Part shown: positions 1-64,000 of the stretch, one piece after another
Position numbering within the stretch: the first letter of the stretch is position 1
How the letters are laid out: each line of letters starts with the position of its first letter
Assembly: GCA_951406725.2 (NCBI GenBank)
Contig: OX597829.1
Span: forward strand, 2,108,001-2,172,000
Direction of reading: 5' to 3'
Length of the DNA: 64,000 bases
Source: Octopus vulgaris
Lineage: Eukaryota
Made by a program: the position numbers and the translations under genes
The notes under the pieces: generated by a model
The model's input: the letters and a program-made list of their open reading frames with translations, nothing else
Told to the model about the DNA's origin: nothing
Database searches by the model: none

Positions 1-32
<32 letters not shown>

Positions 33-269
33 ATGATATTATTATACATAAATGCTAGGAGGGACTCTTAAAGTCAAAACTACTAAAATTAATAAACACA
101 TAATACCGAATGCGAGAGAATGCAACTCTCGAAGAGAGCCTCTTAAAAACAGAATTCAGCTGCGTATGACATGATTTCATAATTAGTGCACAAATGCACT
201 AACTGATGGTTTTTCACGCTAACTACATGATAAATTCTTATAAAGATCTTATCCTATTGTAAAATTATA

Positions 270-330
<61 letters not shown>

Positions 331-392
331 AAATGTGACCGTGTGTGTACCGTTGGAGATTTTTAGTCTACTCTTCCTTGGATATTTCCTAT

Positions 393-428
393 GTTTCTGA
401 CGAAGAGTTCCGCTCGAAACGTTAAATC
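393..428 (+). ncRNA. Minimal hammerhead ribozyme
   Basis: TTT-CUGACGA-A-GAG-loop-CUC-GAAA-CG-UU-AAA. Stems are short. Confidence 0.55.
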
Positions 429-448
429 CTCCTTCTTTAGCACGGATT

Positions 449-498
449 TTTGTCAGTGAACAGGTCGCGGATTTTAGCGACGAAAATATTTTGACAAA
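449..498 (+). ncRNA. Hammerhead ribozyme with G3-C8 variant core
   Basis: Stem I TTTGTCA/TGACAAA; core GUGAACA; stem II GTCGC/GCGAC; GAAA; palindromic stem III AAUAUU. Confidence 0.7.
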
Positions 499-636
499 TT
501 AAACTTAAATGTTGAAGTGAATCGAACGGCTTTTGTGTGTTTCTTAAATGGCTTATAAACACCTTCCACGCTGCAATTGTTTTCGTTTCAGCACACGATC
601 TCAGATCAAATCACTTGCTATGCGAGTACATCTCCG

Positions 637-677
<41 letters not shown>

Positions 678-821
678 TAAAACGGTAAGATAACAAAAGA
701 AAGAAAGAGACCTCAATATTATGTAAATAGAGGAAATTTATCTATACAATAATATGTTACATTACTCGATAGTCAAGATAAAACTCAGAGTTTTATCTTG
801 ACTATCGAGTAATGTAACATA

Positions 822-880
<59 letters not shown>

Positions 881-904
881 TAGTAGTTGAGGTAGTAGTT
901 GTGC

Positions 905-982
905 GCGGCTGAAGAAGGCCATAGACACACATTATGCATTGTTATAAATCCGTCTAATAAAGGCCCGAAACATATGTACCGC
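905..982 (+). ncRNA. Type I hammerhead ribozyme (Penelope-type)
   Basis: Stem I GCGG/CCGC; core CUGAAGA; stem II GGCC/GGCC extended by TAGAC/GTCTA; GAAA; palindromic stem III ACAUAUGU; cleavage triplet GUA. Confidence 0.8.
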
Positions 983-1083
983 TGAGCCCTTGGCATCATG
1001 TTTTTATTTTGATTAATTTACTCCACCACCTACACCACCAAACGGTATATACAGTGCTTACAATTATCAAGTACTCACCCTGA

Positions 1084-1121
<38 letters not shown>

Positions 1122-1444
1122 GTCAGTTGTGGGGGCATGCCAAATCATAGTTCCAACGTCTCATCTGCGTGTAGTAAAAGGCAACAAAAAAGAGATTGGG
1201 GTAGGATCTGCAGTCCAGTCTTTTGAAACCCTCACCAAAATCAACCTCTTGTACAAACCTTGTACAATCCTGACCTTTGGGAAATACTTCAACTGCCTGA
1301 AAAGCATACTGTGTGAAGCCTGTGGAACAAACCTGCCAGTACTGCCATTCGCCGAATGGGAAAATCCCTGGGGAACCAGATTGGTTGAAAGGTTGTTACT
1401 TGAGTAAAGGAAAGGTGACATGTGCCTGAAGTGTGCGTGCGTGC

Positions 1445-1555
<111 letters not shown>

Positions 1556-2043
1556 AAACTTGATTACCAAACACATAGCACCGGGTTCAGTCCCACTGCA
1601 TGGCACCTTAGCCTCGGGCCGACAAAGGCATTGTGAATGTATTTGGTAGACGGAAACTGAAAGAAGCCTGTCGCATATGTGTGTGCGTGTGTGTGTGTGT
1701 GTGTGTGTTTCTTTGTATCTGTGTTTGTCATTCACCACTGCTTGACAACCGGTATTGGGGGTATGTTTACGTTCCAGTAACTGAGCGGTTCAGCAGAAGT
1801 TACTGACAGAATAAGTATCCGGCTTGAAATAAGTACTGGGGTCTATTCATTCGACTAAAAGTTCTTCAAGGCCGTGCCCCAGTATGGCCTCATGACCGCA
1901 AATTTACATATATATATCACCGTGATCACCGTGACTGACAAGGCTATCAGATGTTGCTACACATCGCTGGTCACAATGTACTTTGCATTGCTTTAGCCTT
2001 CAAGTGACGCCGTGACGCCACCCCACTGGCTAAGCGAGCTGGC

Positions 2044-2098
<55 letters not shown>

Positions 2099-2439
2099 CA
2101 TAAAAATATCGTGTACATTAGAACACATTTAGAGGCTTCCAAATAGGAAAGTTCTTCTGCTAGAAAGAGCAGTAGAAAACTCAAACCACCAATTATGGAT
2201 AAATTCTCGAAAGGATTGAAAATTAAAAACGTTTACCATCTAATTTAGTTCCTAGGTTTGAGTTTTCTACTGCTCTTTCTAGCACAAGGCTTTCCTATTT
2301 GGAAGCCTCTTAATGTGTTTTAATGTACACGATATTTTTATATGAATAATATACAGTCTATTGACTAATTTTTTGTGTGCTAGGCTACTGGTAATAATAA
2401 TTTCTATAATTCTTATTACCCTAATATTATTTATATATA

Positions 2440-2824
2440 TCTCTCTCTATATAAACGGCAGTTTGTCTGTGTGTGTTTCTGTGTGTCTGTTTGCTTGTAC
2501 CCTCACTCTGACCACGGCTTTCAACCGATTCTGATGGAACTTGACACACACATAGCCCAATGTCATAATTCAAAACTAACGCAGCGAAAATTTTGAAAAG
2601 TTCCCCCAGTTCTGAAAAAGATCGATAAATTCGACATGGGGTCGACAATCAGAAACACAAACCACAGATGGTCTAGGGGACGCAGCTCGACCTTTTTAAC
2701 TATCAAAAAAAAATTTACCATAATTTTTTTCCCCATTTTTTGCTATTTTTTGGCTATAACTCTCTAAAAATGCTTTATAGTTATTTCCCTTACAAACCCG
2801 AGCAACGCCGGGCGATACTGCTAG
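2440..2824 (+). mobile_element. Non-autonomous Helitron
   Basis: 5' TC start, subterminal hairpin CCCGAGCAACGCCGGG, 3' CTAG followed by T. Confidence 0.75.
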
Positions 2825-2826
2825 TA

Positions 2827-3227
2827 TCTTTATATATAAAAGTGAAGTTGTGTGTCTGTCTCCTACGATTTAGATTCCTAACTACTCCCACATTTTGCGG
2901 TGCAGTTTAACCAAAACCGGGTATCTTATAGACGTGATTCATATCGAGCCCTTCTGGGTATTAGCGCGCGTCTACGATGAGTCTACGATTTTTAAAAATA
3001 ATTACCATCATTTTCTTTTCATTTTTAATGCATTTTTTCGCTATTATATAAGGGAAGTTACTCTCTAAAAATGTCTACGAAGAGTCAACGATTTTTAAAA
3101 AAATTTACCATCATTTTTTTTTTCATTTTTAATGCATTTTTTGGCTATTTTGGGGCTATAACTCTCTAAAAATGCTTATATAGTTATTTCCCTTACAAAC
3201 CCGAGCAACGCCGGGCGATACTGCTAG
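2827..3227 (+). mobile_element. Non-autonomous Helitron, head-to-tail with the previous one
   Basis: 5' TC start and an identical 3' hairpin + CTAG|T terminus, but a different 5' half. Confidence 0.75.
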
Positions 3228-3413
3228 TATATACATATATCATGAAGATGATGCGGCGATATGTGTGCGACCAACCTCTTCCTAAGGAAACTAATCAAGA
3301 TTTTCATGAGTAATAATTTCAAAAACAACATCAAGATGGAGAAAGTGAATACTGAATCGGATATCTTTACTTCATTCATCTTACATTCCTTAACTAATAT
3401 GTATCGACTGGCT

Positions 3414-3869
3414 TAACACCGGGCGAAATGCGTAGCCCTATTTCGCCTGCCGCTACGTTCTGAGTTCAAATTCCGCCGAGGTCGACTTTGCCTTTCATCC
3501 ATTCGGGGTCGATAAATTAAGTACCTATTTCTTTACTACCCACAAGGAGCTAAACACAAAGAGGACAAACAAAGACAGACAAACGGATTAAGTCGATTAC
3601 ATCGACCCCAGTGCGTAACTGGTACTTAATTTATCGACCCCGAAAGGATGAAAAGCAAAGTCGACCTCGGCGGAATTTGAACTCAGAACGTAACGGCAGA
3701 CGAAATACTGCTAAGCATTTCGCCCGGCGTGCTAACGTTTCTGCCAGCTCGCCGCCTTAGATAAATTAAGTACCAGTTACGCACTGGGGTCGATGTAATC
3801 GACTTAATCCGTTTGTCTGTCCTTGTTTGTCCCCTCTGTGTTTAGCCCCTTGTGGGTAGTAAAGAAATA
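3414..3869 (+). mobile_element. SINE family 1 copy with a full antisense copy of the same family nested inside (3525-3757)
   Basis: Inner TSD GATAAATTAAGTAC(C) at 3511 and 3760. Outer TSD AATATGTATCGACTGGCT at 3396 and 3866. Confidence 0.88.
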
Positions 3870-4539
3870 TGTATCGACTGGCTACATAATAAACACTAAT
3901 ATGGATGAATGGATGGATGGATGGATGGATGGATGGATGGATGGATGGAAGGAAGTATATCTGTATATGTGTGTGTGTATGGGGTGGAGAGACCCTTCTA
4001 TTGTTATCACAACATCTCTCTAGACGAGGAAAACTCTGAGAGATAATCTGCGACATTGACAATATTCGATGACGTAGACTAGTTCTTATTGAGTTTACGT
4101 TGCCCATGTTCAGAGAGTGGGATTGGATTTGAGCAAATCCTTTTGCCCCACTATAAAAAAAAATCATCATGTATAGGCATCGCTTGAAAAAAAAAAATGT
4201 AAGACATATCACAAAAAATTGCTGGACGTAGCCTTCGCATGTGTGGCACTTTCGATCAACCGATAGAAATACTTGTACACGAGTAAGTGTAAGTGTCGAT
4301 ATGATTGTGTGTATATGTATATATGTATAAGGTTATATGTGCATATATGTATCTAAGACGTTGTATCCATTCACCGTTAGACGTTGGTGAGAGGGACAAA
4401 CGCACACACACACACACATATATGTGTGTGTAATGTGTGTCGATATAAATGTATATGTGTGTATATATACAACCTTCAACAAGGTAACAGTCATGTATAC
4501 AACTTGAACTGACAGTACATGTCATTATATAAACATGCG

Positions 4540-5495
4540 TTCACATGTACATACACATGTACACACACACAAACACGTCTACACACTCTCCTAAATACAT
4601 ACATATATGCGTATAGGCATACACACATGCATGCGCACATACATGTACACACATACATACATACGCACATGCATGCATACATACATACATACATACATAC
4701 ACACACATACATACATACATACATACATACATACACACACACATACATACACACACATATACATACGTACATACATACATACATATATACACACACATAC
4801 ATACATACATACATGCATACATACATACATGCATACATACATGCATACATACATACATACATACATACATACATACATACATACATGCATACATACATAC
4901 ATACACACACACATACATACATACATACATACATGCATACATACATGCATACATACATACATACACACACACATACATACATACATACATACATACATAC
5001 ATACATACATACATACATACATGCATACATACATGCATACATACATACATACACACACACACATACATACATACATACATACATACATTCTGTTGAAGAG
5101 CGTAGGCTCGAAACGTTAAAGACTTGTTTTATTTATATTTCCTGAGCGCCATACTAATACAATTGTTCGTTTGTTTTCCACCTGCCTTCGTCTTTTGTCT
5201 ATTTTCATAAAGCTTCCCGTTACATACATACATACATACATACATGCATAATACATACATACATACATACATACATACGCACATACATACATACATACAT
5301 ACATACATACATACATACATACATACATACATACATACATACATACATACATACATACATACATACATACATACATACATACATACACACACACATACAT
5401 ACATACATACATACATACATACATACATACATACATACATACATACATACATACTTACATACACACACACACACATACATACGTACATATATATA
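4540..5495. repeat. (CATA)n/(CA)n microsatellite field
   Basis: Seen directly. Source of the MYVC/HTYI pseudo-ORFs. Confidence 0.95.
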
Positions 5496-5655
5496 TCATG
5501 AACTAACTGTTACTTTCTCAGATGCAGCACGAAGTTTTGTCGCGGTCTGAAAGCGACGAAAATATTTTGACAAATTAAATTTAAATGTTGAAGTGAATCT
5601 AACGGTTTCTGTGTGTTTCTTAAATGGCTTATAAACACCTTCCACGTTGCAATTG

Positions 5656-5779
<124 letters not shown>

Positions 5780-5975
5780 AAGATAGAACAGAAAGAACCC
5801 AACAAACGGAGACCATCAAAACACAAAATACGGGGAAATGGACGATAGCAGGACAAACGGCAAACGGAACAAAAAGCAAGACGCACGGATCATTCGCAGC
5901 CGATTTCCTCATCAGTCGGAGTCCGGAAATTCCTTGTAGTTTCGCCCCCTTTATATATACATGTGTATATATATG

Positions 5976-6008
<33 letters not shown>

Positions 6009-6764
6009 TTGTTTGTGTGTGTGTGCCCGGTTGTGTGTATGTATATATATATACATACATGCATACTCACATACATACATACATACATACATACATACAT
6101 ACATACTCGTTTCCCTCCCCTCCATTTTTCTTCTTTTTCTCCTTCCCCCTTTTTTCTTTTTTTTCTCTCTCTTCCTTTCTTTTTTTTTTTCTCAACCATC
6201 CGATACTCGTAGCTTTACGTCCCCCTCCCTTACTCATGTCTTAAACTTTGCATCGTAAATACGAACGATACTTCACCATCCATGTTTTTAATTTGCGTGC
6301 GAACTAGATTGCGTATACATATGTATACATGCATTTGTGTGCATATTTTAGCTTTATATTTATACGTCTGTATATGTATGGGGTTCGCACGCATCTATCT
6401 GTGTATGTTGATATATATGTACATTTTAATGCATTTTAACATTTTAATTTCAATTTCCATGTATTAATTATATTTCCTTCATTAAGGTCAATATGTATTT
6501 TATTCAATGTAAGGTTTTTCCTCGAATTTTATAATTTTTATAATTTTACATATATATATATATATATATATATATTGAGCTCATCTTTGTTTATCGCTCG
6601 AAAATTGACCGTTATTTCTAAAGTCCATTTTTAAAGGTGTAGCATTTGTAATAGTCTGGATAGAATTGACATATCGGTTCCATTCTAGCAAAAACTGTCC
6701 GATGAACGGCAACGGGAAACTCAGAGTAACAGGTTTTGTTGAATTTTCAGCTGCTTTAAATAAA

Positions 6765-6813
<49 letters not shown>

Positions 6814-6989
6814 TAATGATAATATGACAATAAAAGAATGAATGAGACCTCGATATTATGTATATAGAGAAATTTATCTATAAATATATGTGACAATTAG
6901 TTGGTTGTCCTAATAAAACTCGGAATATCTTTAACTATTTTCAGCCTAGGACTGAGGCCATGCTGGTGTACCACCTGTGGTTACTCGGT

Positions 6990-7960
6990 GTTATTTCCGA
7001 TATTGTTTTTGGTGAAGCAACGAGTGGGAAGGAACTGCTCTTCTTTGTGTCTCCTTCTACGATGTGGCTTCATCTGGTATCTAAGATAGAAACCTGTCCA
7101 GACGTTCCTTGGAAACGTCCACATCATCACCATGTAGGTCTCTAAGGTTGCCTGGAAGGATTTTGATCAATTGCGGGCCCTTGAAACCCAGACTATTGCA
7201 GTACTATGTCCTTATTTTAGATGGGGAAGACGGGGTCTTTGGTATGATGCAGTGCCGTCTAGTTCGAGGATTGGTATACCTCAAGGGGCTAAACACAGAG
7301 AGGACAAACAAGAACAGACAAACGGATTAAGTCGATTACATCGACCCCAGTGCGTAACTGGTACTTATTTAATCGACCCCGAAAGGATGAAAGAACATAA
7401 CGGCAGACGAAATACAGGTAAGCATTTCGGCCAGCGTGCTAACGTTTCCGCCAGCTCGCCGCCTTAGAGGATTGGTATACCTGCCAATTCCAAGATCTTC
7501 CAAATATATATCACCGCATATCTCCCTCGTCTTCTCTCCAAGGAATAGAGACTCAGCTCCTATATATAAAGGTAGGACAGAAAGAAGACAACAAACGGAA
7601 ACCAATAAAACACAACATGCGGGAAAAATAGACGATAGCCAATCTTTTGCATCGAGCTAATCTTCTTTGTATATTGGGGCTGGATTGCTTCGTGTTCCAC
7701 AGTTTGTTTCACACTCTCTGGGGACCATAATTGGGAGCAATCGCCCAAGCGGCTGAGAACGAAAGTCTTCCATAGGAGTAGCAGGGCCCCTCCCTTTTGC
7801 TGGTTCTTGAATGTCCTCAGAATCCGTCCAGCCACTCGCCTGTACAGTGTTGCCATCTTGGTAATATGCATATGGAATGTTGCATCTTTGCTCATGTAAA
7901 CCCCCAAATCACGCACCGACTCTGACTCGGGGATAATATTACCTTCCAGTGTATTCCGAT
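6990..7960 (-). mobile_element. Degenerate CR1-like LINE 3' portion, interrupted by a SINE (7283-7464) and a short insert (~7561-7645)
   Basis: Translated pieces VRDLGVYMSKDATFHMHI...CSQLWSP, LSLYSLERRRGRYAVIYIWKILE and YCNSLGFKGPQL..LDRFLS are collinear with the CR1-group RT C-terminus. Confidence 0.75.
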
Positions 7961-8250
7961 TTTAGCCTGGTGTTGGACCGATAGTGGAGTGCCTGAAATT
8001 TCGTGGGTAGTATAGAAATAGGTATTTCGTCTACTGTTACGTTCTGAGATCAAATTCTGCCGAGGTCGACTTTGCCTTTCATCCATTCGGGGTCGATAAA
8101 TTAAGTACCAGTTACGCAGTGGGGTCGATGCAATCGACTTAATCCCTTCGTCTGTCTTTGTTTGTCCGTTTCTATGTTTAGCCCCTTGTGGGCAATAATG
8201 AAACAGGAAACTCAAAGAAGCCCATCGTATGTACGTGTGTGTGTGTTTTT

Positions 8251-8294
<44 letters not shown>

Positions 8295-8670
8295 TTGTAT
8301 GTTTATCCCCCCACACAATCGCTTGATAACCGATGCCGGTGTGTTTATGTCCCCGTAACTTAGCGGGTCGGCAAAAGAAACCGATAGAATAAGTACTAGG
8401 CTTACACTGAATAAGTCCTGGGGTCGATTTGCTCGACAAAAAGGCGGTGCTTCAGCATGGCCACAGTCAAATGACTGAAACAAGTTAAAGAATTATAAAT
8501 CTACATGTGTGTCTGTGTGTGTTTGTGTGTGTGTACACGCATGCGTATGCACACCCATAAACTCTGACGCAAATAAAACTAACAAACTGACATCTTTAAA
8601 TGTACCTGTATGTATATGTCTACAAATGCATATATGTATGTTCGATGAGTGTCTGCATATATAATATTTC

Positions 8671-8732
<62 letters not shown>

Positions 8733-8971
8733 CATACATACATACATACATACATACATACATACGTACATACATACATATGCATGTATGTATAAATGAA
8801 TGCGTTTTTGTATGTCTGTATACATGTGTCTTATGTATATACATGCACAAACATATACATAAGTGTTATGTATTAATAATGAATGTTTACATAAAAGAGT
8901 GTTTCTCTGTATATATGTGTAAATGTATTTTTGAATATTTGTGTGTTTGTGTGTATATATATATGTGTGTA

Positions 8972-9011
<40 letters not shown>

Positions 9012-9197
9012 GCAATACACACACACACACACACACGTGTATGTGTGTATTTATTTGTATATGTATCTACGTATATATTTATAATAAACTCATGTTATTT
9101 CGAATGTTATTAGAAAATCTGATGAGGATTTCTCGGAAGAGATAAAAGCATGTCTTCTATACCCTGTCTCTCTCTCCGCCTCTTCTTTCTGCCTTTG

Positions 9198-9243
<46 letters not shown>

Positions 9244-9257
9244 TCTCTTTCTCCCTG

Positions 9258-9291
<34 letters not shown>

Positions 9292-9818
9292 ACCCTTCTC
9301 TCTGTCTATTTCTCTATTCCTTCTTTCTTTCTTTCTCTCTTTCTTTCTATATTAATTTTCCACCATAGCTACCAGCGACATAAAGAAAAAAATTTTTAAT
9401 ACAACAAAAAAGGAGAGAGAGTGAGAGAGAGAGAGAAATCCGACTGAAGGGTTATTGTCAGCGAAAAGCGACCGACCGGGCGATAAATTAACTGTAGACT
9501 ATAGGACGTAGTTGGCAGCTAGACATATCTCACACGTGATAGGAGCTATTTGATTTAATAAACCCACAGGCATCTGCTGATTGCGGGTAATGTGCATGTG
9601 TGCATGGACGCGTGGAGGTCACTTTTGACAACGACCACGACGACGACAACGTCACCCTCCCGCATCCAGTTGAAGCCCCGTTGACCGGAGTGTCATACCT
9701 GCACATTTAATCACAAACAATCAGCGACGACCCCTTTGGTAGGAGTAAGTGCAGCTTCAATACATACACTCCATAATTCCCGACCTAAATGTTTTCTAGC
9801 ATAATAATGATAATAATG

Positions 9819-9902
<84 letters not shown>

Positions 9903-10089
9903 GATCCAGTCATTCGGGTCTTCTTCCTGATTGATGCCTGAAGCATAACCCTAGGTTGTCGTCACCAGCGTCCTTCCCATCACTAAACCTTCATAGTATC
10001 TCTTATGATATGACCGCTCCATCGAGCCGTCACCCGAAATGTTAGACATCCATCATCTTGTTTTTGTTCAATTCTACCAAAAAACAGAA

Positions 10090-10093
10090 TGAG

Positions 10094-10128
<35 letters not shown>

Positions 10129-10294
10129 GGTTTTTACGGGGTTTTTGAGGGGCATTTTTTGGGGTTTTTTTTTTTCTTTTACAAAGACATCTCTAATGAA
10201 AAATAATAAACCACTTCTTTGGAATGCGGGCAATCATATGCTGTTGTTGTTGTTGTTGTTGATGTCATTGTTGTTGTTGTTGTTGTTGTTGCTA

Positions 10295-10327
<33 letters not shown>

Positions 10328-10640
10328 TTGTTGCTGCTGCTGTTGTTGTTGTTGTTGTTGTTGTTGTTCTTCTTCTTCTTCTTCTTCTTCTTCTTCTTCT
10401 TCTTCTTCTTCTTCTTCTTCTTCTTCATGTTGTTGTTACTGCCGTAGATATTATTATCGATGTTGTTTTTGTTATTGTTGTTGTGGTCGTTGTAATTAGG
10501 CTGGTTGGTGTTGTCGCTGTCTTCGTCGGTGTTGTTGTTGTTGCCTTCGTTGTTGTTGCTTTCATTGTTATTGCTGTTGTTATTGTAATCCCTGATACGG
10601 CCGACATTGTTGTTGTTGTTGCTGCTCTCGTTGCCGTCGA
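10090..10640. repeat. Compound (GTT)n/(GCT)n/(CTT)n microsatellite
   Basis: Seen directly. Confidence 0.95.
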
Positions 10641-11365
10641 CTGAAGGCGGGAAAACCTTGTGATTAACACAATCCCAGCCATGAACTTTGCTCTTCTTGT
10701 TTTCTGTTTTGTTCTGTCGTAGTGTATCCAGGACTACAACATCGCGTGTGCCCCCTGTTGTTGACCAACAGCCGATCAGTCTTGAACCAGCAGACCTTAC
10801 GATCAAAGACATTCCATCTGTGATCATCCCATCTTTTATTCAGACATTGTGTACCTAGGACTATATTATCTAATGTACAGTAGTTAGTATTAGTGGCTGC
10901 TGTTCTTGTTTAGCCCCAAGTCAGTCCTAATCCAGACAGACCTATGATCAAAGATGTTCCAGCCGTGACCATCCCATCTTAGATAATGTAATCACTTAGC
11001 GGTTCGGCAAAAGTGACCGATAGAATAAGTACTGGGCTTACAAAAGAATAAGTCCCGGGGTCGAGTTACTCGATTAAAGGCGATGCTCCAGCATGGCCGC
11101 AGTCAAATGACTGAAACAAGTAAAAGAGTAAAAGAGAGTAAAGACAGTAATCGACAAATGAATTACCATTCAGTTTTACGTGTTTCGTTGTTTAAAAAGC
11201 AGTCGATTCTATTGTGTCGAGGCAGAACAAAGAGCAAAAGAGTAGCTAAGAACTAAGAAAGACTGCAAAGTAAAGTGGCCGGTCATGGCTGTTGTAGAGT
11301 GGGAAACAATAAGAGGAGGAAACAGATGAATTTTAATTAAGCCTCTTAACCTTTAAACGATTGGC

Positions 11366-11809
11366 GGATTTTTTCGGTTTGAACGGCAGTTTTTTCTAGC
11401 GGTGTCATATGAAATTGTCACACGTAATTATGACCCTAGTATCGATCTATTGCATTTCAATCTCTTTTAGGGTTAGGGTTAGTTAGAGTTAGGGTTAGGG
11501 TTAGGGGTGGGGGGAAGGATATCTTTTTTTCTTCACAAATGTAAATAAACCCAATCTGTTTCTTAAACGAGGGACATATTCATACGGCCCAGAATGTTTT
11601 TTTACCTCAATAGGCGTCAATGATTGGTTGAAATTGCAGAAATTGAAGAAAAAAAAAACAACAAATATCTTACAAACTATAGAATTTTCTCAATAAAGCC
11701 AAGAGAAAAAGATGTTTTATAAACACATTCTACCAGTATACGAAGTTTTAAATTTTTTAGTTACCTAGAAATTATGCTAAAAAAACTGCCGTTCAAACCG
11801 AAAAGATCC
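11366..11809. mobile_element. Merlin-like MITE family A carrying TTAGGG repeats
   Basis: TIR GGAT(T)TTTTCGGTTTGAACGGCAGTTTT. TSD CGATTGGC/CGACTGGC. TTAGGG tract ~11467-11506. Confidence 0.85.
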
Positions 11810-12099
11810 CGACTGGCATATAAGTCTCTGATTGGTCAAGGCAATACACGTGACAATCAGTCGCAAAATATTTTTAGATTCTAAGTTCAAAAATTTATGA
11901 ATGCTTTATTTTTTATCTCCTATTCTAAAATCTGTGACAGGATTTCTTTATCCTCAGAGGAACAGTTCTGTATCAGACGTCATCAAGACCGAAACGGCAG
12001 ACATCATAGGCAACAGTGCCAGACGACAGAATGGGTAAAATCTAATATTTCCTTGTATTTATCGCCACGGTCCAGCTGAATGGCAATATTTTAAGTCTC

Positions 12100-12518
12100 G
12101 GATCTTTTCGGTTTGAACGGCAGTTTTTTTTTATAATTTCCACGTAACTAAGCACTTTTAAACTTCGTATTCTGGTAGAATGTATTTATAAAACATCTTT
12201 TTCTCTTGGCTTTATTGAGAAAATTCTATAGTTTGTAAGATATTTGTTGTTTTTCTTCAATTTCTGCAATTTCAACCAATCACTGACGTCTATTGAGGTG
12301 AAAACATTCTGTACCGTATGAATATGTCCCACGTTTAAGAAACAGATTGGGTTTATTTACATTTCTGAAGAAAAAAGATACCCTTCCTCCCACCCCTAAC
12401 CCTAACCCTAACCCTAAAACAGATTGAAATGCAATAGATCGATACTAGGATCACAATTATGGGTGACTATTTCACATGACACCGCTAGAAAAAACTGCCG
12501 TTCAAACCGAAAAGATCC
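12100..12518. mobile_element. Merlin-like MITE family A (opposite orientation)
   Basis: TIR GGATCTTTTCGGTTTGAACGGCAGTTTT. Perfect 8-bp TSD TAAGTCTC. (CCCTAA)4 inside. Confidence 0.88.
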
Positions 12519-12765
12519 TAAGTCTCCTATTACTGAAAATTTTTGGCATCTAGATAACACTGAATAGTTTTTGACACGCTCGAACTAACTCTAGTGGAAA
12601 GGCTACACATTTTCAACTCAGTTTAGGTGATGAATTTATTCAAAAGAATACAGTGAACTTGGCGCAGGGAGTGGAATATCAAGAGTTTTGGACATTATAT
12701 GTGGCCATGCTGGGGCACTACATTGAACAGTTTTGGTTGAACAAATCGACCCCAGTCCAAATTTT

Positions 12766-12983
12766 GGCGAACCTTCGGTATACGTACCGGTGTAAGTACC
12801 GGAAGTACCGGATACATTTCAAAAAAGTGTTTTTTTTTATATATGGGGGTTAGGGTTAGGGTTAGGGTTTGTGTTAGGGTTAGGGTTTGTGTTAGGGTTA
12901 GGGTTAGGGGTGGGAGAAAAGGGTTTCTGTTATCTTCAGAAATGTAAACAAAGTCACGTGTGTACATATACCGAAGCATCGCC
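12766..12983. mobile_element. Merlin-like MITE family B carrying TTAGGG repeats, nested in a SINE
   Basis: TIR GGCGAACCTTCGGTATA / TATACCGAAGCATCGCC. Perfect TSD CAAATTTT at 12758-12765 and 12984-12991. Confidence 0.82.
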
Positions 12984-13780
12984 CAAATTTTATATGTGGT
13001 ACTTATTCTATCGATCTCTGTTGCCGAACCGTTAAGTAATGTGGACGCAAACAAAGCTATACCGCTTGTCAGGCAGTGGTGAGGCACAAACGCAAACACA
13101 TACGCACATGCATATACACAAACATACGCACACACACGTCGAGCTTCCACACAGTTCTTGTCTACCAAATTCACCCATCAAGATATTGATCAACCGGAAG
13201 ACAATTTGTCCAAGATGTCGCGCAGTGGGACTGAACCTGAACCCATGTGGTTGTAAAATGAGCTCCTGAATTCGTTTTGAGCTTCTTTTTTTTCCTAACG
13301 CAGTCACTACCATTTTGAAAAGACTTTTATAAAATTTCAAGACACTTCAAAGAAGTATGTAAACACTGAGAGATTTGACTGTTGTTTCATGGAAGCTGAA
13401 CGTCTCTTTAGAGTCGCTCTTGCTTCCCTTCCACCACCGTATTTTCATGTACTTTGGCAGCCATGGAATCGTGACGTATGCATAAATGGGGTTGCGTACA
13501 ACGTTTTTCTCTCACTTGCACAGTCGCTGGTAGCAAGCGTTCCATGGCCATGGCACCATCAAGCATTTGCACACGTGAAATTCTTTATGTGCATACATAC
13601 GTGTATACACACAGAGACACACACTTATATATACATGTGTATATATACATGTGTATATATACATGTGTATATACATATATTTATACACACATATATACAC
13701 ACATATATATACATACATGCGTACAGACATACAAACATGCATATATAGACATACACACACATACGCACACACACATACAC

Positions 13781-13832
<52 letters not shown>

Positions 13833-14160
13833 GTGTGTATGTGGATGTGTATATATATATATACATACATGCTTACATGCACAAAACGCACATATATACA
13901 AACACATACATACATACGTACATACATTCGTGCGCACATACCTATGCACATAAATTAATAGACACACACACATACACACACACACATACGCACACGCACA
14001 TACACACACGTGCACACACATATACATGTGTGTGTATGTGGATGTGCATATATATATATATATATACATGCTTACATGCACAATACGCACATATATACAG
14101 ACACATACATACATAAGTACATACATTCGTACGCACATAAATGCACACACACGCACACAC

Positions 14161-14202
<42 letters not shown>

Positions 14203-14664
14203 GCACACATTACACACACTTCTATTTCGTTTTACTTCTCTTTATGTTTATTTCCCTTTTATTATTCAGATTCTTACTTTATTCATTTATTTCACTTACA
14301 GAAACATTTTCGTAATTAGGTTTAGAATTACGGAAAAAAAAGGAAAAAACGAAATTTTCTCTTCTTTTCTTTTCTTTTTTGCAAAAAATACGTTTATTTC
14401 CGGATTATCTCAAAGTTCTCTGTAATTGTTTTTTTCACATATTGAATAAAATTTTTGGATAAAACCTGCCTCGATTCCATCATATTTATCTTTGTTTCCA
14501 ATTCTTACCGTTTATTATATTTTTTATTCTTCCTTCTTTTCCTTTATGCAATTCCATGCAATTCCATATTGTTTACGTTTTATTGTTAAATAAATCCTAT
14601 ACACCTTTCCGACAAAGAGGTTGGTTTTGATAATATTATTTCTGTTGTGATTATCGTTGTTGAT

Positions 14665-14666
14665 AC

Positions 14667-14711
<45 letters not shown>

Positions 14712-14781
14712 CATCTACATCATCATCATTATTATTAGTATTATTATTATTATCATTATTATTATTATCATCATCATCATC

Positions 14782-14843
<62 letters not shown>

Positions 14844-14913
14844 CATCTACATCATCATCATTATTATTAGTATTATTATTATTATCATTATTATTATTAT
14901 CATCATCTTCATC

Positions 14914-14960
<47 letters not shown>

Positions 14961-15028
14961 CATCATCATCATCATCATTATTATTATTATTATCACCGTC
15001 GTCATCATCATCATCATCATCATCGTCG

Positions 15029-15060
<32 letters not shown>

Positions 15061-15127
15061 GTCATCGTCATCATCATCAACAGCAGCAGCAGCAGCATCA
15101 CCATCATCATCATCATCATCGTCATCG

Positions 15128-15162
<35 letters not shown>

Positions 15163-15185
15163 GTTGTTGTTGTTGTTGTTGTTAA
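14665..15185. repeat. Compound (ATT)n/(ATC)n microsatellite
   Basis: Seen directly. Confidence 0.95.
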
Positions 15186-15452
15186 TGTTATTATCTATTT
15201 CCAAATATGTATTTAACCGTTTATATAAACTTTGCTTTAAACATATTTATTTTGCATTTATCGGTGTAATGTTATAAGGTGAGTGTGTGTATTGGTGCGT
15301 GTATGCATGTGTGTGTGTGTGTGTCGTGTGTATACATACACGTGTGAATGTAGAAAAGTATGTTAGAGTATTTGCATTGAATGCAGTTGTGTACGATTGT
15401 TTGTGCACCTGTATACATGTGTACGTGCATAAATATATATACGTACTCACAA

Positions 15453-15862
15453 ATGTATGTATGTATGTATGTGTGTGTGTATATGTATGTGTATGTATGT
15501 ATGTATGTATGTATGTATGTATGTACGTATGTATGTATGTATGTATGTATGTATGTATGTATGTATGTATGTATGTATGTATGTATGTATGTATGTTTGT
15601 TTGTATGTATATATGTATGTATGTATGTATGCATGCATGTATGTATGTATGTATGTACGTATGTATGTATGTATGTATGTATGTATGTATGTATGTATGT
15701 ATGTATGTATGTATGTATGTATGTATGTATGTATGTATGTATGTATGTATGTATGTATATATGTATGTATGTAAGTATGTATGTATGTATGTATGTATGT
15801 ATGTGTGTGTATGTATGTATGTATGTATGTATGTGAATGTATGTTTATATGTTTGTATGTAT
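15453..15862. repeat. (TATG)n microsatellite
   Basis: Seen directly. Confidence 0.95.
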
Positions 15863-16543
15863 GGGTAGGATGTTGTTCTATTTAAAATCTTCCTATGGAG
15901 AAACAGAGCTCCATCGTTGGAATTTAAAAAAACAACAGCATTAAATGTTACATGTTGAATTTGGGAAAAGTTTTGCCTATTTTCTTTTCACTTTCTTGAC
16001 TGAGAACCGATGGTATTCCAGGTTACAACTGAAACATTTATTAACATGGCCAAGGGCGCCAAAAATTATCGATATAAAATGTGAGTACAGAATCTGGGTA
16101 TATATATTTCTTTATTGCCCACAAGGGGCTAAACATTAGAGGGGACAAACAAGGACAGACAAAGGGATTAAGTCGATTACATCGACCCCAGTGCAAAACT
16201 GGTACTTTATTTATCGACTCCGAAAGGATGAAAGGCAAAGTCGACCTCGGCTGAATTTGAACTCAGAACGTAATGGCAGACGATTTCACCCGGCGTGCAA
16301 ACGATTCTGCCAGCTCGCCGCCTTAGAATCTGGTTATATAGAAGTTACAGGTTTCGAAGCAAATATCTATAAACTTTCGAGTTTTCACTGATTTTGGACG
16401 AATTCCTTACATCTACAGGACCATAACATTTTTATGACTGTACATGACTTTCGCGGCATTTCTTGTAACTATTTACGTTTTGAGCTCAAATCCCGTTGAA
16501 GTCAACCTTGCCTTCCATCTTTTCGGGGTTGATAATATAAAGT

Positions 16544-17195
16544 TCAGAGGAGAAGAGTAGAAATTACCTCTTTTTCAGCTCTACAACAATGTCCAGCAAA
16601 CTGGACTCTCCTACCTTTCACAAGAGATGATACAGGTAGTAATTTCCCATATATTTGTACTTTGGTTGGATGACGCTTCCACGAGAGATTTTGAGTTCTC
16701 AGAAGGAGGCGAGTGTAGTTTCCATCCAACCGCTTCTCAAGCTTCTTTGATAACGTCCAGGTTTCTGAGACATATAGTAGAATTGGTTCAACTGTGGCTT
16801 TGAAGACTTGAAGTTTGAAATCTCTACTTAGATTTGATGACCAGATATTATGCATATCATTACAGGCTGACCAGGCCATACCCTTTCTAGTTAGAAAATC
16901 TTTTTCAGATGATGATATGTATGACCCAAGATATTTGTAATCAGAAACCATATTTAAGAGCGTATTGTTGAGAGTATGGATGATGGACAGGCACTGTTGG
17001 ACAGGCACTTTGTTTACATATTCAGTCTTCTCCCCTTCTGCTCGCGATACCAGAGGGCGCATACTCTCCCACCCTGATGTAATCTCCAGGGATACAGACA
17101 TCCAGCAACAGGACCTCCGTAATGCTATGATGGACCGTGAAGTCTGGCGTAACATAGTAAATTCCATTGTCTCGACCACGGTCGAACAGTGTTGA
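16544..17195 (+). mobile_element. RTE LINE copy with 5' inversion (16544-~17030 antisense, ~17034-17195 sense), 14-bp TSD
   Basis: Same family as 43440-44977. TSD TGATAATATAAAGT at 16530-16543 and 17196-17209. Inserted into a degenerate SINE. Confidence 0.88.
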
Positions 17196-19271
17196 TGATA
17201 ATATAAAGTATCTGTGAAGCACTGGGGTTGATGGTTTAGAATAATCCTTTCCCTTTACAATGCTGGTCGTGTTCCACAATTTGAAACCATTTTCCTAATC
17301 TAAACAACTATATCAGAAGCATTTGCAATTCTAAAAAGTTTTCATTCGGTAAAGGTTATGAAAGATAAATTCCACCAATATTTCTTGTGTTGAAATGCAT
17401 GTACATCGTCAACAGGAAAACTACTTTCTCCACTTCTTCTGAAGATATTTTCTTGCAGATTGCATGTATATTGTCACAGTAACAACATTGTGTAGCATCA
17501 TGAGATCATGTTATGGACGTAAACAAAGAGTCTCGCTTCAAAATTAATTGGTTTCGAGTTCAGTTGGAATTGAATTAAAGTTTTATGGGTGAAATTTGTT
17601 GGACGGAAACAGCGTGGAAACACAGAGGAAGAACGGTCCTTCGTCCTGAGCAATAGGCTCAATACATCGCTCGATTTAACATCTCTCGCATAGCCTTTTA
17701 ATACCTTTAGCGAAATTTGCTTTGCTACAAGAATTCATATCAGGTCTTCGGGCTGGAGATAACTTCCTAACTTCAAACTGTCCAGTCTCGGAAATCCTGT
17801 AACAAAATAAGTCTAAGAAACTCACCTAACCCTACTGATTTGATTAAGTGATGTAAAGAGCAAAAGTGCCTTCAGGATATTTTGTGGGACTTGTTTGTGA
17901 AGTTTCCAACTCCCAAGTAATATAATCGGTGTTTTCAATAGCATCGTGAATAGACAATCTTCCGTGTCTATTTGTTAAACAGGTAATTGGATTGTAAAAA
18001 TCACATCCTTTAAACGGTTGCAAATCTTACTCTTTCTGTCGATGCTAGCCAAGATCTCCAAGTTTAATGAAAACATACAGATGCATGCCTTCTTCTTTTC
18101 TTTTTCTTTTTATTATGCTGGGTCTCTCCTTAGAGTCTAGGTTGAGATAGTTTGGTTCAACAGTTTTAGTTTCAGATTCACCTGGAAATACATTATTAGG
18201 TGAGTACTTGAGTAATTCATTGCTTGTCACTAAGAGGTTGTTCTCTTCACCTTGAGCTAATGAGTTATGAGTTTGTATTTTGTGATGTTGATTAATTATT
18301 GCTAACTAAGTGATATCAATGCCACTCTCCAAAAAGGTTGTATGGTTGACACTTACATGACATGGCAGTGTGGTGATACTTACTATACTCGTAATCTGTC
18401 TGGGCTGATCCTAAACTTCTTCCCCTGTTTTTTCTTCTGCGATCGAGCTAGTCAATACCACTGTCTCCGTTAGTTTCTAGACCTTGTAGGCTTTAATATC
18501 TCTGGAGTAGATTTCTTGTTAAGCCAGCGCCCTACAAAATCCGATTCTATTCCAGCCCACTGTACACCATATAGCATGATTCTAAACTATCAAAGATATG
18601 CCGGGAATCGCATCGGTTTACCTATCTCTGTCTATGCCACCAACGACAAGTATCAACCTCCTTGACAATACCTTCAACTTTGTGATTAACTGAATTATAT
18701 ATGTGAAGATCTTTATCAAACCCATTACACAATTTCAAATCCTTCTTCTCGGTGCTGTCACTACCATCCAGTTTCCAGTGTTCTGCTTGTTGCAATAGAC
18801 AACAAATAAGGCAGAAGCGAATACGTCTGCTATTTAATAATATGGTTAGTGTGGCAGGCCATCAACCTTTGATGATTTGTCTCCACAGCTAGTGATCATT
18901 TCGTCTGCTGAAGTCGGCTTTTCATCCTTCATTCCTGGTTGAGAGTCGCGGTAGGCCATCGAAGTAGGCGTCGAAGTTCAATATCTCCACAGCGACACTC
19001 TTCATTCGGTCAAATGTTCTCGGAAAGCAGTAGATATTTTATTGGAATTGGATAGCAAGAGAATTGTGACCCGTAAAAGACTGGATAGTGGCTTTGTTGC
19101 TATATTATATGTCTGCCACATAGGCTCATCAAACGGCTCTCGTGCTCTTGCGTTTCGGCGTACGTGCTATGACACGAGAAATACATCTTTCGTGTTCCGA
19201 GGCGATAAAATGGTCGAGGGCCATTCTCAGCGCTAGTACATTATTTGTGATGCTTCTCCCATGCATCTCTC

Positions 19272-19687
19272 ACCATCATTGTTCGACCGTGGTCGAGACA
19301 ATGGAATTTACTATTTTACACCAGACTTCACGGTCCATCATAGCATTACGGAGGTCCTGTTGCTGGAAGCCTGTATCCCTGGAGATTACATCAGGGTAGG
19401 AGAGTGTGCGCCCTCTGGCATCGCGAGCAGATGGCTTCCAGAGGAGAAGAGAAGAAATTACCTCGTTTTCATCTCTACAACAATGTCCAGCAAACTGGAC
19501 TCTTCTACCTTTCACAAGAGATGATACAGGTGGTAGTTTCCCATATATTTGTACTTTGGTTGGATGACGCTTCCACGAGAGATTTTGAGCTCTCATAAGG
19601 AGGCGAGTGTAGGTTCCATCCAACCGCCTCTCAAGCTTCTTAGATAACGTCCAGGTTTCTGAGCCATATAGTAGAATTGGTTTGACT
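19272..19687 (-). mobile_element. 5'-truncated RTE LINE 3' fragment
   Basis: PILLYGSETWTLSKKLERRLDGTYTRLL...IVSTTVEQ* is nearly identical to the C-terminus of the 43448 ORF. Confidence 0.9.
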
Positions 19688-21150
19688 GATTGATTTACTG
19701 ACTGATTTACCAGCTCCTCCTCTTCTCTAATGATCTCTGCCGCTACTTCTTTCAAAAAAAAGCTACGAAAGTGCATCTTTCTATTTAGCGAGACCCCACT
19801 ACCTGACGCCCTATGTCATTTCCTACTGAACCAATTCCGTCATCCGGTCTTTGACAACTTTATTCGCGGAGAATGATGCGTTCGGCTTCTAGTTATGAGC
19901 TCCTGCCTCTTGGTCCTCTCTTGGTTGATTTAACATATCACGATGTTGTGGTCAGTGTAGTCAACTTCACGAATCTGTGGACAACTTGACCTTAAATCCT
20001 ATCGACTTACTTCAAAATTTTAAGTACCAACAGAAAGATTCGGTGCGATTTGTCCACATTAACGCACTAAAGTTTCAAGATAAAAGCTGTCAGATATTTG
20101 GAAATACCTGGACAGGTCTACAAGGCCTTTACTTGCTCCTTTCCTTTCACCTTCTCCCAGACAATTCATAACGCTAACAAATGACTGTGTTGTTATGATT
20201 GGTTGTATTGTTGCTGTTATGCTGGCAGAAACGTCAAAGCGTCGGAAAAAATATATTGTTCGCAGTATTTGTTCCGAATATTTAGGTTCTGAGTTCAAAT
20301 CACTCCAAGGCCAACTTTGCCTTTCAGCTTTTGTGGGTACGAATATGCCAATCAGTTACTGGAGCAGATGTGATTGCTGGTCTTATGTCAAAAATTAGAA
20401 AATATTGGGCACGCCTGAAATTGAGGATAAGGGGACACTCGACTGCATCAACTCCAATGCTCAACTGCTACTCATTTTATCGACCCCGAAAGGATCACAA
20501 ACAATATCGATCACGGCGGAATTTGAACTCGGTGATTGCAGGGAAAAACAAGAAAAACGAGAATTACTAGAACATGAAGAAGCATTATTCAACAAGGAGT
20601 TACACAAACAACTTCATGTGACCACAATTCAAGTTGCAGGAAGACATAGATAGGACTCGTTAAAAAAAGGGAACACTTTAAAAGGAGATTTTAATCGGTA
20701 TTTTCATTAGCATCATGAATAGACAATCTTCTTTGCCTTTCATCCTTTCGGGGTCGATAAATTAAGTACCAGTTACGCACTGGGTCGATATAATCGACTT
20801 AACCCCTTTGTTTGTTCTTGTTTGTCCCCTCTATGTTTAGCCCCTTGTGGGCAGTAAAGAAATAAGAAGTCTACAACAACAGGCAGAAAGGGGAGAATTC
20901 GCAGTTCTATAAAAAAGGAAGTGGTTGTCCTCCAACAGGAAGTCTTTTACTTTAACACATACAGAAGTGGGAAGCGAAAGTAAACCTAACTGACCGAATG
21001 CAAGATACCGTACAGTTTCTTCTGTGGTCATTTACCCAACAACCCAGTAGATGTACGTTGTAGGTCGCTTGCACTTATACAGCACACTCTTCCATACTGA
21101 TAGAAAAGAAAGAAAAAGAAAACAAGCGGATCGCCTGCTTTAATGAATAA

Positions 21151-21439
21151 CTAGCTGAGATACCCGGCGTTGATTGGGAATTAAATGGCGTAATTTTTTT
21201 ATTCTTCTACTTGTTTTGGTCATGTGATTGCCGCCATGCTAGTGCACCGCCTTTAGTCGGATAAATCGACCCCAGGATTTATTCTTTGTAAGCCTAGTAC
21301 TTATTCTATCAGTTTGTTTTGCCAAACGTCTAAATTATGGGGACGTAAACACAGCAACATCGGTTGTCAAGCGATGGTGTGGGTACAAACACACATACAT
21401 ACATACATACATACATACATACATACATACATACATACA

Positions 21440-21475
<36 letters not shown>

Positions 21476-21515
21476 TGTGTGTGTGTGTGTATGTGTGTGT
21501 ATGTGTGTGTGTGTG

Positions 21516-21576
<61 letters not shown>

Positions 21577-21969
21577 TTTACTAGAAAGCAATACTCTCGT
21601 ATTGCATTACTATTTTCATTGAAACTTCTTCACTATTCTCGTTCTGTTAACGTTTTGGCGTTCAGACGAGTGTACTGGCATAGATGTGGCAACATTTGAA
21701 ATGTTGTCGAGGTATATGCAGCTGATGAAGACAAATTAAATATACGTTGGCAAACGTATTTTGAAGAGTCTGAAACCGGTCCTGCATTATCCGTTTCTAG
21801 GTTTTTCATTTTTCAGATGTTCTTCCTACAGGTAAGACAATTTTTTTCATGTTTGTTGCACACACGCATCTTTACTAGTACATACGCAGTGAAGCTATAC
21901 ATTAGCGTCGTATTTATTACGTTCGCTATTTTCCAGTAAATATCGGTGCTTCGTTGTGCCATTTATTTA

Positions 21970-22051
<82 letters not shown>

Positions 22052-22715
22052 AACAGATCGACTCCAAGACTTATTCTTAGTAAGCCTAGTAGTTATTCTA
22101 TCGAATACTTTTGCCGAACCGCTAATTTACGGGGATGTAAACACACCAACATCGGTTGTCAAGTGATGGTGGGAGGACAAACACAGACACACAAACGTAT
22201 ATATATACATATATGTATACATATATATATACATATACATACATATATATAAACGTATATATATATACATATATATATATATTTCCGACTACCAAATCCA
22301 TTCACGAGATTTTGGTGGGGCCGAGGTTATAGTAAAATACACTTGCCCAAGGTGCCATGCAGTGGGACTGAACCCGGAACCGTGTGGTTGGTAAGCAAGC
22401 TACTTACCACGTTACTTTTGTGGTTAGTATCACGCTACTTTCAGTTTTAACAGTGAAACTAGTAAAACTGAAAGTAGCGTGATACATTACAATAGAGATG
22501 TTATTGTTTCACTTTTGACAGGTAATGTTGAAATAGTGTAAGAGATAAGAGATTGCTCCGGGCTCGCATTAGGCAAGAATTTGAAAATGTTATGGGCCCA
22601 TGACACTGCATGGACCCTAAGTATGGCATGTGTAAAATTTGAATGAAATCGGTAGGGTAATTCTCGAGTTTTAGTGATGACCACACACAGACAGACAAAC
22701 ATTCTCAGTTGTATA
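21151..22715 (-). mobile_element. Probable Helitron scaffold disrupted by nested SINEs and a Penelope-like insert
   Basis: Minus-strand 3' end CCCAATCAACGCCGGGTATCTCAGCTAG|T at 21151-21178. A Helitron-like 5' end (..GAATGTTTGTCTGTCTGTG) lies at ~22500-22715. Confidence 0.45.
21716..21787 (+). ncRNA. Type I hammerhead ribozyme (Penelope-type)
   Basis: Stem I ATGCAG/CTGCAT; core CUGAUGA; stem II AGAC/GTCT with inner hairpin ATACGTT/AACGTAT; GAAA; palindromic stem III ACCGGU; cleavage triplet GUC. Confidence 0.82.
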
Positions 22716-22719
22716 TATA

Positions 22720-22799
<80 letters not shown>

Positions 22800-22814
22800 T
22801 GTGTGTCTGTGTGT

Positions 22815-23425
22815 GGAGGCGCAATGGCCCAGGGGTTAGGGCAGCGAGCTCGTGGTTGTATGATCACGGTTTTGATTCCCAGACCAGGCGTTGTGTGTTT
22901 ATTGAGCGAAAACACCCAAAGCTCCACGAGACTCCGGTAGGGAGTGGTGGCGATCCCTGCTGTACTCTTTCGCCACAACTTTCTCTCATTCTTTCTTCTG
23001 TTGGCCTGCTCGCTTAGCCAGCGGGGTGGCGTCATTATCGCTAGGCCTAACTCATCGTAAAGCCAATACCACCATGACCGATATCCAATCTACAGTGGAG
23101 AAGGCTAGCCACTGGATTCGGTTAAAAAGAGACGATGAGCGATGGCTAGAAGGATATTGAACTTAACTTGATAACCAGCTGATCTAGCGAGCGGGGCCTT
23201 ATATCAGTGAGGTGGGGCCGGTGCGCACTGATGCCGTCGAGAGGTAGGCCCCGAAACGGCGCACTTTCTCTCCTGATGACCCCATATACTTGCTGGCTTC
23301 CGGTATGCGAAGTTTTTGACAGGTAGCACTTGCATGTGCAAGCTGTTTGCAAAACATCGAAGCGTATTGTGACCAGCGATGTGTAGCAACATCTGATAGC
23401 CTGGTCGGTCACGATGATCACGGTG
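22815..23425 (+). mobile_element. SINE family 3 (tRNA-derived) split by a ~315-bp insert; further pieces at 1918-2045 (-) and 45246-45432 (+)
   Basis: Head GGAGGCGCAATGGCCCAG.GGTTAG...GATTCCC and tail CCTGGTCGGTCACG(G/A)TGA. Confidence 0.8.
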
Positions 23426-23434
23426 ATTTTTTTT

Positions 23435-23643
23435 TCTTTTACTTGTTTCAGTCAGTTGACTGCGGCCATGCTGGAGCACCGCCTTTAGTCGAGCAACTCG
23501 ACCCCGGGACTTATTCTTTGTAAGCCCAGTACTTATTCTATTTGTCTCTTTTGCCGAACCGCTAAGTTACGGGGACATAAACACACCAGCATCGGTTGTC
23601 AAGCAATGCTAGGGGGACAAACACAGACACACAAACATACACG

Positions 23644-23703
<60 letters not shown>

Positions 23704-23865
23704 CGACGGGATTCTTTCAGTTTCCGTCAACCAAATCCACTCACAAGGCTTTGGTCGGTCTGAGGCTATAGTAGAAGACACTTGCCCAAGGTGCCACGCA
23801 GTGGGACTGAACCCGGAACCATGTGGTTGGTAAGCAAGCTACTTACCACACAACCACTCCTGCGC
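23435..23865 (-). mobile_element. SINE family 2 (tRNA-derived, CORE-like, internal microsatellite), full-length
   Basis: Head GCGCAGGAGTGG.TGTGGTAAG...GGTTCAGTCCC, then CACCTTGGGCAAGTG and an internal (TA)n(TG)n tract. About 15 related copies (e.g. ~1560, 8215, 11000, 12690, 21200, 22050, 28870, 29800, 39780, 42000, 51090). Confidence 0.85.
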
Positions 23866-24313
23866 ATTATATATATATATATAATGATGATTTCAAATTT
23901 TAGCGCCAAGCCACTATTATTTTTTTAAGAAGGAAGACCAGTCGATTACATTGACCCTGGTATTTATTTTATCGAACCCGAAAGGAAGAAAAACAAAATC
24001 GAACTCGGCGATATGTGAATTCAGAACGTACATTATCGGAAGAAATACCTCTAAGAATTTTGTCCAACGATTTTGTCTAACGATTTTGTCTAACGATTTT
24101 GTCAAGATGTCACCTTAGTAAGAAAAGTAATATGCGCTTCTGTTATATACAAGGGCCGCTATTTGAGGTAGGTGTTAATGCCGATTATATGACTTCAGAA
24201 TTTGACAGAATTTATGTTATCGATCCTGGAGGGATGAGAGATAGAGCTGACCACCAAGGAATTTGAACTCAGAGTACCAACTGTTGTGATGAATACTGCA
24301 GAGCAATTTCTCC

Positions 24314-24739
24314 GGATCTTTTCGGTTTGAACGGCAGTTTTTTTAACATAATTTCTAGGTACCTAAACACTTTTAAACTTCGTATACTGGTAGAATGTGT
24401 TTATAAAACATCTTTTTCTCTTGGCTTTATTGAGAAAATTCTATAGTTTGTAAGATATTTGTTGTTTTTTTTTCTTCAATTTCTGCAATTTCAACCAATC
24501 AGTGACGTCTATTGAGGTGAAAAACATTCTGTGCTGTATGAATATATCCCTCGATTAAGAAACAGATTGGGTTTATTTACATTTGTGAACAAAAAAAGAT
24601 ACCCTTCCCCCCACCCCTAACCCTAACCCTAGCCCTAAAACATATTGAAATGCAATAGATCGATACTAGGGTCATAATTACGTGTGACAATTTCATATGA
24701 CACCGCTAGAAAAAACTGCCGTTCAAACCGAAAAGATCC
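24314..24739. mobile_element. Merlin-like MITE family A
   Basis: Same TIRs. Perfect TSD ATTTCTCC. CCCTAA repeats. Inserted into a degenerate SINE. Confidence 0.88.
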
Positions 24740-24791
24740 ATTTCTCCAGCTCTTTCTCGTTCTGCCCACGCTACACACGTATGTAATTATT

Positions 24792-24850
<59 letters not shown>

Positions 24851-25193
24851 ATGTGCATGTATGTATATGCATGCGTATAAATAATGTGTGGAACTTTGAG
24901 AGTATAAAACAAGATTTTAAAATATTCACTACATGCAAGCAGATGTAATGCATTGATGTCTACGTGTGTGCATGTATGTGTGTGTATGCGCGCGAGTGTA
25001 TATATAAATGCACCTACACACACACATATATATAGACACACATATACATACGTGTATATATATTTTTATACATGCATTCATATTATATACCTCTGTATAT
25101 GTGAGTGCGTGTATGCATATATATATGTATGTATGAATGTATGTACGTACATATGTACTCTCCTCCATTGCACACACACACACACACACACAC

Positions 25194-25252
<59 letters not shown>

Positions 25253-25294
25253 TATATATGAATGTATGTACCTGCATATGTACTCTCCTCCATT

Positions 25295-25334
<40 letters not shown>

Positions 25335-26246
25335 GTGTGTGTGTGTGTGTATGTATGTATGTTTGTATGTATGTGTGTACGAGCATGTAGAGAGGAAAGA
25401 GAACGAGAGAATGAGTAAGTTAGTGAGAGAAATTTACGCAGCGCATGCGCATGCACGTGCACACACAGTTGAAGAACCTCACGTGAATTCTTCAGAAATC
25501 TAACAGAATTCGAATTTTATTTTCTGGACGTCATAGGACTACGTGTGTGTATGTGTGCGCGTGTTCACGTTAATGTATGTATGTGTGTATGTATGTATGT
25601 ATGTATACGTATGTGTGTGGGCGTGCGTCAGTTAATTTCATGTACATTCCACGTTCCCCTAAAAATAAAATAGGATAAAATAGAAAATGGACTCGTCCAT
25701 ACGTTAACTCGGGAAAGAACGCTGAATGTCTCATTTCAAATTTTCAAGGCAAAGCAAGAGGTATGTAAGTCGAAAAGAAATGGTTTGATATATATACGTA
25801 TATATATGACACAATAGTAATAACAATAACAATAATGATTTCTTTATTTCTTGTTTATTAATGGTGTCGACGAGATAAGATTTTGGCATTCGTTTCCTGT
25901 CTCTCTCGCGGTTAAACATTTTATCTGTATCAAAACCTGACAACAAAATATATCTGAAAAAAGAAGAGAAGAAAAAATAATTATTACAATAGTACAGTAA
26001 CAATAATAACGACAATAACAACGAGAGTTATTTCTAACATTTTGAAATTCCAGCAACAAAAACAATCATAATTATCGTATAATATTAACAACCGTCGCAT
26101 TATTTTTATTTATTTAGTAATAATAATACTTTGACCGTGTTTATATATATTAGTTACAGGACTGAATAGCGTTTGGTTTCTACTATAACTGTAACATCAT
26201 CGACAAACATTTCACGATTTTAGTCTTATAAACAATTGGAGAAATT

Positions 26247-27719
26247 ATGCCATTTTCGAACTCACCATCTGAAAATGCATATTCTTACCCAAACAGTAAT
26301 GTATCGTCGACCGAAGAAACGCAAGAAGCAACTCAAAGAACTCCATTACCCTCACAGATAAGACTAAAATATGACCGAGACTTCATTCTTAAGTTACAAT
26401 ATAAAGAAGCTTCCCTCACCAAACCTGTTGGACTTCCAGACTTACCGGAAATATTATTCAAGAAACCACAAATTCCGAAGCAACTTAAATACAACAAAAT
26501 ACGGCGAGACATCATACCGTTTAAATGTTCTAAGAATATGAAATCTGTGGATGAATATGTGAATGATTCGGAGGACGAAGAACTTAATACGAAAATGAAG
26601 AATATTGCAAGCAGACTAGCACCGGAAAAATATAAATCCGTTTTATCACAGATACGTGATATTCAAATTGATAAAGAGAGTAAATTGGTAGCTATCATGA
26701 ATCTTTTGTTTGAAAAGGCAACGAGTGATCCGATGCTTTCTACGGCGTATGCTTACGTATGTCGGTGTCTGACTTTGAAGAGAGTTCCATCAATTCACTG
26801 CCACAAGGAAGTGGTGAATGTCCATAAAGTTCTTAATAAGAAATGTCAAAAGGAATTCGAAAAATACCAAGTTGAAGAAGCAATGTTGAATAAGAAATTG
26901 CAGCAAATTGAAGACACCGACAACAATATAGAAAAACTGAAATTTCAAAAGGAACTTGTGAAGGATATTGAAATTTTCAAAAGGAAATCACAAGCAAACG
27001 TTCGGTTTCTTTGTGAATTGTTTAAACTTGGTGTGTTGAGGGAAAACACGATGCAGAAATATATTAAAAAGATGCTTCAGTCTTTATCAGAGAATAGTTT
27101 GGAAAGTGTGTGTCTGTTGTTCAATACAATTGGTGAGAGACTTGATACGGGAAAGAAGTTTAAAATGGATGTGTATTTCATTCAATTAAAAAGCATCGCA
27201 GAAGAGAATTCGACTCCTAACAGACTGAAATTGATGATCGAAAACCTAATTAGTTTACGTGAAAATCAATGGAACCAAAAAGAGGCTGAGAACCATACAA
27301 AGCAAAAAGGAATTACAAGTGTAAAAGACAGTATGAAAGAGGAAACCCTGAAGGTGATGGCAAATAGCTACTATGAGAACAAGGTCAAAGATATTTACCA
27401 AAACGGTGACGGTTCCGTTGCTTCTAACATGGGAGATATATTCTCAAGCGATCCTGGGACTAAAACTAGTTCTTCATATCAACAGCCACAACAACAACAA
27501 CAGCAGCAGCAACAACACATCAAAGAGGAGTACGTGAAACCTGGTTATATGAAAATCTTCGATATTGATGCTCAAAACAAATGTATGGATTTGGCTCAGC
27601 TTGAGAGGAAATATTGCAATTTGGTCTACGACGGCACAACCAGAGCATCTGCCAGGGGAGATGTGATGGTGCCAAACTGTAGCCCAAACATCATTCGAGA
27701 AACCAAAGAAGCTGTTTAA
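26247..27719 (+). CDS. EIF4G: Intronless eIF4G-like protein (eIF4E-binding motif + MIF4G/HEAT-1 domain + Q-rich tail), probable retrogene
   Basis: 490-aa uninterrupted non-repetitive ORF with an in-frame TAA upstream at 26229. KYDRDFILKLQ..KPVGLPDL matches the eIF4G 4E-binding region (human KRYDREFLLGFQ..KPEGLP). LLFEKATSDPMLSTAYAYVCRCL, CQKEFEK, NVRFLCELFKL and LISLRENQW match the eIF4G MIF4G domain. Confidence 0.9.
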   Translation: MPFSNSPSENAYSYPNSNVSSTEETQEATQRTPLPSQIRLKYDRDFILKLQYKEASLTKPVGLPDLPEILFKKPQIPKQLKYNKIRRDIIPFKCSKNMKSVDEYVNDSEDEELNTKMKNIASRLAPEKYKSVLSQIRDIQIDKESKLVAIMNLLFEKATSDPMLSTAYAYVCRCLTLKRVPSIHCHKEVVNVHKVLNKKCQKEFEKYQVEEAMLNKKLQQIEDTDNNIEKLKFQKELVKDIEIFKRKSQANVRFLCELFKLGVLRENTMQKYIKKMLQSLSENSLESVCLLFNTIGERLDTGKKFKMDVYFIQLKSIAEENSTPNRLKLMIENLISLRENQWNQKEAENHTKQKGITSVKDSMKEETLKVMANSYYENKVKDIYQNGDGSVASNMGDIFSSDPGTKTSSSYQQPQQQQQQQQQHIKEEYVKPGYMKIFDIDAQNKCMDLAQLERKYCNLVYDGTTRASARGDVMVPNCSPNIIRETKEAV

Positions 27720-27816
27720 TAATAGGTTCGCTGCTGATGCATGGATTCTGTTATTGTCGAAAGATGTCAATCGGTGGTGAGACGGAGAAATGCGAAATCT
27801 AATTGAGCTTCGGCAG

Positions 27817-27902
<86 letters not shown>

Positions 27903-27918
27903 AGGATCTAATTAGAGA

Positions 27919-27957
<39 letters not shown>

Positions 27958-28246
27958 GGAGGGAGCTAATGGTAAGGCTAATGAATACATTCCTTTACTA
28001 ACTTTTTAATTATTAGTAATCTCTTTATTTTTCCAAAGAGACAAAGATATTTGAAATTTTATGAAATTTTATGAAGCAAACTGCCCCTAAAACAAAGCAA
28101 CAACAACAACAAAAAAAACAACAAAGAAAAATTCTTAATTGCAACAAAGTAATTTGGAATCTATTCCACTCAAATGAGAATTTAAAAAAAGAAAACAAAA
28201 AAAACACGAGAAATGATTTTTAAAAAGAAATGAATATATATGAATG

Positions 28247-28281
<35 letters not shown>

Positions 28282-28370
28282 GTATGCATATATATCTACT
28301 CACACACACATGTATATACAATGTATATATATGTATATATGTATACATATGTTTATATATATATTATGTG

Positions 28371-28423
<53 letters not shown>

Positions 28424-28452
28424 ACACATATATATATATGTATACATATCTA

Positions 28453-28493
<41 letters not shown>

Positions 28494-28593
28494 TAGATAT
28501 GTATACATATATATATATGTGTATACATATATATATATATATATATATATAATGTATATATATATATAATGTGTTGATTATATTTTTAATTTG

Positions 28594-28599
28594 AATAAA
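28594..28599 (+). promoter_or_regulatory. Candidate polyadenylation signal of the eIF4G-like gene
   Basis: AATAAA followed by GT-rich sequence (GTTGTATTGGTTGGTTT), about 875 bp after the stop codon and just before SINE DNA resumes. Confidence 0.45.
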
Positions 28600-30007
28600 G
28601 TTGTATTGGTTGGTTTAAAATGCAATTAACATGGTATTGGTTGTTTTAAATATTTCCTTTTCACTGGACTGAAAAAAACGATTCATCCGTCCTCTCCAAG
28701 TGTGGCTGTGCAGCTGGAAAGCTTGTTTCCCAGCCTTGTTGTCTTGAGTTCAGTCCCACTTGGCGGCATCTTGGGCAAGTGTCACCTACTAAAGCCGCGG
28801 GGCCGACCAAAACATTTTGAGCGTATTTGGTAGATGGAAACAGAAAAGAGCTTTGTCTTATATATTCTCTAGGTCCCTTTACCGAACCCGCTAGTTTACG
28901 AAGACATAAACAAACTAACACCGGTTGTCAAGCAGTGATGATAACACGCGCGCGCGCACATAGCTATATATACAGGGATAAGTCGCTTTACCCATTTATT
29001 ATTATTAGAAATGTGTATATATAAATAGATACGACGGGTTTCTTTCAGTTTCCGTCTGCCAAATCCACTCACATAGCTTTGTCTAAGGTGCCACGCAGTG
29101 GGACTGAACCCGGAACTATATGGTCGGGAAGCAAGCTCCTTACCTATTTCTTTACTACCTACAAGAGGCTAAACACAGAGAGGACAAACAAGGACAGACA
29201 AACGGATTAAGTCGATTATATCGACCCCAGTGCGTAACTGGTACTTATTTAATCGACCCCGAAAGGATGAAAGGCAAAGTCGACGTCGGTGGAATTTGAA
29301 CTCAGAACGTAACGACAGACGAAATACTGCTATGCATTTCGCACGGCGTGCTAACGATTCTACCAGCTCGCCGCTTTACCGCCAAATAAGGTGGTTCTGG
29401 GCAATATTTGCAGTTTCAGTTTTTTTTTTCTCAAAAACCGCCCCGCCCTCCATTCATTTCATATTACACACCATTAGCCTCACGACCATTCCATTGTAAA
29501 TAACCTTGGAGCAATCGCAGTTCCAACATCGATGGAAAACTTGAGAAAGGTGTCGCCCGATATCACCCCCGCATACATAAGATAACTTTGGATATTTGTG
29601 TTGATTGCAAATTTTGCCACAAAAGCAACAATTTCGGGTTCGGGATGAGTCAGTTGCGTCGAACACGAAACGATGAAAGGCAAAGTCAACCTCGACAGAA
29701 TTTGAACTCAGAACACAAAGACGGACGAAATGCCGCTATGCATTTTGCCTAGCGTTCTAATGATTCTGCCGGCTCACCGTCCCCAACTTTGGGCATGTTT
29801 ATACTCTTTTACTAGTTTCAGTCATTTAACTGTGGCCATGCTGGAGCACCGCCTTTAGTCGAGCAAATTGACCCCAGGACTTATTCTTTGTAAGCCTAGT
29901 ACTTATTCTATCGGTCTCTTTAGGCGAACCGCTAGGTTATGGGGACGTAAACACACCATCATCGGTTGTCAAGCGATGTTGGGGGGACACACAAACACAA
30001 ACACACA

Positions 30008-30041
<34 letters not shown>

Positions 30042-30612
30042 CGACGGGCTTCTTTCAGTTTCCGTCTACTAAATCCACTCACAAGGCTTTGGTCGGTCCG
30101 AGGTTATAGCAGAAGACAAATTCTCTCAACTAACACTGCAGAATTCCTGAAGTAGATCCAACAGAGATATATCCCAATTGTGGATGACACCAGGTAACCC
30201 AAACTGTGCTAGTGCTCTACTAAACATTTCAACACACTAATCGACACATATCCATTGGTTCAAAATGTACATACATACATACATACATACATACATACAT
30301 ACATACATACATACATACATACATACATTCATATATGTGTATGTGTGTATACTTATATATATATACATATGAATATAAATGTATATACATGTATATATAT
30401 ATACATATATATATAAACACAAATTAGTAAATAAATGGCACAACTAAGTACCGATATTTACTGGAAATAGCGAACGTAAAAATACGACGCTAATGTGTAG
30501 CTTCACCGCGATACTTTGTATTGCATTACTGATACATATATATATATTTATATATATGTATACATATATATATATACATATATATATACATATATATATA
30601 CATATATGAATA

Positions 30613-30656
<44 letters not shown>

Positions 30657-30864
30657 TACATATATATATAAATATAATATATATATACAAAAATATATAT
30701 ATACATATATGTATATATATGGGTATATATGTATACATATATGTATATATATGTGCATATATATACATGTATATATATATACATATATGTATACATATGT
30801 GTATATATATATATATGTGTATACATGTGTATACATATGTGTGTATATATACATATATATATAG

Positions 30865-31195
30865 GGGGTTGGATGAAAATGATTTTGATATGGTGTAGGA
30901 CTGCTTTGGCAGTAATTACAGCTTGAATTCTATGAGGTATGGACTTGTACACAGTCTGAATTGTTTCCAAAGGAATTTTTGTCCATTCTTCAGCTAAAAC
31001 AGTCTCCAGTTCTTGTAGTGATGATGGTGGAGGATATTGACTCCTTACTTGTTTTTTCTAAAATACACCATAAATGTTCAATAATATTGAGATTTGGGGA
31101 CTGTGGTGGCCAGATAACATGCTCAACTTCACTAGAATGTTCCCCGTGCCATTCAGTAACAACTTTAGCTGTGTGAATTGGTGCATTATCATCCA
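30865..31195 (-). mobile_element. Tc1 transposase remnant
   Basis: DDNAPIHTAKVVTEW...WPPQSPNLNIIEHLW are DD34E Tc1 motifs. Frameshifted. Confidence 0.85.
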
Positions 31196-31453
31196 AAAGG
31201 GGCAATACCCCGAAACGCGTCTGTAGCTGCCGGTCAAGTAGTGTGGAGCGACTGACCTCCCTTGTTCGAAGGTTATATGGATACAGTTTGTGTATCAAAT
31301 AGCTAACTTAAGGCGATGGCCTCATGGAGCTAATAAGCGGACAGCTTTTTTCTTATTTTTATAAGAATGCCATATTAGTATGGCGATAACTATTATTTTC
31401 CGGGAACGCTGCCGCTGTTCTCTTTTAGAGAGACTTAGTTATTTTAATATTTC

Positions 31454-31520
<67 letters not shown>

Positions 31521-31671
31521 TTTGTTTCTCTCCTTGTTTTTTCTGTGTCCCTTTCAGTAGAAGAGCGTAGGCTCGAAACGTAAAATACTTTTTCTATTCC
31601 TAAGCGTTATACTAATACATCTGTTTGTTTTGTACACCACCTGTCTTCGTCTTTTTTTTTTCGTAAACTCT

Positions 31672-31730
<59 letters not shown>

Positions 31731-31734
<4 letters not shown>

Positions 31735-32254
31735 GTTATTCAAAAAGAATGAACCAATTTCTTTACGCAATAAGAAAAAGCAATCGAAAACTCCAGGTAT
31801 TTACTCGCAATCAACTTTTATTTCCTGTCTTACAAATGTTCAATGTGGCCATCACCTGCAGCACGGGCAACGTCAATGCGATAAGAGAATTCCTCTCAGA
31901 CGTGTATCAGCTTATCAAGAGCAATTTCATAATGGAACTAAAGAATAAATTTGCTTTGCTTGAGGCGATTCCAGAAGATATTGGACAAAGAAAGGAAATG
32001 AAAAAACTTCGATAAAGCATTCAACCTGGCAGCCAAAGATGTACTCAGTGGATCGTAATATGCTGATTCGCGTCTGAGAGGAATTCTCTCATCGCATTGA
32101 TGTTGCCCATGCTGCAGGTGGTGGCCACATTTGAACACTTTTAAGACAGGAAATAAAAGTTGATTGTGAGTAAATATTTGTGACTCAGCTGGAGTATTCT
32201 ATTGCTTTTCCTTATTGCGTAATGAAATCGGTTCATTCTTTTTGAATAACCCTG
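31731..32254. mobile_element. Tc1/mariner-type MITE with long inverted arms
   Basis: CAG(A/G)GTTATTCAAAAAGAATGAACC TIRs extend into ~180-bp imperfect arms. Flanked by TA. Confidence 0.8.
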
Positions 32255-32268
32255 TATATGTATATGTG

Positions 32269-32305
<37 letters not shown>

Positions 32306-32722
32306 GGTCTTAAATTTTTGGAATTGCCTGTAAATTCAGCTCTTTGCAAGCATAAAAATCAAGAACGTGTTTTCTGGTTTATTTTCAATTTTGTTTTCCT
32401 TCGATAAAGTTTTATTATTTCCAACCGTGTCACTTTGAAAGTGAAATTATGTTTTCTTTGTAGCTTTTGATGTTATTGAACGACTTGGCCGTCAAAAAAA
32501 AAACCAAAAAAAACATCGGAATTCATTCGTTTTTTAGGGAAATCCCTCTCTCGCCATATGAAGAAACGGGTAAAATAATAAAAATTTACCTTTTTGATAT
32601 GTGTGACAAATTTAGGGAGACTTAAAAAGTAAAATAGCGAAAATTGTTTTCGCAGAGCTGAACTTATCTACGTTCAAAAAGTATACCAAAAAAACAGAAA
32701 TTGTCGAAAATAGAAGAAAATA

Positions 32723-32768
<46 letters not shown>

Positions 32769-32788
32769 GTATGTATATACGCATATAT

Positions 32789-33373
32789 AGTAGGGTGTGC
32801 TGAAAAGTTCCTGGCTTTGGGTAAAAGAAAATAGAGGAGGATCAATCAATTATGATTTTATTGAACATCATTGGATTCTCTCGGATTCATAAGCTTATTA
32901 ACAACGGCCCATCAGTTTTTCTAAGCCCTGTAAAAGAATTCGGAAGCATGGGCCTTCAACCAGGCCTTTCGAGATAACCTTAAAGCCAGACGGACGGACA
33001 GACAGAGTTTCATCAAAAGAAATATGTGGAAAATGAAAGACATTTATAAATTATATGAAGTGGGAAAGATAATGAGAAGAGTTGGGCCAGATTTTAGAAA
33101 AGGGTGAAGTAAGACCCAAAGGTAAAGAGGAAGCAAATAATAGAAAACAATACAAAAAAAAAGCAAAGGAAAACAATACAAAATGGAGCAAGATTCATGT
33201 TGAGGATTATTGAAAGAAAGAAATATTATTTAACATATTCTCCTCTCAGAGTCACACTCTTATTGCAGCAGTCCATCAGTTTTTCTAAACCCTTTAAAAG
33301 CACTCGAAGGTTGGGCCTTCAACCAGGCCTTTCGTGATATCCCTAAAGCCAGGAACTTTTCAGCACCCTCTCG
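32789..33373. mobile_element. Mariner-type MITE
   Basis: TIR GTGCTGAAAAGTTCCTGGCTTT / AAAGCCAGGAACTTTTCAGCAC, with an internal direct duplication. Confidence 0.7.
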
Positions 33374-33381
33374 TGTATATA

Positions 33382-33448
<67 letters not shown>

Positions 33449-33607
33449 AGGATGATGATAGTTTATATATATATAAGTTCAGTAAAATTTAGATTCAGTT
33501 GAATATGGAACTTAAGTTAAAGGCACCAGAATTTAGTATGGTATTATCCATATAATTCAAAATGGAGTGATTAAAATCAAAATAAGCAACAAGGATATCC
33601 AGAAGTA

Positions 33608-33696
33608 ACGCAATACGATCGTTTCATACGACTCCATTTAATTGAACAATGCAAATATTACATCAATTTAAAATGAAGAGCAATCTTCAGCTGCAT
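33608..33696 (-). ncRNA. Type I hammerhead ribozyme, imperfect stem II
   Basis: Minus strand reads ATGCAG-CUGAAGA-...-GAAA-CGAUCG-UA-TTGCGT. Adjoins an inverted repeat. Confidence 0.6.
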
Positions 33697-34659
33697 AAAA
33701 ATATAGAATTTAGTTAAATTCGAAGGATTCATTTGTATAGTTTTCTTAAAATGAATCCTTCGAATTTAACTAAATTCTATATTTTTATGCAGCTGAAGAT
33801 TGTGTGTGTATTCTGTATATGTGTATGTATGTTGACGTCACGGAAGCCATGTTTTTTTTCTTGTCAAGAAATAACAGACAAAAATTGTGTTCAATCGTTT
33901 TCCTTAATAAATAGAGTCCCAAATATTACAAAAATTTTACTGGACTGCCGAAGGTAAGTATAAAAATAAATATGCAAAAACAATTAAGATAAAATATACT
34001 CTTTCTGAGATATTTCGGGTGCACACAAACATCTCTAGATAAACCACCATCATCATCATTTAACGTCCATTTTCCATGCTGATATGGGTTGAACAGTTCT
34101 ATTGGAGTTAGGAAGCCAGGGGACTGTGCCGAGCTCCACTGTTTCTTTTGGCTTGGTTTCTACGGCTCAACGCCCTTCCTGATACCAGCGAATTTATAGA
34201 ATCGTGACTAGTAAAGTCACCAAGTAACTCAAAAGAGAAAACTCTGGGTGGGATGTAATAATAAAGGAGATGGCTTTACGCCAAATGATGATAGACTAAA
34301 GTACGATAGGGAGACAGGAGATACATGGTAATATGACTGTATACGCTGTTTAGAGCTTGGCTTGCCAGCACTTTATTTTGAAATATTTTCAATGTCAGAC
34401 TGGTCAACATTATTCCAAGAACAAAACCATCCCTTATCGATTTTTTCCTTTCTTTTCTGTTTTTGTCTTTTTTTTTCTGCATAGCATTGAGATACTACTC
34501 ACTTTGTTGAAAACGATGAAGAAAAATTGAGATTTTGACAACCTTCGTTCGAATATCCAAATCACAGACAAACAGTTGAAGGATAAACAAAAGAATGAAT
34601 GTACAGAGGGAGAAATGAGAAATGAGAAAGATAGAATAAAGTTGTAATAAAGAGAGATG

Positions 34660-34773
34660 GATTAGACAGACAGACAGACAGACGAATATATATATAGATA
34701 GATAGGTAGGTAGGTAGGTAGGTAGGTAGGTAGGTAGGTAGGTAGGTAGGTAGGTAGGTAGGTAGGTAGGTAT

Positions 34774-34839
<66 letters not shown>

Positions 34840-34840
34840 T

Positions 34841-34899
<59 letters not shown>

Positions 34900-34900
34900 T

Positions 34901-34962
<62 letters not shown>

Positions 34963-34967
34963 CAGAC

Positions 34968-35044
<77 letters not shown>
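34660..35044. repeat. (GACA)n/(GGTA)n/(GATA)n tetranucleotide array
   Basis: Seen directly. Confidence 0.95.
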
Positions 35045-35381
35045 TGTTTCTTTATTAGCCACACAGGGCTGCACACAGATAGAACAAATTACAAGGTAGA
35101 GCTTTTCTTTTGAAGGGTTAAAAAAAAAAAAAAAAGGAAGGGGGGGAGTTTCGATCAAAAGGGATCGTAAAAGGAGAGAAAGAGGACAAAAAAGGGGGGT
35201 TAAAAAAAAAGGGGGAGAGGAAAAAAAATTGATCAATAGGGATCGTTATCACAGGAATGTCAATATGAAGTGTAAAGGGGAGGACAGGTGAGGTTTACCC
35301 GTGGAAAGAAAAGCCTACGGAAAAGACCACGGTAACCTCGGTCAATGAAGTCACATTTTATATTTCTTTTTTTTTTTTTGC

Positions 35382-35385
<4 letters not shown>
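35045..35385 (-). mobile_element. Probable LINE 3' UTR fragment inserted in a (GATA)n array
   Basis: Minus strand ends ..CAGCCCTGTGTGGCTAATAAAGAAA and is flanked by (TATC)n on both sides. Related piece at ~54775-54860. Confidence 0.5.
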
Positions 35386-35450
<65 letters not shown>

Positions 35451-36175
35451 CAGCAGAGAGAGAGATAAATAGATAGATATGAACATATATGTATGTATTT
35501 CGCAAACATGTATATATGCATGCATGTATGTATGTATATATGTATGTTTGTATGAGTGTATGTATGTATGCATGTATGCATGTATGTATGTATGTATGTA
35601 TGTATGTATGTATGTATGTATGTATGTATGTATGTATGTATGCATGCATGTATGTATTATGTATGTATGTATGTACGTATGTATGTATGTATGTATGTAT
35701 GTATGTGTGTGTGTGTATGTATGTATGTATGTATGTATGTATGTATGTATTTATGCATGTATGCATGTACGTATGCATGTATGTATGTATGTATGTATGT
35801 ATGTATGTATGTATGTATGTATGTATTTATGCATGTATGCATGTACGTATGTATGTATGTGTGTACACATATACACATACTCAACGGTCCATGCGCCCAT
35901 GAACTGTTTTATTTCGTTCTATTTGTCGTATTTACGTCTCTTAATATAGAAATCATTCGTAAATTTTCCGATAGCGAAAATTTGGTAATAATCACGTTTT
36001 ACAAGAATAGCAATACAAATATTTTCATGAATCAGGGGAGGTAAGCACTTTATAATCCAACTTTATAATATAGTTATCTCCCTTACAATGATTCGTAGAC
36101 ATTAGCAAAGTCCGTTCAGGCGAGATGCATGCATGTATACGCGCATGCGCATGAACATACTCAAACATGCGCACG

Positions 36176-36206
<31 letters not shown>

Positions 36207-36395
36207 TTTCCATCTTTCAGTACTTTTATGCGAGTATTCCCCTCTGGACACTTCCCTTTGGTTTTTCTTCCAGAGCCTACCGTTCTGCTATAGTCATAGC
36301 CCCGGGTCAGGTTGAACCCTTCACCTTGTTGATCTCATCAATCTGAGAGAGAACCTAACATCGTCTTCGTCGTCGTTGTCGCCAACAACAACAAC

Positions 36396-36805
36396 GGAGG
36401 CGCAATGGCTCAGTAGTTAGGGCAGCGGACTCGTGGTTGGAGGAACGTGGTTTCGATTCCCAAACCAGGCGTTGTGTGTGTTTATTGAGCGAAAACACCT
36501 AAAAGCTCCACGAGGCCCCGGCAGGTGGGGGTGGCGACCCCTGTTGTACTCTTTCGCCCCAACTTTCTCTCACTCTTTTTTCCTGTTTCTTGTCCCCGAC
36601 TTCCTACGCAACCGCTGAGCCTGGATTCACATTCATCCATCCGTCGATGCTCTCGGTGTCGGGGGTTGACCTGCTTTCTCTTCTGCAGGTCTTACGAATA
36701 GCAAAGGACCACGATTCGGACTTCTCCCACTACAGACAATCATGAGGAGCGATCTTGCGAGCTCTGGGACGAAGACCGCTTCGCTCAACAAACAAACAAA
36801 CAACA
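36396..36805 (+). mobile_element. SINE family 3 head with an alternative 3' tail ending in (CAAA/CAA)n
   Basis: First ~180 bp match 22815-23000, then unrelated sequence up to CGCTCAACAAACAAAC. Confidence 0.75.
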
Positions 36806-36926
36806 ACAACGACAACCAATAATAGCTGATAATTTGTTTTAATGATTAGGATTGACCCTGATGAAGGGATACTCAAAGCATTAACAACATCCACCTGGGT
36901 CGATAAATGACTAAAAGAATAGAATT

Positions 36927-37343
36927 GGATCTTTTCGGTTTGAACGGCAGTTTTTTCTAGCGGTGTCATATGAAATTGTCACCCATAATTATGACCCTAG
37001 TATCGATCTATTGCATTTCAATCTGTTTTAGGGTTAGGGTTAGGGGTGGGGGAAGGGTATCATTTTTTCTTCACAAATATAAATAAACCCAATCTGTTTC
37101 TTAAACGAGGGACATATTCATACGGCACAGAATGTTTTCACCTCAAATAGACGTCATTGATAGGTTGAAATTGCAGAAATTGAAGAAAAACAACAACAAA
37201 AATCTTACAAACTGTAGAATTTTATCAATAAAGCCAAGAGAAAAAGATGTTTTATAAACACATTCTACCAGTATACGAGGTTTAAAAGTGTTTAGTTACG
37301 TGGAAATTATTTTAAAAAACTGCCGTTCAAACTGAAAAGATCC
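36927..37343. mobile_element. Merlin-like MITE family A
   Basis: Same TIRs. Perfect TSD ATAGAATT. (TTAGGG)3 inside. Confidence 0.88.
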
Positions 37344-37589
37344 ATAGAATTATTTTGTCTGCATCATTGGCTTCCCAATCGCCTCGAAAGCCATAACGGG
37401 GTGCCTGGAGACCAAAGCTTGCAGACTTTCCCAGGATAACCGAGAAGCTGCACTTCATAGACACGTACCCACCGCTCTTCTTCTTCTTAAAGAATTGCTT
37501 CACTCTGTCTAAGTTACATTTCTCGCTATGCAGTGCGCTATGTGCCCCTCTCAATGATCGCTTCAGTGATTTCGATAACACCATCCAGC

Positions 37590-38850
37590 ACTGTGCCAAA
37601 CTGTACTGTAGTGTCAGTTTTGGCGAAACCGACATTGGCAACAGATTAGATTTGGTGACCTTGGCCTCCGATCTGCCAGCCTATCTTCCCTCGCTCTCCT
37701 CCGGTCGCATCCTTATCGACAGACATCCACGAGATAGCCGAGCCAAATGTGGCCCAGGAGTCAGAACAAGCCGAACGGACTGCTAATGAGCTCGCCGTCC
37801 CTAGAATACGGATGTCTAATGCATCTGGGACGACATCAGAAGCAAGTTGACCTTCGAGCAGCCAGAGACATCTCTAGGCCACCACCGCCTTACCCGCCTC
37901 CATTTCGCCTCGCAGCCAAATAGCGGGACACCCTTCATCAACCGGCACTAGTGAAATAATCAGAGGTGTCCTTGACGCGGCTGGCTTCCCGTCTAAACTT
38001 GAGCCAAGTAGGTCTCGACCTTAGTACTTACTACTTGTGACGGTGTTCACCCAGGGCAGGTTGAGCCGGCTTCTTCTCTGGTCCTGGCGGCATCACGAAC
38101 CATGGCGGCTCACGCTCGACGGTCTTGTGCGAGGTCACTGAAGATAGCGAGCCATTCACGGTTCCATAGGATTCATAGAAGTTTCGTGAGAATATTGAAT
38201 TCACAAGCGGTCCCCGATATCCCGCATGCATATCCCGAGTGACGGGACGCCCTGTTTGCTGCAGAGTCTCCACAGACACAGGGACAGAACGACCTCGAAG
38301 CTGCCGGTTGCCGATTAGACGCCTCTTGGAATTTTCACCAGAGCCCCGTTGGCCAGGCTGCTGCCCTAATACCGCTCGGTGCCAGACCAATCCGCCTTGG
38401 GTGACCCTACCAGGAACCGAAGTTCCTGACGGCATAGCTCTGACACTGCCCGTTTACACCACTTTGAGGAGGGGTTGGACTTTTGGGTAGTTATCCCCGA
38501 CGGAATAACTCACTTCCCATTCGAGGGAGACGGATCTCTTGTCTGGGACGCGAGATGCATCGGCACGTTCTCCGGCTCCAAACTTGAAGCATTGGCTGGA
38601 AACCCGGGTGTCACTGCCTGTAAGACGGCGTAGAGAAGAATTAATAAATACAGGAACTTGGCCGGTCGCTATCATTCTGTGTTGTCACCATCGAGGCTTC
38701 ATGTCTTCTAGGACACCCCATACTACCGTTTTCCTTCGCAAAATAGGTATAAGGGCGGCCTGTCGAAGAAATGTGGCTCGCGAGCTGGAATGGCTGCTGC
38801 AGTGAATGACACAGGCCATTCTCCGCACTTGTTCTGGGATATGTGGGCAA
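37590..38850 (+). mobile_element. Degenerate CRE-like non-LTR retrotransposon (RT tail + restriction-like endonuclease)
   Basis: GC-rich island. Frames give RFGDLGLRSAS, RGVLDAAGFPSKLEP, IPDGITHFPFEGDGSLVWDARC and TTVFLRKIGIRAACRRNVARELEWLLQ, resembling CRE-clade PDG...WD endonuclease motifs. Many frameshifts and stops. Confidence 0.65.
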
Positions 38851-39341
38851 TCACCCCACCACTTCTATCTTCTGCCACGCACCTTTACTGCTTTTCGTTT
38901 TTTTCTTCTTTTCTTATCGTTCGTTTTTCCTGTTTCTTTGTATTTAAATGTTATAAATAAAATAATTCATAAATCTCAGAACTGTTTCGGAAAAGAATAT
39001 CCTGGAGATCAAAGAAAAAAGAATTTCAAAGGCAACAAGGGTATTTCAAAAGTGAAAACAGAAAAACCAAAGTGTTATCTCTCTCAGAACGCTAGCAAGC
39101 ATTTATTCTTTTGCTGGTTTCAATTTATTCCATTATTTTTATATTTTATCCACCCCATCCACCCCGTCTTTCGCTGCTAGGCTCCTTTCTTTACTCTTTG
39201 TTTTATTTTTAAAGTGTATATTTAAACAAAAGAAAATAGTTTATGTCATTTATTTATTTATTCATTTCCTGTGTTGAGTCAAAAGTTTTGCAATAACTCG
39301 GTAACTTATTTGTTCTATTCGTCAATTTACTACAAAAGCAA

Positions 39342-39572
39342 GGCGGCGAGCTGGCAGGATCGTTAGCACGCCGGGCGAAATGCGAAGCCGTATTTCGTCT
39401 GCCGTTACCTTCTGAGTTCAAATTCCTCCGAGGTCGACTTTGCCTTTCATCCTTTCGGAGTCGATAAATTAAGTACCAGTTACGCACTGGGGTCGATGTA
39501 ATCGACTTAATCCGTTTTTCTGTCCTTGTTTGTCCTCTCTTAGTTTAGCCCCTTGTGGGTAGTAAAGAAATA
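39342..39572 (+). mobile_element. SINE family 1, full-length representative (other copies ~7283, 8000, 16106, 20733, 29143, 41070, 52570, 56846, 60784, 62497)
   Basis: tRNA-like head GGCGGCGAGCTGGCAG...GAGTTCAAATTCC, central GCCTTTCATCCTTTCGG..TCGATAAA block, and 3' end GTGGGTAGTAAAGAAATAG. More than 12 copies in the window. Confidence 0.85.
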
Positions 39573-39745
39573 GGTATTTCGTCTGCCGCTACGTTCTGAG
39601 TTCAAATTCCGCTGAGATCGACTTTGACTCGGATTGTTCTCAAGAAAATTTAGAAAATAATCCTTTCTTAATAGTAAGACCATAGGGAAGAGGGGTCTAC
39701 TTCTAGCATAATGGATGTCCATTTAGTGGTCATCCCTCTTATATG

Positions 39746-39784
<39 letters not shown>

Positions 39785-39999
39785 GTGCATATTTGTGTGT
39801 GTGTGTGTCTTCCTACCATCGCTTGACAACCGGTGTTGGTGTTTACTCCCCCGTAGCCTAGGGGTTCGGCAAAGGAGACCGATAGAACAAGTACTAGACT
39901 TACAAAGAATAAGTCTTGGGGTCAATTTCTTCGACTAAAGGCGGTGTTCCAGCGTGGCCGCAGTCAAATAACTGAAACAAGTAAAAGATTTATATATAT

Positions 40000-40074
<75 letters not shown>

Positions 40075-41816
40075 ACGAGATTCTTTCAGTTTTCGCCTAC
40101 CAAATACACTCACAAAGCTTTGGTCAGCCCGAGACTATATAGTGGTGCTGCCACGCAGTAGGACTGGAACCCGGAACCTTACGGTTATGAAGCAAGCTTC
40201 TTATCACACAGCCACGCATGCGCCAATAAGAAACATATTCACTGTTTAGAATTGAAGATGATCCGGAGTGGAGAAAACATTGCAGAAATTATTGATGGGA
40301 TCGTGAATGGCGAATAGACTTTACCAAACCTCGATGACTGATGACTGACTGGCCAAACAATTGGTCAAGCAATCGATTGATTAATTGGTTAAATAAATTA
40401 ACCAATTCACTAATAACTAATAAAGAAATGAAATAGAACCAGTGTGTGTGTTTATTATTGGCATAATGACCCTTCCGAGATTCAACAAAATTTGTTTGAA
40501 CACACGAGCTTACATCATGAATCGTACAAATCAAAAACAGAAACGATCTGTTTTAACATCTCCTTTTAATCTCCAACTGCGATTTTCGGTTTTCCAGATA
40601 ACGGTATTTAATGCATTTAAAAGGCGGCCAACTAGCAGACACGTTAGCAGCAAAAGAATGTCTCGCGAAACTTATTTCTCTCTCTGTGTTCTAAGATCAA
40701 ATTGCACCGAGGTCAACTTTGCATTTTATCTTTTCCGTTCCGATAAAAATGAATGAAGCCAAGGCGGTGTATTGGTGAAACCTTAAGACTGGATGCCTTG
40801 TGCTATTTGTCATGCTCTTAGCATTCTCATTTCAAATCCTGCCATGGCCCACACTACTGGTACACTTAACTCGTAGCCCAGTTTTGCACTAGCGTCAAAC
40901 ACCTTGGGTATCTTTGGCAGGGTCTGCTCTATTGCAAGCATTTAGGTCCAGTTTCTAATTTCCTAAAACATCTCTCCCTTCTCTCCACCCCAATGTCTTG
41001 GAGTCCCTATAAAAGATTACGAACATTGCCTTCCTCTTGACAAAAAGTCTAGAAAAAAAATCTCTTAAGATGGTGAACTGGCATAATCGTTAGCGAGTCG
41101 GTCAAAATGCTTAGCGGTATTTCGTCTGCCGTTACATTCTGAGTTCAAATTCCGCCGAGGTCGACTTTGCATTTCATCCTTTCGGGGTCGATAAATTAAG
41201 TACCAGTTACGCACTGGGGTCGATGTAATCGACTTAATCCTTTGTCTGTCCTTGTTTGTCCCCCTCTGTGTTTAGCCCCTTGTGGGTAGTAAAGAAATAG
41301 GTACTTTATCCGGATCTTTATATTTTGAATTCAAACTCTACCGAGGTTGACTTTGCTCTTATCTTTTCATGGTCGATAAAATAAATACCAGCTGGATATC
41401 GGGGTCGATGAAATCGCCCTTAAGCCCCTTGTCTTAAAATTGTCAGTAAAAATTTGAAACATCACTTTTTTTCTTATTTCTACGTCGTTTTTTTTTTTTT
41501 TTTGCTTTTTCATGCACGGTACGCAGCCAAGGGAGAGAACTCAGTGCCTAGTTTGCATTCTTTGAATCAGAAATAAATCGCCAAGATTGAAATATTTCCA
41601 TCTGAGTTTAATATTCAGCTATCAGCGGTAGTGTGCGTATGGCATCCTGAAGAATTGGTAAATCATCATGCGTTCCGGTTGAAACAATAGACAAAGGAGA
41701 ATAACTTACATCAAGATGATTGAATGCGGAGAGATCTTAAGAATAAGTATTTGAACATCCATTCAAGTTTGAATCTTATATTCATGGGAATATAATTATT
41801 ACTCTAATATTACAGT

Positions 41817-41888
41817 TCCTCGGTAGTATAGTGGTAAGTATCCCCGCCTGTCACGCGGGAGACCGGGGTTCGATTCCCCGCCGGGGAG
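41817..41888 (+). tRNA. tRNA-Asp-GTC: tRNA-Asp (anticodon GTC)
   Basis: 72 nt TCCTCGGTAGTATAGTGG...GGTTCGATTCCCCGCCGGGGAG. The acceptor stem pairs, the anticodon GTC lies at 41850-41852, and A and B boxes are intact. Nearly identical to canonical metazoan tRNA-Asp. Confidence 0.97.
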
Positions 41889-41897
41889 GCGAGTTAC

Positions 41898-41910
41898 TTT
41901 TTTTTTTTTT
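41898..41910 (+). terminator. RNA polymerase III terminator of tRNA-Asp
   Basis: T13 run starting 10 nt after the tRNA 3' end. Confidence 0.85.
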
Positions 41911-43439
41911 GGCTCGATTTTCTGACTTGGATCCTGCTTACTGTATCCTGTTCTCTGAGGATCCGTCTGGGGTGAGGGCTTGTGTTGGTCAACCATTGTG
42001 TATATATATTTGTGTGAGTGTGTGTCTGTATTTGTTGCCCTGCCATTGCTTGACAACCAATGCTAGTGTGTTTATGTCTCTGTAACTTAGTGGTTTGGCA
42101 AAAGAGATCGATGGAATAAGTACTAGGCTTACAAAGAATAAGTCCCGGGGATCGATTTTCTTCGACTAAAATAAAACACATTTAAGGTGGTGCTCCAGCA
42201 TGGCCACAGTCAAATGACTGAAACAAGTAGAACAATAGAACAATATATAAATTATTAGTTATTATAGATATCATATAATTAATTATTAATGAATTATCAA
42301 AACATTCCAGGAATATTCCGTATTTAAAAGAAAATTCTGATTTTGATTTATTTTGTGCAATTAATTATCTTTAAATATTCCAATTTTCAGAGATAAAATT
42401 ATGAAAGTAACTTTTCCACAATACAATCTCTACGGGTCCCGCTGGTATTTATCAATACGAAACTGATGCTATATTGTAAAAATTGTCAGGCTGTCAGCTT
42501 ATGTCGCTAGGTTAGCCCACACTTTGTAAGAATCTCCTTGCCATAGAGGTGGGAATCGAGGTGGCTTATGGGCAAATCCTCTATTCGATAAACGGTTCTC
42601 AGTTTCTGGGGAAAAGAGGATTAAGGTGCTTAAGCCAATTGCAGAATTAGCTGTAACGAGTTCCAGGTAATCTGGTCAAGGAGGAATGAAATTGAATTTT
42701 AAGAGACATAATTTACCTTACGTTCAATTAGTTTCCTAGAGTGAAGTGGTTACGGTATACAAAATATTTTGGTTCTGGGGCACCTTAACCACCAGGAAAG
42801 GCGCATGTTGTAATGCAGACAATAATACAGAATGTGTTAGCAAAGGAGTATCCAAGAGTTGTGATCTGGATGCGGCTGATCCCAGTTAGACTTTAAGTAG
42901 TTAAAGGTGGAAACTCTTGCATGAAGCAGAGGTGATTCTTTTGTGAAGACTTTCTGCTGATCAACTCTCCAAAATGTCTCTTTCTTTCTTCAAGTAACTG
43001 ATTTTTGTTAGCCCTCAGTTTTGCTTTTAATAATTGACCTTCGGCTATAATCACCGTCAGGAGATGTGAGAGAATATTCTTTATCATCGTCATTCATCGA
43101 ATATTGTGCTCTCGTGTCATAGGACTCACAAAGCCCGTTGTTTTGATTCCACGGCGTGTGTGATTCTAAGACGACAACACACCACGTGAACGGAGCTCCA
43201 GTCCGACGCTGAGTAGACTGGACCAACGTGGAATGAAGTGCTTTGCTCTCACCCGGTACCAGAATCGAAACCGCGATCTTGCAACAACGAGTGCAACATC
43301 TTAACTATTAGGGGCCAGGCGCCTTTTAAGAGAATGCTGGTGATTACTGCTAAAAGAACAACAGCAACAACCGTTTCCATTTCATCCTAAAGCTACTGAA
43401 AACGAACCCGTGAGCCTAATTTCGCAACAAGACTAAATA

Positions 43440-44977
43440 CATCATCATCATTGTTCGACCGTGGTCGAGACAATGGAATTTACCATGTTGCGCCAGACTT
43501 CACGGTCCATCATAGCATTACGGAGGTCCTGTTGCTGGATGCCTGTATCCCTGGAGATTACATCAGGGTAGGAGAGTGTGCGCCCTCTGGTGTTGCGAGT
43601 AGATGGCTTCCAGAGGAGAAGAGTATAAATTACTTCTTTTTCAGCTCTACAACAATGTCCAGCAAACTGGACTCTCCTACCTTTCACAAGAGATGACACA
43701 GGTGGTAATTTCCCATATATTTGCATTTTAGTTGGATGGCGCCTCCACGAGAGATTTTGAGCTCTCATAAGGAGGCGAGTGTAGGTTCCATCCAACCGCC
43801 TCTCAAGCTTCTTTGATAACGTCCAGGTTTCTGAGCCATATAGAAGAATTGGTTCGACTGTGGCTTTGAATATTTCAAGTTTGAAGTCTCTACTTAGATT
43901 TGATGACCAGATCTTATGCATGTCATGACAGGCTGACCAGGCCATACCCTTTCTAGTTAGAAAGTCTTTTCCAGATGATGATATGTATGACCCAAGATAT
44001 TTATAATCAGAAACCATATTTAAAGGTGCACTGTTGAGAGTGTGGATGATGCAATCACTGTTGGACAGGCACTTGTTTATGTATTCAGTTTTGGTCTCAT
44101 TGAGGTAAAAACCTACACAATTTGAGGCTTGTTCAAGAGATTGTAAAAGAGACTGGGCATTGGAGAGAGAATCACTGATAAGAGCGATGTCGTCAGCAAA
44201 GTCAGTGTCTGTCAAGTACTCAGCTGGGTGTCTGGAACTTCTTCTTGGTTTTATTTCAAAGCCCTTGCCAGAGATGGTATCAACTGACATACGTAGCACA
44301 TAATCAACAACAATGATGAAAAGAAATGGGGCGAGTGTGTCTCCCTGCAGTATTCCGGCCTCGATCGAGAAAGATGATGTTTCTCTATCAGGGGTTAAGA
44401 TGGTTGAAGACGTATCTGTGTAGAGGACCTTGATGGCAGAAATAATTTTGTCTGGTATCCCATAGAGCTTAAGGATTTCAAACATCTTGTACCTATCTAC
44501 AGAATCGAACGCTTTAGAAAAGTCTACAAATACCATTGCAAGATCGCGATTAAATGCTTTTGATTCTTCAATAAGTCTGCGCAGGCATAGTATCTGGCTC
44601 AGCGTTGAGCGCCCATGTCTGAATCCATTTTGGTTCTTTCGGAGCAAAGGTTCAACAAAAAGGACAAGACGGTTTAGGATCAGTTTGTTGTACAGTTTTG
44701 CAGCAATTGACATTAGAGATATGCCCCTGTAGTTGGTGACGAGGGACAAATCGCCTTTTTTGGGTATTGGAATGATTTGAGATTGGTGCCAAATCTTTGA
44801 AGCGACAAAGGTGGAAAGTGTGTGGTTGCAGAGGTTAAGCAAAAGTGTGTGAAATCTATCATCCTTCCAAATCACAGCCGGAATGTTGTCGGGACCAAAT
44901 GCTTTCGAGGCTTTTAGTTGCTTGGTGGCTGCTGTTAGTTCAAATATGGTAAAAGGGGAGGTGTTGATGTCCAGCAA
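43440..44977 (-). mobile_element. 5'-truncated RTE-clade LINE with intact 509-codon reverse transcriptase ORF
   Basis: RT motifs YRGISL, QNGFRHGRST, FVDFSKAFDSV, GILQGDTLAPFLF, FADD and YKYLG. The ORF ends directly in a (TGA)n tail. No endonuclease domain is present. Confidence 0.93.
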
Positions 44978-45438
44978 ATGAATGTGACGGTCAACGTTTA
45001 TCTATTAAAACCCTTGCTTTATCTGTATGGTACTAATAATAACTTATGATAGGTAATTCAGTGCGGTACCGTATTAATAAATATTACGACAGATTCGTTG
45101 GTGGATGCTGTATTAATGATAACGATTATGATACGATTAGGATTAGTGTGGTGACAATTATGGTACAAAAGTTAGTGTTAGAGTATTTAATTAAATACGT
45201 TATACTAGGAAGGAATACGGAAAACAGAAAGAGAAAAAGTGTGAAACGAGGCTCCAGCAGGGGCTGGTGGCCATCCCTGCTGTACTCTTTCGCCACAACT
45301 TTCTCTCACTCTTTCTTCTGTTGGCCTGCTCGCTTAGCCAGCGGGGTGGTGTCATCTGAAGGCTAAAACAATGCGAAGCGCATTGTGACCAGCGATGTGT
45401 AGCAACACCTGATAGCCTGGTCGGTCACGGTGATATAT

Positions 45439-45496
<58 letters not shown>

Positions 45497-45621
45497 GCAC
45501 ACACAAACCACACTACACGAGCGCACACACATAATTCTGTGGCGAGTTAAGAAGTAAACAGTATTTGTTATAGGATAAATCTTTGACTATGTCTACTCTG
45601 ACTTCTTCGGATTCGAATAAA

Positions 45622-46398
45622 GGATCTTTTCCTTTTGAACGGCAGTTTTCAACACAATTTCCGCGTAACTAAACACTTTTAAACTTCGTATACTGGTAGA
45701 ATGTGTCAAAATAAAACATTTTTTTCTCTTGGCTTTCTTGAGAAAATTGTAATTTTAAAGTTTAACGTAGTTTAATTTTTCGAATTTTAACCAATCCTAT
45801 GCCCTCTAGTGAGCTAAAATCATTTGCTGCGTCTAAAACTAAGACAACATCCTGTCATTAACCCTAACCCTCAAATTTTAGCCTTTCGTTTTTTTTTTTT
45901 CTTAATTGTTAAATTAATTTAAGGATAACAACTGAGAAAAAAAAACGAAAGGCTAAAACGAAAGCAATGGAAAATAATTTTAATTTAACAATTAACAAAA
46001 AAAAAAACGAAAGGCTAAAACGAAAGCAAAAACTCAAAATAAAAACAAAACGAATAATTTTAGACACGCGTAACAATTAAATTAATTTAACAATTAAGAA
46101 AAGAAAAACGAAAGGCTAAAATTTAGGGTTAGGGTTAGGGTTAGGGTGAGGCTTAGGGTTAGTGACAGGATGTTGTCTCAGTTTTAGACGCAGCAAATAA
46201 TTTTAGCTCATTAGAGGGCATAGGATTGGTTAAAAGCCGAAAAATTAGACTACGTTAAACTTCAAAATTACAATTTTCTCAAGAAAGCCAAGAGAAAAAA
46301 ATGTTTTATTTTGACACATTCTACCAGTATACGAAGTTTAAAAGTGTTTAGTTAACTAGAAACTGTGTTGAAAAGTGCCGTTCGAAAGGAAAAGATCC
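45622..46398. mobile_element. Long palindromic Merlin-like MITE (family A relative)
   Basis: Inverted arms of ~250 bp starting GGATCTTTTCC. TSD CGAATAAA/CGAATACA. CCCTAA in the left arm and TTAGGG in the right arm. Confidence 0.85.
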
Positions 46399-46921
46399 CG
46401 AATACATTTTACTAAGAGAGCCGAGGCAATGATAAATGGTTTTATACAATATATAACACTTGTACCTTTATTAAACAGTAAATAATTTTAAAATTTTGAG
46501 TTCTCTCCCTTAGGTCACTTCTTGCTTCGTTAGAATTTTCAATGTTTTCGTGCCAAAAAATCTGTGTCAACACTAAAGACTATATCTATTGTGCTGATCA
46601 GTAGAATAAACAAATATCTCTATCGTGGAACATTTTAGTAGCATTAATAATAACATGATTAAAGGAAAGGACATTTAAAGGTAAATATTTGTAAATATAA
46701 AAAAAAACACACATTAAGGGGAGATAATAGATGGTTCGTAAATGTGCCAAGATTAAATGACAGACAGACAGAGGCAAGAAGGCAGTCAGAGGAGGAGGAG
46801 AAGAAGAAGAAGAAGAAGAGCAACAACAACAACAACGAGGAGGAGGAGGAGGGGAATGTGGGTTGAAGAGGAAAAGAAATCAAAGGTTCCCCCCCACCTC
46901 TTTATTGCTTATTCATTAGAC

Positions 46922-47366
46922 TAGCAGTTCTCAACCATTTCTCACCTATGGACCCTTCTGATTCCTGTTTTGCTCGGACAAACCCTCCTCAGAGCTGTTT
47001 TTGACATTAAAAAAATTTTATCATATTTTCATAATTAAATATTATTAGGAATTGTATTCAAAACCTTATTATAATTTGTGCATTGTGGAAGTATAACTGA
47101 TTTATAGCTGATAAGCCTTAACAACAAAATTTATTCAGGGTCCTTTTGAGCGAGATGGGCTACTCAACCTGAAGAAAATTCTAACTGGACCCCACCTGCA
47201 AGGTCATGCATGGTTTATCTTGATATGAGATCACCATGTCGCGCACACATGGTTGTGAAGCATGCGGCTGGTGTACCCTTATCAGACGGGTAGTCATGAT
47301 GGGTATACTGGGATTCATATATTTTACCCCAGTGTCACTTTGATGGCATGCACTGCTCTCTCACTC

Positions 47367-47406
<40 letters not shown>

Positions 47407-48424
47407 TGTCCTGATGCAATACCAGGTACCTGCTCTCGTGGCTTCTGATCTTAACTGATTGGAAGTGTTATCATGTACATTGTTTTGTCTTGGTATAAAA
47501 GATGGGCTACAGCAAATATTCTGCTTAATACCACAATGCCCTGATGCAGTACCAGGCAGTGGCTCTCGTGGCTTCTGATCTTAACTGATTGGAAGTGTTA
47601 TCATGTACATTGTTTTGTCTTGGTATAAAAGATGGGCTACAGCAATACCACAGATATGCTTGTCAGTTGTAACCAGTTGAGCATTCTCTTGGTGGTTGGC
47701 GATATGTGCATCTCTGATCACGAGCAGAAGTAGTGGGGGAGCATCATTGCCATGTGTTGAGAGGGATTCTTTGGGGTTTAAATAATTCACCTCTGGAAAC
47801 ATGGGTGGTTCTTTCAACATCCTTAAACAACCCTTATTCAGGGACCTTTTGAGTGGGATGGGCTACTCAACCTGAAGAAATTTCTAACTGGGCCCCACCT
47901 GCAAGGTCATGTGCTGTTTATCTTGATATGAGATCACCATGTCACGCACACATGGTTGTGATGCATGTGCCTGGTGTACCCTTATCAGACGGGTAATCAT
48001 GATGGGTATATTGGGCTTCGTATATTTTACCCTAGTGTCACTTTGATGGCATGAACTGCTCTCTCACTCAATAATAATAATAATAATATGTCCTGATGCA
48101 ATACCAGGTACCTGCTCTCGTGGCTTCTGATCTTAACCGATTGGAAGTGTTATCATGTACATTGTTTTGTCTTGGTATAAAAGATGGGCTACAGCAAATA
48201 TTCTGCTCAATACCACAGAATTGCTTGTCCCTTAGTAGCTGACGATATGTGCATCTCTGATCACGAGCAGAAATAGTGGAGAGCATCACAGCCATATGTT
48301 GAGAGGAATTCTTTGGGGTTTGAATAATTCACCTCTAGAAACATGGATGTTTTGTTCAACATCTTTAAACAACCCTTATTCAAAGACCCCCAATGGTCAT
48401 TTGGACCCTGGTTGAGAAGCACTA
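46922..48424. mobile_element. hAT-like MITE carrying an internal tandem-repeat insertion
   Basis: TIR TAGCAGTTCTCAACCA / TGGTTGAGAAGCACTA. 8-bp TSD CATTAGAC/CATTAGAT. Confidence 0.7.
47131..48385 (+). repeat. Tandem array of a ~550-bp (AAT)n-associated element
   Basis: Order is 3' half - (AAT)n - full unit with internal duplication - (AAT)n - 5' half. Another copy lies at 55136-55490. Confidence 0.85.
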
Positions 48425-49239
48425 CATTAGATATATTACAACAATTTGTCCTCCATTCAACTCAAATCCTAATTTCTACAATAGTTATTTCGGTTTAAGA
48501 GCACTCAACCCACAAATAAGAGCAGATAAATTTCCCAGGAACATAGTCTGGCATGTAAAAAAAAATTAAATAAAACCATGAAAACGTGATTTTTCAAGTT
48601 CAATTCTCATGGCATGGCACCTTGGGTGAGTAACTTTTGCTCTAGCCCATGACCAACTAAAGCCTTGTTAATGAATTTGATTGGCAGAAACTGAAAGAAG
48701 CCTATTGTGTATATGCACACATATGTACATATATACATGTATGTATGTATGTGCGCATATATGTAGGTATGTATGTATTTATGTATGTACCTATGTATGT
48801 ACATATGTATATATGTTTGTATGTATAAAGGGAGAGTTTACGAAAAAAACAAAAGACGAAGGCAGGTGGTGTACAAAACAAATAGATGTATTAGTATAAC
48901 ACTGAGGAATAGAAAAAGTATTTTATGTTTCGAGCCTACGCTCTTCTGCAGAAAGGGACACAGAAAAAACAAGGAGATAAAAAAATGCGTGTAGTGGCTA
49001 ACAATCTATCATGTTGACTGACTTGTCACACATGAGAGCAAAGAAGTAGGGGAGATAACAAAGTATAGATGTATATATGTATGTACGTGTGTATGTGTGT
49101 GTGTGTGTAAGAAGTTTTCACCTACTAACATAATAAAATAGGTGTATGTATTGAGTGTTCAGTTTGGTTTACCACTAAAACTCTAGGTTGAACTGCAACT
49201 GGAAAATGTAGCATTGAAAATGCCTATCGAAGGGGGCTA

Positions 49240-50170
<931 letters not shown>

Positions 50171-50980
50171 TAGTTAAAACAAGACATTCATATTTAGCAC
50201 TTGAGAAAAGTCTTGCATGTTTTTACTGTTCCACTCACAGCTTGCACTAGTAATGTTCAAATCAGCTGGTCAGTTTCTCTTTCCAAAATCCCTGTTTATT
50301 TAGATTCTCCGTTAAGCATTTACTAACAAAACCTAATGCTCCAATTATTATTGGTATGAATATGAATTCTGAAACTGAAAAAAGGCCATCATATATATAT
50401 GTTTATATCTATATCTTTATATCTATATGTGTGTATCTTCATGTATGCAATAGTCCACCACTGCTGCTTGACAACATGTAGCTTAGCGGTTTAGAAAAAG
50501 AGACTGATAGAATAAGTGCCAAGTTATGACAGTTGGAAAAAGAGAAATCTTCTCATACATTGTAAAATGAAGTGTCATCAAGAACAGAAGCACACTTCTT
50601 GGTTCAAAAACTGAACCCCCATCGTTCTAATCATAAGCCATGCACGCTAACCTTAATGTTATACCCCCATGACCAACACTGCTGATTTTCCCAACAAAAT
50701 TGGGATAAGTGCAGTCCATCTGAGAAATGAGCCTCATGAGATAGGGTGGCTGTTACAACGAGTGTTGCTAGCCTTTCTCTGCAGCAATGCCTTTGCAATT
50801 ACGTCTGTGAAGCATTGCTGAACAAACCCTTTTGGGCCCAGGGGAACAACCTGTTATTCTATCCCCCAACCTCCACCTCTTTTTTGTTACTTAATTCCCT
50901 ACACACACTGTTTCTTTTTTCTTTGTTTCCTTGTCCAAGTAATTAGAGCTGGGGCATGTAAAGTGTGTGTGTGTGTGTGT

Positions 50981-51054
<74 letters not shown>

Positions 51055-52189
51055 CGACCGATAGATAGATAAATATATTGTATCTTTTCTTTTACTTTTT
51101 ATTTCTTTCAGTCATTAGATTGCAGACAAGCTGGGGAACTGTCATAAAGGTTTTTAGTTGAACAAACCGACCCCAGGACTTATTTCCATTTTTTTAAACC
51201 TAGTACTTATTCTATTGGTCACGCTTTGTCAAAACTCTAAGGAGACGTAAACACACCAACACCGGTTGTCAAGCAATGGTAGTAGGACACACACACACAC
51301 ACAAATATATGACGTGCTTCTTTCAGTTTCCAGCCACCAAATCCACTCACAAGGCTTTGGTCAGCCCGAAGCTATAGTAGAAAACACATGCCCGAACTGC
51401 CAAACAGTGGGACTGAACCTGGAATCATGTGGCTGGAATGCAAGCTTCTTGCCACCCACGCCGATAATTTAATCTTCTATACTTGAAAAATATTTTTCTT
51501 TCTTTTCCTCCTGTAAAAAATATGTCCCTAAATGGAAATTCGTCGTAATCAAGAAAGATAATTCATTTTATCTGGAGATTATCTCCACTTAATCCATCGA
51601 GTCAGAAACGCCTAAAAATTAAATTTCATCAAACTTCAAAACAAATTTTTTAAGTTAAGCAACAGTTGTAATAGGTGAATACTGATTGTAGTGACGATAA
51701 GTTGTTGATGATCGGATTCTGAGATGCAGGTTCGATTCCACGGTATCATTCAATTTTTTGTTGTGTCTGGGGAGAGTAATTTTCTTTTTGTGTCTTATAA
51801 TTTAACACACCGGTAAATTTTCCCCTTATTTCTTATTTTTATTGTCCTAAAATAATTTTCGTTGCGTCTTGCAACCTTTTCAATAGTCTTGAGTCAAAGA
51901 CTATTGAAAAGGTTGCAAGACGTAACGAAAATTATTTTAGGACAATAAAAATAAGAAAAAAAGTGGAAATTTTACCGGTGAGTGTGTTAAATTATAAGGC
52001 ACAAAAAGAAAATGACTCTCCCCAGACACAACAGAATATGCTTCAACACACGAACTCATATAAAGCATCTGGCAAACCAAATCCAAAAACGAAATTCAAT
52101 TTTTTTTACATATCATCTACAAAACAGTTTCTGCTAAAGTTAGCATTCAAAGAGAAATAACCTTTTATTCGCCGCGATTGTTAAAATTT

Positions 52190-53015
52190 ACGAAGACAGA
52201 TTGGGTGAGATGAGGGAAGAGGTAACAAGTGGATGATTTTTGCAGAAATCCAAGAGATTTAGTTGATGCCTTATTGAGATAGATGTAACTTCAAGAGCTG
52301 CATTCATACAGAAATCACCTACCCTGATGTAATCTCCAAGGATACAGGCATCCAGCAACAGGACCTCCGTAATGCTATGATGGACTGTGAAGTCTGGCGT
52401 AGCATGGTAAATTCCATTGTCTCGAGCACGGTCGAACAACGATGATGATGACAGAAATCTGTTTTATGAGGAACAACAAGGATTGTTCAAAAGGTCCTTG
52501 AGACCTAAAGAAACCAGGTGATTTGGAATCAATGGTCAGAGAGATCCCAAATGTAACACATTTGGGCATACCTATTTCTTTACTACCCACAACGGGCTAA
52601 ACACAGAGAGGACAAACAAGGACGGACAAACGGATTAAGTCGATTATATCAACGAAATACCGCTAAGCATTTCTCCCATCGTGCTAACGATTCTGCCAGC
52701 TCGCTGCCTTTCATATCATATGTGATACCAGTAATAACTGGCACATTTGGAAATATCAGTACTCAACTACCAACATGGCTCAAAAAGATTGGTACAAATA
52801 TAAAGGTAGAACATCTACAAAACTGACCATTGCTTGGAACTGCTAGAATTCTCCACTGGGTTCTTGAAGCATGATCAGTAAACAAGTCCCACCTTAGTCT
52901 GCCGCTGCTGGTAGTGGATTTTGTTTTATTTTTCTTTGTTTTTTTTACAATGTATCCTTCCTATCAAACCCATCAAAATAAACTGAGTTTTCATCAAATA
53001 ATAATAATAATAATT
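52190..53015 (+). mobile_element. Two degenerate R4/Dong-like retrotransposon 3' ends, the second ending in (TAA)n
   Basis: IQKSVL*GTTRIVQKVLET* (split by the RTE insert) and WLKKIGTNIKVEHLQN*PLLGTARILHWVLEA* resemble the LLGTARILRKVL terminus of REL-type elements. Confidence 0.55.
52318..52450 (+). mobile_element. Short RTE 3' fragment with (GAT)n tail and 9-bp TSD
   Basis: Matches the RTE 3' end. TSD ACAGAAATC at 52308-52316 and 52451-52459. Confidence 0.85.
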
Positions 53016-53242
53016 AATCAGTCATAAATTAAAGAAATAACAGGAAAAAGAAATTAAAAGACATTACAAAAAGTTTAAAAAGTTATATCAATTTTTATTT
53101 CAATTTCATTCTTAATTTTTTTTTTGTTTGTTTTGTTTTTGCTACCAAAAATGTGTTTTTGCTATGATGACACAAAAACAAATTTCGGTAGGATTCGGGC
53201 TCTAGAGAATGTTCCATGTGATTTTATATATATATATGCATA

Positions 53243-53297
<55 letters not shown>

Positions 53298-54161
53298 GCA
53301 TATATATACATGCACATATATATATAAATACATATATATGCATACAGATGCATATGCATTTCTACATACATGCACATATAAATGCATATACATGCACATA
53401 TATATGCATTTACCATATGGTTTATTGAAATCTCACATGGACAATGATTTTGTATTGTTTATCTTTTTTTTTGTTTTTTACAATGTAACCTATTTCATTA
53501 TTATTATTTTTTATTACAATCCCAATTATTAAAGAGATCAAGAACAACAAGGGTAAAGAAACAAAATAATAAAAATAATAATAATAATGATAATAATAAT
53601 AATAATAATAATTGTCCACAAAAATGTAAAAAAAAAAAAAATTAGTCACCAGAAGAATGAAATTTAATAATAATAATAATTATTATAATGAAAATAAAAT
53701 TCTTTATTGTAATTAGATAATAAAATTAAAGATGAACTTGGAAGAAAAACAATGGAAAATTTGAAGATAATATCATTCAAGAATTTGTTATTTCTCCCAA
53801 GAAGAAATTAAAGAAGAAGGAAAAATCCAAGAGGAAAAATATGAAAAGTGTGAGCGGAAAATGAATTTCAGCAGGAAAAAATGAATTTTACACACACACA
53901 CATGTATGTATGTATATATGTATGTATATGCAATAAAACAGAATCCAAGGAGACTGGCATTGGTTTGCATCGGCAAGGCTTGTATTGTTTAGTAAAATAG
54001 AGAAAAGAATTACACTGAACATGGCATGGGGAGTGGAAATCCTAGGTTTCGGACACAGTTTCTTCTTCAAGAAAAAGTTGACAGGAGAAAAATTTAATGA
54101 AACACTGGATTTTCCACCCCACCAAGGTCACTGTACATTTTTTGTTTATTTTACTACACAC

Positions 54162-54215
<54 letters not shown>

Positions 54216-54286
54216 GTATGTACCTTTCAGTTATAGGTTTATTTAATGAATAGAAAAACAATTAACAATTATATCATCAATAAAAT

Positions 54287-54328
<42 letters not shown>

Positions 54329-54860
54329 GTTTCCAATTCAGGCCCAAGCCCAAAATTTTGAGGAAGGAGTAGGTCAGTACCATTGATTCAAGCACTTGAC
54401 AGTACTTTATTGTTCCCCCCCCCCCCCGAGGGACAATAAGTAAAGATTACCTCAGTAGAATTTGAATCTAGAATGAAAAGAGACGTTTGTTCAATACTCG
54501 AACAATATTAATCCAAAGCCCTTTTATAAGAATGGCAATAATAATAATAATAATAATAATAATAATTCATAACAAAGGCATGAGCCCTGAAGTAGGTTAG
54601 TTGATTAAATTGATACCAGTAACTCTGGAAGGATAAAAGTCAAAGATGACCTTGGCTGGATTTTGAATTTGGAATCTTCAGAGCAGGAAAAAATACCAGA
54701 AAGCATTTAATCCGATACTCTAACAATATACTCTAATAATAATAATAATAATAATAATTATAATAATCATCATGATTTCTTTTATTAGTCACAAGGGTAT
54801 AGATGAGAAGGACATCACAAGAGCAGTAAACAATTTGTAGGTATTTACATAAAGGATGGG

Positions 54861-54902
<42 letters not shown>

Positions 54903-55092
54903 GTTTCATATTTTGGAACAATGCCACTGGGTGAGAGGGTAAATCAATTACACTGACCCCAGAATTCAAATGGTATTTATTTCATCAACACCAAAAGGAT
55001 GAAATGCAATGTCAACCTAGGAGTAATTTAAATGGTCGAAATGTCACTAAGCCTTTTCTCAAGTGGGCCAACAATTCTACCATCTCAATGCC

Positions 55093-55135
<43 letters not shown>

Positions 55136-55136
<1 letters not shown>

Positions 55137-55488
55137 CACGAGCAGAAGTAGTTGGGGAGCATCATGGCCATGTGTCGAGAAGGATTCTTTGGGGTTTGAA
55201 TAATTCACCTCTGGAAACATGGGTGTTTCATTCAACATCCTTAAACAACCCTTATTCAGGGACCTTTTGAGCGGGATGGGCTACTCAACCTGAAGAAAAT
55301 TCTAACTGGGCCCCTACCTGCAAGGTCATGCACTGTTTGTCTTGATATGAGATCACCATGTCACGCACATATGGTTGTGATGCATGCGTCTGGAGTACCC
55401 TTATCAGACAGGTAGTCATGATGGGTACATTGGGCTTCGTATATTTTACCTCAGTGTCACTTTGATGGCATGCATTACTCTCTCACTC

Positions 55489-55490
<2 letters not shown>
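55136..55490 (+). mobile_element. 5'-truncated copy of the (AAT)n-associated element
   Basis: Matches 47719-48070. Flanked by (AAT)n on both sides. Confidence 0.8.
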
Positions 55491-55537
<47 letters not shown>

Positions 55538-57464
55538 GCAATAATAAACTGGTGTGTATAATTTAATGTCCTATCAATATATACTCTAAGTTTCTTTGCT
55601 CTAGGTATTGCAAAGATACTCAGCAAAAGAAATGGAACCAAATTGAGATAAGAAAAATTAATAATAATCCTTCATGTTATAGGCACAAGGAACAAAATCT
55701 TGGGGAAGGGTTGATTGATGCTGTCAATGAATGCTAGTGCTTGACTAGTACTTATATTAACCCCAAGAGGATAGAAAATAAAATTCATATCAGCCGGATT
55801 TGAACTCAGAATGTGTAGACCCGGAACAAATCCTGCAAGACATTCTTTCCCATACTTTAATGATTTCACCAAACCACTGCCCCGAACAACATCAGCAACA
55901 ACAATAATAGCAATAATAATAATCATTTTCTATTATAGGCACAAAGCCTGGATTTTTGTGGGGAGGGGGACAATCGAACATATAGACCCCTACTTGACTG
56001 CAACTTAATTTAACGACCCTGAAAAGATGAAAGGCAAAGTTGGCCTTGGTGGAGTTTGAACTCAGAACACAAAGACAGACGAAATACCATTTAACAACTG
56101 GTGTTGGTGTGTTTACACCCTTGTAACTTAGCAGTTCAGCAAAAGACGATTAGAATAAATAACAGCCTTAATAAAAGAATTTTACTAAAATTCTTGTAGG
56201 CAGTGCTCCAGCATGACCACAGTTAAATGACAGAAACATGTAAATGTTTTCTATCGTTAATGGTTTTCTCTCATAAAAGTGGATCAGGAATGATATGTGA
56301 CTAAACAACAACTAGGACACATTAGATAATGTGGTCTTAGATACACTACACCTGTATAAAAGACAGGAGGATCACAGCTGGATCATTTATGATCATAAGT
56401 TTGTTAAACCAAGACTGATTGGGGTAAAGCAGTATCAACTATTAACAGTCAACATGAGGAAAGATGTTACAGAAAGTCGTTTTCTTTAGAAAGTGAAATA
56501 AAGCCACAAGCAACAGATGTGTGTGATCTATAGATATATTTGCATTCATTGAACTTCTTTTCTTCAACACCCACCTCTTTGATATAGTTTTCATTGATCA
56601 CACATCTGAACATGTGAGCAATACGTTTACATTCACCCTCTTTAATGACTTAGTCAAAGAACAAAATGCAACCTCTAAGCTCCCGCCCACCTCCTTTTTT
56701 CTTTTTTCTTTTGTGAGATTCTAAGACTGGTGGAAGGGTAAAAGAGAGGTAGTTTATTCTGAACCGCTGATGATCTGGCCAAAATATTTGCAAGAGAACA
56801 GAATGGATTAATGGTAAATTGCACACAAATTGTAGTCGACTGCATATATCTCTTTACTACCCACAAGGGGCTAAACATAGAGGGGATAAACAAGGATAGA
56901 CGAATGGATTGAAGCGATTACATCGACCCCAGTGCGTAACTGGCACTTAATTTAATCGACCCCGAAAGGATGAAAGGCGAAGTCAACCTCGGCGAAACTT
57001 GAACTCAGAACGTAGCGGCAGACGAAATACGGCTGCGCATTTCGCCCAGCATGCTAACGTTTCTGCCAGCTCGCCGTCTTTGCAGTTGACTGCATAATTG
57101 CATGCAAAGTTGTTTATAAACAAATACGACGAGTTCCTTAGAGAGTGTAACATGCCATAATGCAGAATAGCTTTTTAACAGTAAAGAATAATAAAAAATT
57201 AACTAAAACGGTGAAACTCTGTATGAGTTTTTCTAACATTTTCTAAAATAAGAATAAAAGAAAAAAGAATTGGATTCAATAATTTTGAGTGAATTGGCAT
57301 TCTTCAGACAAACTGAAAGATTGCTGCTATTAGGAGGGAACTGACCTTGAGGTGGAATGTGTAGATGAATTAACAGCTTAAAAAGTTTTGAATAATATTA
57401 ATATTTAATAAATAATGTTTTTAGTATTTCTGAAATGAATTTTAGCACCCACCAAATTCGATGA

Positions 57465-57904
57465 CTGGCATCCGTTGCTAGTTGAGTGCTAAGAGTACCA
57501 CACGGGTGAGATCGTTGCCAGAGCAACAAGCTGGCCTTCGTGCCAATTTCACGTTAAGCACACCATTCAAGTGTGATCGTTACCGCATCGCCTTACTAGC
57601 ACTTGTGCGGGTGGCACGTGAAATATTCGAGCGAGGTCGTCGCCAATTCCTGCTTGACTGGCTCCTGTGCAGGTGGCATGTAAAAAGCACCATTTGGGCG
57701 TGCCCATTGCCAGTACCACCAAACTGGCCCTCATGCCAGTGGCACGTAAAAGCACCCACTACACTCTCGGAGTGGTTGGTGTTTGGAAGGGCATCCAGCA
57801 GTAGAAACTCTGCCAGATCAGATTGGAGCCTGGTTCGCCAGACCTCAGTCAAGTCGTCCAACCCATGCTAGCATGGAAAGCGGACGTTAAACGATGATGA
57901 TGAT
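57465..57904 (+). mobile_element. SINE-like element with (GAT)n tail; related degenerate copy at ~34045-34195 (-)
   Basis: Ends CCAACCCATGCTAGCATGGAAAGCGGACGTTAAACGATGATGATGAT. Confidence 0.7.
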
Positions 57905-58817
57905 CATCATCATTTTGTTGCTTCGAGATTTCAATTACATGGTTGCTTATTTTTAGAATGACATTTTAGAGTAGGTAGGAGAAGCCAGATCTAGCCAGTT
58001 TTAACAGAAAACCCGTAGAATATTTGGGTTGGATATGGATGATTTAGATGTTACAAAGTTAAGCCATTTGATAATCAATAGGGAGCCTTTTGGAGAAGAC
58101 TTCAAAGAACTTGCATAAAATTTCTCTCTCCATTCCAATACTTCACTCTATAAGACATGGCAACAAACACTCAACTCAGCGTTGGTATAGTCCTCAGATT
58201 TGTAAATAAATATTTCAGTTGAGAGTTTAATACAAGACTCCAAGCATTATAAGTGTTAACAAACCAACCAAAATTTTGCTCACAAAGTTACTTAGTTTAA
58301 ATTCTCTTGCAGTTATAGTTTGAGGAAGAGAGCATATTTAGCTGTGTAAGGATAACTTTATCTATGGATTAATGTAATCAACTTTCTCCATCCTGGTCCT
58401 GTACCAAAATTAGAAAGAAATCTGTTATTATTAAGGTGGTAAACTAGCATGTTCGTTAGCACGCCTGGCAAAATACTTAGTAGCATTTTGTCCATCTTTA
58501 GGCTCTGGGTTTGAATTTGGCCAAGATCAACTTTGCTATTCATCCTTCCAAGACTAATATAATAAGTAACAGTTGAGCATAGGGTTTGATGTAATTGACT
58601 TTCCCCTGCCTTCAAAAACTGCTGCCTTATGCCAAAAGTTCAAACCGTTATCATTATTATTATTATCATTATTATTCAGTAGTTTTATTTCTATAGTGTG
58701 CTTTCACATCACTACCGAGCGCAGCTCTGTGTGTGCCTTGGGTATGTGCTGTGATTTGTTGTGATGCTCTGATGATTACTGTATGGAAAGTGTTCTGCAT
58801 AGGATGTGTTTTGCGTA

Positions 58818-58865
<48 letters not shown>

Positions 58866-59349
58866 CAACTATTGCCACTATTAAAAAAAAACTGTCCGAA
58901 TAGAGGGATAGCCAAAATGATCAAGGAACCCCAACAGATCTTCAATTATTATTACTGTTAAAACCAAGGGTGATCTCCCAGTTTTTTTCTCTGGCAAATA
59001 CACTCACTCATGTTGAGAGTGAAAGGACTATTTATTTCATTGCCTTTGTGATTTCCCCCTGGCCCATTGCATTTATTAACAAACAAAGAAACAATTATTA
59101 TTATCCCTGATACTTCACTGCATTGAGAGGATTCTTCAAGCCAAGCCGACTGGCAAGTTACCTAGGGGTAGACAAAGAACAAGACGGATGGATATGCTTG
59201 GGGATCCAGCCAGAAAGACTAACGATGGCTGTTTCTGACAAGAAGCTATGGGGAGAGTTCCTGAGGATTCTACCTTCATGACCCTCCCAGGAGTAGTGGG
59301 CAGAGAAAATGAATGGATGGATGGATTATTATTTTCATTATTATTATTA

Positions 59350-59383
<34 letters not shown>

Positions 59384-59934
59384 TGTGGTGATACATTGGA
59401 CAAAATGTTTTGGAGTTTATAGTTATGGACATTTACATTCTGAAAGGAGTGATAAAATAAAGTGCAATTGACACTGATATCATTCACTCATCTTATTCTC
59501 TCAGAAATTGCTGGCCTGGCATCAAAATTAGAAGCACGTTCAAATGACCGGCTGAGGTCAACATAGTTTTTCATCTGTCCGGGTTGAGTTAGGGGGCAGG
59601 AATCAATCAAATAAAGTATCAGATAAGTACAAGAACCAATGTGATCTACCAACGCTTCACACACACACAAAAAAAAAAAAAGCAAATTGTACAATTTCAC
59701 AACATCATTTTTGTTTTAGAAAGAAAGAAATGCAAGATATTCCAGTTGAATTTTCAGAATTTCTGCATTTCGGTGTATTTTTTTATTTTCCATTATTCTT
59801 GTCTAATTTTGAACCTGAAAAACACAGATGAACCATTGAAATAAACAAGGTCAATCCATGTTTTATTGAACATTGCATCATGCTTTTTCTCTTTCTATTA
59901 TTACCTTTGAAGAGTTACATTAATTTTAATGTAG

Positions 59935-60411
59935 TTATCATTATTATTGTTATTATTATTATAAGTTATTACTATTATTATTATCATCATTACTATTATT
60001 ATTATTATCATCATTATTACTATTATTATTATTATCATCATTATTACTATTATTATTATTATCATCATTATTACTATTATTATCATCATTACTATTATTA
60101 TTATTATCATCATTATTACTATTATTATTATTATCATCATTACTATTATTATTATTATCATCATTATTACTATTATTATTATTATCATCATTACTATTAT
60201 CATCATCATCATCATCATTACTATTATTATTATTATCATTATTACTATTATTATTATTATCATCATTATTACTATTATTATTATTATCATCATTATTACT
60301 ATTATTATTATTATCATTATTACTATTATTATTATTATCATCATTATTACTATTATTATTATTATCATTATTACTATTATTATTATTATCATTATTACTA
60401 TTATTATTATT

Positions 60412-60443
<32 letters not shown>

Positions 60444-60475
60444 TATTATTATTATTATAATTATTTTTATTATTA

Positions 60476-60550
<75 letters not shown>

Positions 60551-60590
60551 TATTATTATTACTACTACTACTACTACTACTGTTACTACT
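59935..60590. repeat. (TAT/CAT/TAC)n array with a ~21-24 bp higher-order unit
   Basis: Recurring unit TACTATTATTATTATTATCATCATTAT. Confidence 0.9.
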
Positions 60591-60732
60591 AAGGTGGCAA
60601 GCTGGTAGAATCGTTAGCACATCAGATGAAATGCTTAGCAGTATCTCACCTGTCTTATGCCTGGCATGCTAACAATTCTGCCAGCTCGCCACTTAAATAA
60701 TAATATTAATAATAGTAGTAGCAGTAGTAGCA

Positions 60733-60782
<50 letters not shown>

Positions 60783-62111
60783 TTATTTCTTTACTACCCA
60801 CAAGGAGGGAACAAACAAGGACAGACAAACAGATTAAGTTGATTATATCGACCCCAGTGCGTAACTGGTACTTATTTAATCGACCCTGAAAGGATGAAAG
60901 GCAAAGTGGACCTCGGCGGAATTTGAACTCAGAACGTAACAGCAGACGAAATACGGCTAACATTCCTGCCAGCTCGCCGCCTAGCAATAACAATAATATA
61001 CTAATAAAAGTATTAAGTATTATCATTATCAATAATAATAATAATATTGATATTATTACATAAAGGCAAAAAACATAGCAAGAATAATGATTATAAACAA
61101 AATTATTATTATTATTATTATTATTATCATCAAATTCAATAAAATAAGAGTAGCAGTCAAGTACTGGAGCCAATAGTATCAATGAATATATATGCTCCCC
61201 TAAAATTTGTTGGCCTTGTGCTTAAATTAATAATAGTAATGATAATGATTTCTTTATTATTATTATTATTATCATTATTATTATAATTATTATTATTATT
61301 ATTATTAATAAAGGACAATGATGATGATAATAAATGTTATATTCAATCATTTTCTTCTTTTAAAACAGCTACGTACCATTCTGCTCCATCCAAACCCCAT
61401 TTCAAACCAATATGTTTTCGACAGGAACTTTAACATAAACATTAAAAGAGAAATATTATAAAAAAAAAAGGAAGAAAACAATAAACAATAAAAATATAAA
61501 TTAAAAAAAAAAAAAACTGAGTTGAAGATCATTGAGGGAATTGAGAAGAAATGAATTTATACCTTTAACCAGAAATCTCAAAAACCACAGTCGTTGCAAA
61601 TTAACCTCATCTTCTCCACTCCACCCATGACCACCCACAGTGAACCCTATTACTGTGCAATATATTTATTGGAATTCCAAACATAACAAAAACAATACAG
61701 ACACACACGCACACACAAATTACAAGCATTCATTCACCTGCCCAATCACCAACCACCCCACCCACCCATCCCCAGTTTACACACACAAACACACACATGC
61801 ACATATGTGCATATATGCAATATATTGCACAGTAAGATTTTTTCATGTCTGGAATCTGAACACAACACAACATCAGCTGTAATTTGAAATTATCAAAATT
61901 CAAATTAAATTTCGTTTGTTTTGGATTTTTTAAAACTGATTTATGTTATTTTCTTTTTTTGTTGTTGTTATCATTGCCATTGTTGTTATTGTTTTATTAC
62001 AACCATTATATTTTCTTCTTGGTTTGTTTTTTTCTTTATATGAGTTTTTTTTTCAGTTTTTAGTATTGTTGTTGTACTTGTTATAGATTTATATTCTATT
62101 TTATTCTTTAT

Positions 62112-62276
62112 TTAGGCTGCTTTCCATTCAATCTGGAGTGCTGTTGCATTTGTATGTTCAAAATGCCATTGTTGTGTTTTCAAGTTCTTATTACATGGGT
62201 TCATAAAGACTTCTTGGCTTCCAGTATCGCAGTCCAGGCACTGTTGGCTTATGGGATGATACAGCTGTCGTGTTTC
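62112..62276 (-). CDS. GALNT10: Last coding exon of polypeptide N-acetylgalactosaminyltransferase (GALNT10-like), C-terminal ricin-B lectin repeat; upstream exons not identified in the window
   Basis: Acceptor TTTTCTTACAG followed by ETRQLYHPISQQCLDCDTGSQEVFMNPCNKNLKTQQWHFEHTNATALQIEWKAA*. This matches the GALNT10-type pattern LYHPxSxxCxDC...FMNxC...TQQWxFEHTN, including the QxW lectin motif. Confidence 0.88.
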   Translation of the reverse strand, partial: ETRQLYHPISQQCLDCDTGSQEVFMNPCNKNLKTQQWHFEHTNATALQIEWKAA

Positions 62277-63554
62277 CTGTAAGAAAATAAATCAGATATA
62301 ACAATCATAATAATAATAATAATAATAATAATCCTTTCTACTGGAAGCATGAGGGCCTCAAATTTGGGGAAAGGGATTAAGTCAATCACATTGGCTCTAG
62401 TGCATAACTGGTACTTGTTTAATTGACCCTGAAGGGATGAAAGGCAAAGTCAAGCTCAGCAGAATCTGAACCCAGAACGTGAAGACAGACAAAATACCTA
62501 TTTCTTTACTACTCACAAGGGGCTAAACACAGAGAGGACAACCAGATTAAGTTGATTATATCGACCCCAGTGCGTAACTGGTACTTATTTAATCGACCCC
62601 AAAAGGATGAAAGGCAAAGTCGACCTCGGCGGAATTTGAACTCGGAACGTAGCGGCAGACGAAATACTGCTAAACATTTCGCCGTTGTGCTAACAATTCT
62701 GCCAGCTCGCCGACAGACAAAATACTACTTAGCATTTTACCTGGCATGCTAACGATTCTGCTAGCTTACCACCTTAATCATAATAATAATGATGGTTACA
62801 AATTTTGGCACAAGAACAGCAAGTTCGGGGAAGGGGGAAAATCGATTATTCTGACTCTGGTGTTGTTTGACCAGTACTTATTTTATTGATCCTGAGAAGA
62901 TGAAAGGCAAAGTCAACCATGGCAGAATTTGAACACAGATGAAACGCTACTAAGCAGCAACCCACCACAGTTCTATAGTTATTTTGTGTCGTCTTTGCAG
63001 TAGTATTTGGCTAATGAGCAGACCCACCCTGAAGTGTGGTGTGACACTTGGCTGTGTGAGAGAGCTTCACTTATGCATCCTGTCTCATGAATGCAGTTGT
63101 GACAATACTTTTTACTTAGCATTACACTCTTAGAGAGGACTGTGGTGTTAACATGTCACAACAACCAGGGTCTTTACTGAGGCACCATCTCTAGGGACTA
63201 CCAGTGAAGATTAAAGAGCCCTTCCTGCCTTTGTGATAGATTTACACCCATGAAGATGATCTCTGATGGTTTAGTTCTCAGAGTATTCTATCTTATTCTC
63301 TGGGTGGAGAAGATAAGGAAGAGGTAGAATTACCTCAGAACACAGAAGCAACTTCATCTTGGACAAAGATTTAATCAGTAATATCAACATATCGACCAGA
63401 CTGTTAGATGTTATGCATCACTGGTCAGATTGTTCTTGATGCACACACACACACACACACACACATATGTGAGCATATGTGAATGCATGTTTGTGCACAT
63501 GTGTGTCCTGAGTCAGCAGGTGTGTCTCCCTACACTGTTAACTTGTTTGTTTTT

Positions 63555-63756
63555 GTTTTTACTTGTTTCAGTCACTTGACTGTGGCCATGCTGGAGCACC
63601 ACCTTTAGTCGAGCAAATCGACCCCGGAACTTATTCTTTATAAGCCCAGTACTTATTCTATCGGTCTCTTTTGCCGAACCGCTAAGTGACAGGGACGTAA
63701 ACACACCAGCATCGGTTGTCAAGCAATGCTAGGGGGACAAACACAGACACACACAC

Positions 63757-63799
<43 letters not shown>

Positions 63800-63965
63800 T
63801 ACGACTGGCTTCTTTCAGTTTCCGTCTACCAAATCCACTCACAAGGTATTGGTCAGCCCGGGGCTATAGCAGAAGACATTTACCCAAGATGCCACGCAGT
63901 GGGACTGAACCCAGAACCATGTGGTTGGTTAGCAAGCTACTTACCACACAGCCACTCCTGTGCCT
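63555..63965 (-). mobile_element. SINE family 2, full-length
   Basis: Collinear with 23435-23865. Confidence 0.85.
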
Positions 63966-64000
63966 ATATACATATATACATATATACGACTGGCTTCTTT

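Follow-up and report, generated by a model that had tools for sequence, protein, structure and literature searches.

The spread of Merlin MITEs is the source of most short internal TTAGGG tracts sampled in the genome of Octopus vulgaris. Along contig C1, 62 consecutive perfect (TTAGGG)3 loci were classified, and 53 of them lie in the Merlin-MITE clade (51 of these firmly; 95% CI 0.75-0.92); random DNA totalling 360 kb contains six tracts, five of which do so as well. A preliminary description of this DNA had claimed that MITEs seed interstitial telomere-like sites and had asked for the fraction of interstitial TTAGGG residing in MITEs; both samples bear the claim out. Since 22,831 exact (TTAGGG)3 matches in the genome face none for a reversed control hexamer of equal composition, the tracts are not a product of chance. 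The remaining nine loci on C1 do not belong to the clade; for one of these, homologous sites without the tract exist. As the best explanation we propose, with a probability of about 0.6, that the tract of these gene-less elements was added by telomerase at a break and has since been carried as a passenger, the spread of the MITEs giving rise to most of the sampled short tracts.

Telomere-type tracts and their carrier elements

The window, i.e. the whole 64-kb stretch of DNA analysed, contains six clusters of at least two TTAGGG/CCCTAA units, all of which are enclosed by GG...CC elements with terminal 5'-GG TIRs. The 8-bp target duplications already reported in the preliminary description are exact in four of the six elements and carry one mismatch in the copies starting at 11366 and 45622. 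Family A, a Merlin MITE, is represented by four copies: one of 444 bp (11366..11809, + strand) with a tract of five perfect units and variants followed by a G-rich tail (11467..11506, +), one of 419 bp (12100..12518, -) with four units (12394..12417, -), one of 426 bp (24314..24739, -) with three perfect units and one variant (24615..24638, -), and the reference copy of 417 bp (36927..37343, +) with 30-bp TIRs, a right arm homologous to the Merlin left end and three units (37028..37045, +). The family B MITE (218 bp; 12766..12983, +) is bounded by a GG-TIR unlike that of family A and contains eight perfect units with spacers (12850..12909, +). Family C is a foldback Merlin MITE of 777 bp (45622..46398, without strand orientation) with arms of ~300 bp and a foldback z of -33; five perfect units are found in its right arm (46123..46158, +) and a short mirror tract with two G-runs in its left arm (45859..45871, -).

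With a length of 218-777 bp, the absence of coding sequence, the bounding TIRs and a high copy number, these elements display the features of MITEs. The family A-type TIR has 12,686 exact matches, the copy number of the family is ~39,000 (12,600-91,000), and five copies of the MITE clade are present in the 360 kb of random DNA. Relative to the six tracts in that sample, six tracts in 64 kb constitute a local excess (P ~0.0008). The previously given density of about one tract per 10 kb is therefore correct for the window but not for the genome as a whole, for which the genome count and the random sample indicate about one per 60 kb.

Affiliation with Merlin and kinship of the families

Sequence comparison identifies families A and C as Merlin MITEs, because their arms are 70-81% identical over ~200 bp to the left ends of six transposase-bearing Merlin copies; the alignment covered nine Merlin left ends. 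The earlier assignment to Merlin/IS1016 thus stands for these two families and lacks a counterpart for family B, as no transposase partner with its TIR was found in the ~100 candidate Merlin places inspected out of at least 476; family B TIRs near Merlin loci belong there to separate or nested MITEs. The genome holds 150 scored matches to PF12762 (DDE_Tnp_IS1595), a domain also carried by homologues, and the DDE residues are present. Loci of the L078 type match PF12762 at 57.9-58 bits, and the first 209 residues alone reach 26.7 bits, just below the cut-off of 27. Transposase-bearing copies with A/C-type ends, as sought in the preliminary description, do exist, but all partner copies of families A, C and D that were seen are broken, and none of the Merlin copies examined combines both ends, a duplication and an intact frame (sub-family F was read without its right end). 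Mobilisation would occur in trans by Merlin transposase, for family B as predicted solely from its ends.

Terminal GG is present in 27 of 31 full-length family A matches. The duplications of 31 family A matches, a count excluding the degenerate row L050, are exact at 8 bp in 17 cases and at 9 bp in three, carry one or two mismatches at 8 bp in nine and are missing in two. Duplications of 8-9 bp are likewise generated by the hAT, P and Mutator superfamilies. For Merlin, an IS1016/IS1595-related DDE group, 5'-GG ends and 8- or 9-bp duplications are given by Feschotte 2004 as summarised in PMC8101967. The elements described there share with ours the GG ends, the 8-/9-bp duplications, TIRs of 30 to ~300 bp, a DDE_Tnp_IS1595 partner and internal tandem repeats; in contrast, the internal repeat here is the telomere hexamer, and the term 'telomer' does not occur in the main text of PMC8101967. 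Among the Repbase families tabulated there, a single period-6 array is recorded, that of Merlin-1_Aplcal, whose unit is not given. Merlin is abundant in Octopus bimaculoides (PMC8101967) and included in the repeat annotation of O. vulgaris (PMC13282606). Titles and the beginnings of abstracts revealed no paper reporting telomeric repeats in Merlin, in a search with thin coverage of subscription journals, Repbase and Dfam.

The three families of the window are linked by sequence, A and C having the TIR and a 130-200 bp arm in common and A and B sharing ~60 bp beside the tract (3' flank). Together with the matching position of the tracts in families A and D, these similarities rule out six independent captures in the window, and its six tracts probably share one origin. 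A single ancestral tract of families A, B, C and D may have been re-cut by deletion and foldback, and families E and F would represent separate captures.

Origin of the tract

TTAGGG is presumably the telomere repeat of molluscs, although none of 20 contig ends carries a telomere array. In the proposed scenario, a TTAGGG tract would have been added to an ancestral Merlin element by telomerase at a double-strand break, for example one left by excision, and would subsequently have been carried along during MITE spread. Telomerase insertion at double-strand breaks is a mechanism as described in PMC7215372. Tract-less homologous stretches are seen in Merlin left ends and in the other arm of family D, with TTTTAG near the junction; the family D tract starts near TTTTAG, where its tract-less twin repeat ends. 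At locus L276 the tract is a classical insertion, and 24 homologous sites lack it. However, the junctions are degenerate and hence also compatible with slippage from a native seed. The tract might accordingly be an ordinary microsatellite expanded from a GGTTTTAG-like seed in Merlin untranslated repeats, its likeness to the telomere being accidental, as suggested by the richness of the genome in microsatellites, the lability of the unit number and the mixture of 6- and 8-base units in the D tracts starting from the TTTTAG seed. We regard this origin as improbable in view of the zero matches for the reversed hexamer and the occurrence of the same hexamer in the unrelated contexts of families E and F and in another phylum.

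The short interstitial telomeric sequences at double-strand breaks described in PMC7215372 are, like the present tracts, internal and composed of few TTAGGG units, and the likeness extends to flanking deletions, inverted duplications and in-register junction bases, with the reservation of the degenerate junctions here. Those loci, however, each represent a separate repair event, whereas here transposition has multiplied a few ancestral tracts into most of the loci. The standard model of one repair event per locus thus contrasts with ~85% of the sampled tracts being transposed copies. The ciliate elements TBE1 and Tel-1, DNA transposons of another superfamily, also carry host telomere-type repeats, theirs located at the very ends and those described here internally, at a distance of 40-1700 bp from one end. 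Where the abundant interstitial telomeric tracts of animal chromosome arms come from has been termed a mystery (PMC9071541), and Merlin MITEs offer a simple, countable alternative source of tracts in any genome, with or without a benefit to the element.

Beyond families A-D, the tract is found with unrelated flanks in 17 of 18 family E elements and, 380 bp behind the transposase and again with unrelated flanks, in all 12 copies sampled of sub-family F; Merlin slices of the hemichordate Ptychodera flava in the supplement of PMC8101967 also contain TTAGGG tracts with unrelated flanks. That the tract turns up again in these two contexts and in a hemichordate Merlin is compatible with element-level selection. 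Moreover, simple capture at excision gaps should have left tracts in other transposon superfamilies as well; none was seen among the 62 C1 loci, which counts against the passenger reading. In an alternative that we consider possible but unlikely, the tract is a selected cis module recruiting a host telomere-repeat-binding (telobox/TRF-like) protein, which would shield the element or the donor gap or raise the copying rate; families with a tract would then amplify beyond those without, and host copies would still decay neutrally. The half-site YTAGGGTTR, the TRF1 motif (PMC3241663), occurs by motif counts in 46/46 copies of A, 29/30 of B, 30/30 of C, 14/18 of E and 12/12 of F, and the tract itself recurs in three sequence contexts here besides hemichordate Merlin. 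The abundance of tract-bearing family A exceeds that of a tract-less GG/8-bp MITE family ~50-fold (12,686 versus 249 exact TIR matches). Nevertheless, the half-site is trivially implied by the tract, and the two half-sites needed by TRF1 dimers are present only in 25/46, 5/18 and 4/12 copies of A, E and F, respectively. Furthermore, tract-bearing family E is scarce (44 TIR matches), tract-less families also transpose, and position, orientation and length of the tract are all variable. A TRF domain search of the genome gave no match, its positive control being equally silent. An abundant tract-less 'family I' was dropped from the comparison, as its ends appear Helitron-like by eye.

The broader proposal that Merlin across animal phyla retains the host telomere repeat as a selected cis module borrowing telomere-binding proteins, and that MITEs rather than per-site telomerase mainly supply short interstitial telomeric sequences there, is likewise doubtful. 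If the tract were selected and followed the host repeat, transposons would have a new route to use the telomere machinery. Through its copies, a single transposon clade has distributed potential half-sites for telomere proteins, numbering in the tens of thousands. Scanning metagenomes for the tract motif of families A and B yielded 93 loci on GC-rich eukaryote contigs, without MITE structure of this kind.

Decay of the tract and proposed functions

The tract is kept in every sampled copy of families A (46/46), B (30/30) and C (30/30), no tract-less full-length copy of the three being found among them. Copies diverge by 1-10% (mean 2.9%) from the consensus. In the 42 of 46 family A copies parsed for the tract, substitutions affect 25/429 tract G positions compared to 232/4747 non-CpG G/C positions of the body (p 0.42), and 7/447 tract A/T positions compared to 206/10890 of the body (p 0.86). 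Restricted to private mutations, tract G sites even appear to change faster rather than slower (p 0.0002), in a comparison that is not like for like. The tract is thus substituted as fast as the remaining element, and conservation at the host level is not seen. As the TIRs decay as well, neutral decay after insertion is compatible with element-level selection. The preliminary description had regarded neutral decay, combined with absence from most young copies, as speaking against a retained module; the decay is indeed observed, the absence is not.

Of the functions suggested there, a G-quadruplex or a transposase-binding site appears very improbable. Each of the six window tracts has at least five G-runs and matches the G4 pattern, which is also present in 35/46, 23/30 and 15/30 copies of families A, B and C. 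However, only 2/18 family E and 0/12 family F copies contain it, ruling it out as a feature common to the carriers, and the G positions of the tract mutate no slower than other G/C. Transposase binding is made unlikely by the variable position of the tract, its asymmetry in families A and B, and its absence from the ends of transposase-bearing copies, including all nine aligned Merlin left ends; a thrice-seen deletion derivative and the GG/8-bp family with 249 TIR matches are also free of it. Tract length differs from copy to copy between two and nine units, presumably altered by slippage.

Tract-bearing elements and their transposase-encoding relatives

In the AT-rich and microsatellite-dense window of the 2.8 Gb genome, all six TTAGGG clusters lie inside elements with GG...CC ends and 8-bp duplications (four exact, two with one mismatch), as stated in the preliminary description. 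Family A is represented by four copies of 417–444 bp with 30-bp terminal inverted repeats (TIRs), family C by one 777-bp foldback copy with the terminal sequence of A, and family B by one 218-bp copy with a different TIR. Genome searches, in which 40 candidates were scored and 30 loci retained per family, located complete copies of all three families on numerous contigs. The duplications at 31 full-length A matches are exact over 8 bp in 17 cases, exact over 9 bp in 3, near-exact over 8 bp in 9 and missing in 2.

The Merlin/IS1595 domain PF12762 has 476 candidate places in the genome, and all 150 scored lie above the cut-off. Inspection of the flanks at about 100 of these places revealed several GG-ended Merlin families flanked by 8-bp duplications. 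In one clade, the transposase start is preceded by an end of 200–270 bp that corresponds in sequence to the A and C arms; nine such left ends were aligned, with an identity of 70–81% in the six measured. The clade transposase contains the DDE residues, its reading frame is interrupted by stops, and its nearest relatives are Octopus proteins. Since the arms match these ends, and since GG ends, 8-bp duplications and DDE transposase fit the Merlin definition in PMC8101967, sequence comparison identifies A, C and D (a tract-bearing relative of 876–1006 bp outside the window) as non-autonomous Merlin derivatives. Family B is assigned to Merlin from its ends only. The earlier classification as Merlin-type MITEs holds for A and C and is putative for B, and a partner transposase of A and C exists in a stop-broken form.

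Directly 3′ of the stop, several Merlin copies (L161, L162, L164, L175) share a fragment of their transposase gene in inverted orientation. Merlin elements and MITEs, each with a separate 8-bp duplication, are nested within other GG-ended elements at L073 (2044–4778), L059 (434–3332) and L156 (1413–2447). Head-to-head composites of family B (L040, 2707–2972; L119, 1250–1849; L126, 1491–1797; L130, 1277–1791) were mobilised as single units with new duplications; one tract has grown far past 20 units.

Contribution of the clade to interstitial TTAGGG

Exact (TTAGGG)3 matches number 22,831 genome-wide, versus none for the reversed control. On one contig, the first 62 distinct loci, reaching 64.6 Mb, were sampled (five more listed loci were left out) and attributed to the clade when within 160 bp of clade sequence in a tract-masked library. 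Clade sequence is present at 53 of the 62 (CI 0.75–0.92), comprising 31 A-type, 7 C and 15 D loci, two of the D assignments being weak and four D loci serving as their own references, yet also matching the Merlin left end. In 36 random stretches of 10 kb, family A holds five of six tracts. A well-defined, real Merlin MITE clade is the main source of the sampled short interstitial TTAGGG, which bears out the proposal that MITEs seed interstitial telomere-like sites. The suggested density of about one tract per 10 kb is valid inside the window, but the genome-wide value is ca. 1 per 60 kb, the window being about six-fold richer (P about 0.0008). Extrapolation from random 10-kb stretches gives ca. 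39,000 A copies (12,600–91,000), with 12,686 exact A-type TIR matches as a floor. Our searches of the open literature brought up no account of Merlin elements with telomeric repeats, nor of short interstitial telomeric sequences (ITS) derived chiefly from MITEs.

Nine of the 62 loci are outside the clade, one of them in a dispersed repeat; there (L276, about 1490–1530), four inserted TTAGGG units are absent at 24 homologous sites, corresponding to a classical short ITS.

Decay, recurrence and possible roles of the tract

Among 46 A copies selected without regard to the tract (42 parsed), tract G sites diverge by 5.8% versus 4.9% for non-CpG G/C of the body (p 0.42), and tract A/T sites by 1.6% versus 1.9% (p 0.86). 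Constraint is therefore not seen in genomic copies; the tract decays neutrally, and its length among A copies ranges from 2 to 9 units. Of a joint observation named beforehand as speaking against a retained module (neutral decay together with absence from most young copies), the first part was found but the second was not, since all A, B and C copies sampled contain at least one unit (B and C were picked by likeness to tract-bearing queries, which biases toward presence).

This persistence favours a live, if rather unlikely, alternative, namely element-level selection on the tract via a telobox protein, about which decay says nothing because the TIRs decay likewise. Recurrence points the same way: family E, a third TIR type (44 exact TIR matches), carries TTAGGG with unrelated flanks in 17/18 elements, and the transposase-bearing sub-family F a degenerate tract ca. 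380 bp 3′ of the stop codon in 12/12 copies. In the S2 Appendix of PMC8101967 the 12-mer is present 36 times, and the 22 places viewed are Ptychodera flava Merlin slices, many of which by eye represent one GG-started element with the tract ca. 340 bp inside. The main text leaves telomeres unmentioned, and the Repbase table gives a period-6 array of unstated unit for one of the listed families.

The tract is not found in the nine aligned Merlin left ends, a deletion derivative met at three loci, the GGCACAG Merlin family and GG-ended MITEs such as a 470-bp family whose TIR has 249 exact matches, and is thus dispensable for Merlin transposition in general. Any function of the tract is a candidate only. 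That it serves as a G-quadruplex or transposase-binding site appears highly improbable: the quadruplex pattern occurs in 35/46 A, 23/30 B and 15/30 C copies, but in only 2/18 of E and 0/12 of F. The quadruplex was consequently rejected as a feature common to tract carriers, contrary to one form of the suggested retained module.

Origin and spread

A single ancestral tract probably gave rise to those of A, B, C and D, judging from the 3′ flank common to A and B (p 0.005), the matching position in A and D, and the junctions in C and one D form, which lie on one and the same arm at points 13 bp from each other. We propose, with a probability of roughly 0.6, that telomerase would have written TTAGGG into a break within an ancestral Merlin on a few occasions, the process described for short ITS in PMC7215372. 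Deletion and foldback of tract-bearing Merlin might then have generated the MITEs, slippage altered tract length, and transposase acting in trans dispersed them. Each step is our deduction, set beside directly observed dispersal, homology and neutral decay. Slippage as the very origin of the tract is a weak alternative and seems improbable. A telomere array giving the host repeat was found at none of 20 contig ends (L444–L463), and a TRF-domain search yielded no match, its control being likewise silent.

Metagenome contigs (L351–L443), GC-rich and eukaryotic, contain degenerate TTAGGG arrays breaking coding-like sequence, often directly after CACCTG, like repeat-filled introns. In the window, an uninterrupted 495-codon frame at 26232–27719 (+), which we take by eye to resemble the eIF4G middle domain, may be a retrocopy. 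Mutually related reverse-transcriptase-like frames at 43448–45001, 16544–17254 and 19276–19815 (−) are, by eye, probably LINE fragments. Two neighbouring repeats at 2424–3230, each with a terminal hairpin and CTAG, are presumably Helitron-like, and related sequence has six matches in 360 kb of random DNA. A SINE-like dispersed family occurs at 3522–3759, 29141–29378 and 11 other places, with a 92-nt core in 13 copies.

Follow-up and report, generated by a model that had tools for sequence, protein, structure and literature searches.

Canonical metazoan eIF4G, as represented by human eIF4G1/3 and the octopus parent gene described below, is a protein of about 1570 amino acids in which an eIF4E-binding (4E) region is collinear with a MIF4G domain, and which carries a tryptophan ahead of this domain, eIF4A-contact residues, and MA3 and W2 domains. 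To our knowledge, the truncated relatives of eIF4G described so far are either viral or, in the case of DAP5, devoid of the eIF4E site. DAP5/eIF4G2 is a truncated relative with a MIF4G domain that keeps the tryptophan, MA3 and W2 and has no eIF4E site (PMC9177959). The giant-virus protein vIF4G is highly truncated, carries a YX3II motif, and is active in a complex with its own vIF4A and vIF4E, as reported in a preprint (bioRxiv 2025.09.30.678621). Mextli binds eIF4E, competes with eIF4G, and is built in the order MIF4G-like domain, KH domain and C-terminal 4E motifs (PMC4573856). Repressors of the 4E-BP type (4E-BP1, Cup, 4E-T) have a bipartite eIF4E-binding layout. Drosophila eIF4G-2 is a long protein that partners testis eIF4Es. 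This testis paralogue is a second eIF4G gene in an animal (bioRxiv 2021.12.19.473358).

Here we describe mini-eIF4G, a further second eIF4G gene, which lies in a 64,000-nucleotide stretch of octopus DNA (the window) and encodes 490 amino acids without introns. It shares with canonical eIF4G the fold and the collinear 4E region and MIF4G domain, but it has no N-terminal region, and the pre-MIF4G tryptophan, MA3, W2 and eIF4A-contact residues are absent or changed, which makes DAP5 its mirror image. Like vIF4G, it joins a short N-terminal 4E motif with isoleucine to a MIF4G domain alone, and viral clusters of 336-363 aa occur among the look-alikes of the related Sepia short protein; unlike vIF4G, it is a cellular gene that coexists with a full-length parent, and in trees its place is among the animal eIF4Gs. 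In contrast to Mextli, it keeps the eIF4G order and is by sequence a direct eIF4G derivative. It has the bipartite eIF4E-binding layout in common with the 4E-BP-type repressors and differs from them by its folded MIF4G domain; a separate 4E-BP is encoded on contig C7 of this genome. An eIF4E site kept while eIF4A contacts are lost, under strong selection in two cephalopod lineages, would amount to a natural test of an eIF4A-free cap complex, and mini-eIF4G is a candidate for cephalopod-specific translational control.

Locus and domain layout

The window contains 42 ATG-initiated ORFs with a length of 100 aa or more, of which that of mini-eIF4G (490 codons and a TAA stop; Table 1) is the sole long non-repetitive one of host type. 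The remaining long ORFs are retroelement pieces or simple repeats, and a scan of a further 129 window ORFs gave no additional host gene. The reading frame is closed at its 5′ end by an in-frame stop six codons before the ATG.

Among relatives of solved structure, human eIF4G1 scores best (E 1e-48); its two collinear matches correspond to the 4E-binding stretch and to HEAT-1. Pfam places MIF4G at residues 116-340 (E 3.5e-31), with a sub-threshold 4E-BP-like match at residues 35-81 and no match to any other family, MA3, W2 and KH included, at E<=1; the parent eIF4G of O. bimaculoides scores for MIF4G, MA3 and W2. On the evidence of its MIF4G/HEAT-1 domain, which is closest to eIF4G, and of its collinear 4E region, mini-eIF4G is an eIF4G by descent. 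An earlier note on this DNA had described an intact 490-codon ORF with a 4E motif at residue 42 (YDRDFIL, with Leu changed to Ile), a short linker, and MIF4G without MA3 or W2. The frame and the motif (residues 42-48) are present as described, Pfam agrees on the domains at the threshold given, and the linker falls 53 residues below the parent's length.

Table 1. Positions of mini-eIF4G features in the window
Feature	Position	Strand	Basis or remark
Single-exon mini-eIF4G ORF, 490 aa	26247..27719	+	RNA-like contigs span it without joints
Transcribed leader, at least 470 nt, no joint	25775..26246	+ (strand inferred from ORF)	X17 contig covers 25775-27474
Four upstream ATGs in leader	25780, 25806, 25835, 25861	+	Possible uORFs
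Canonical eIF4E-binding motif YDRDFIL, residues 42-48	26370..26390	+	Ile47 for Leu; position-2 Arg retained
Probable lateral (non-canonical) segment for eIF4E binding, residues ~60-71	26424..26459	+	Alignment to 5T46 peptide; putative role
Short basic linker, residues 72-108	26460..26570	+	53 residues shorter than in parent; without W-K/R-P motif
MIF4G/HEAT-1 domain, residues 109-342	26571..27272	+	Pfam, model, alignments
Changed eIF4A-facing residues in MIF4G: A121, S122, A125, Y129, D161, L164, L329, N333			
Tail part 1, residues 343-406	27273..27464	+	Possible relic of parent post-MIF4G exon; PKTIxxI lost
CAA/CAG repeat encoding polyQ, residues 412-423	27480..27517	+	None in Argonauta
Tail part 2, residues 425-490	27519..27716	+	Specific to octopods; shares 50/66 residues with Argonauta; matches no family
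3′ UTR start	27720..27815	+	X1 contig crosses stop codon without joint; indels only past stop

Orthologues in other cephalopods

The protein differs from an O. sinensis record at 1 residue and from an O. bimaculoides record at 3 of 490 (14/330 for the parent gene). Argonauta hians has an orthologue of 488 aa that is 76% identical end to end, tail included. An exhaustive search returned a cuttlefish-type protein of 361 aa; Sepia pharaonis CAE1258657.1 and three Logan proteins belong to its cluster. A profile search returned a 365-aa protein on a 21.7-kb contig that is 86% identical to it. In these cuttlefish-type proteins a short linker joins a canonical motif, YNREFLL, to MIF4G, and the chain stops two residues past the last tryptophan. 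A word-index search for longer relatives gave 2 distant proteins only. The databases label mini-eIF4G proteins as ordinary eIF4G, and no published work on them was found among the titles and abstract openings listed, subscription journals and transcriptome supplements aside. As for paralogous copies, which the earlier note had wanted searched for, the genome searches, which give a lower bound, found no second one.

The eIF4E-binding region

An ungapped alignment pairs residues 28-74 with the eIF4G1 peptide in PDB 5T46, a complex with eIF4E (E 1.1e-5), and there are weak matches to 4E-BP1 peptides (E 0.16-0.24). The region lies upstream of MIF4G, collinear with eIF4G. Canonical and non-canonical eIF4E-binding motifs, and an arginine at position 2, are described in earlier work (PMC4573856). 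From the alignment we infer that mini-eIF4G would bind eIF4E through both kinds of motif. The exact pattern YxxxxL-phi is found in the Sepia protein and is absent from mini-eIF4G and from Argonauta (Ile47); an Ile-Leu ending occurs in 5 of 75 regex matches among the fetched proteins, and 4 of these are octopod mini-eIF4G. This isoleucine may weaken eIF4E binding.

Only two eIF4E-family loci were found in the genome, both as exon-sized pieces and both to be read as a lower bound, on contigs C19 (L016/L017) and C10 (L018-L020, with the C10 pieces 21 kb apart). The same lower-bound search gave no third eIF4E class. We take the C10 locus to be class I-like and the C19 locus to be 4EHP-like. No co-duplicated intronless eIF4E or eIF4A was seen among the loci examined. 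As to the suggestion that mini-eIF4G may bind an eIF4E paralogue, eIF4E binding is likely, and the need for a paralogue is not supported, given the canonical YxxxxLL motif of Sepia and the two eIF4E-family loci found.

The MIF4G domain and its eIF4A-facing sites

In an AlphaFold model built on an 11-row alignment, residues ~109-342 are folded, mostly at pLDDT 80-90 (under 50 at 121-124), and both ends are disordered. Its best Foldseek match is 8HUJ (E 2.7e-14), and the fold is that of eIF4G1 HEAT-1. The cuttlefish-type model is confident in the domain from residue ~150, with the first HEAT helix cut to 7 low-confidence residues.

Three eIF4A sites are described on eIF4G, and yeast W579 binds eIF4A, according to PMC9177959; two more yeast residues that bind eIF4A, T618 and E659, are given in PMC4138323. 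Yeast numbering was mapped by the 2VSO alignment with a chain offset of 570, which places T618 at A125, E659 at D161 and F838 at L329 of mini-eIF4G. Yeast F838 is presumably an eIF4A contact residue as well. Across 28 comparison rows, Glu occupies the E659 site in 28, Thr the T618 site in 25 and Phe the F838 site in 26. The short proteins have Asp or Tyr (Tyr in the cuttlefish type), Ala, Met or Thr, and Leu, Val or Ser at these sites, respectively; residue 329 is Leu in this protein and Val in O. bimaculoides and Argonauta. The sole tryptophan of mini-eIF4G is W342. Of 104 homologues, 78 have W[KRQ] ahead of the domain, and Trp is found there in none of the four short proteins checked. The parent keeps the equivalents of W579, T618, E659 and F838. 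Aligned to human eIF4G1, IASRLAP stands for ILNKLTP and RLKLM for RIRFM. These two replacements and the missing tryptophan, all previously noted at this locus, were thus recovered, with eIF4A-contact residues lost or changed. F93 was considered as a stand-in for the lost tryptophan and rejected, as the alignments place it there inconsistently.

Conserved domain columns are kept at 90 of 96 in the parent and at 52-55 in the short proteins. Three eIF4A-facing patches, which were drawn after the alignment had been inspected, hold 22 conserved columns, of which none is altered in the parent and 13-14 are altered in the four short proteins tested; with 27-30 of 74 columns changed in the rest of the domain, the patch excess is weak (Fisher p 0.02-0.10). 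Part of the interface is retained (R326, E156, K157, and K328, which matches yeast K837), and the change of E659 to Asp is conservative. The altered patches are almost invariant among octopods, which suggests a changed partner rather than decay.

Linker, tail and possible links to the ribosome

From the 4E motif to LFEK, mini-eIF4G spans 113 residues vs 166 in the parent. Its linker is basic (10 K/R and 1 D/E in 29 residues) and takes the place of human eIF4G 682-720, a longer segment that binds RNA and 40S (PMC11063902). Human positions were mapped by 6ZMW numbering (offset 289, checked on M775/A787). The same source gives human 1011-1104 as the minimal eIF3-binding region; in a tethering assay, a construct that lacked it failed to initiate (PMC11063902). 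Its equivalent starts ~20 residues past W342, appears degenerate in mini-eIF4G and is absent by length in Sepia; the motif PKT[IL]xxI is found in 62 of 104 homologues and in none of the 4 short proteins. Over its first ~60 residues the tail matches the post-MIF4G exon of the parent weakly, with a score reached by 2 of 1000 shuffles (95 of 1000 for Argonauta), and tail part 1 may be a relic of this exon, which covers the eIF3-binding region. A further contact, that of human M775-A787 with eIF3l, has been described (PMC10948362); the equivalent residues 128-140 of mini-eIF4G are largely kept, and this segment is alike in the parent and all short proteins.

The N-terminal motif KIVDP of the parent is absent from mini-eIF4G. 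We take KIVDP to be the PABP site of the parent. No Pfam family matches the tail at E<0.05, Atlas matches are all under 0.9, and pLDDT is low there; a DDX6-binding FDF motif was considered for the tail and is supported neither by Pfam nor by Argonauta. The tail had been called unrelated and polyQ-bearing. The polyQ is real and limited to Octopus, and "unrelated" may fail for the first ~60 residues.

Proposed role

Based on these comparisons, we give an even chance to the reading that mini-eIF4G is an eIF4E partner uncoupled from eIF4A, which would compete with eIF4G as a regulator of capped mRNAs. It would dock on eIF4E at capped mRNA, its MIF4G domain would recruit or activate eIF4A poorly, and it would vie with full-length eIF4G. 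With no N-terminal region, MA3 or W2, and with the eIF3-binding region apparently degenerate or absent, bound caps would be kept slow or stored. The re-conserved MIF4G surface might take another partner, such as RNA, eIF3 or another DEAD-box helicase. More tentatively, mini-eIF4G might represent a new class of coleoid cap-complex regulator that holds eIF4E, sheds eIF4A at three sites and docks a different effector. Chosen mRNAs would then be switched between storage and helicase-independent translation, and the gene would be an old natural case of eIF4G becoming its own antagonist.

Rather more doubtful is a minimal active eIF4G, forming a lower-affinity eIF4F for a special mRNA set, free of PABP/MNK control. 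Two points speak against it: all three eIF4A sites are intact in the parent but altered in octopods and cuttlefish alike, and no intronless eIF4A partner was found among the three long DEAD-box frames read (of 12 loci). It is consistent, however, with the retention of both core modules and the basic linker, and with a domain that folds like eIF4G1 HEAT-1 and keeps some interface residues. Precedents are a truncated vIF4G with an Ile motif that works (bioRxiv 2025.09.30.678621) and the testis-specific eIF4G-2 of Drosophila (bioRxiv 2021.12.19.473358).

An activator of the Mextli kind, which binds eIF4E and reaches the ribosome via eIF3 or by direct 40S/RNA contact without eIF4A, appears unlikely. 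Mextli pairs a 4E motif with a MIF4G-like domain and promotes translation via eIF3 (PMC4573856), and the similarity of the eIF3l-contact equivalent (128-140) in the parent and the short proteins would fit such a route; however, the equivalent of the main eIF3-binding region appears degenerate or absent, and there is no KH domain.

Parent gene and origin

A full-length multi-exon eIF4G parent lies on the same contig, ~23 Mb away (C16 ~25.22-25.28 Mb). Over the homologous stretch it has nine AG/GT-bounded exons in an open frame, with 8 introns, and mini-eIF4G has 0. Seven of the 8 parent exon junctions fall in contiguous mini-eIF4G coding sequence, and 1 in the deleted linker. The proteins are identical at 142 of 373 positions (about 38%), and the only match at the DNA level is a 28-base repeat; with so little DNA similarity left, neither a poly(A) remnant nor a target-site duplication would be expected. 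We infer from this layout that mini-eIF4G would be the retroposed middle of a parent mRNA; duplication with loss of all introns is also possible. The term retrogene used in the earlier note accordingly becomes retrogene-like, at 8 parent introns vs 0 in this octopus. DEAD-box helicase ORFs of 687 aa (C11, L023) and 735 aa (C1, L026) each lie in one long frame as well. We take the first to be DDX31-like and the second to be DDX1-like. Since intronless housekeeping genes exist in this genome, intron loss need not mean specialisation.

MIF4G trees were computed from 39, 23, 23 and 19 hand-chosen rows from about 190 fetched proteins, and like the other comparisons they stand without a cuttlefish parent sequence or synteny. 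Where both kinds are included, the short proteins of octopods and of the cuttlefish type group together (100/98), with the octopus parent as their sister at 98/91 and 96/94 in two trees, and both joint trees carry a long-branch warning. Tested alone, the octopod short pair is unplaced and the cuttlefish-type pair joins the parent at 84/86. An AU test rejects a clade of octopod short proteins and octopod parent (p 0.007). Rare residues are shared at 15 sites by the octopod and cuttlefish-type short proteins, at 2 by the octopod short proteins and the parent, at 6 by the cuttlefish-type proteins and the parent, and at 9 by all three groups.

A single coleoid origin of the short gene, before the split of octopods and cuttlefish, is therefore strongly favored by trees and shared residues. 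This split dates to about 270-300 Myr ago. The gene, which had been called lineage-specific, appears on this evidence to be an old coleoid duplicate shared with cuttlefish instead. Separate origins of the octopod and cuttlefish genes, joined in the trees by long-branch attraction, would agree with the long-branch warning and with the low identity between the two types (35-36%). Such a history is distinctly improbable given 15 shared rare residues vs 2 for the octopod short proteins and their own parent, the AU result, and the Sepia short protein, whose best match in this octopus genome is the mini-eIF4G locus.

Two proteins of the limpet Patella vulgata (P0048, P0055; 440-475 aa) likewise consist of a 4E motif and MIF4G only, but they form a separate gastropod branch with a less diverged MIF4G domain, which suggests that molluscs acquired the short eIF4G build on more than one occasion. 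Their genes adjoin, and Pfam finds neither MA3 nor W2 in them. The O. bimaculoides parent records P0035 and P0157 are without the exon for the last HEAT repeat (SSRVRFM), which is intact in this genome (C16:25235379-25235676). The missing exon is probably an annotation or assembly gap; skipping of this exon would delete one eIF4A site of the parent.

Transcription and selection

The sequencing runs were classed as RNA-like by coverage pattern, the run type being inferred and not taken from the record. X17, X19 and X1, from two studies with two organism codes, cover the ORF by joint-free contigs of 1.5-1.7 kb at depth 630-1160; X10 covers it in two shorter pieces at depth ~5. Runs X21-X24 share no words with the locus and carry no weight either way. 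X17, X19 and X1 are taken as RNA because they leave most of the single-copy intron sequence at the parent locus without cover. The parent eIF4G exons are uncovered in these three runs too, which a human-sequence filter may cause, and they were not used to rank expression of the two genes. The X1 contig reaches 27815 or further and has all its indels outside the ORF, and cover in X17 and X19 ends at the CAA repeat (27474). Window 25620-25767 has no contig cover in any run compared. A 21-letter loose end before 25775 (X17) has no window match at 3 mismatches, so that there is no evidence of an exon further upstream. Matches of four full-length eIF4Gs to the window are confined to 26334-27302, and hence no MA3/W2 exon is seen in the 36 kb downstream, where short exons could be missed.

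Among the differences listed (40 of 101), all 19 X1 substitutions in codons 22-181 are silent, where 116 silent vs 427 replacement sites are available; in the tail, the single X19 change among the differences listed (40 of 101) is the replacement T357P. Judged by these substitutions and the intact orthologues, mini-eIF4G is under purifying selection and is a functional gene, no pseudogene. Identity to Argonauta varies along the protein: the N-terminus shares 16/40 residues, the 4E-binding block (residues 41-74) 33/34, the linker 25/34, three stretches of MIF4G 68/72, 63/80 and 75/82, and parts 1 and 2 of the tail 35/68 and 50/66. The 4E-binding block is the best-kept part and is canonical in cuttlefish, which makes it very unlikely that the protein works outside cap-dependent initiation, with another job for MIF4G and the 4E motif as a relic. 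That idea draws on the octopod Ile in place of the invariant Leu and on the many MIF4G proteins that serve other helicases (PMC4138323).

It is hardly credible that the locus is a processed pseudogene, whether recent or in decay, or that it is one part of a longer spliced gene: just 142 of 373 aligned residues are identical to the parent, but the ORF is intact in four octopod records with silent-only changes, RNA-like contigs cross the stop codon, and the window holds no other eIF4G match. Disruption in relatives, neutral change, absent expression or onward splicing had been named beforehand as grounds against a functional gene; what was found is conserved orthologues, silent changes, RNA-like contigs and no onward splicing.

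Other observations in the window and in relatives

Three minus-strand segments of the window (43448-45001, 16544-17254 and 19276-19815) belong to one non-LTR retroelement family, the longest with a reverse transcriptase domain, and a DDE transposase fragment lies at 30993-31307 (-). A tRNA-Asp(GTC) is found at 41816-41890 (+), with 60.4 bits in Rfam. Among the fetched relatives, P0006 and P0008-P0013 (gall wasp and several fishes) show two to several tandem MIF4G matches, and could be tandem duplicates or gene-model fusions. In P0004 (Blyttiomyces) the MIF4G halves are swapped, with the C-terminal half at 449-563 and the N-terminal half at 687-787.
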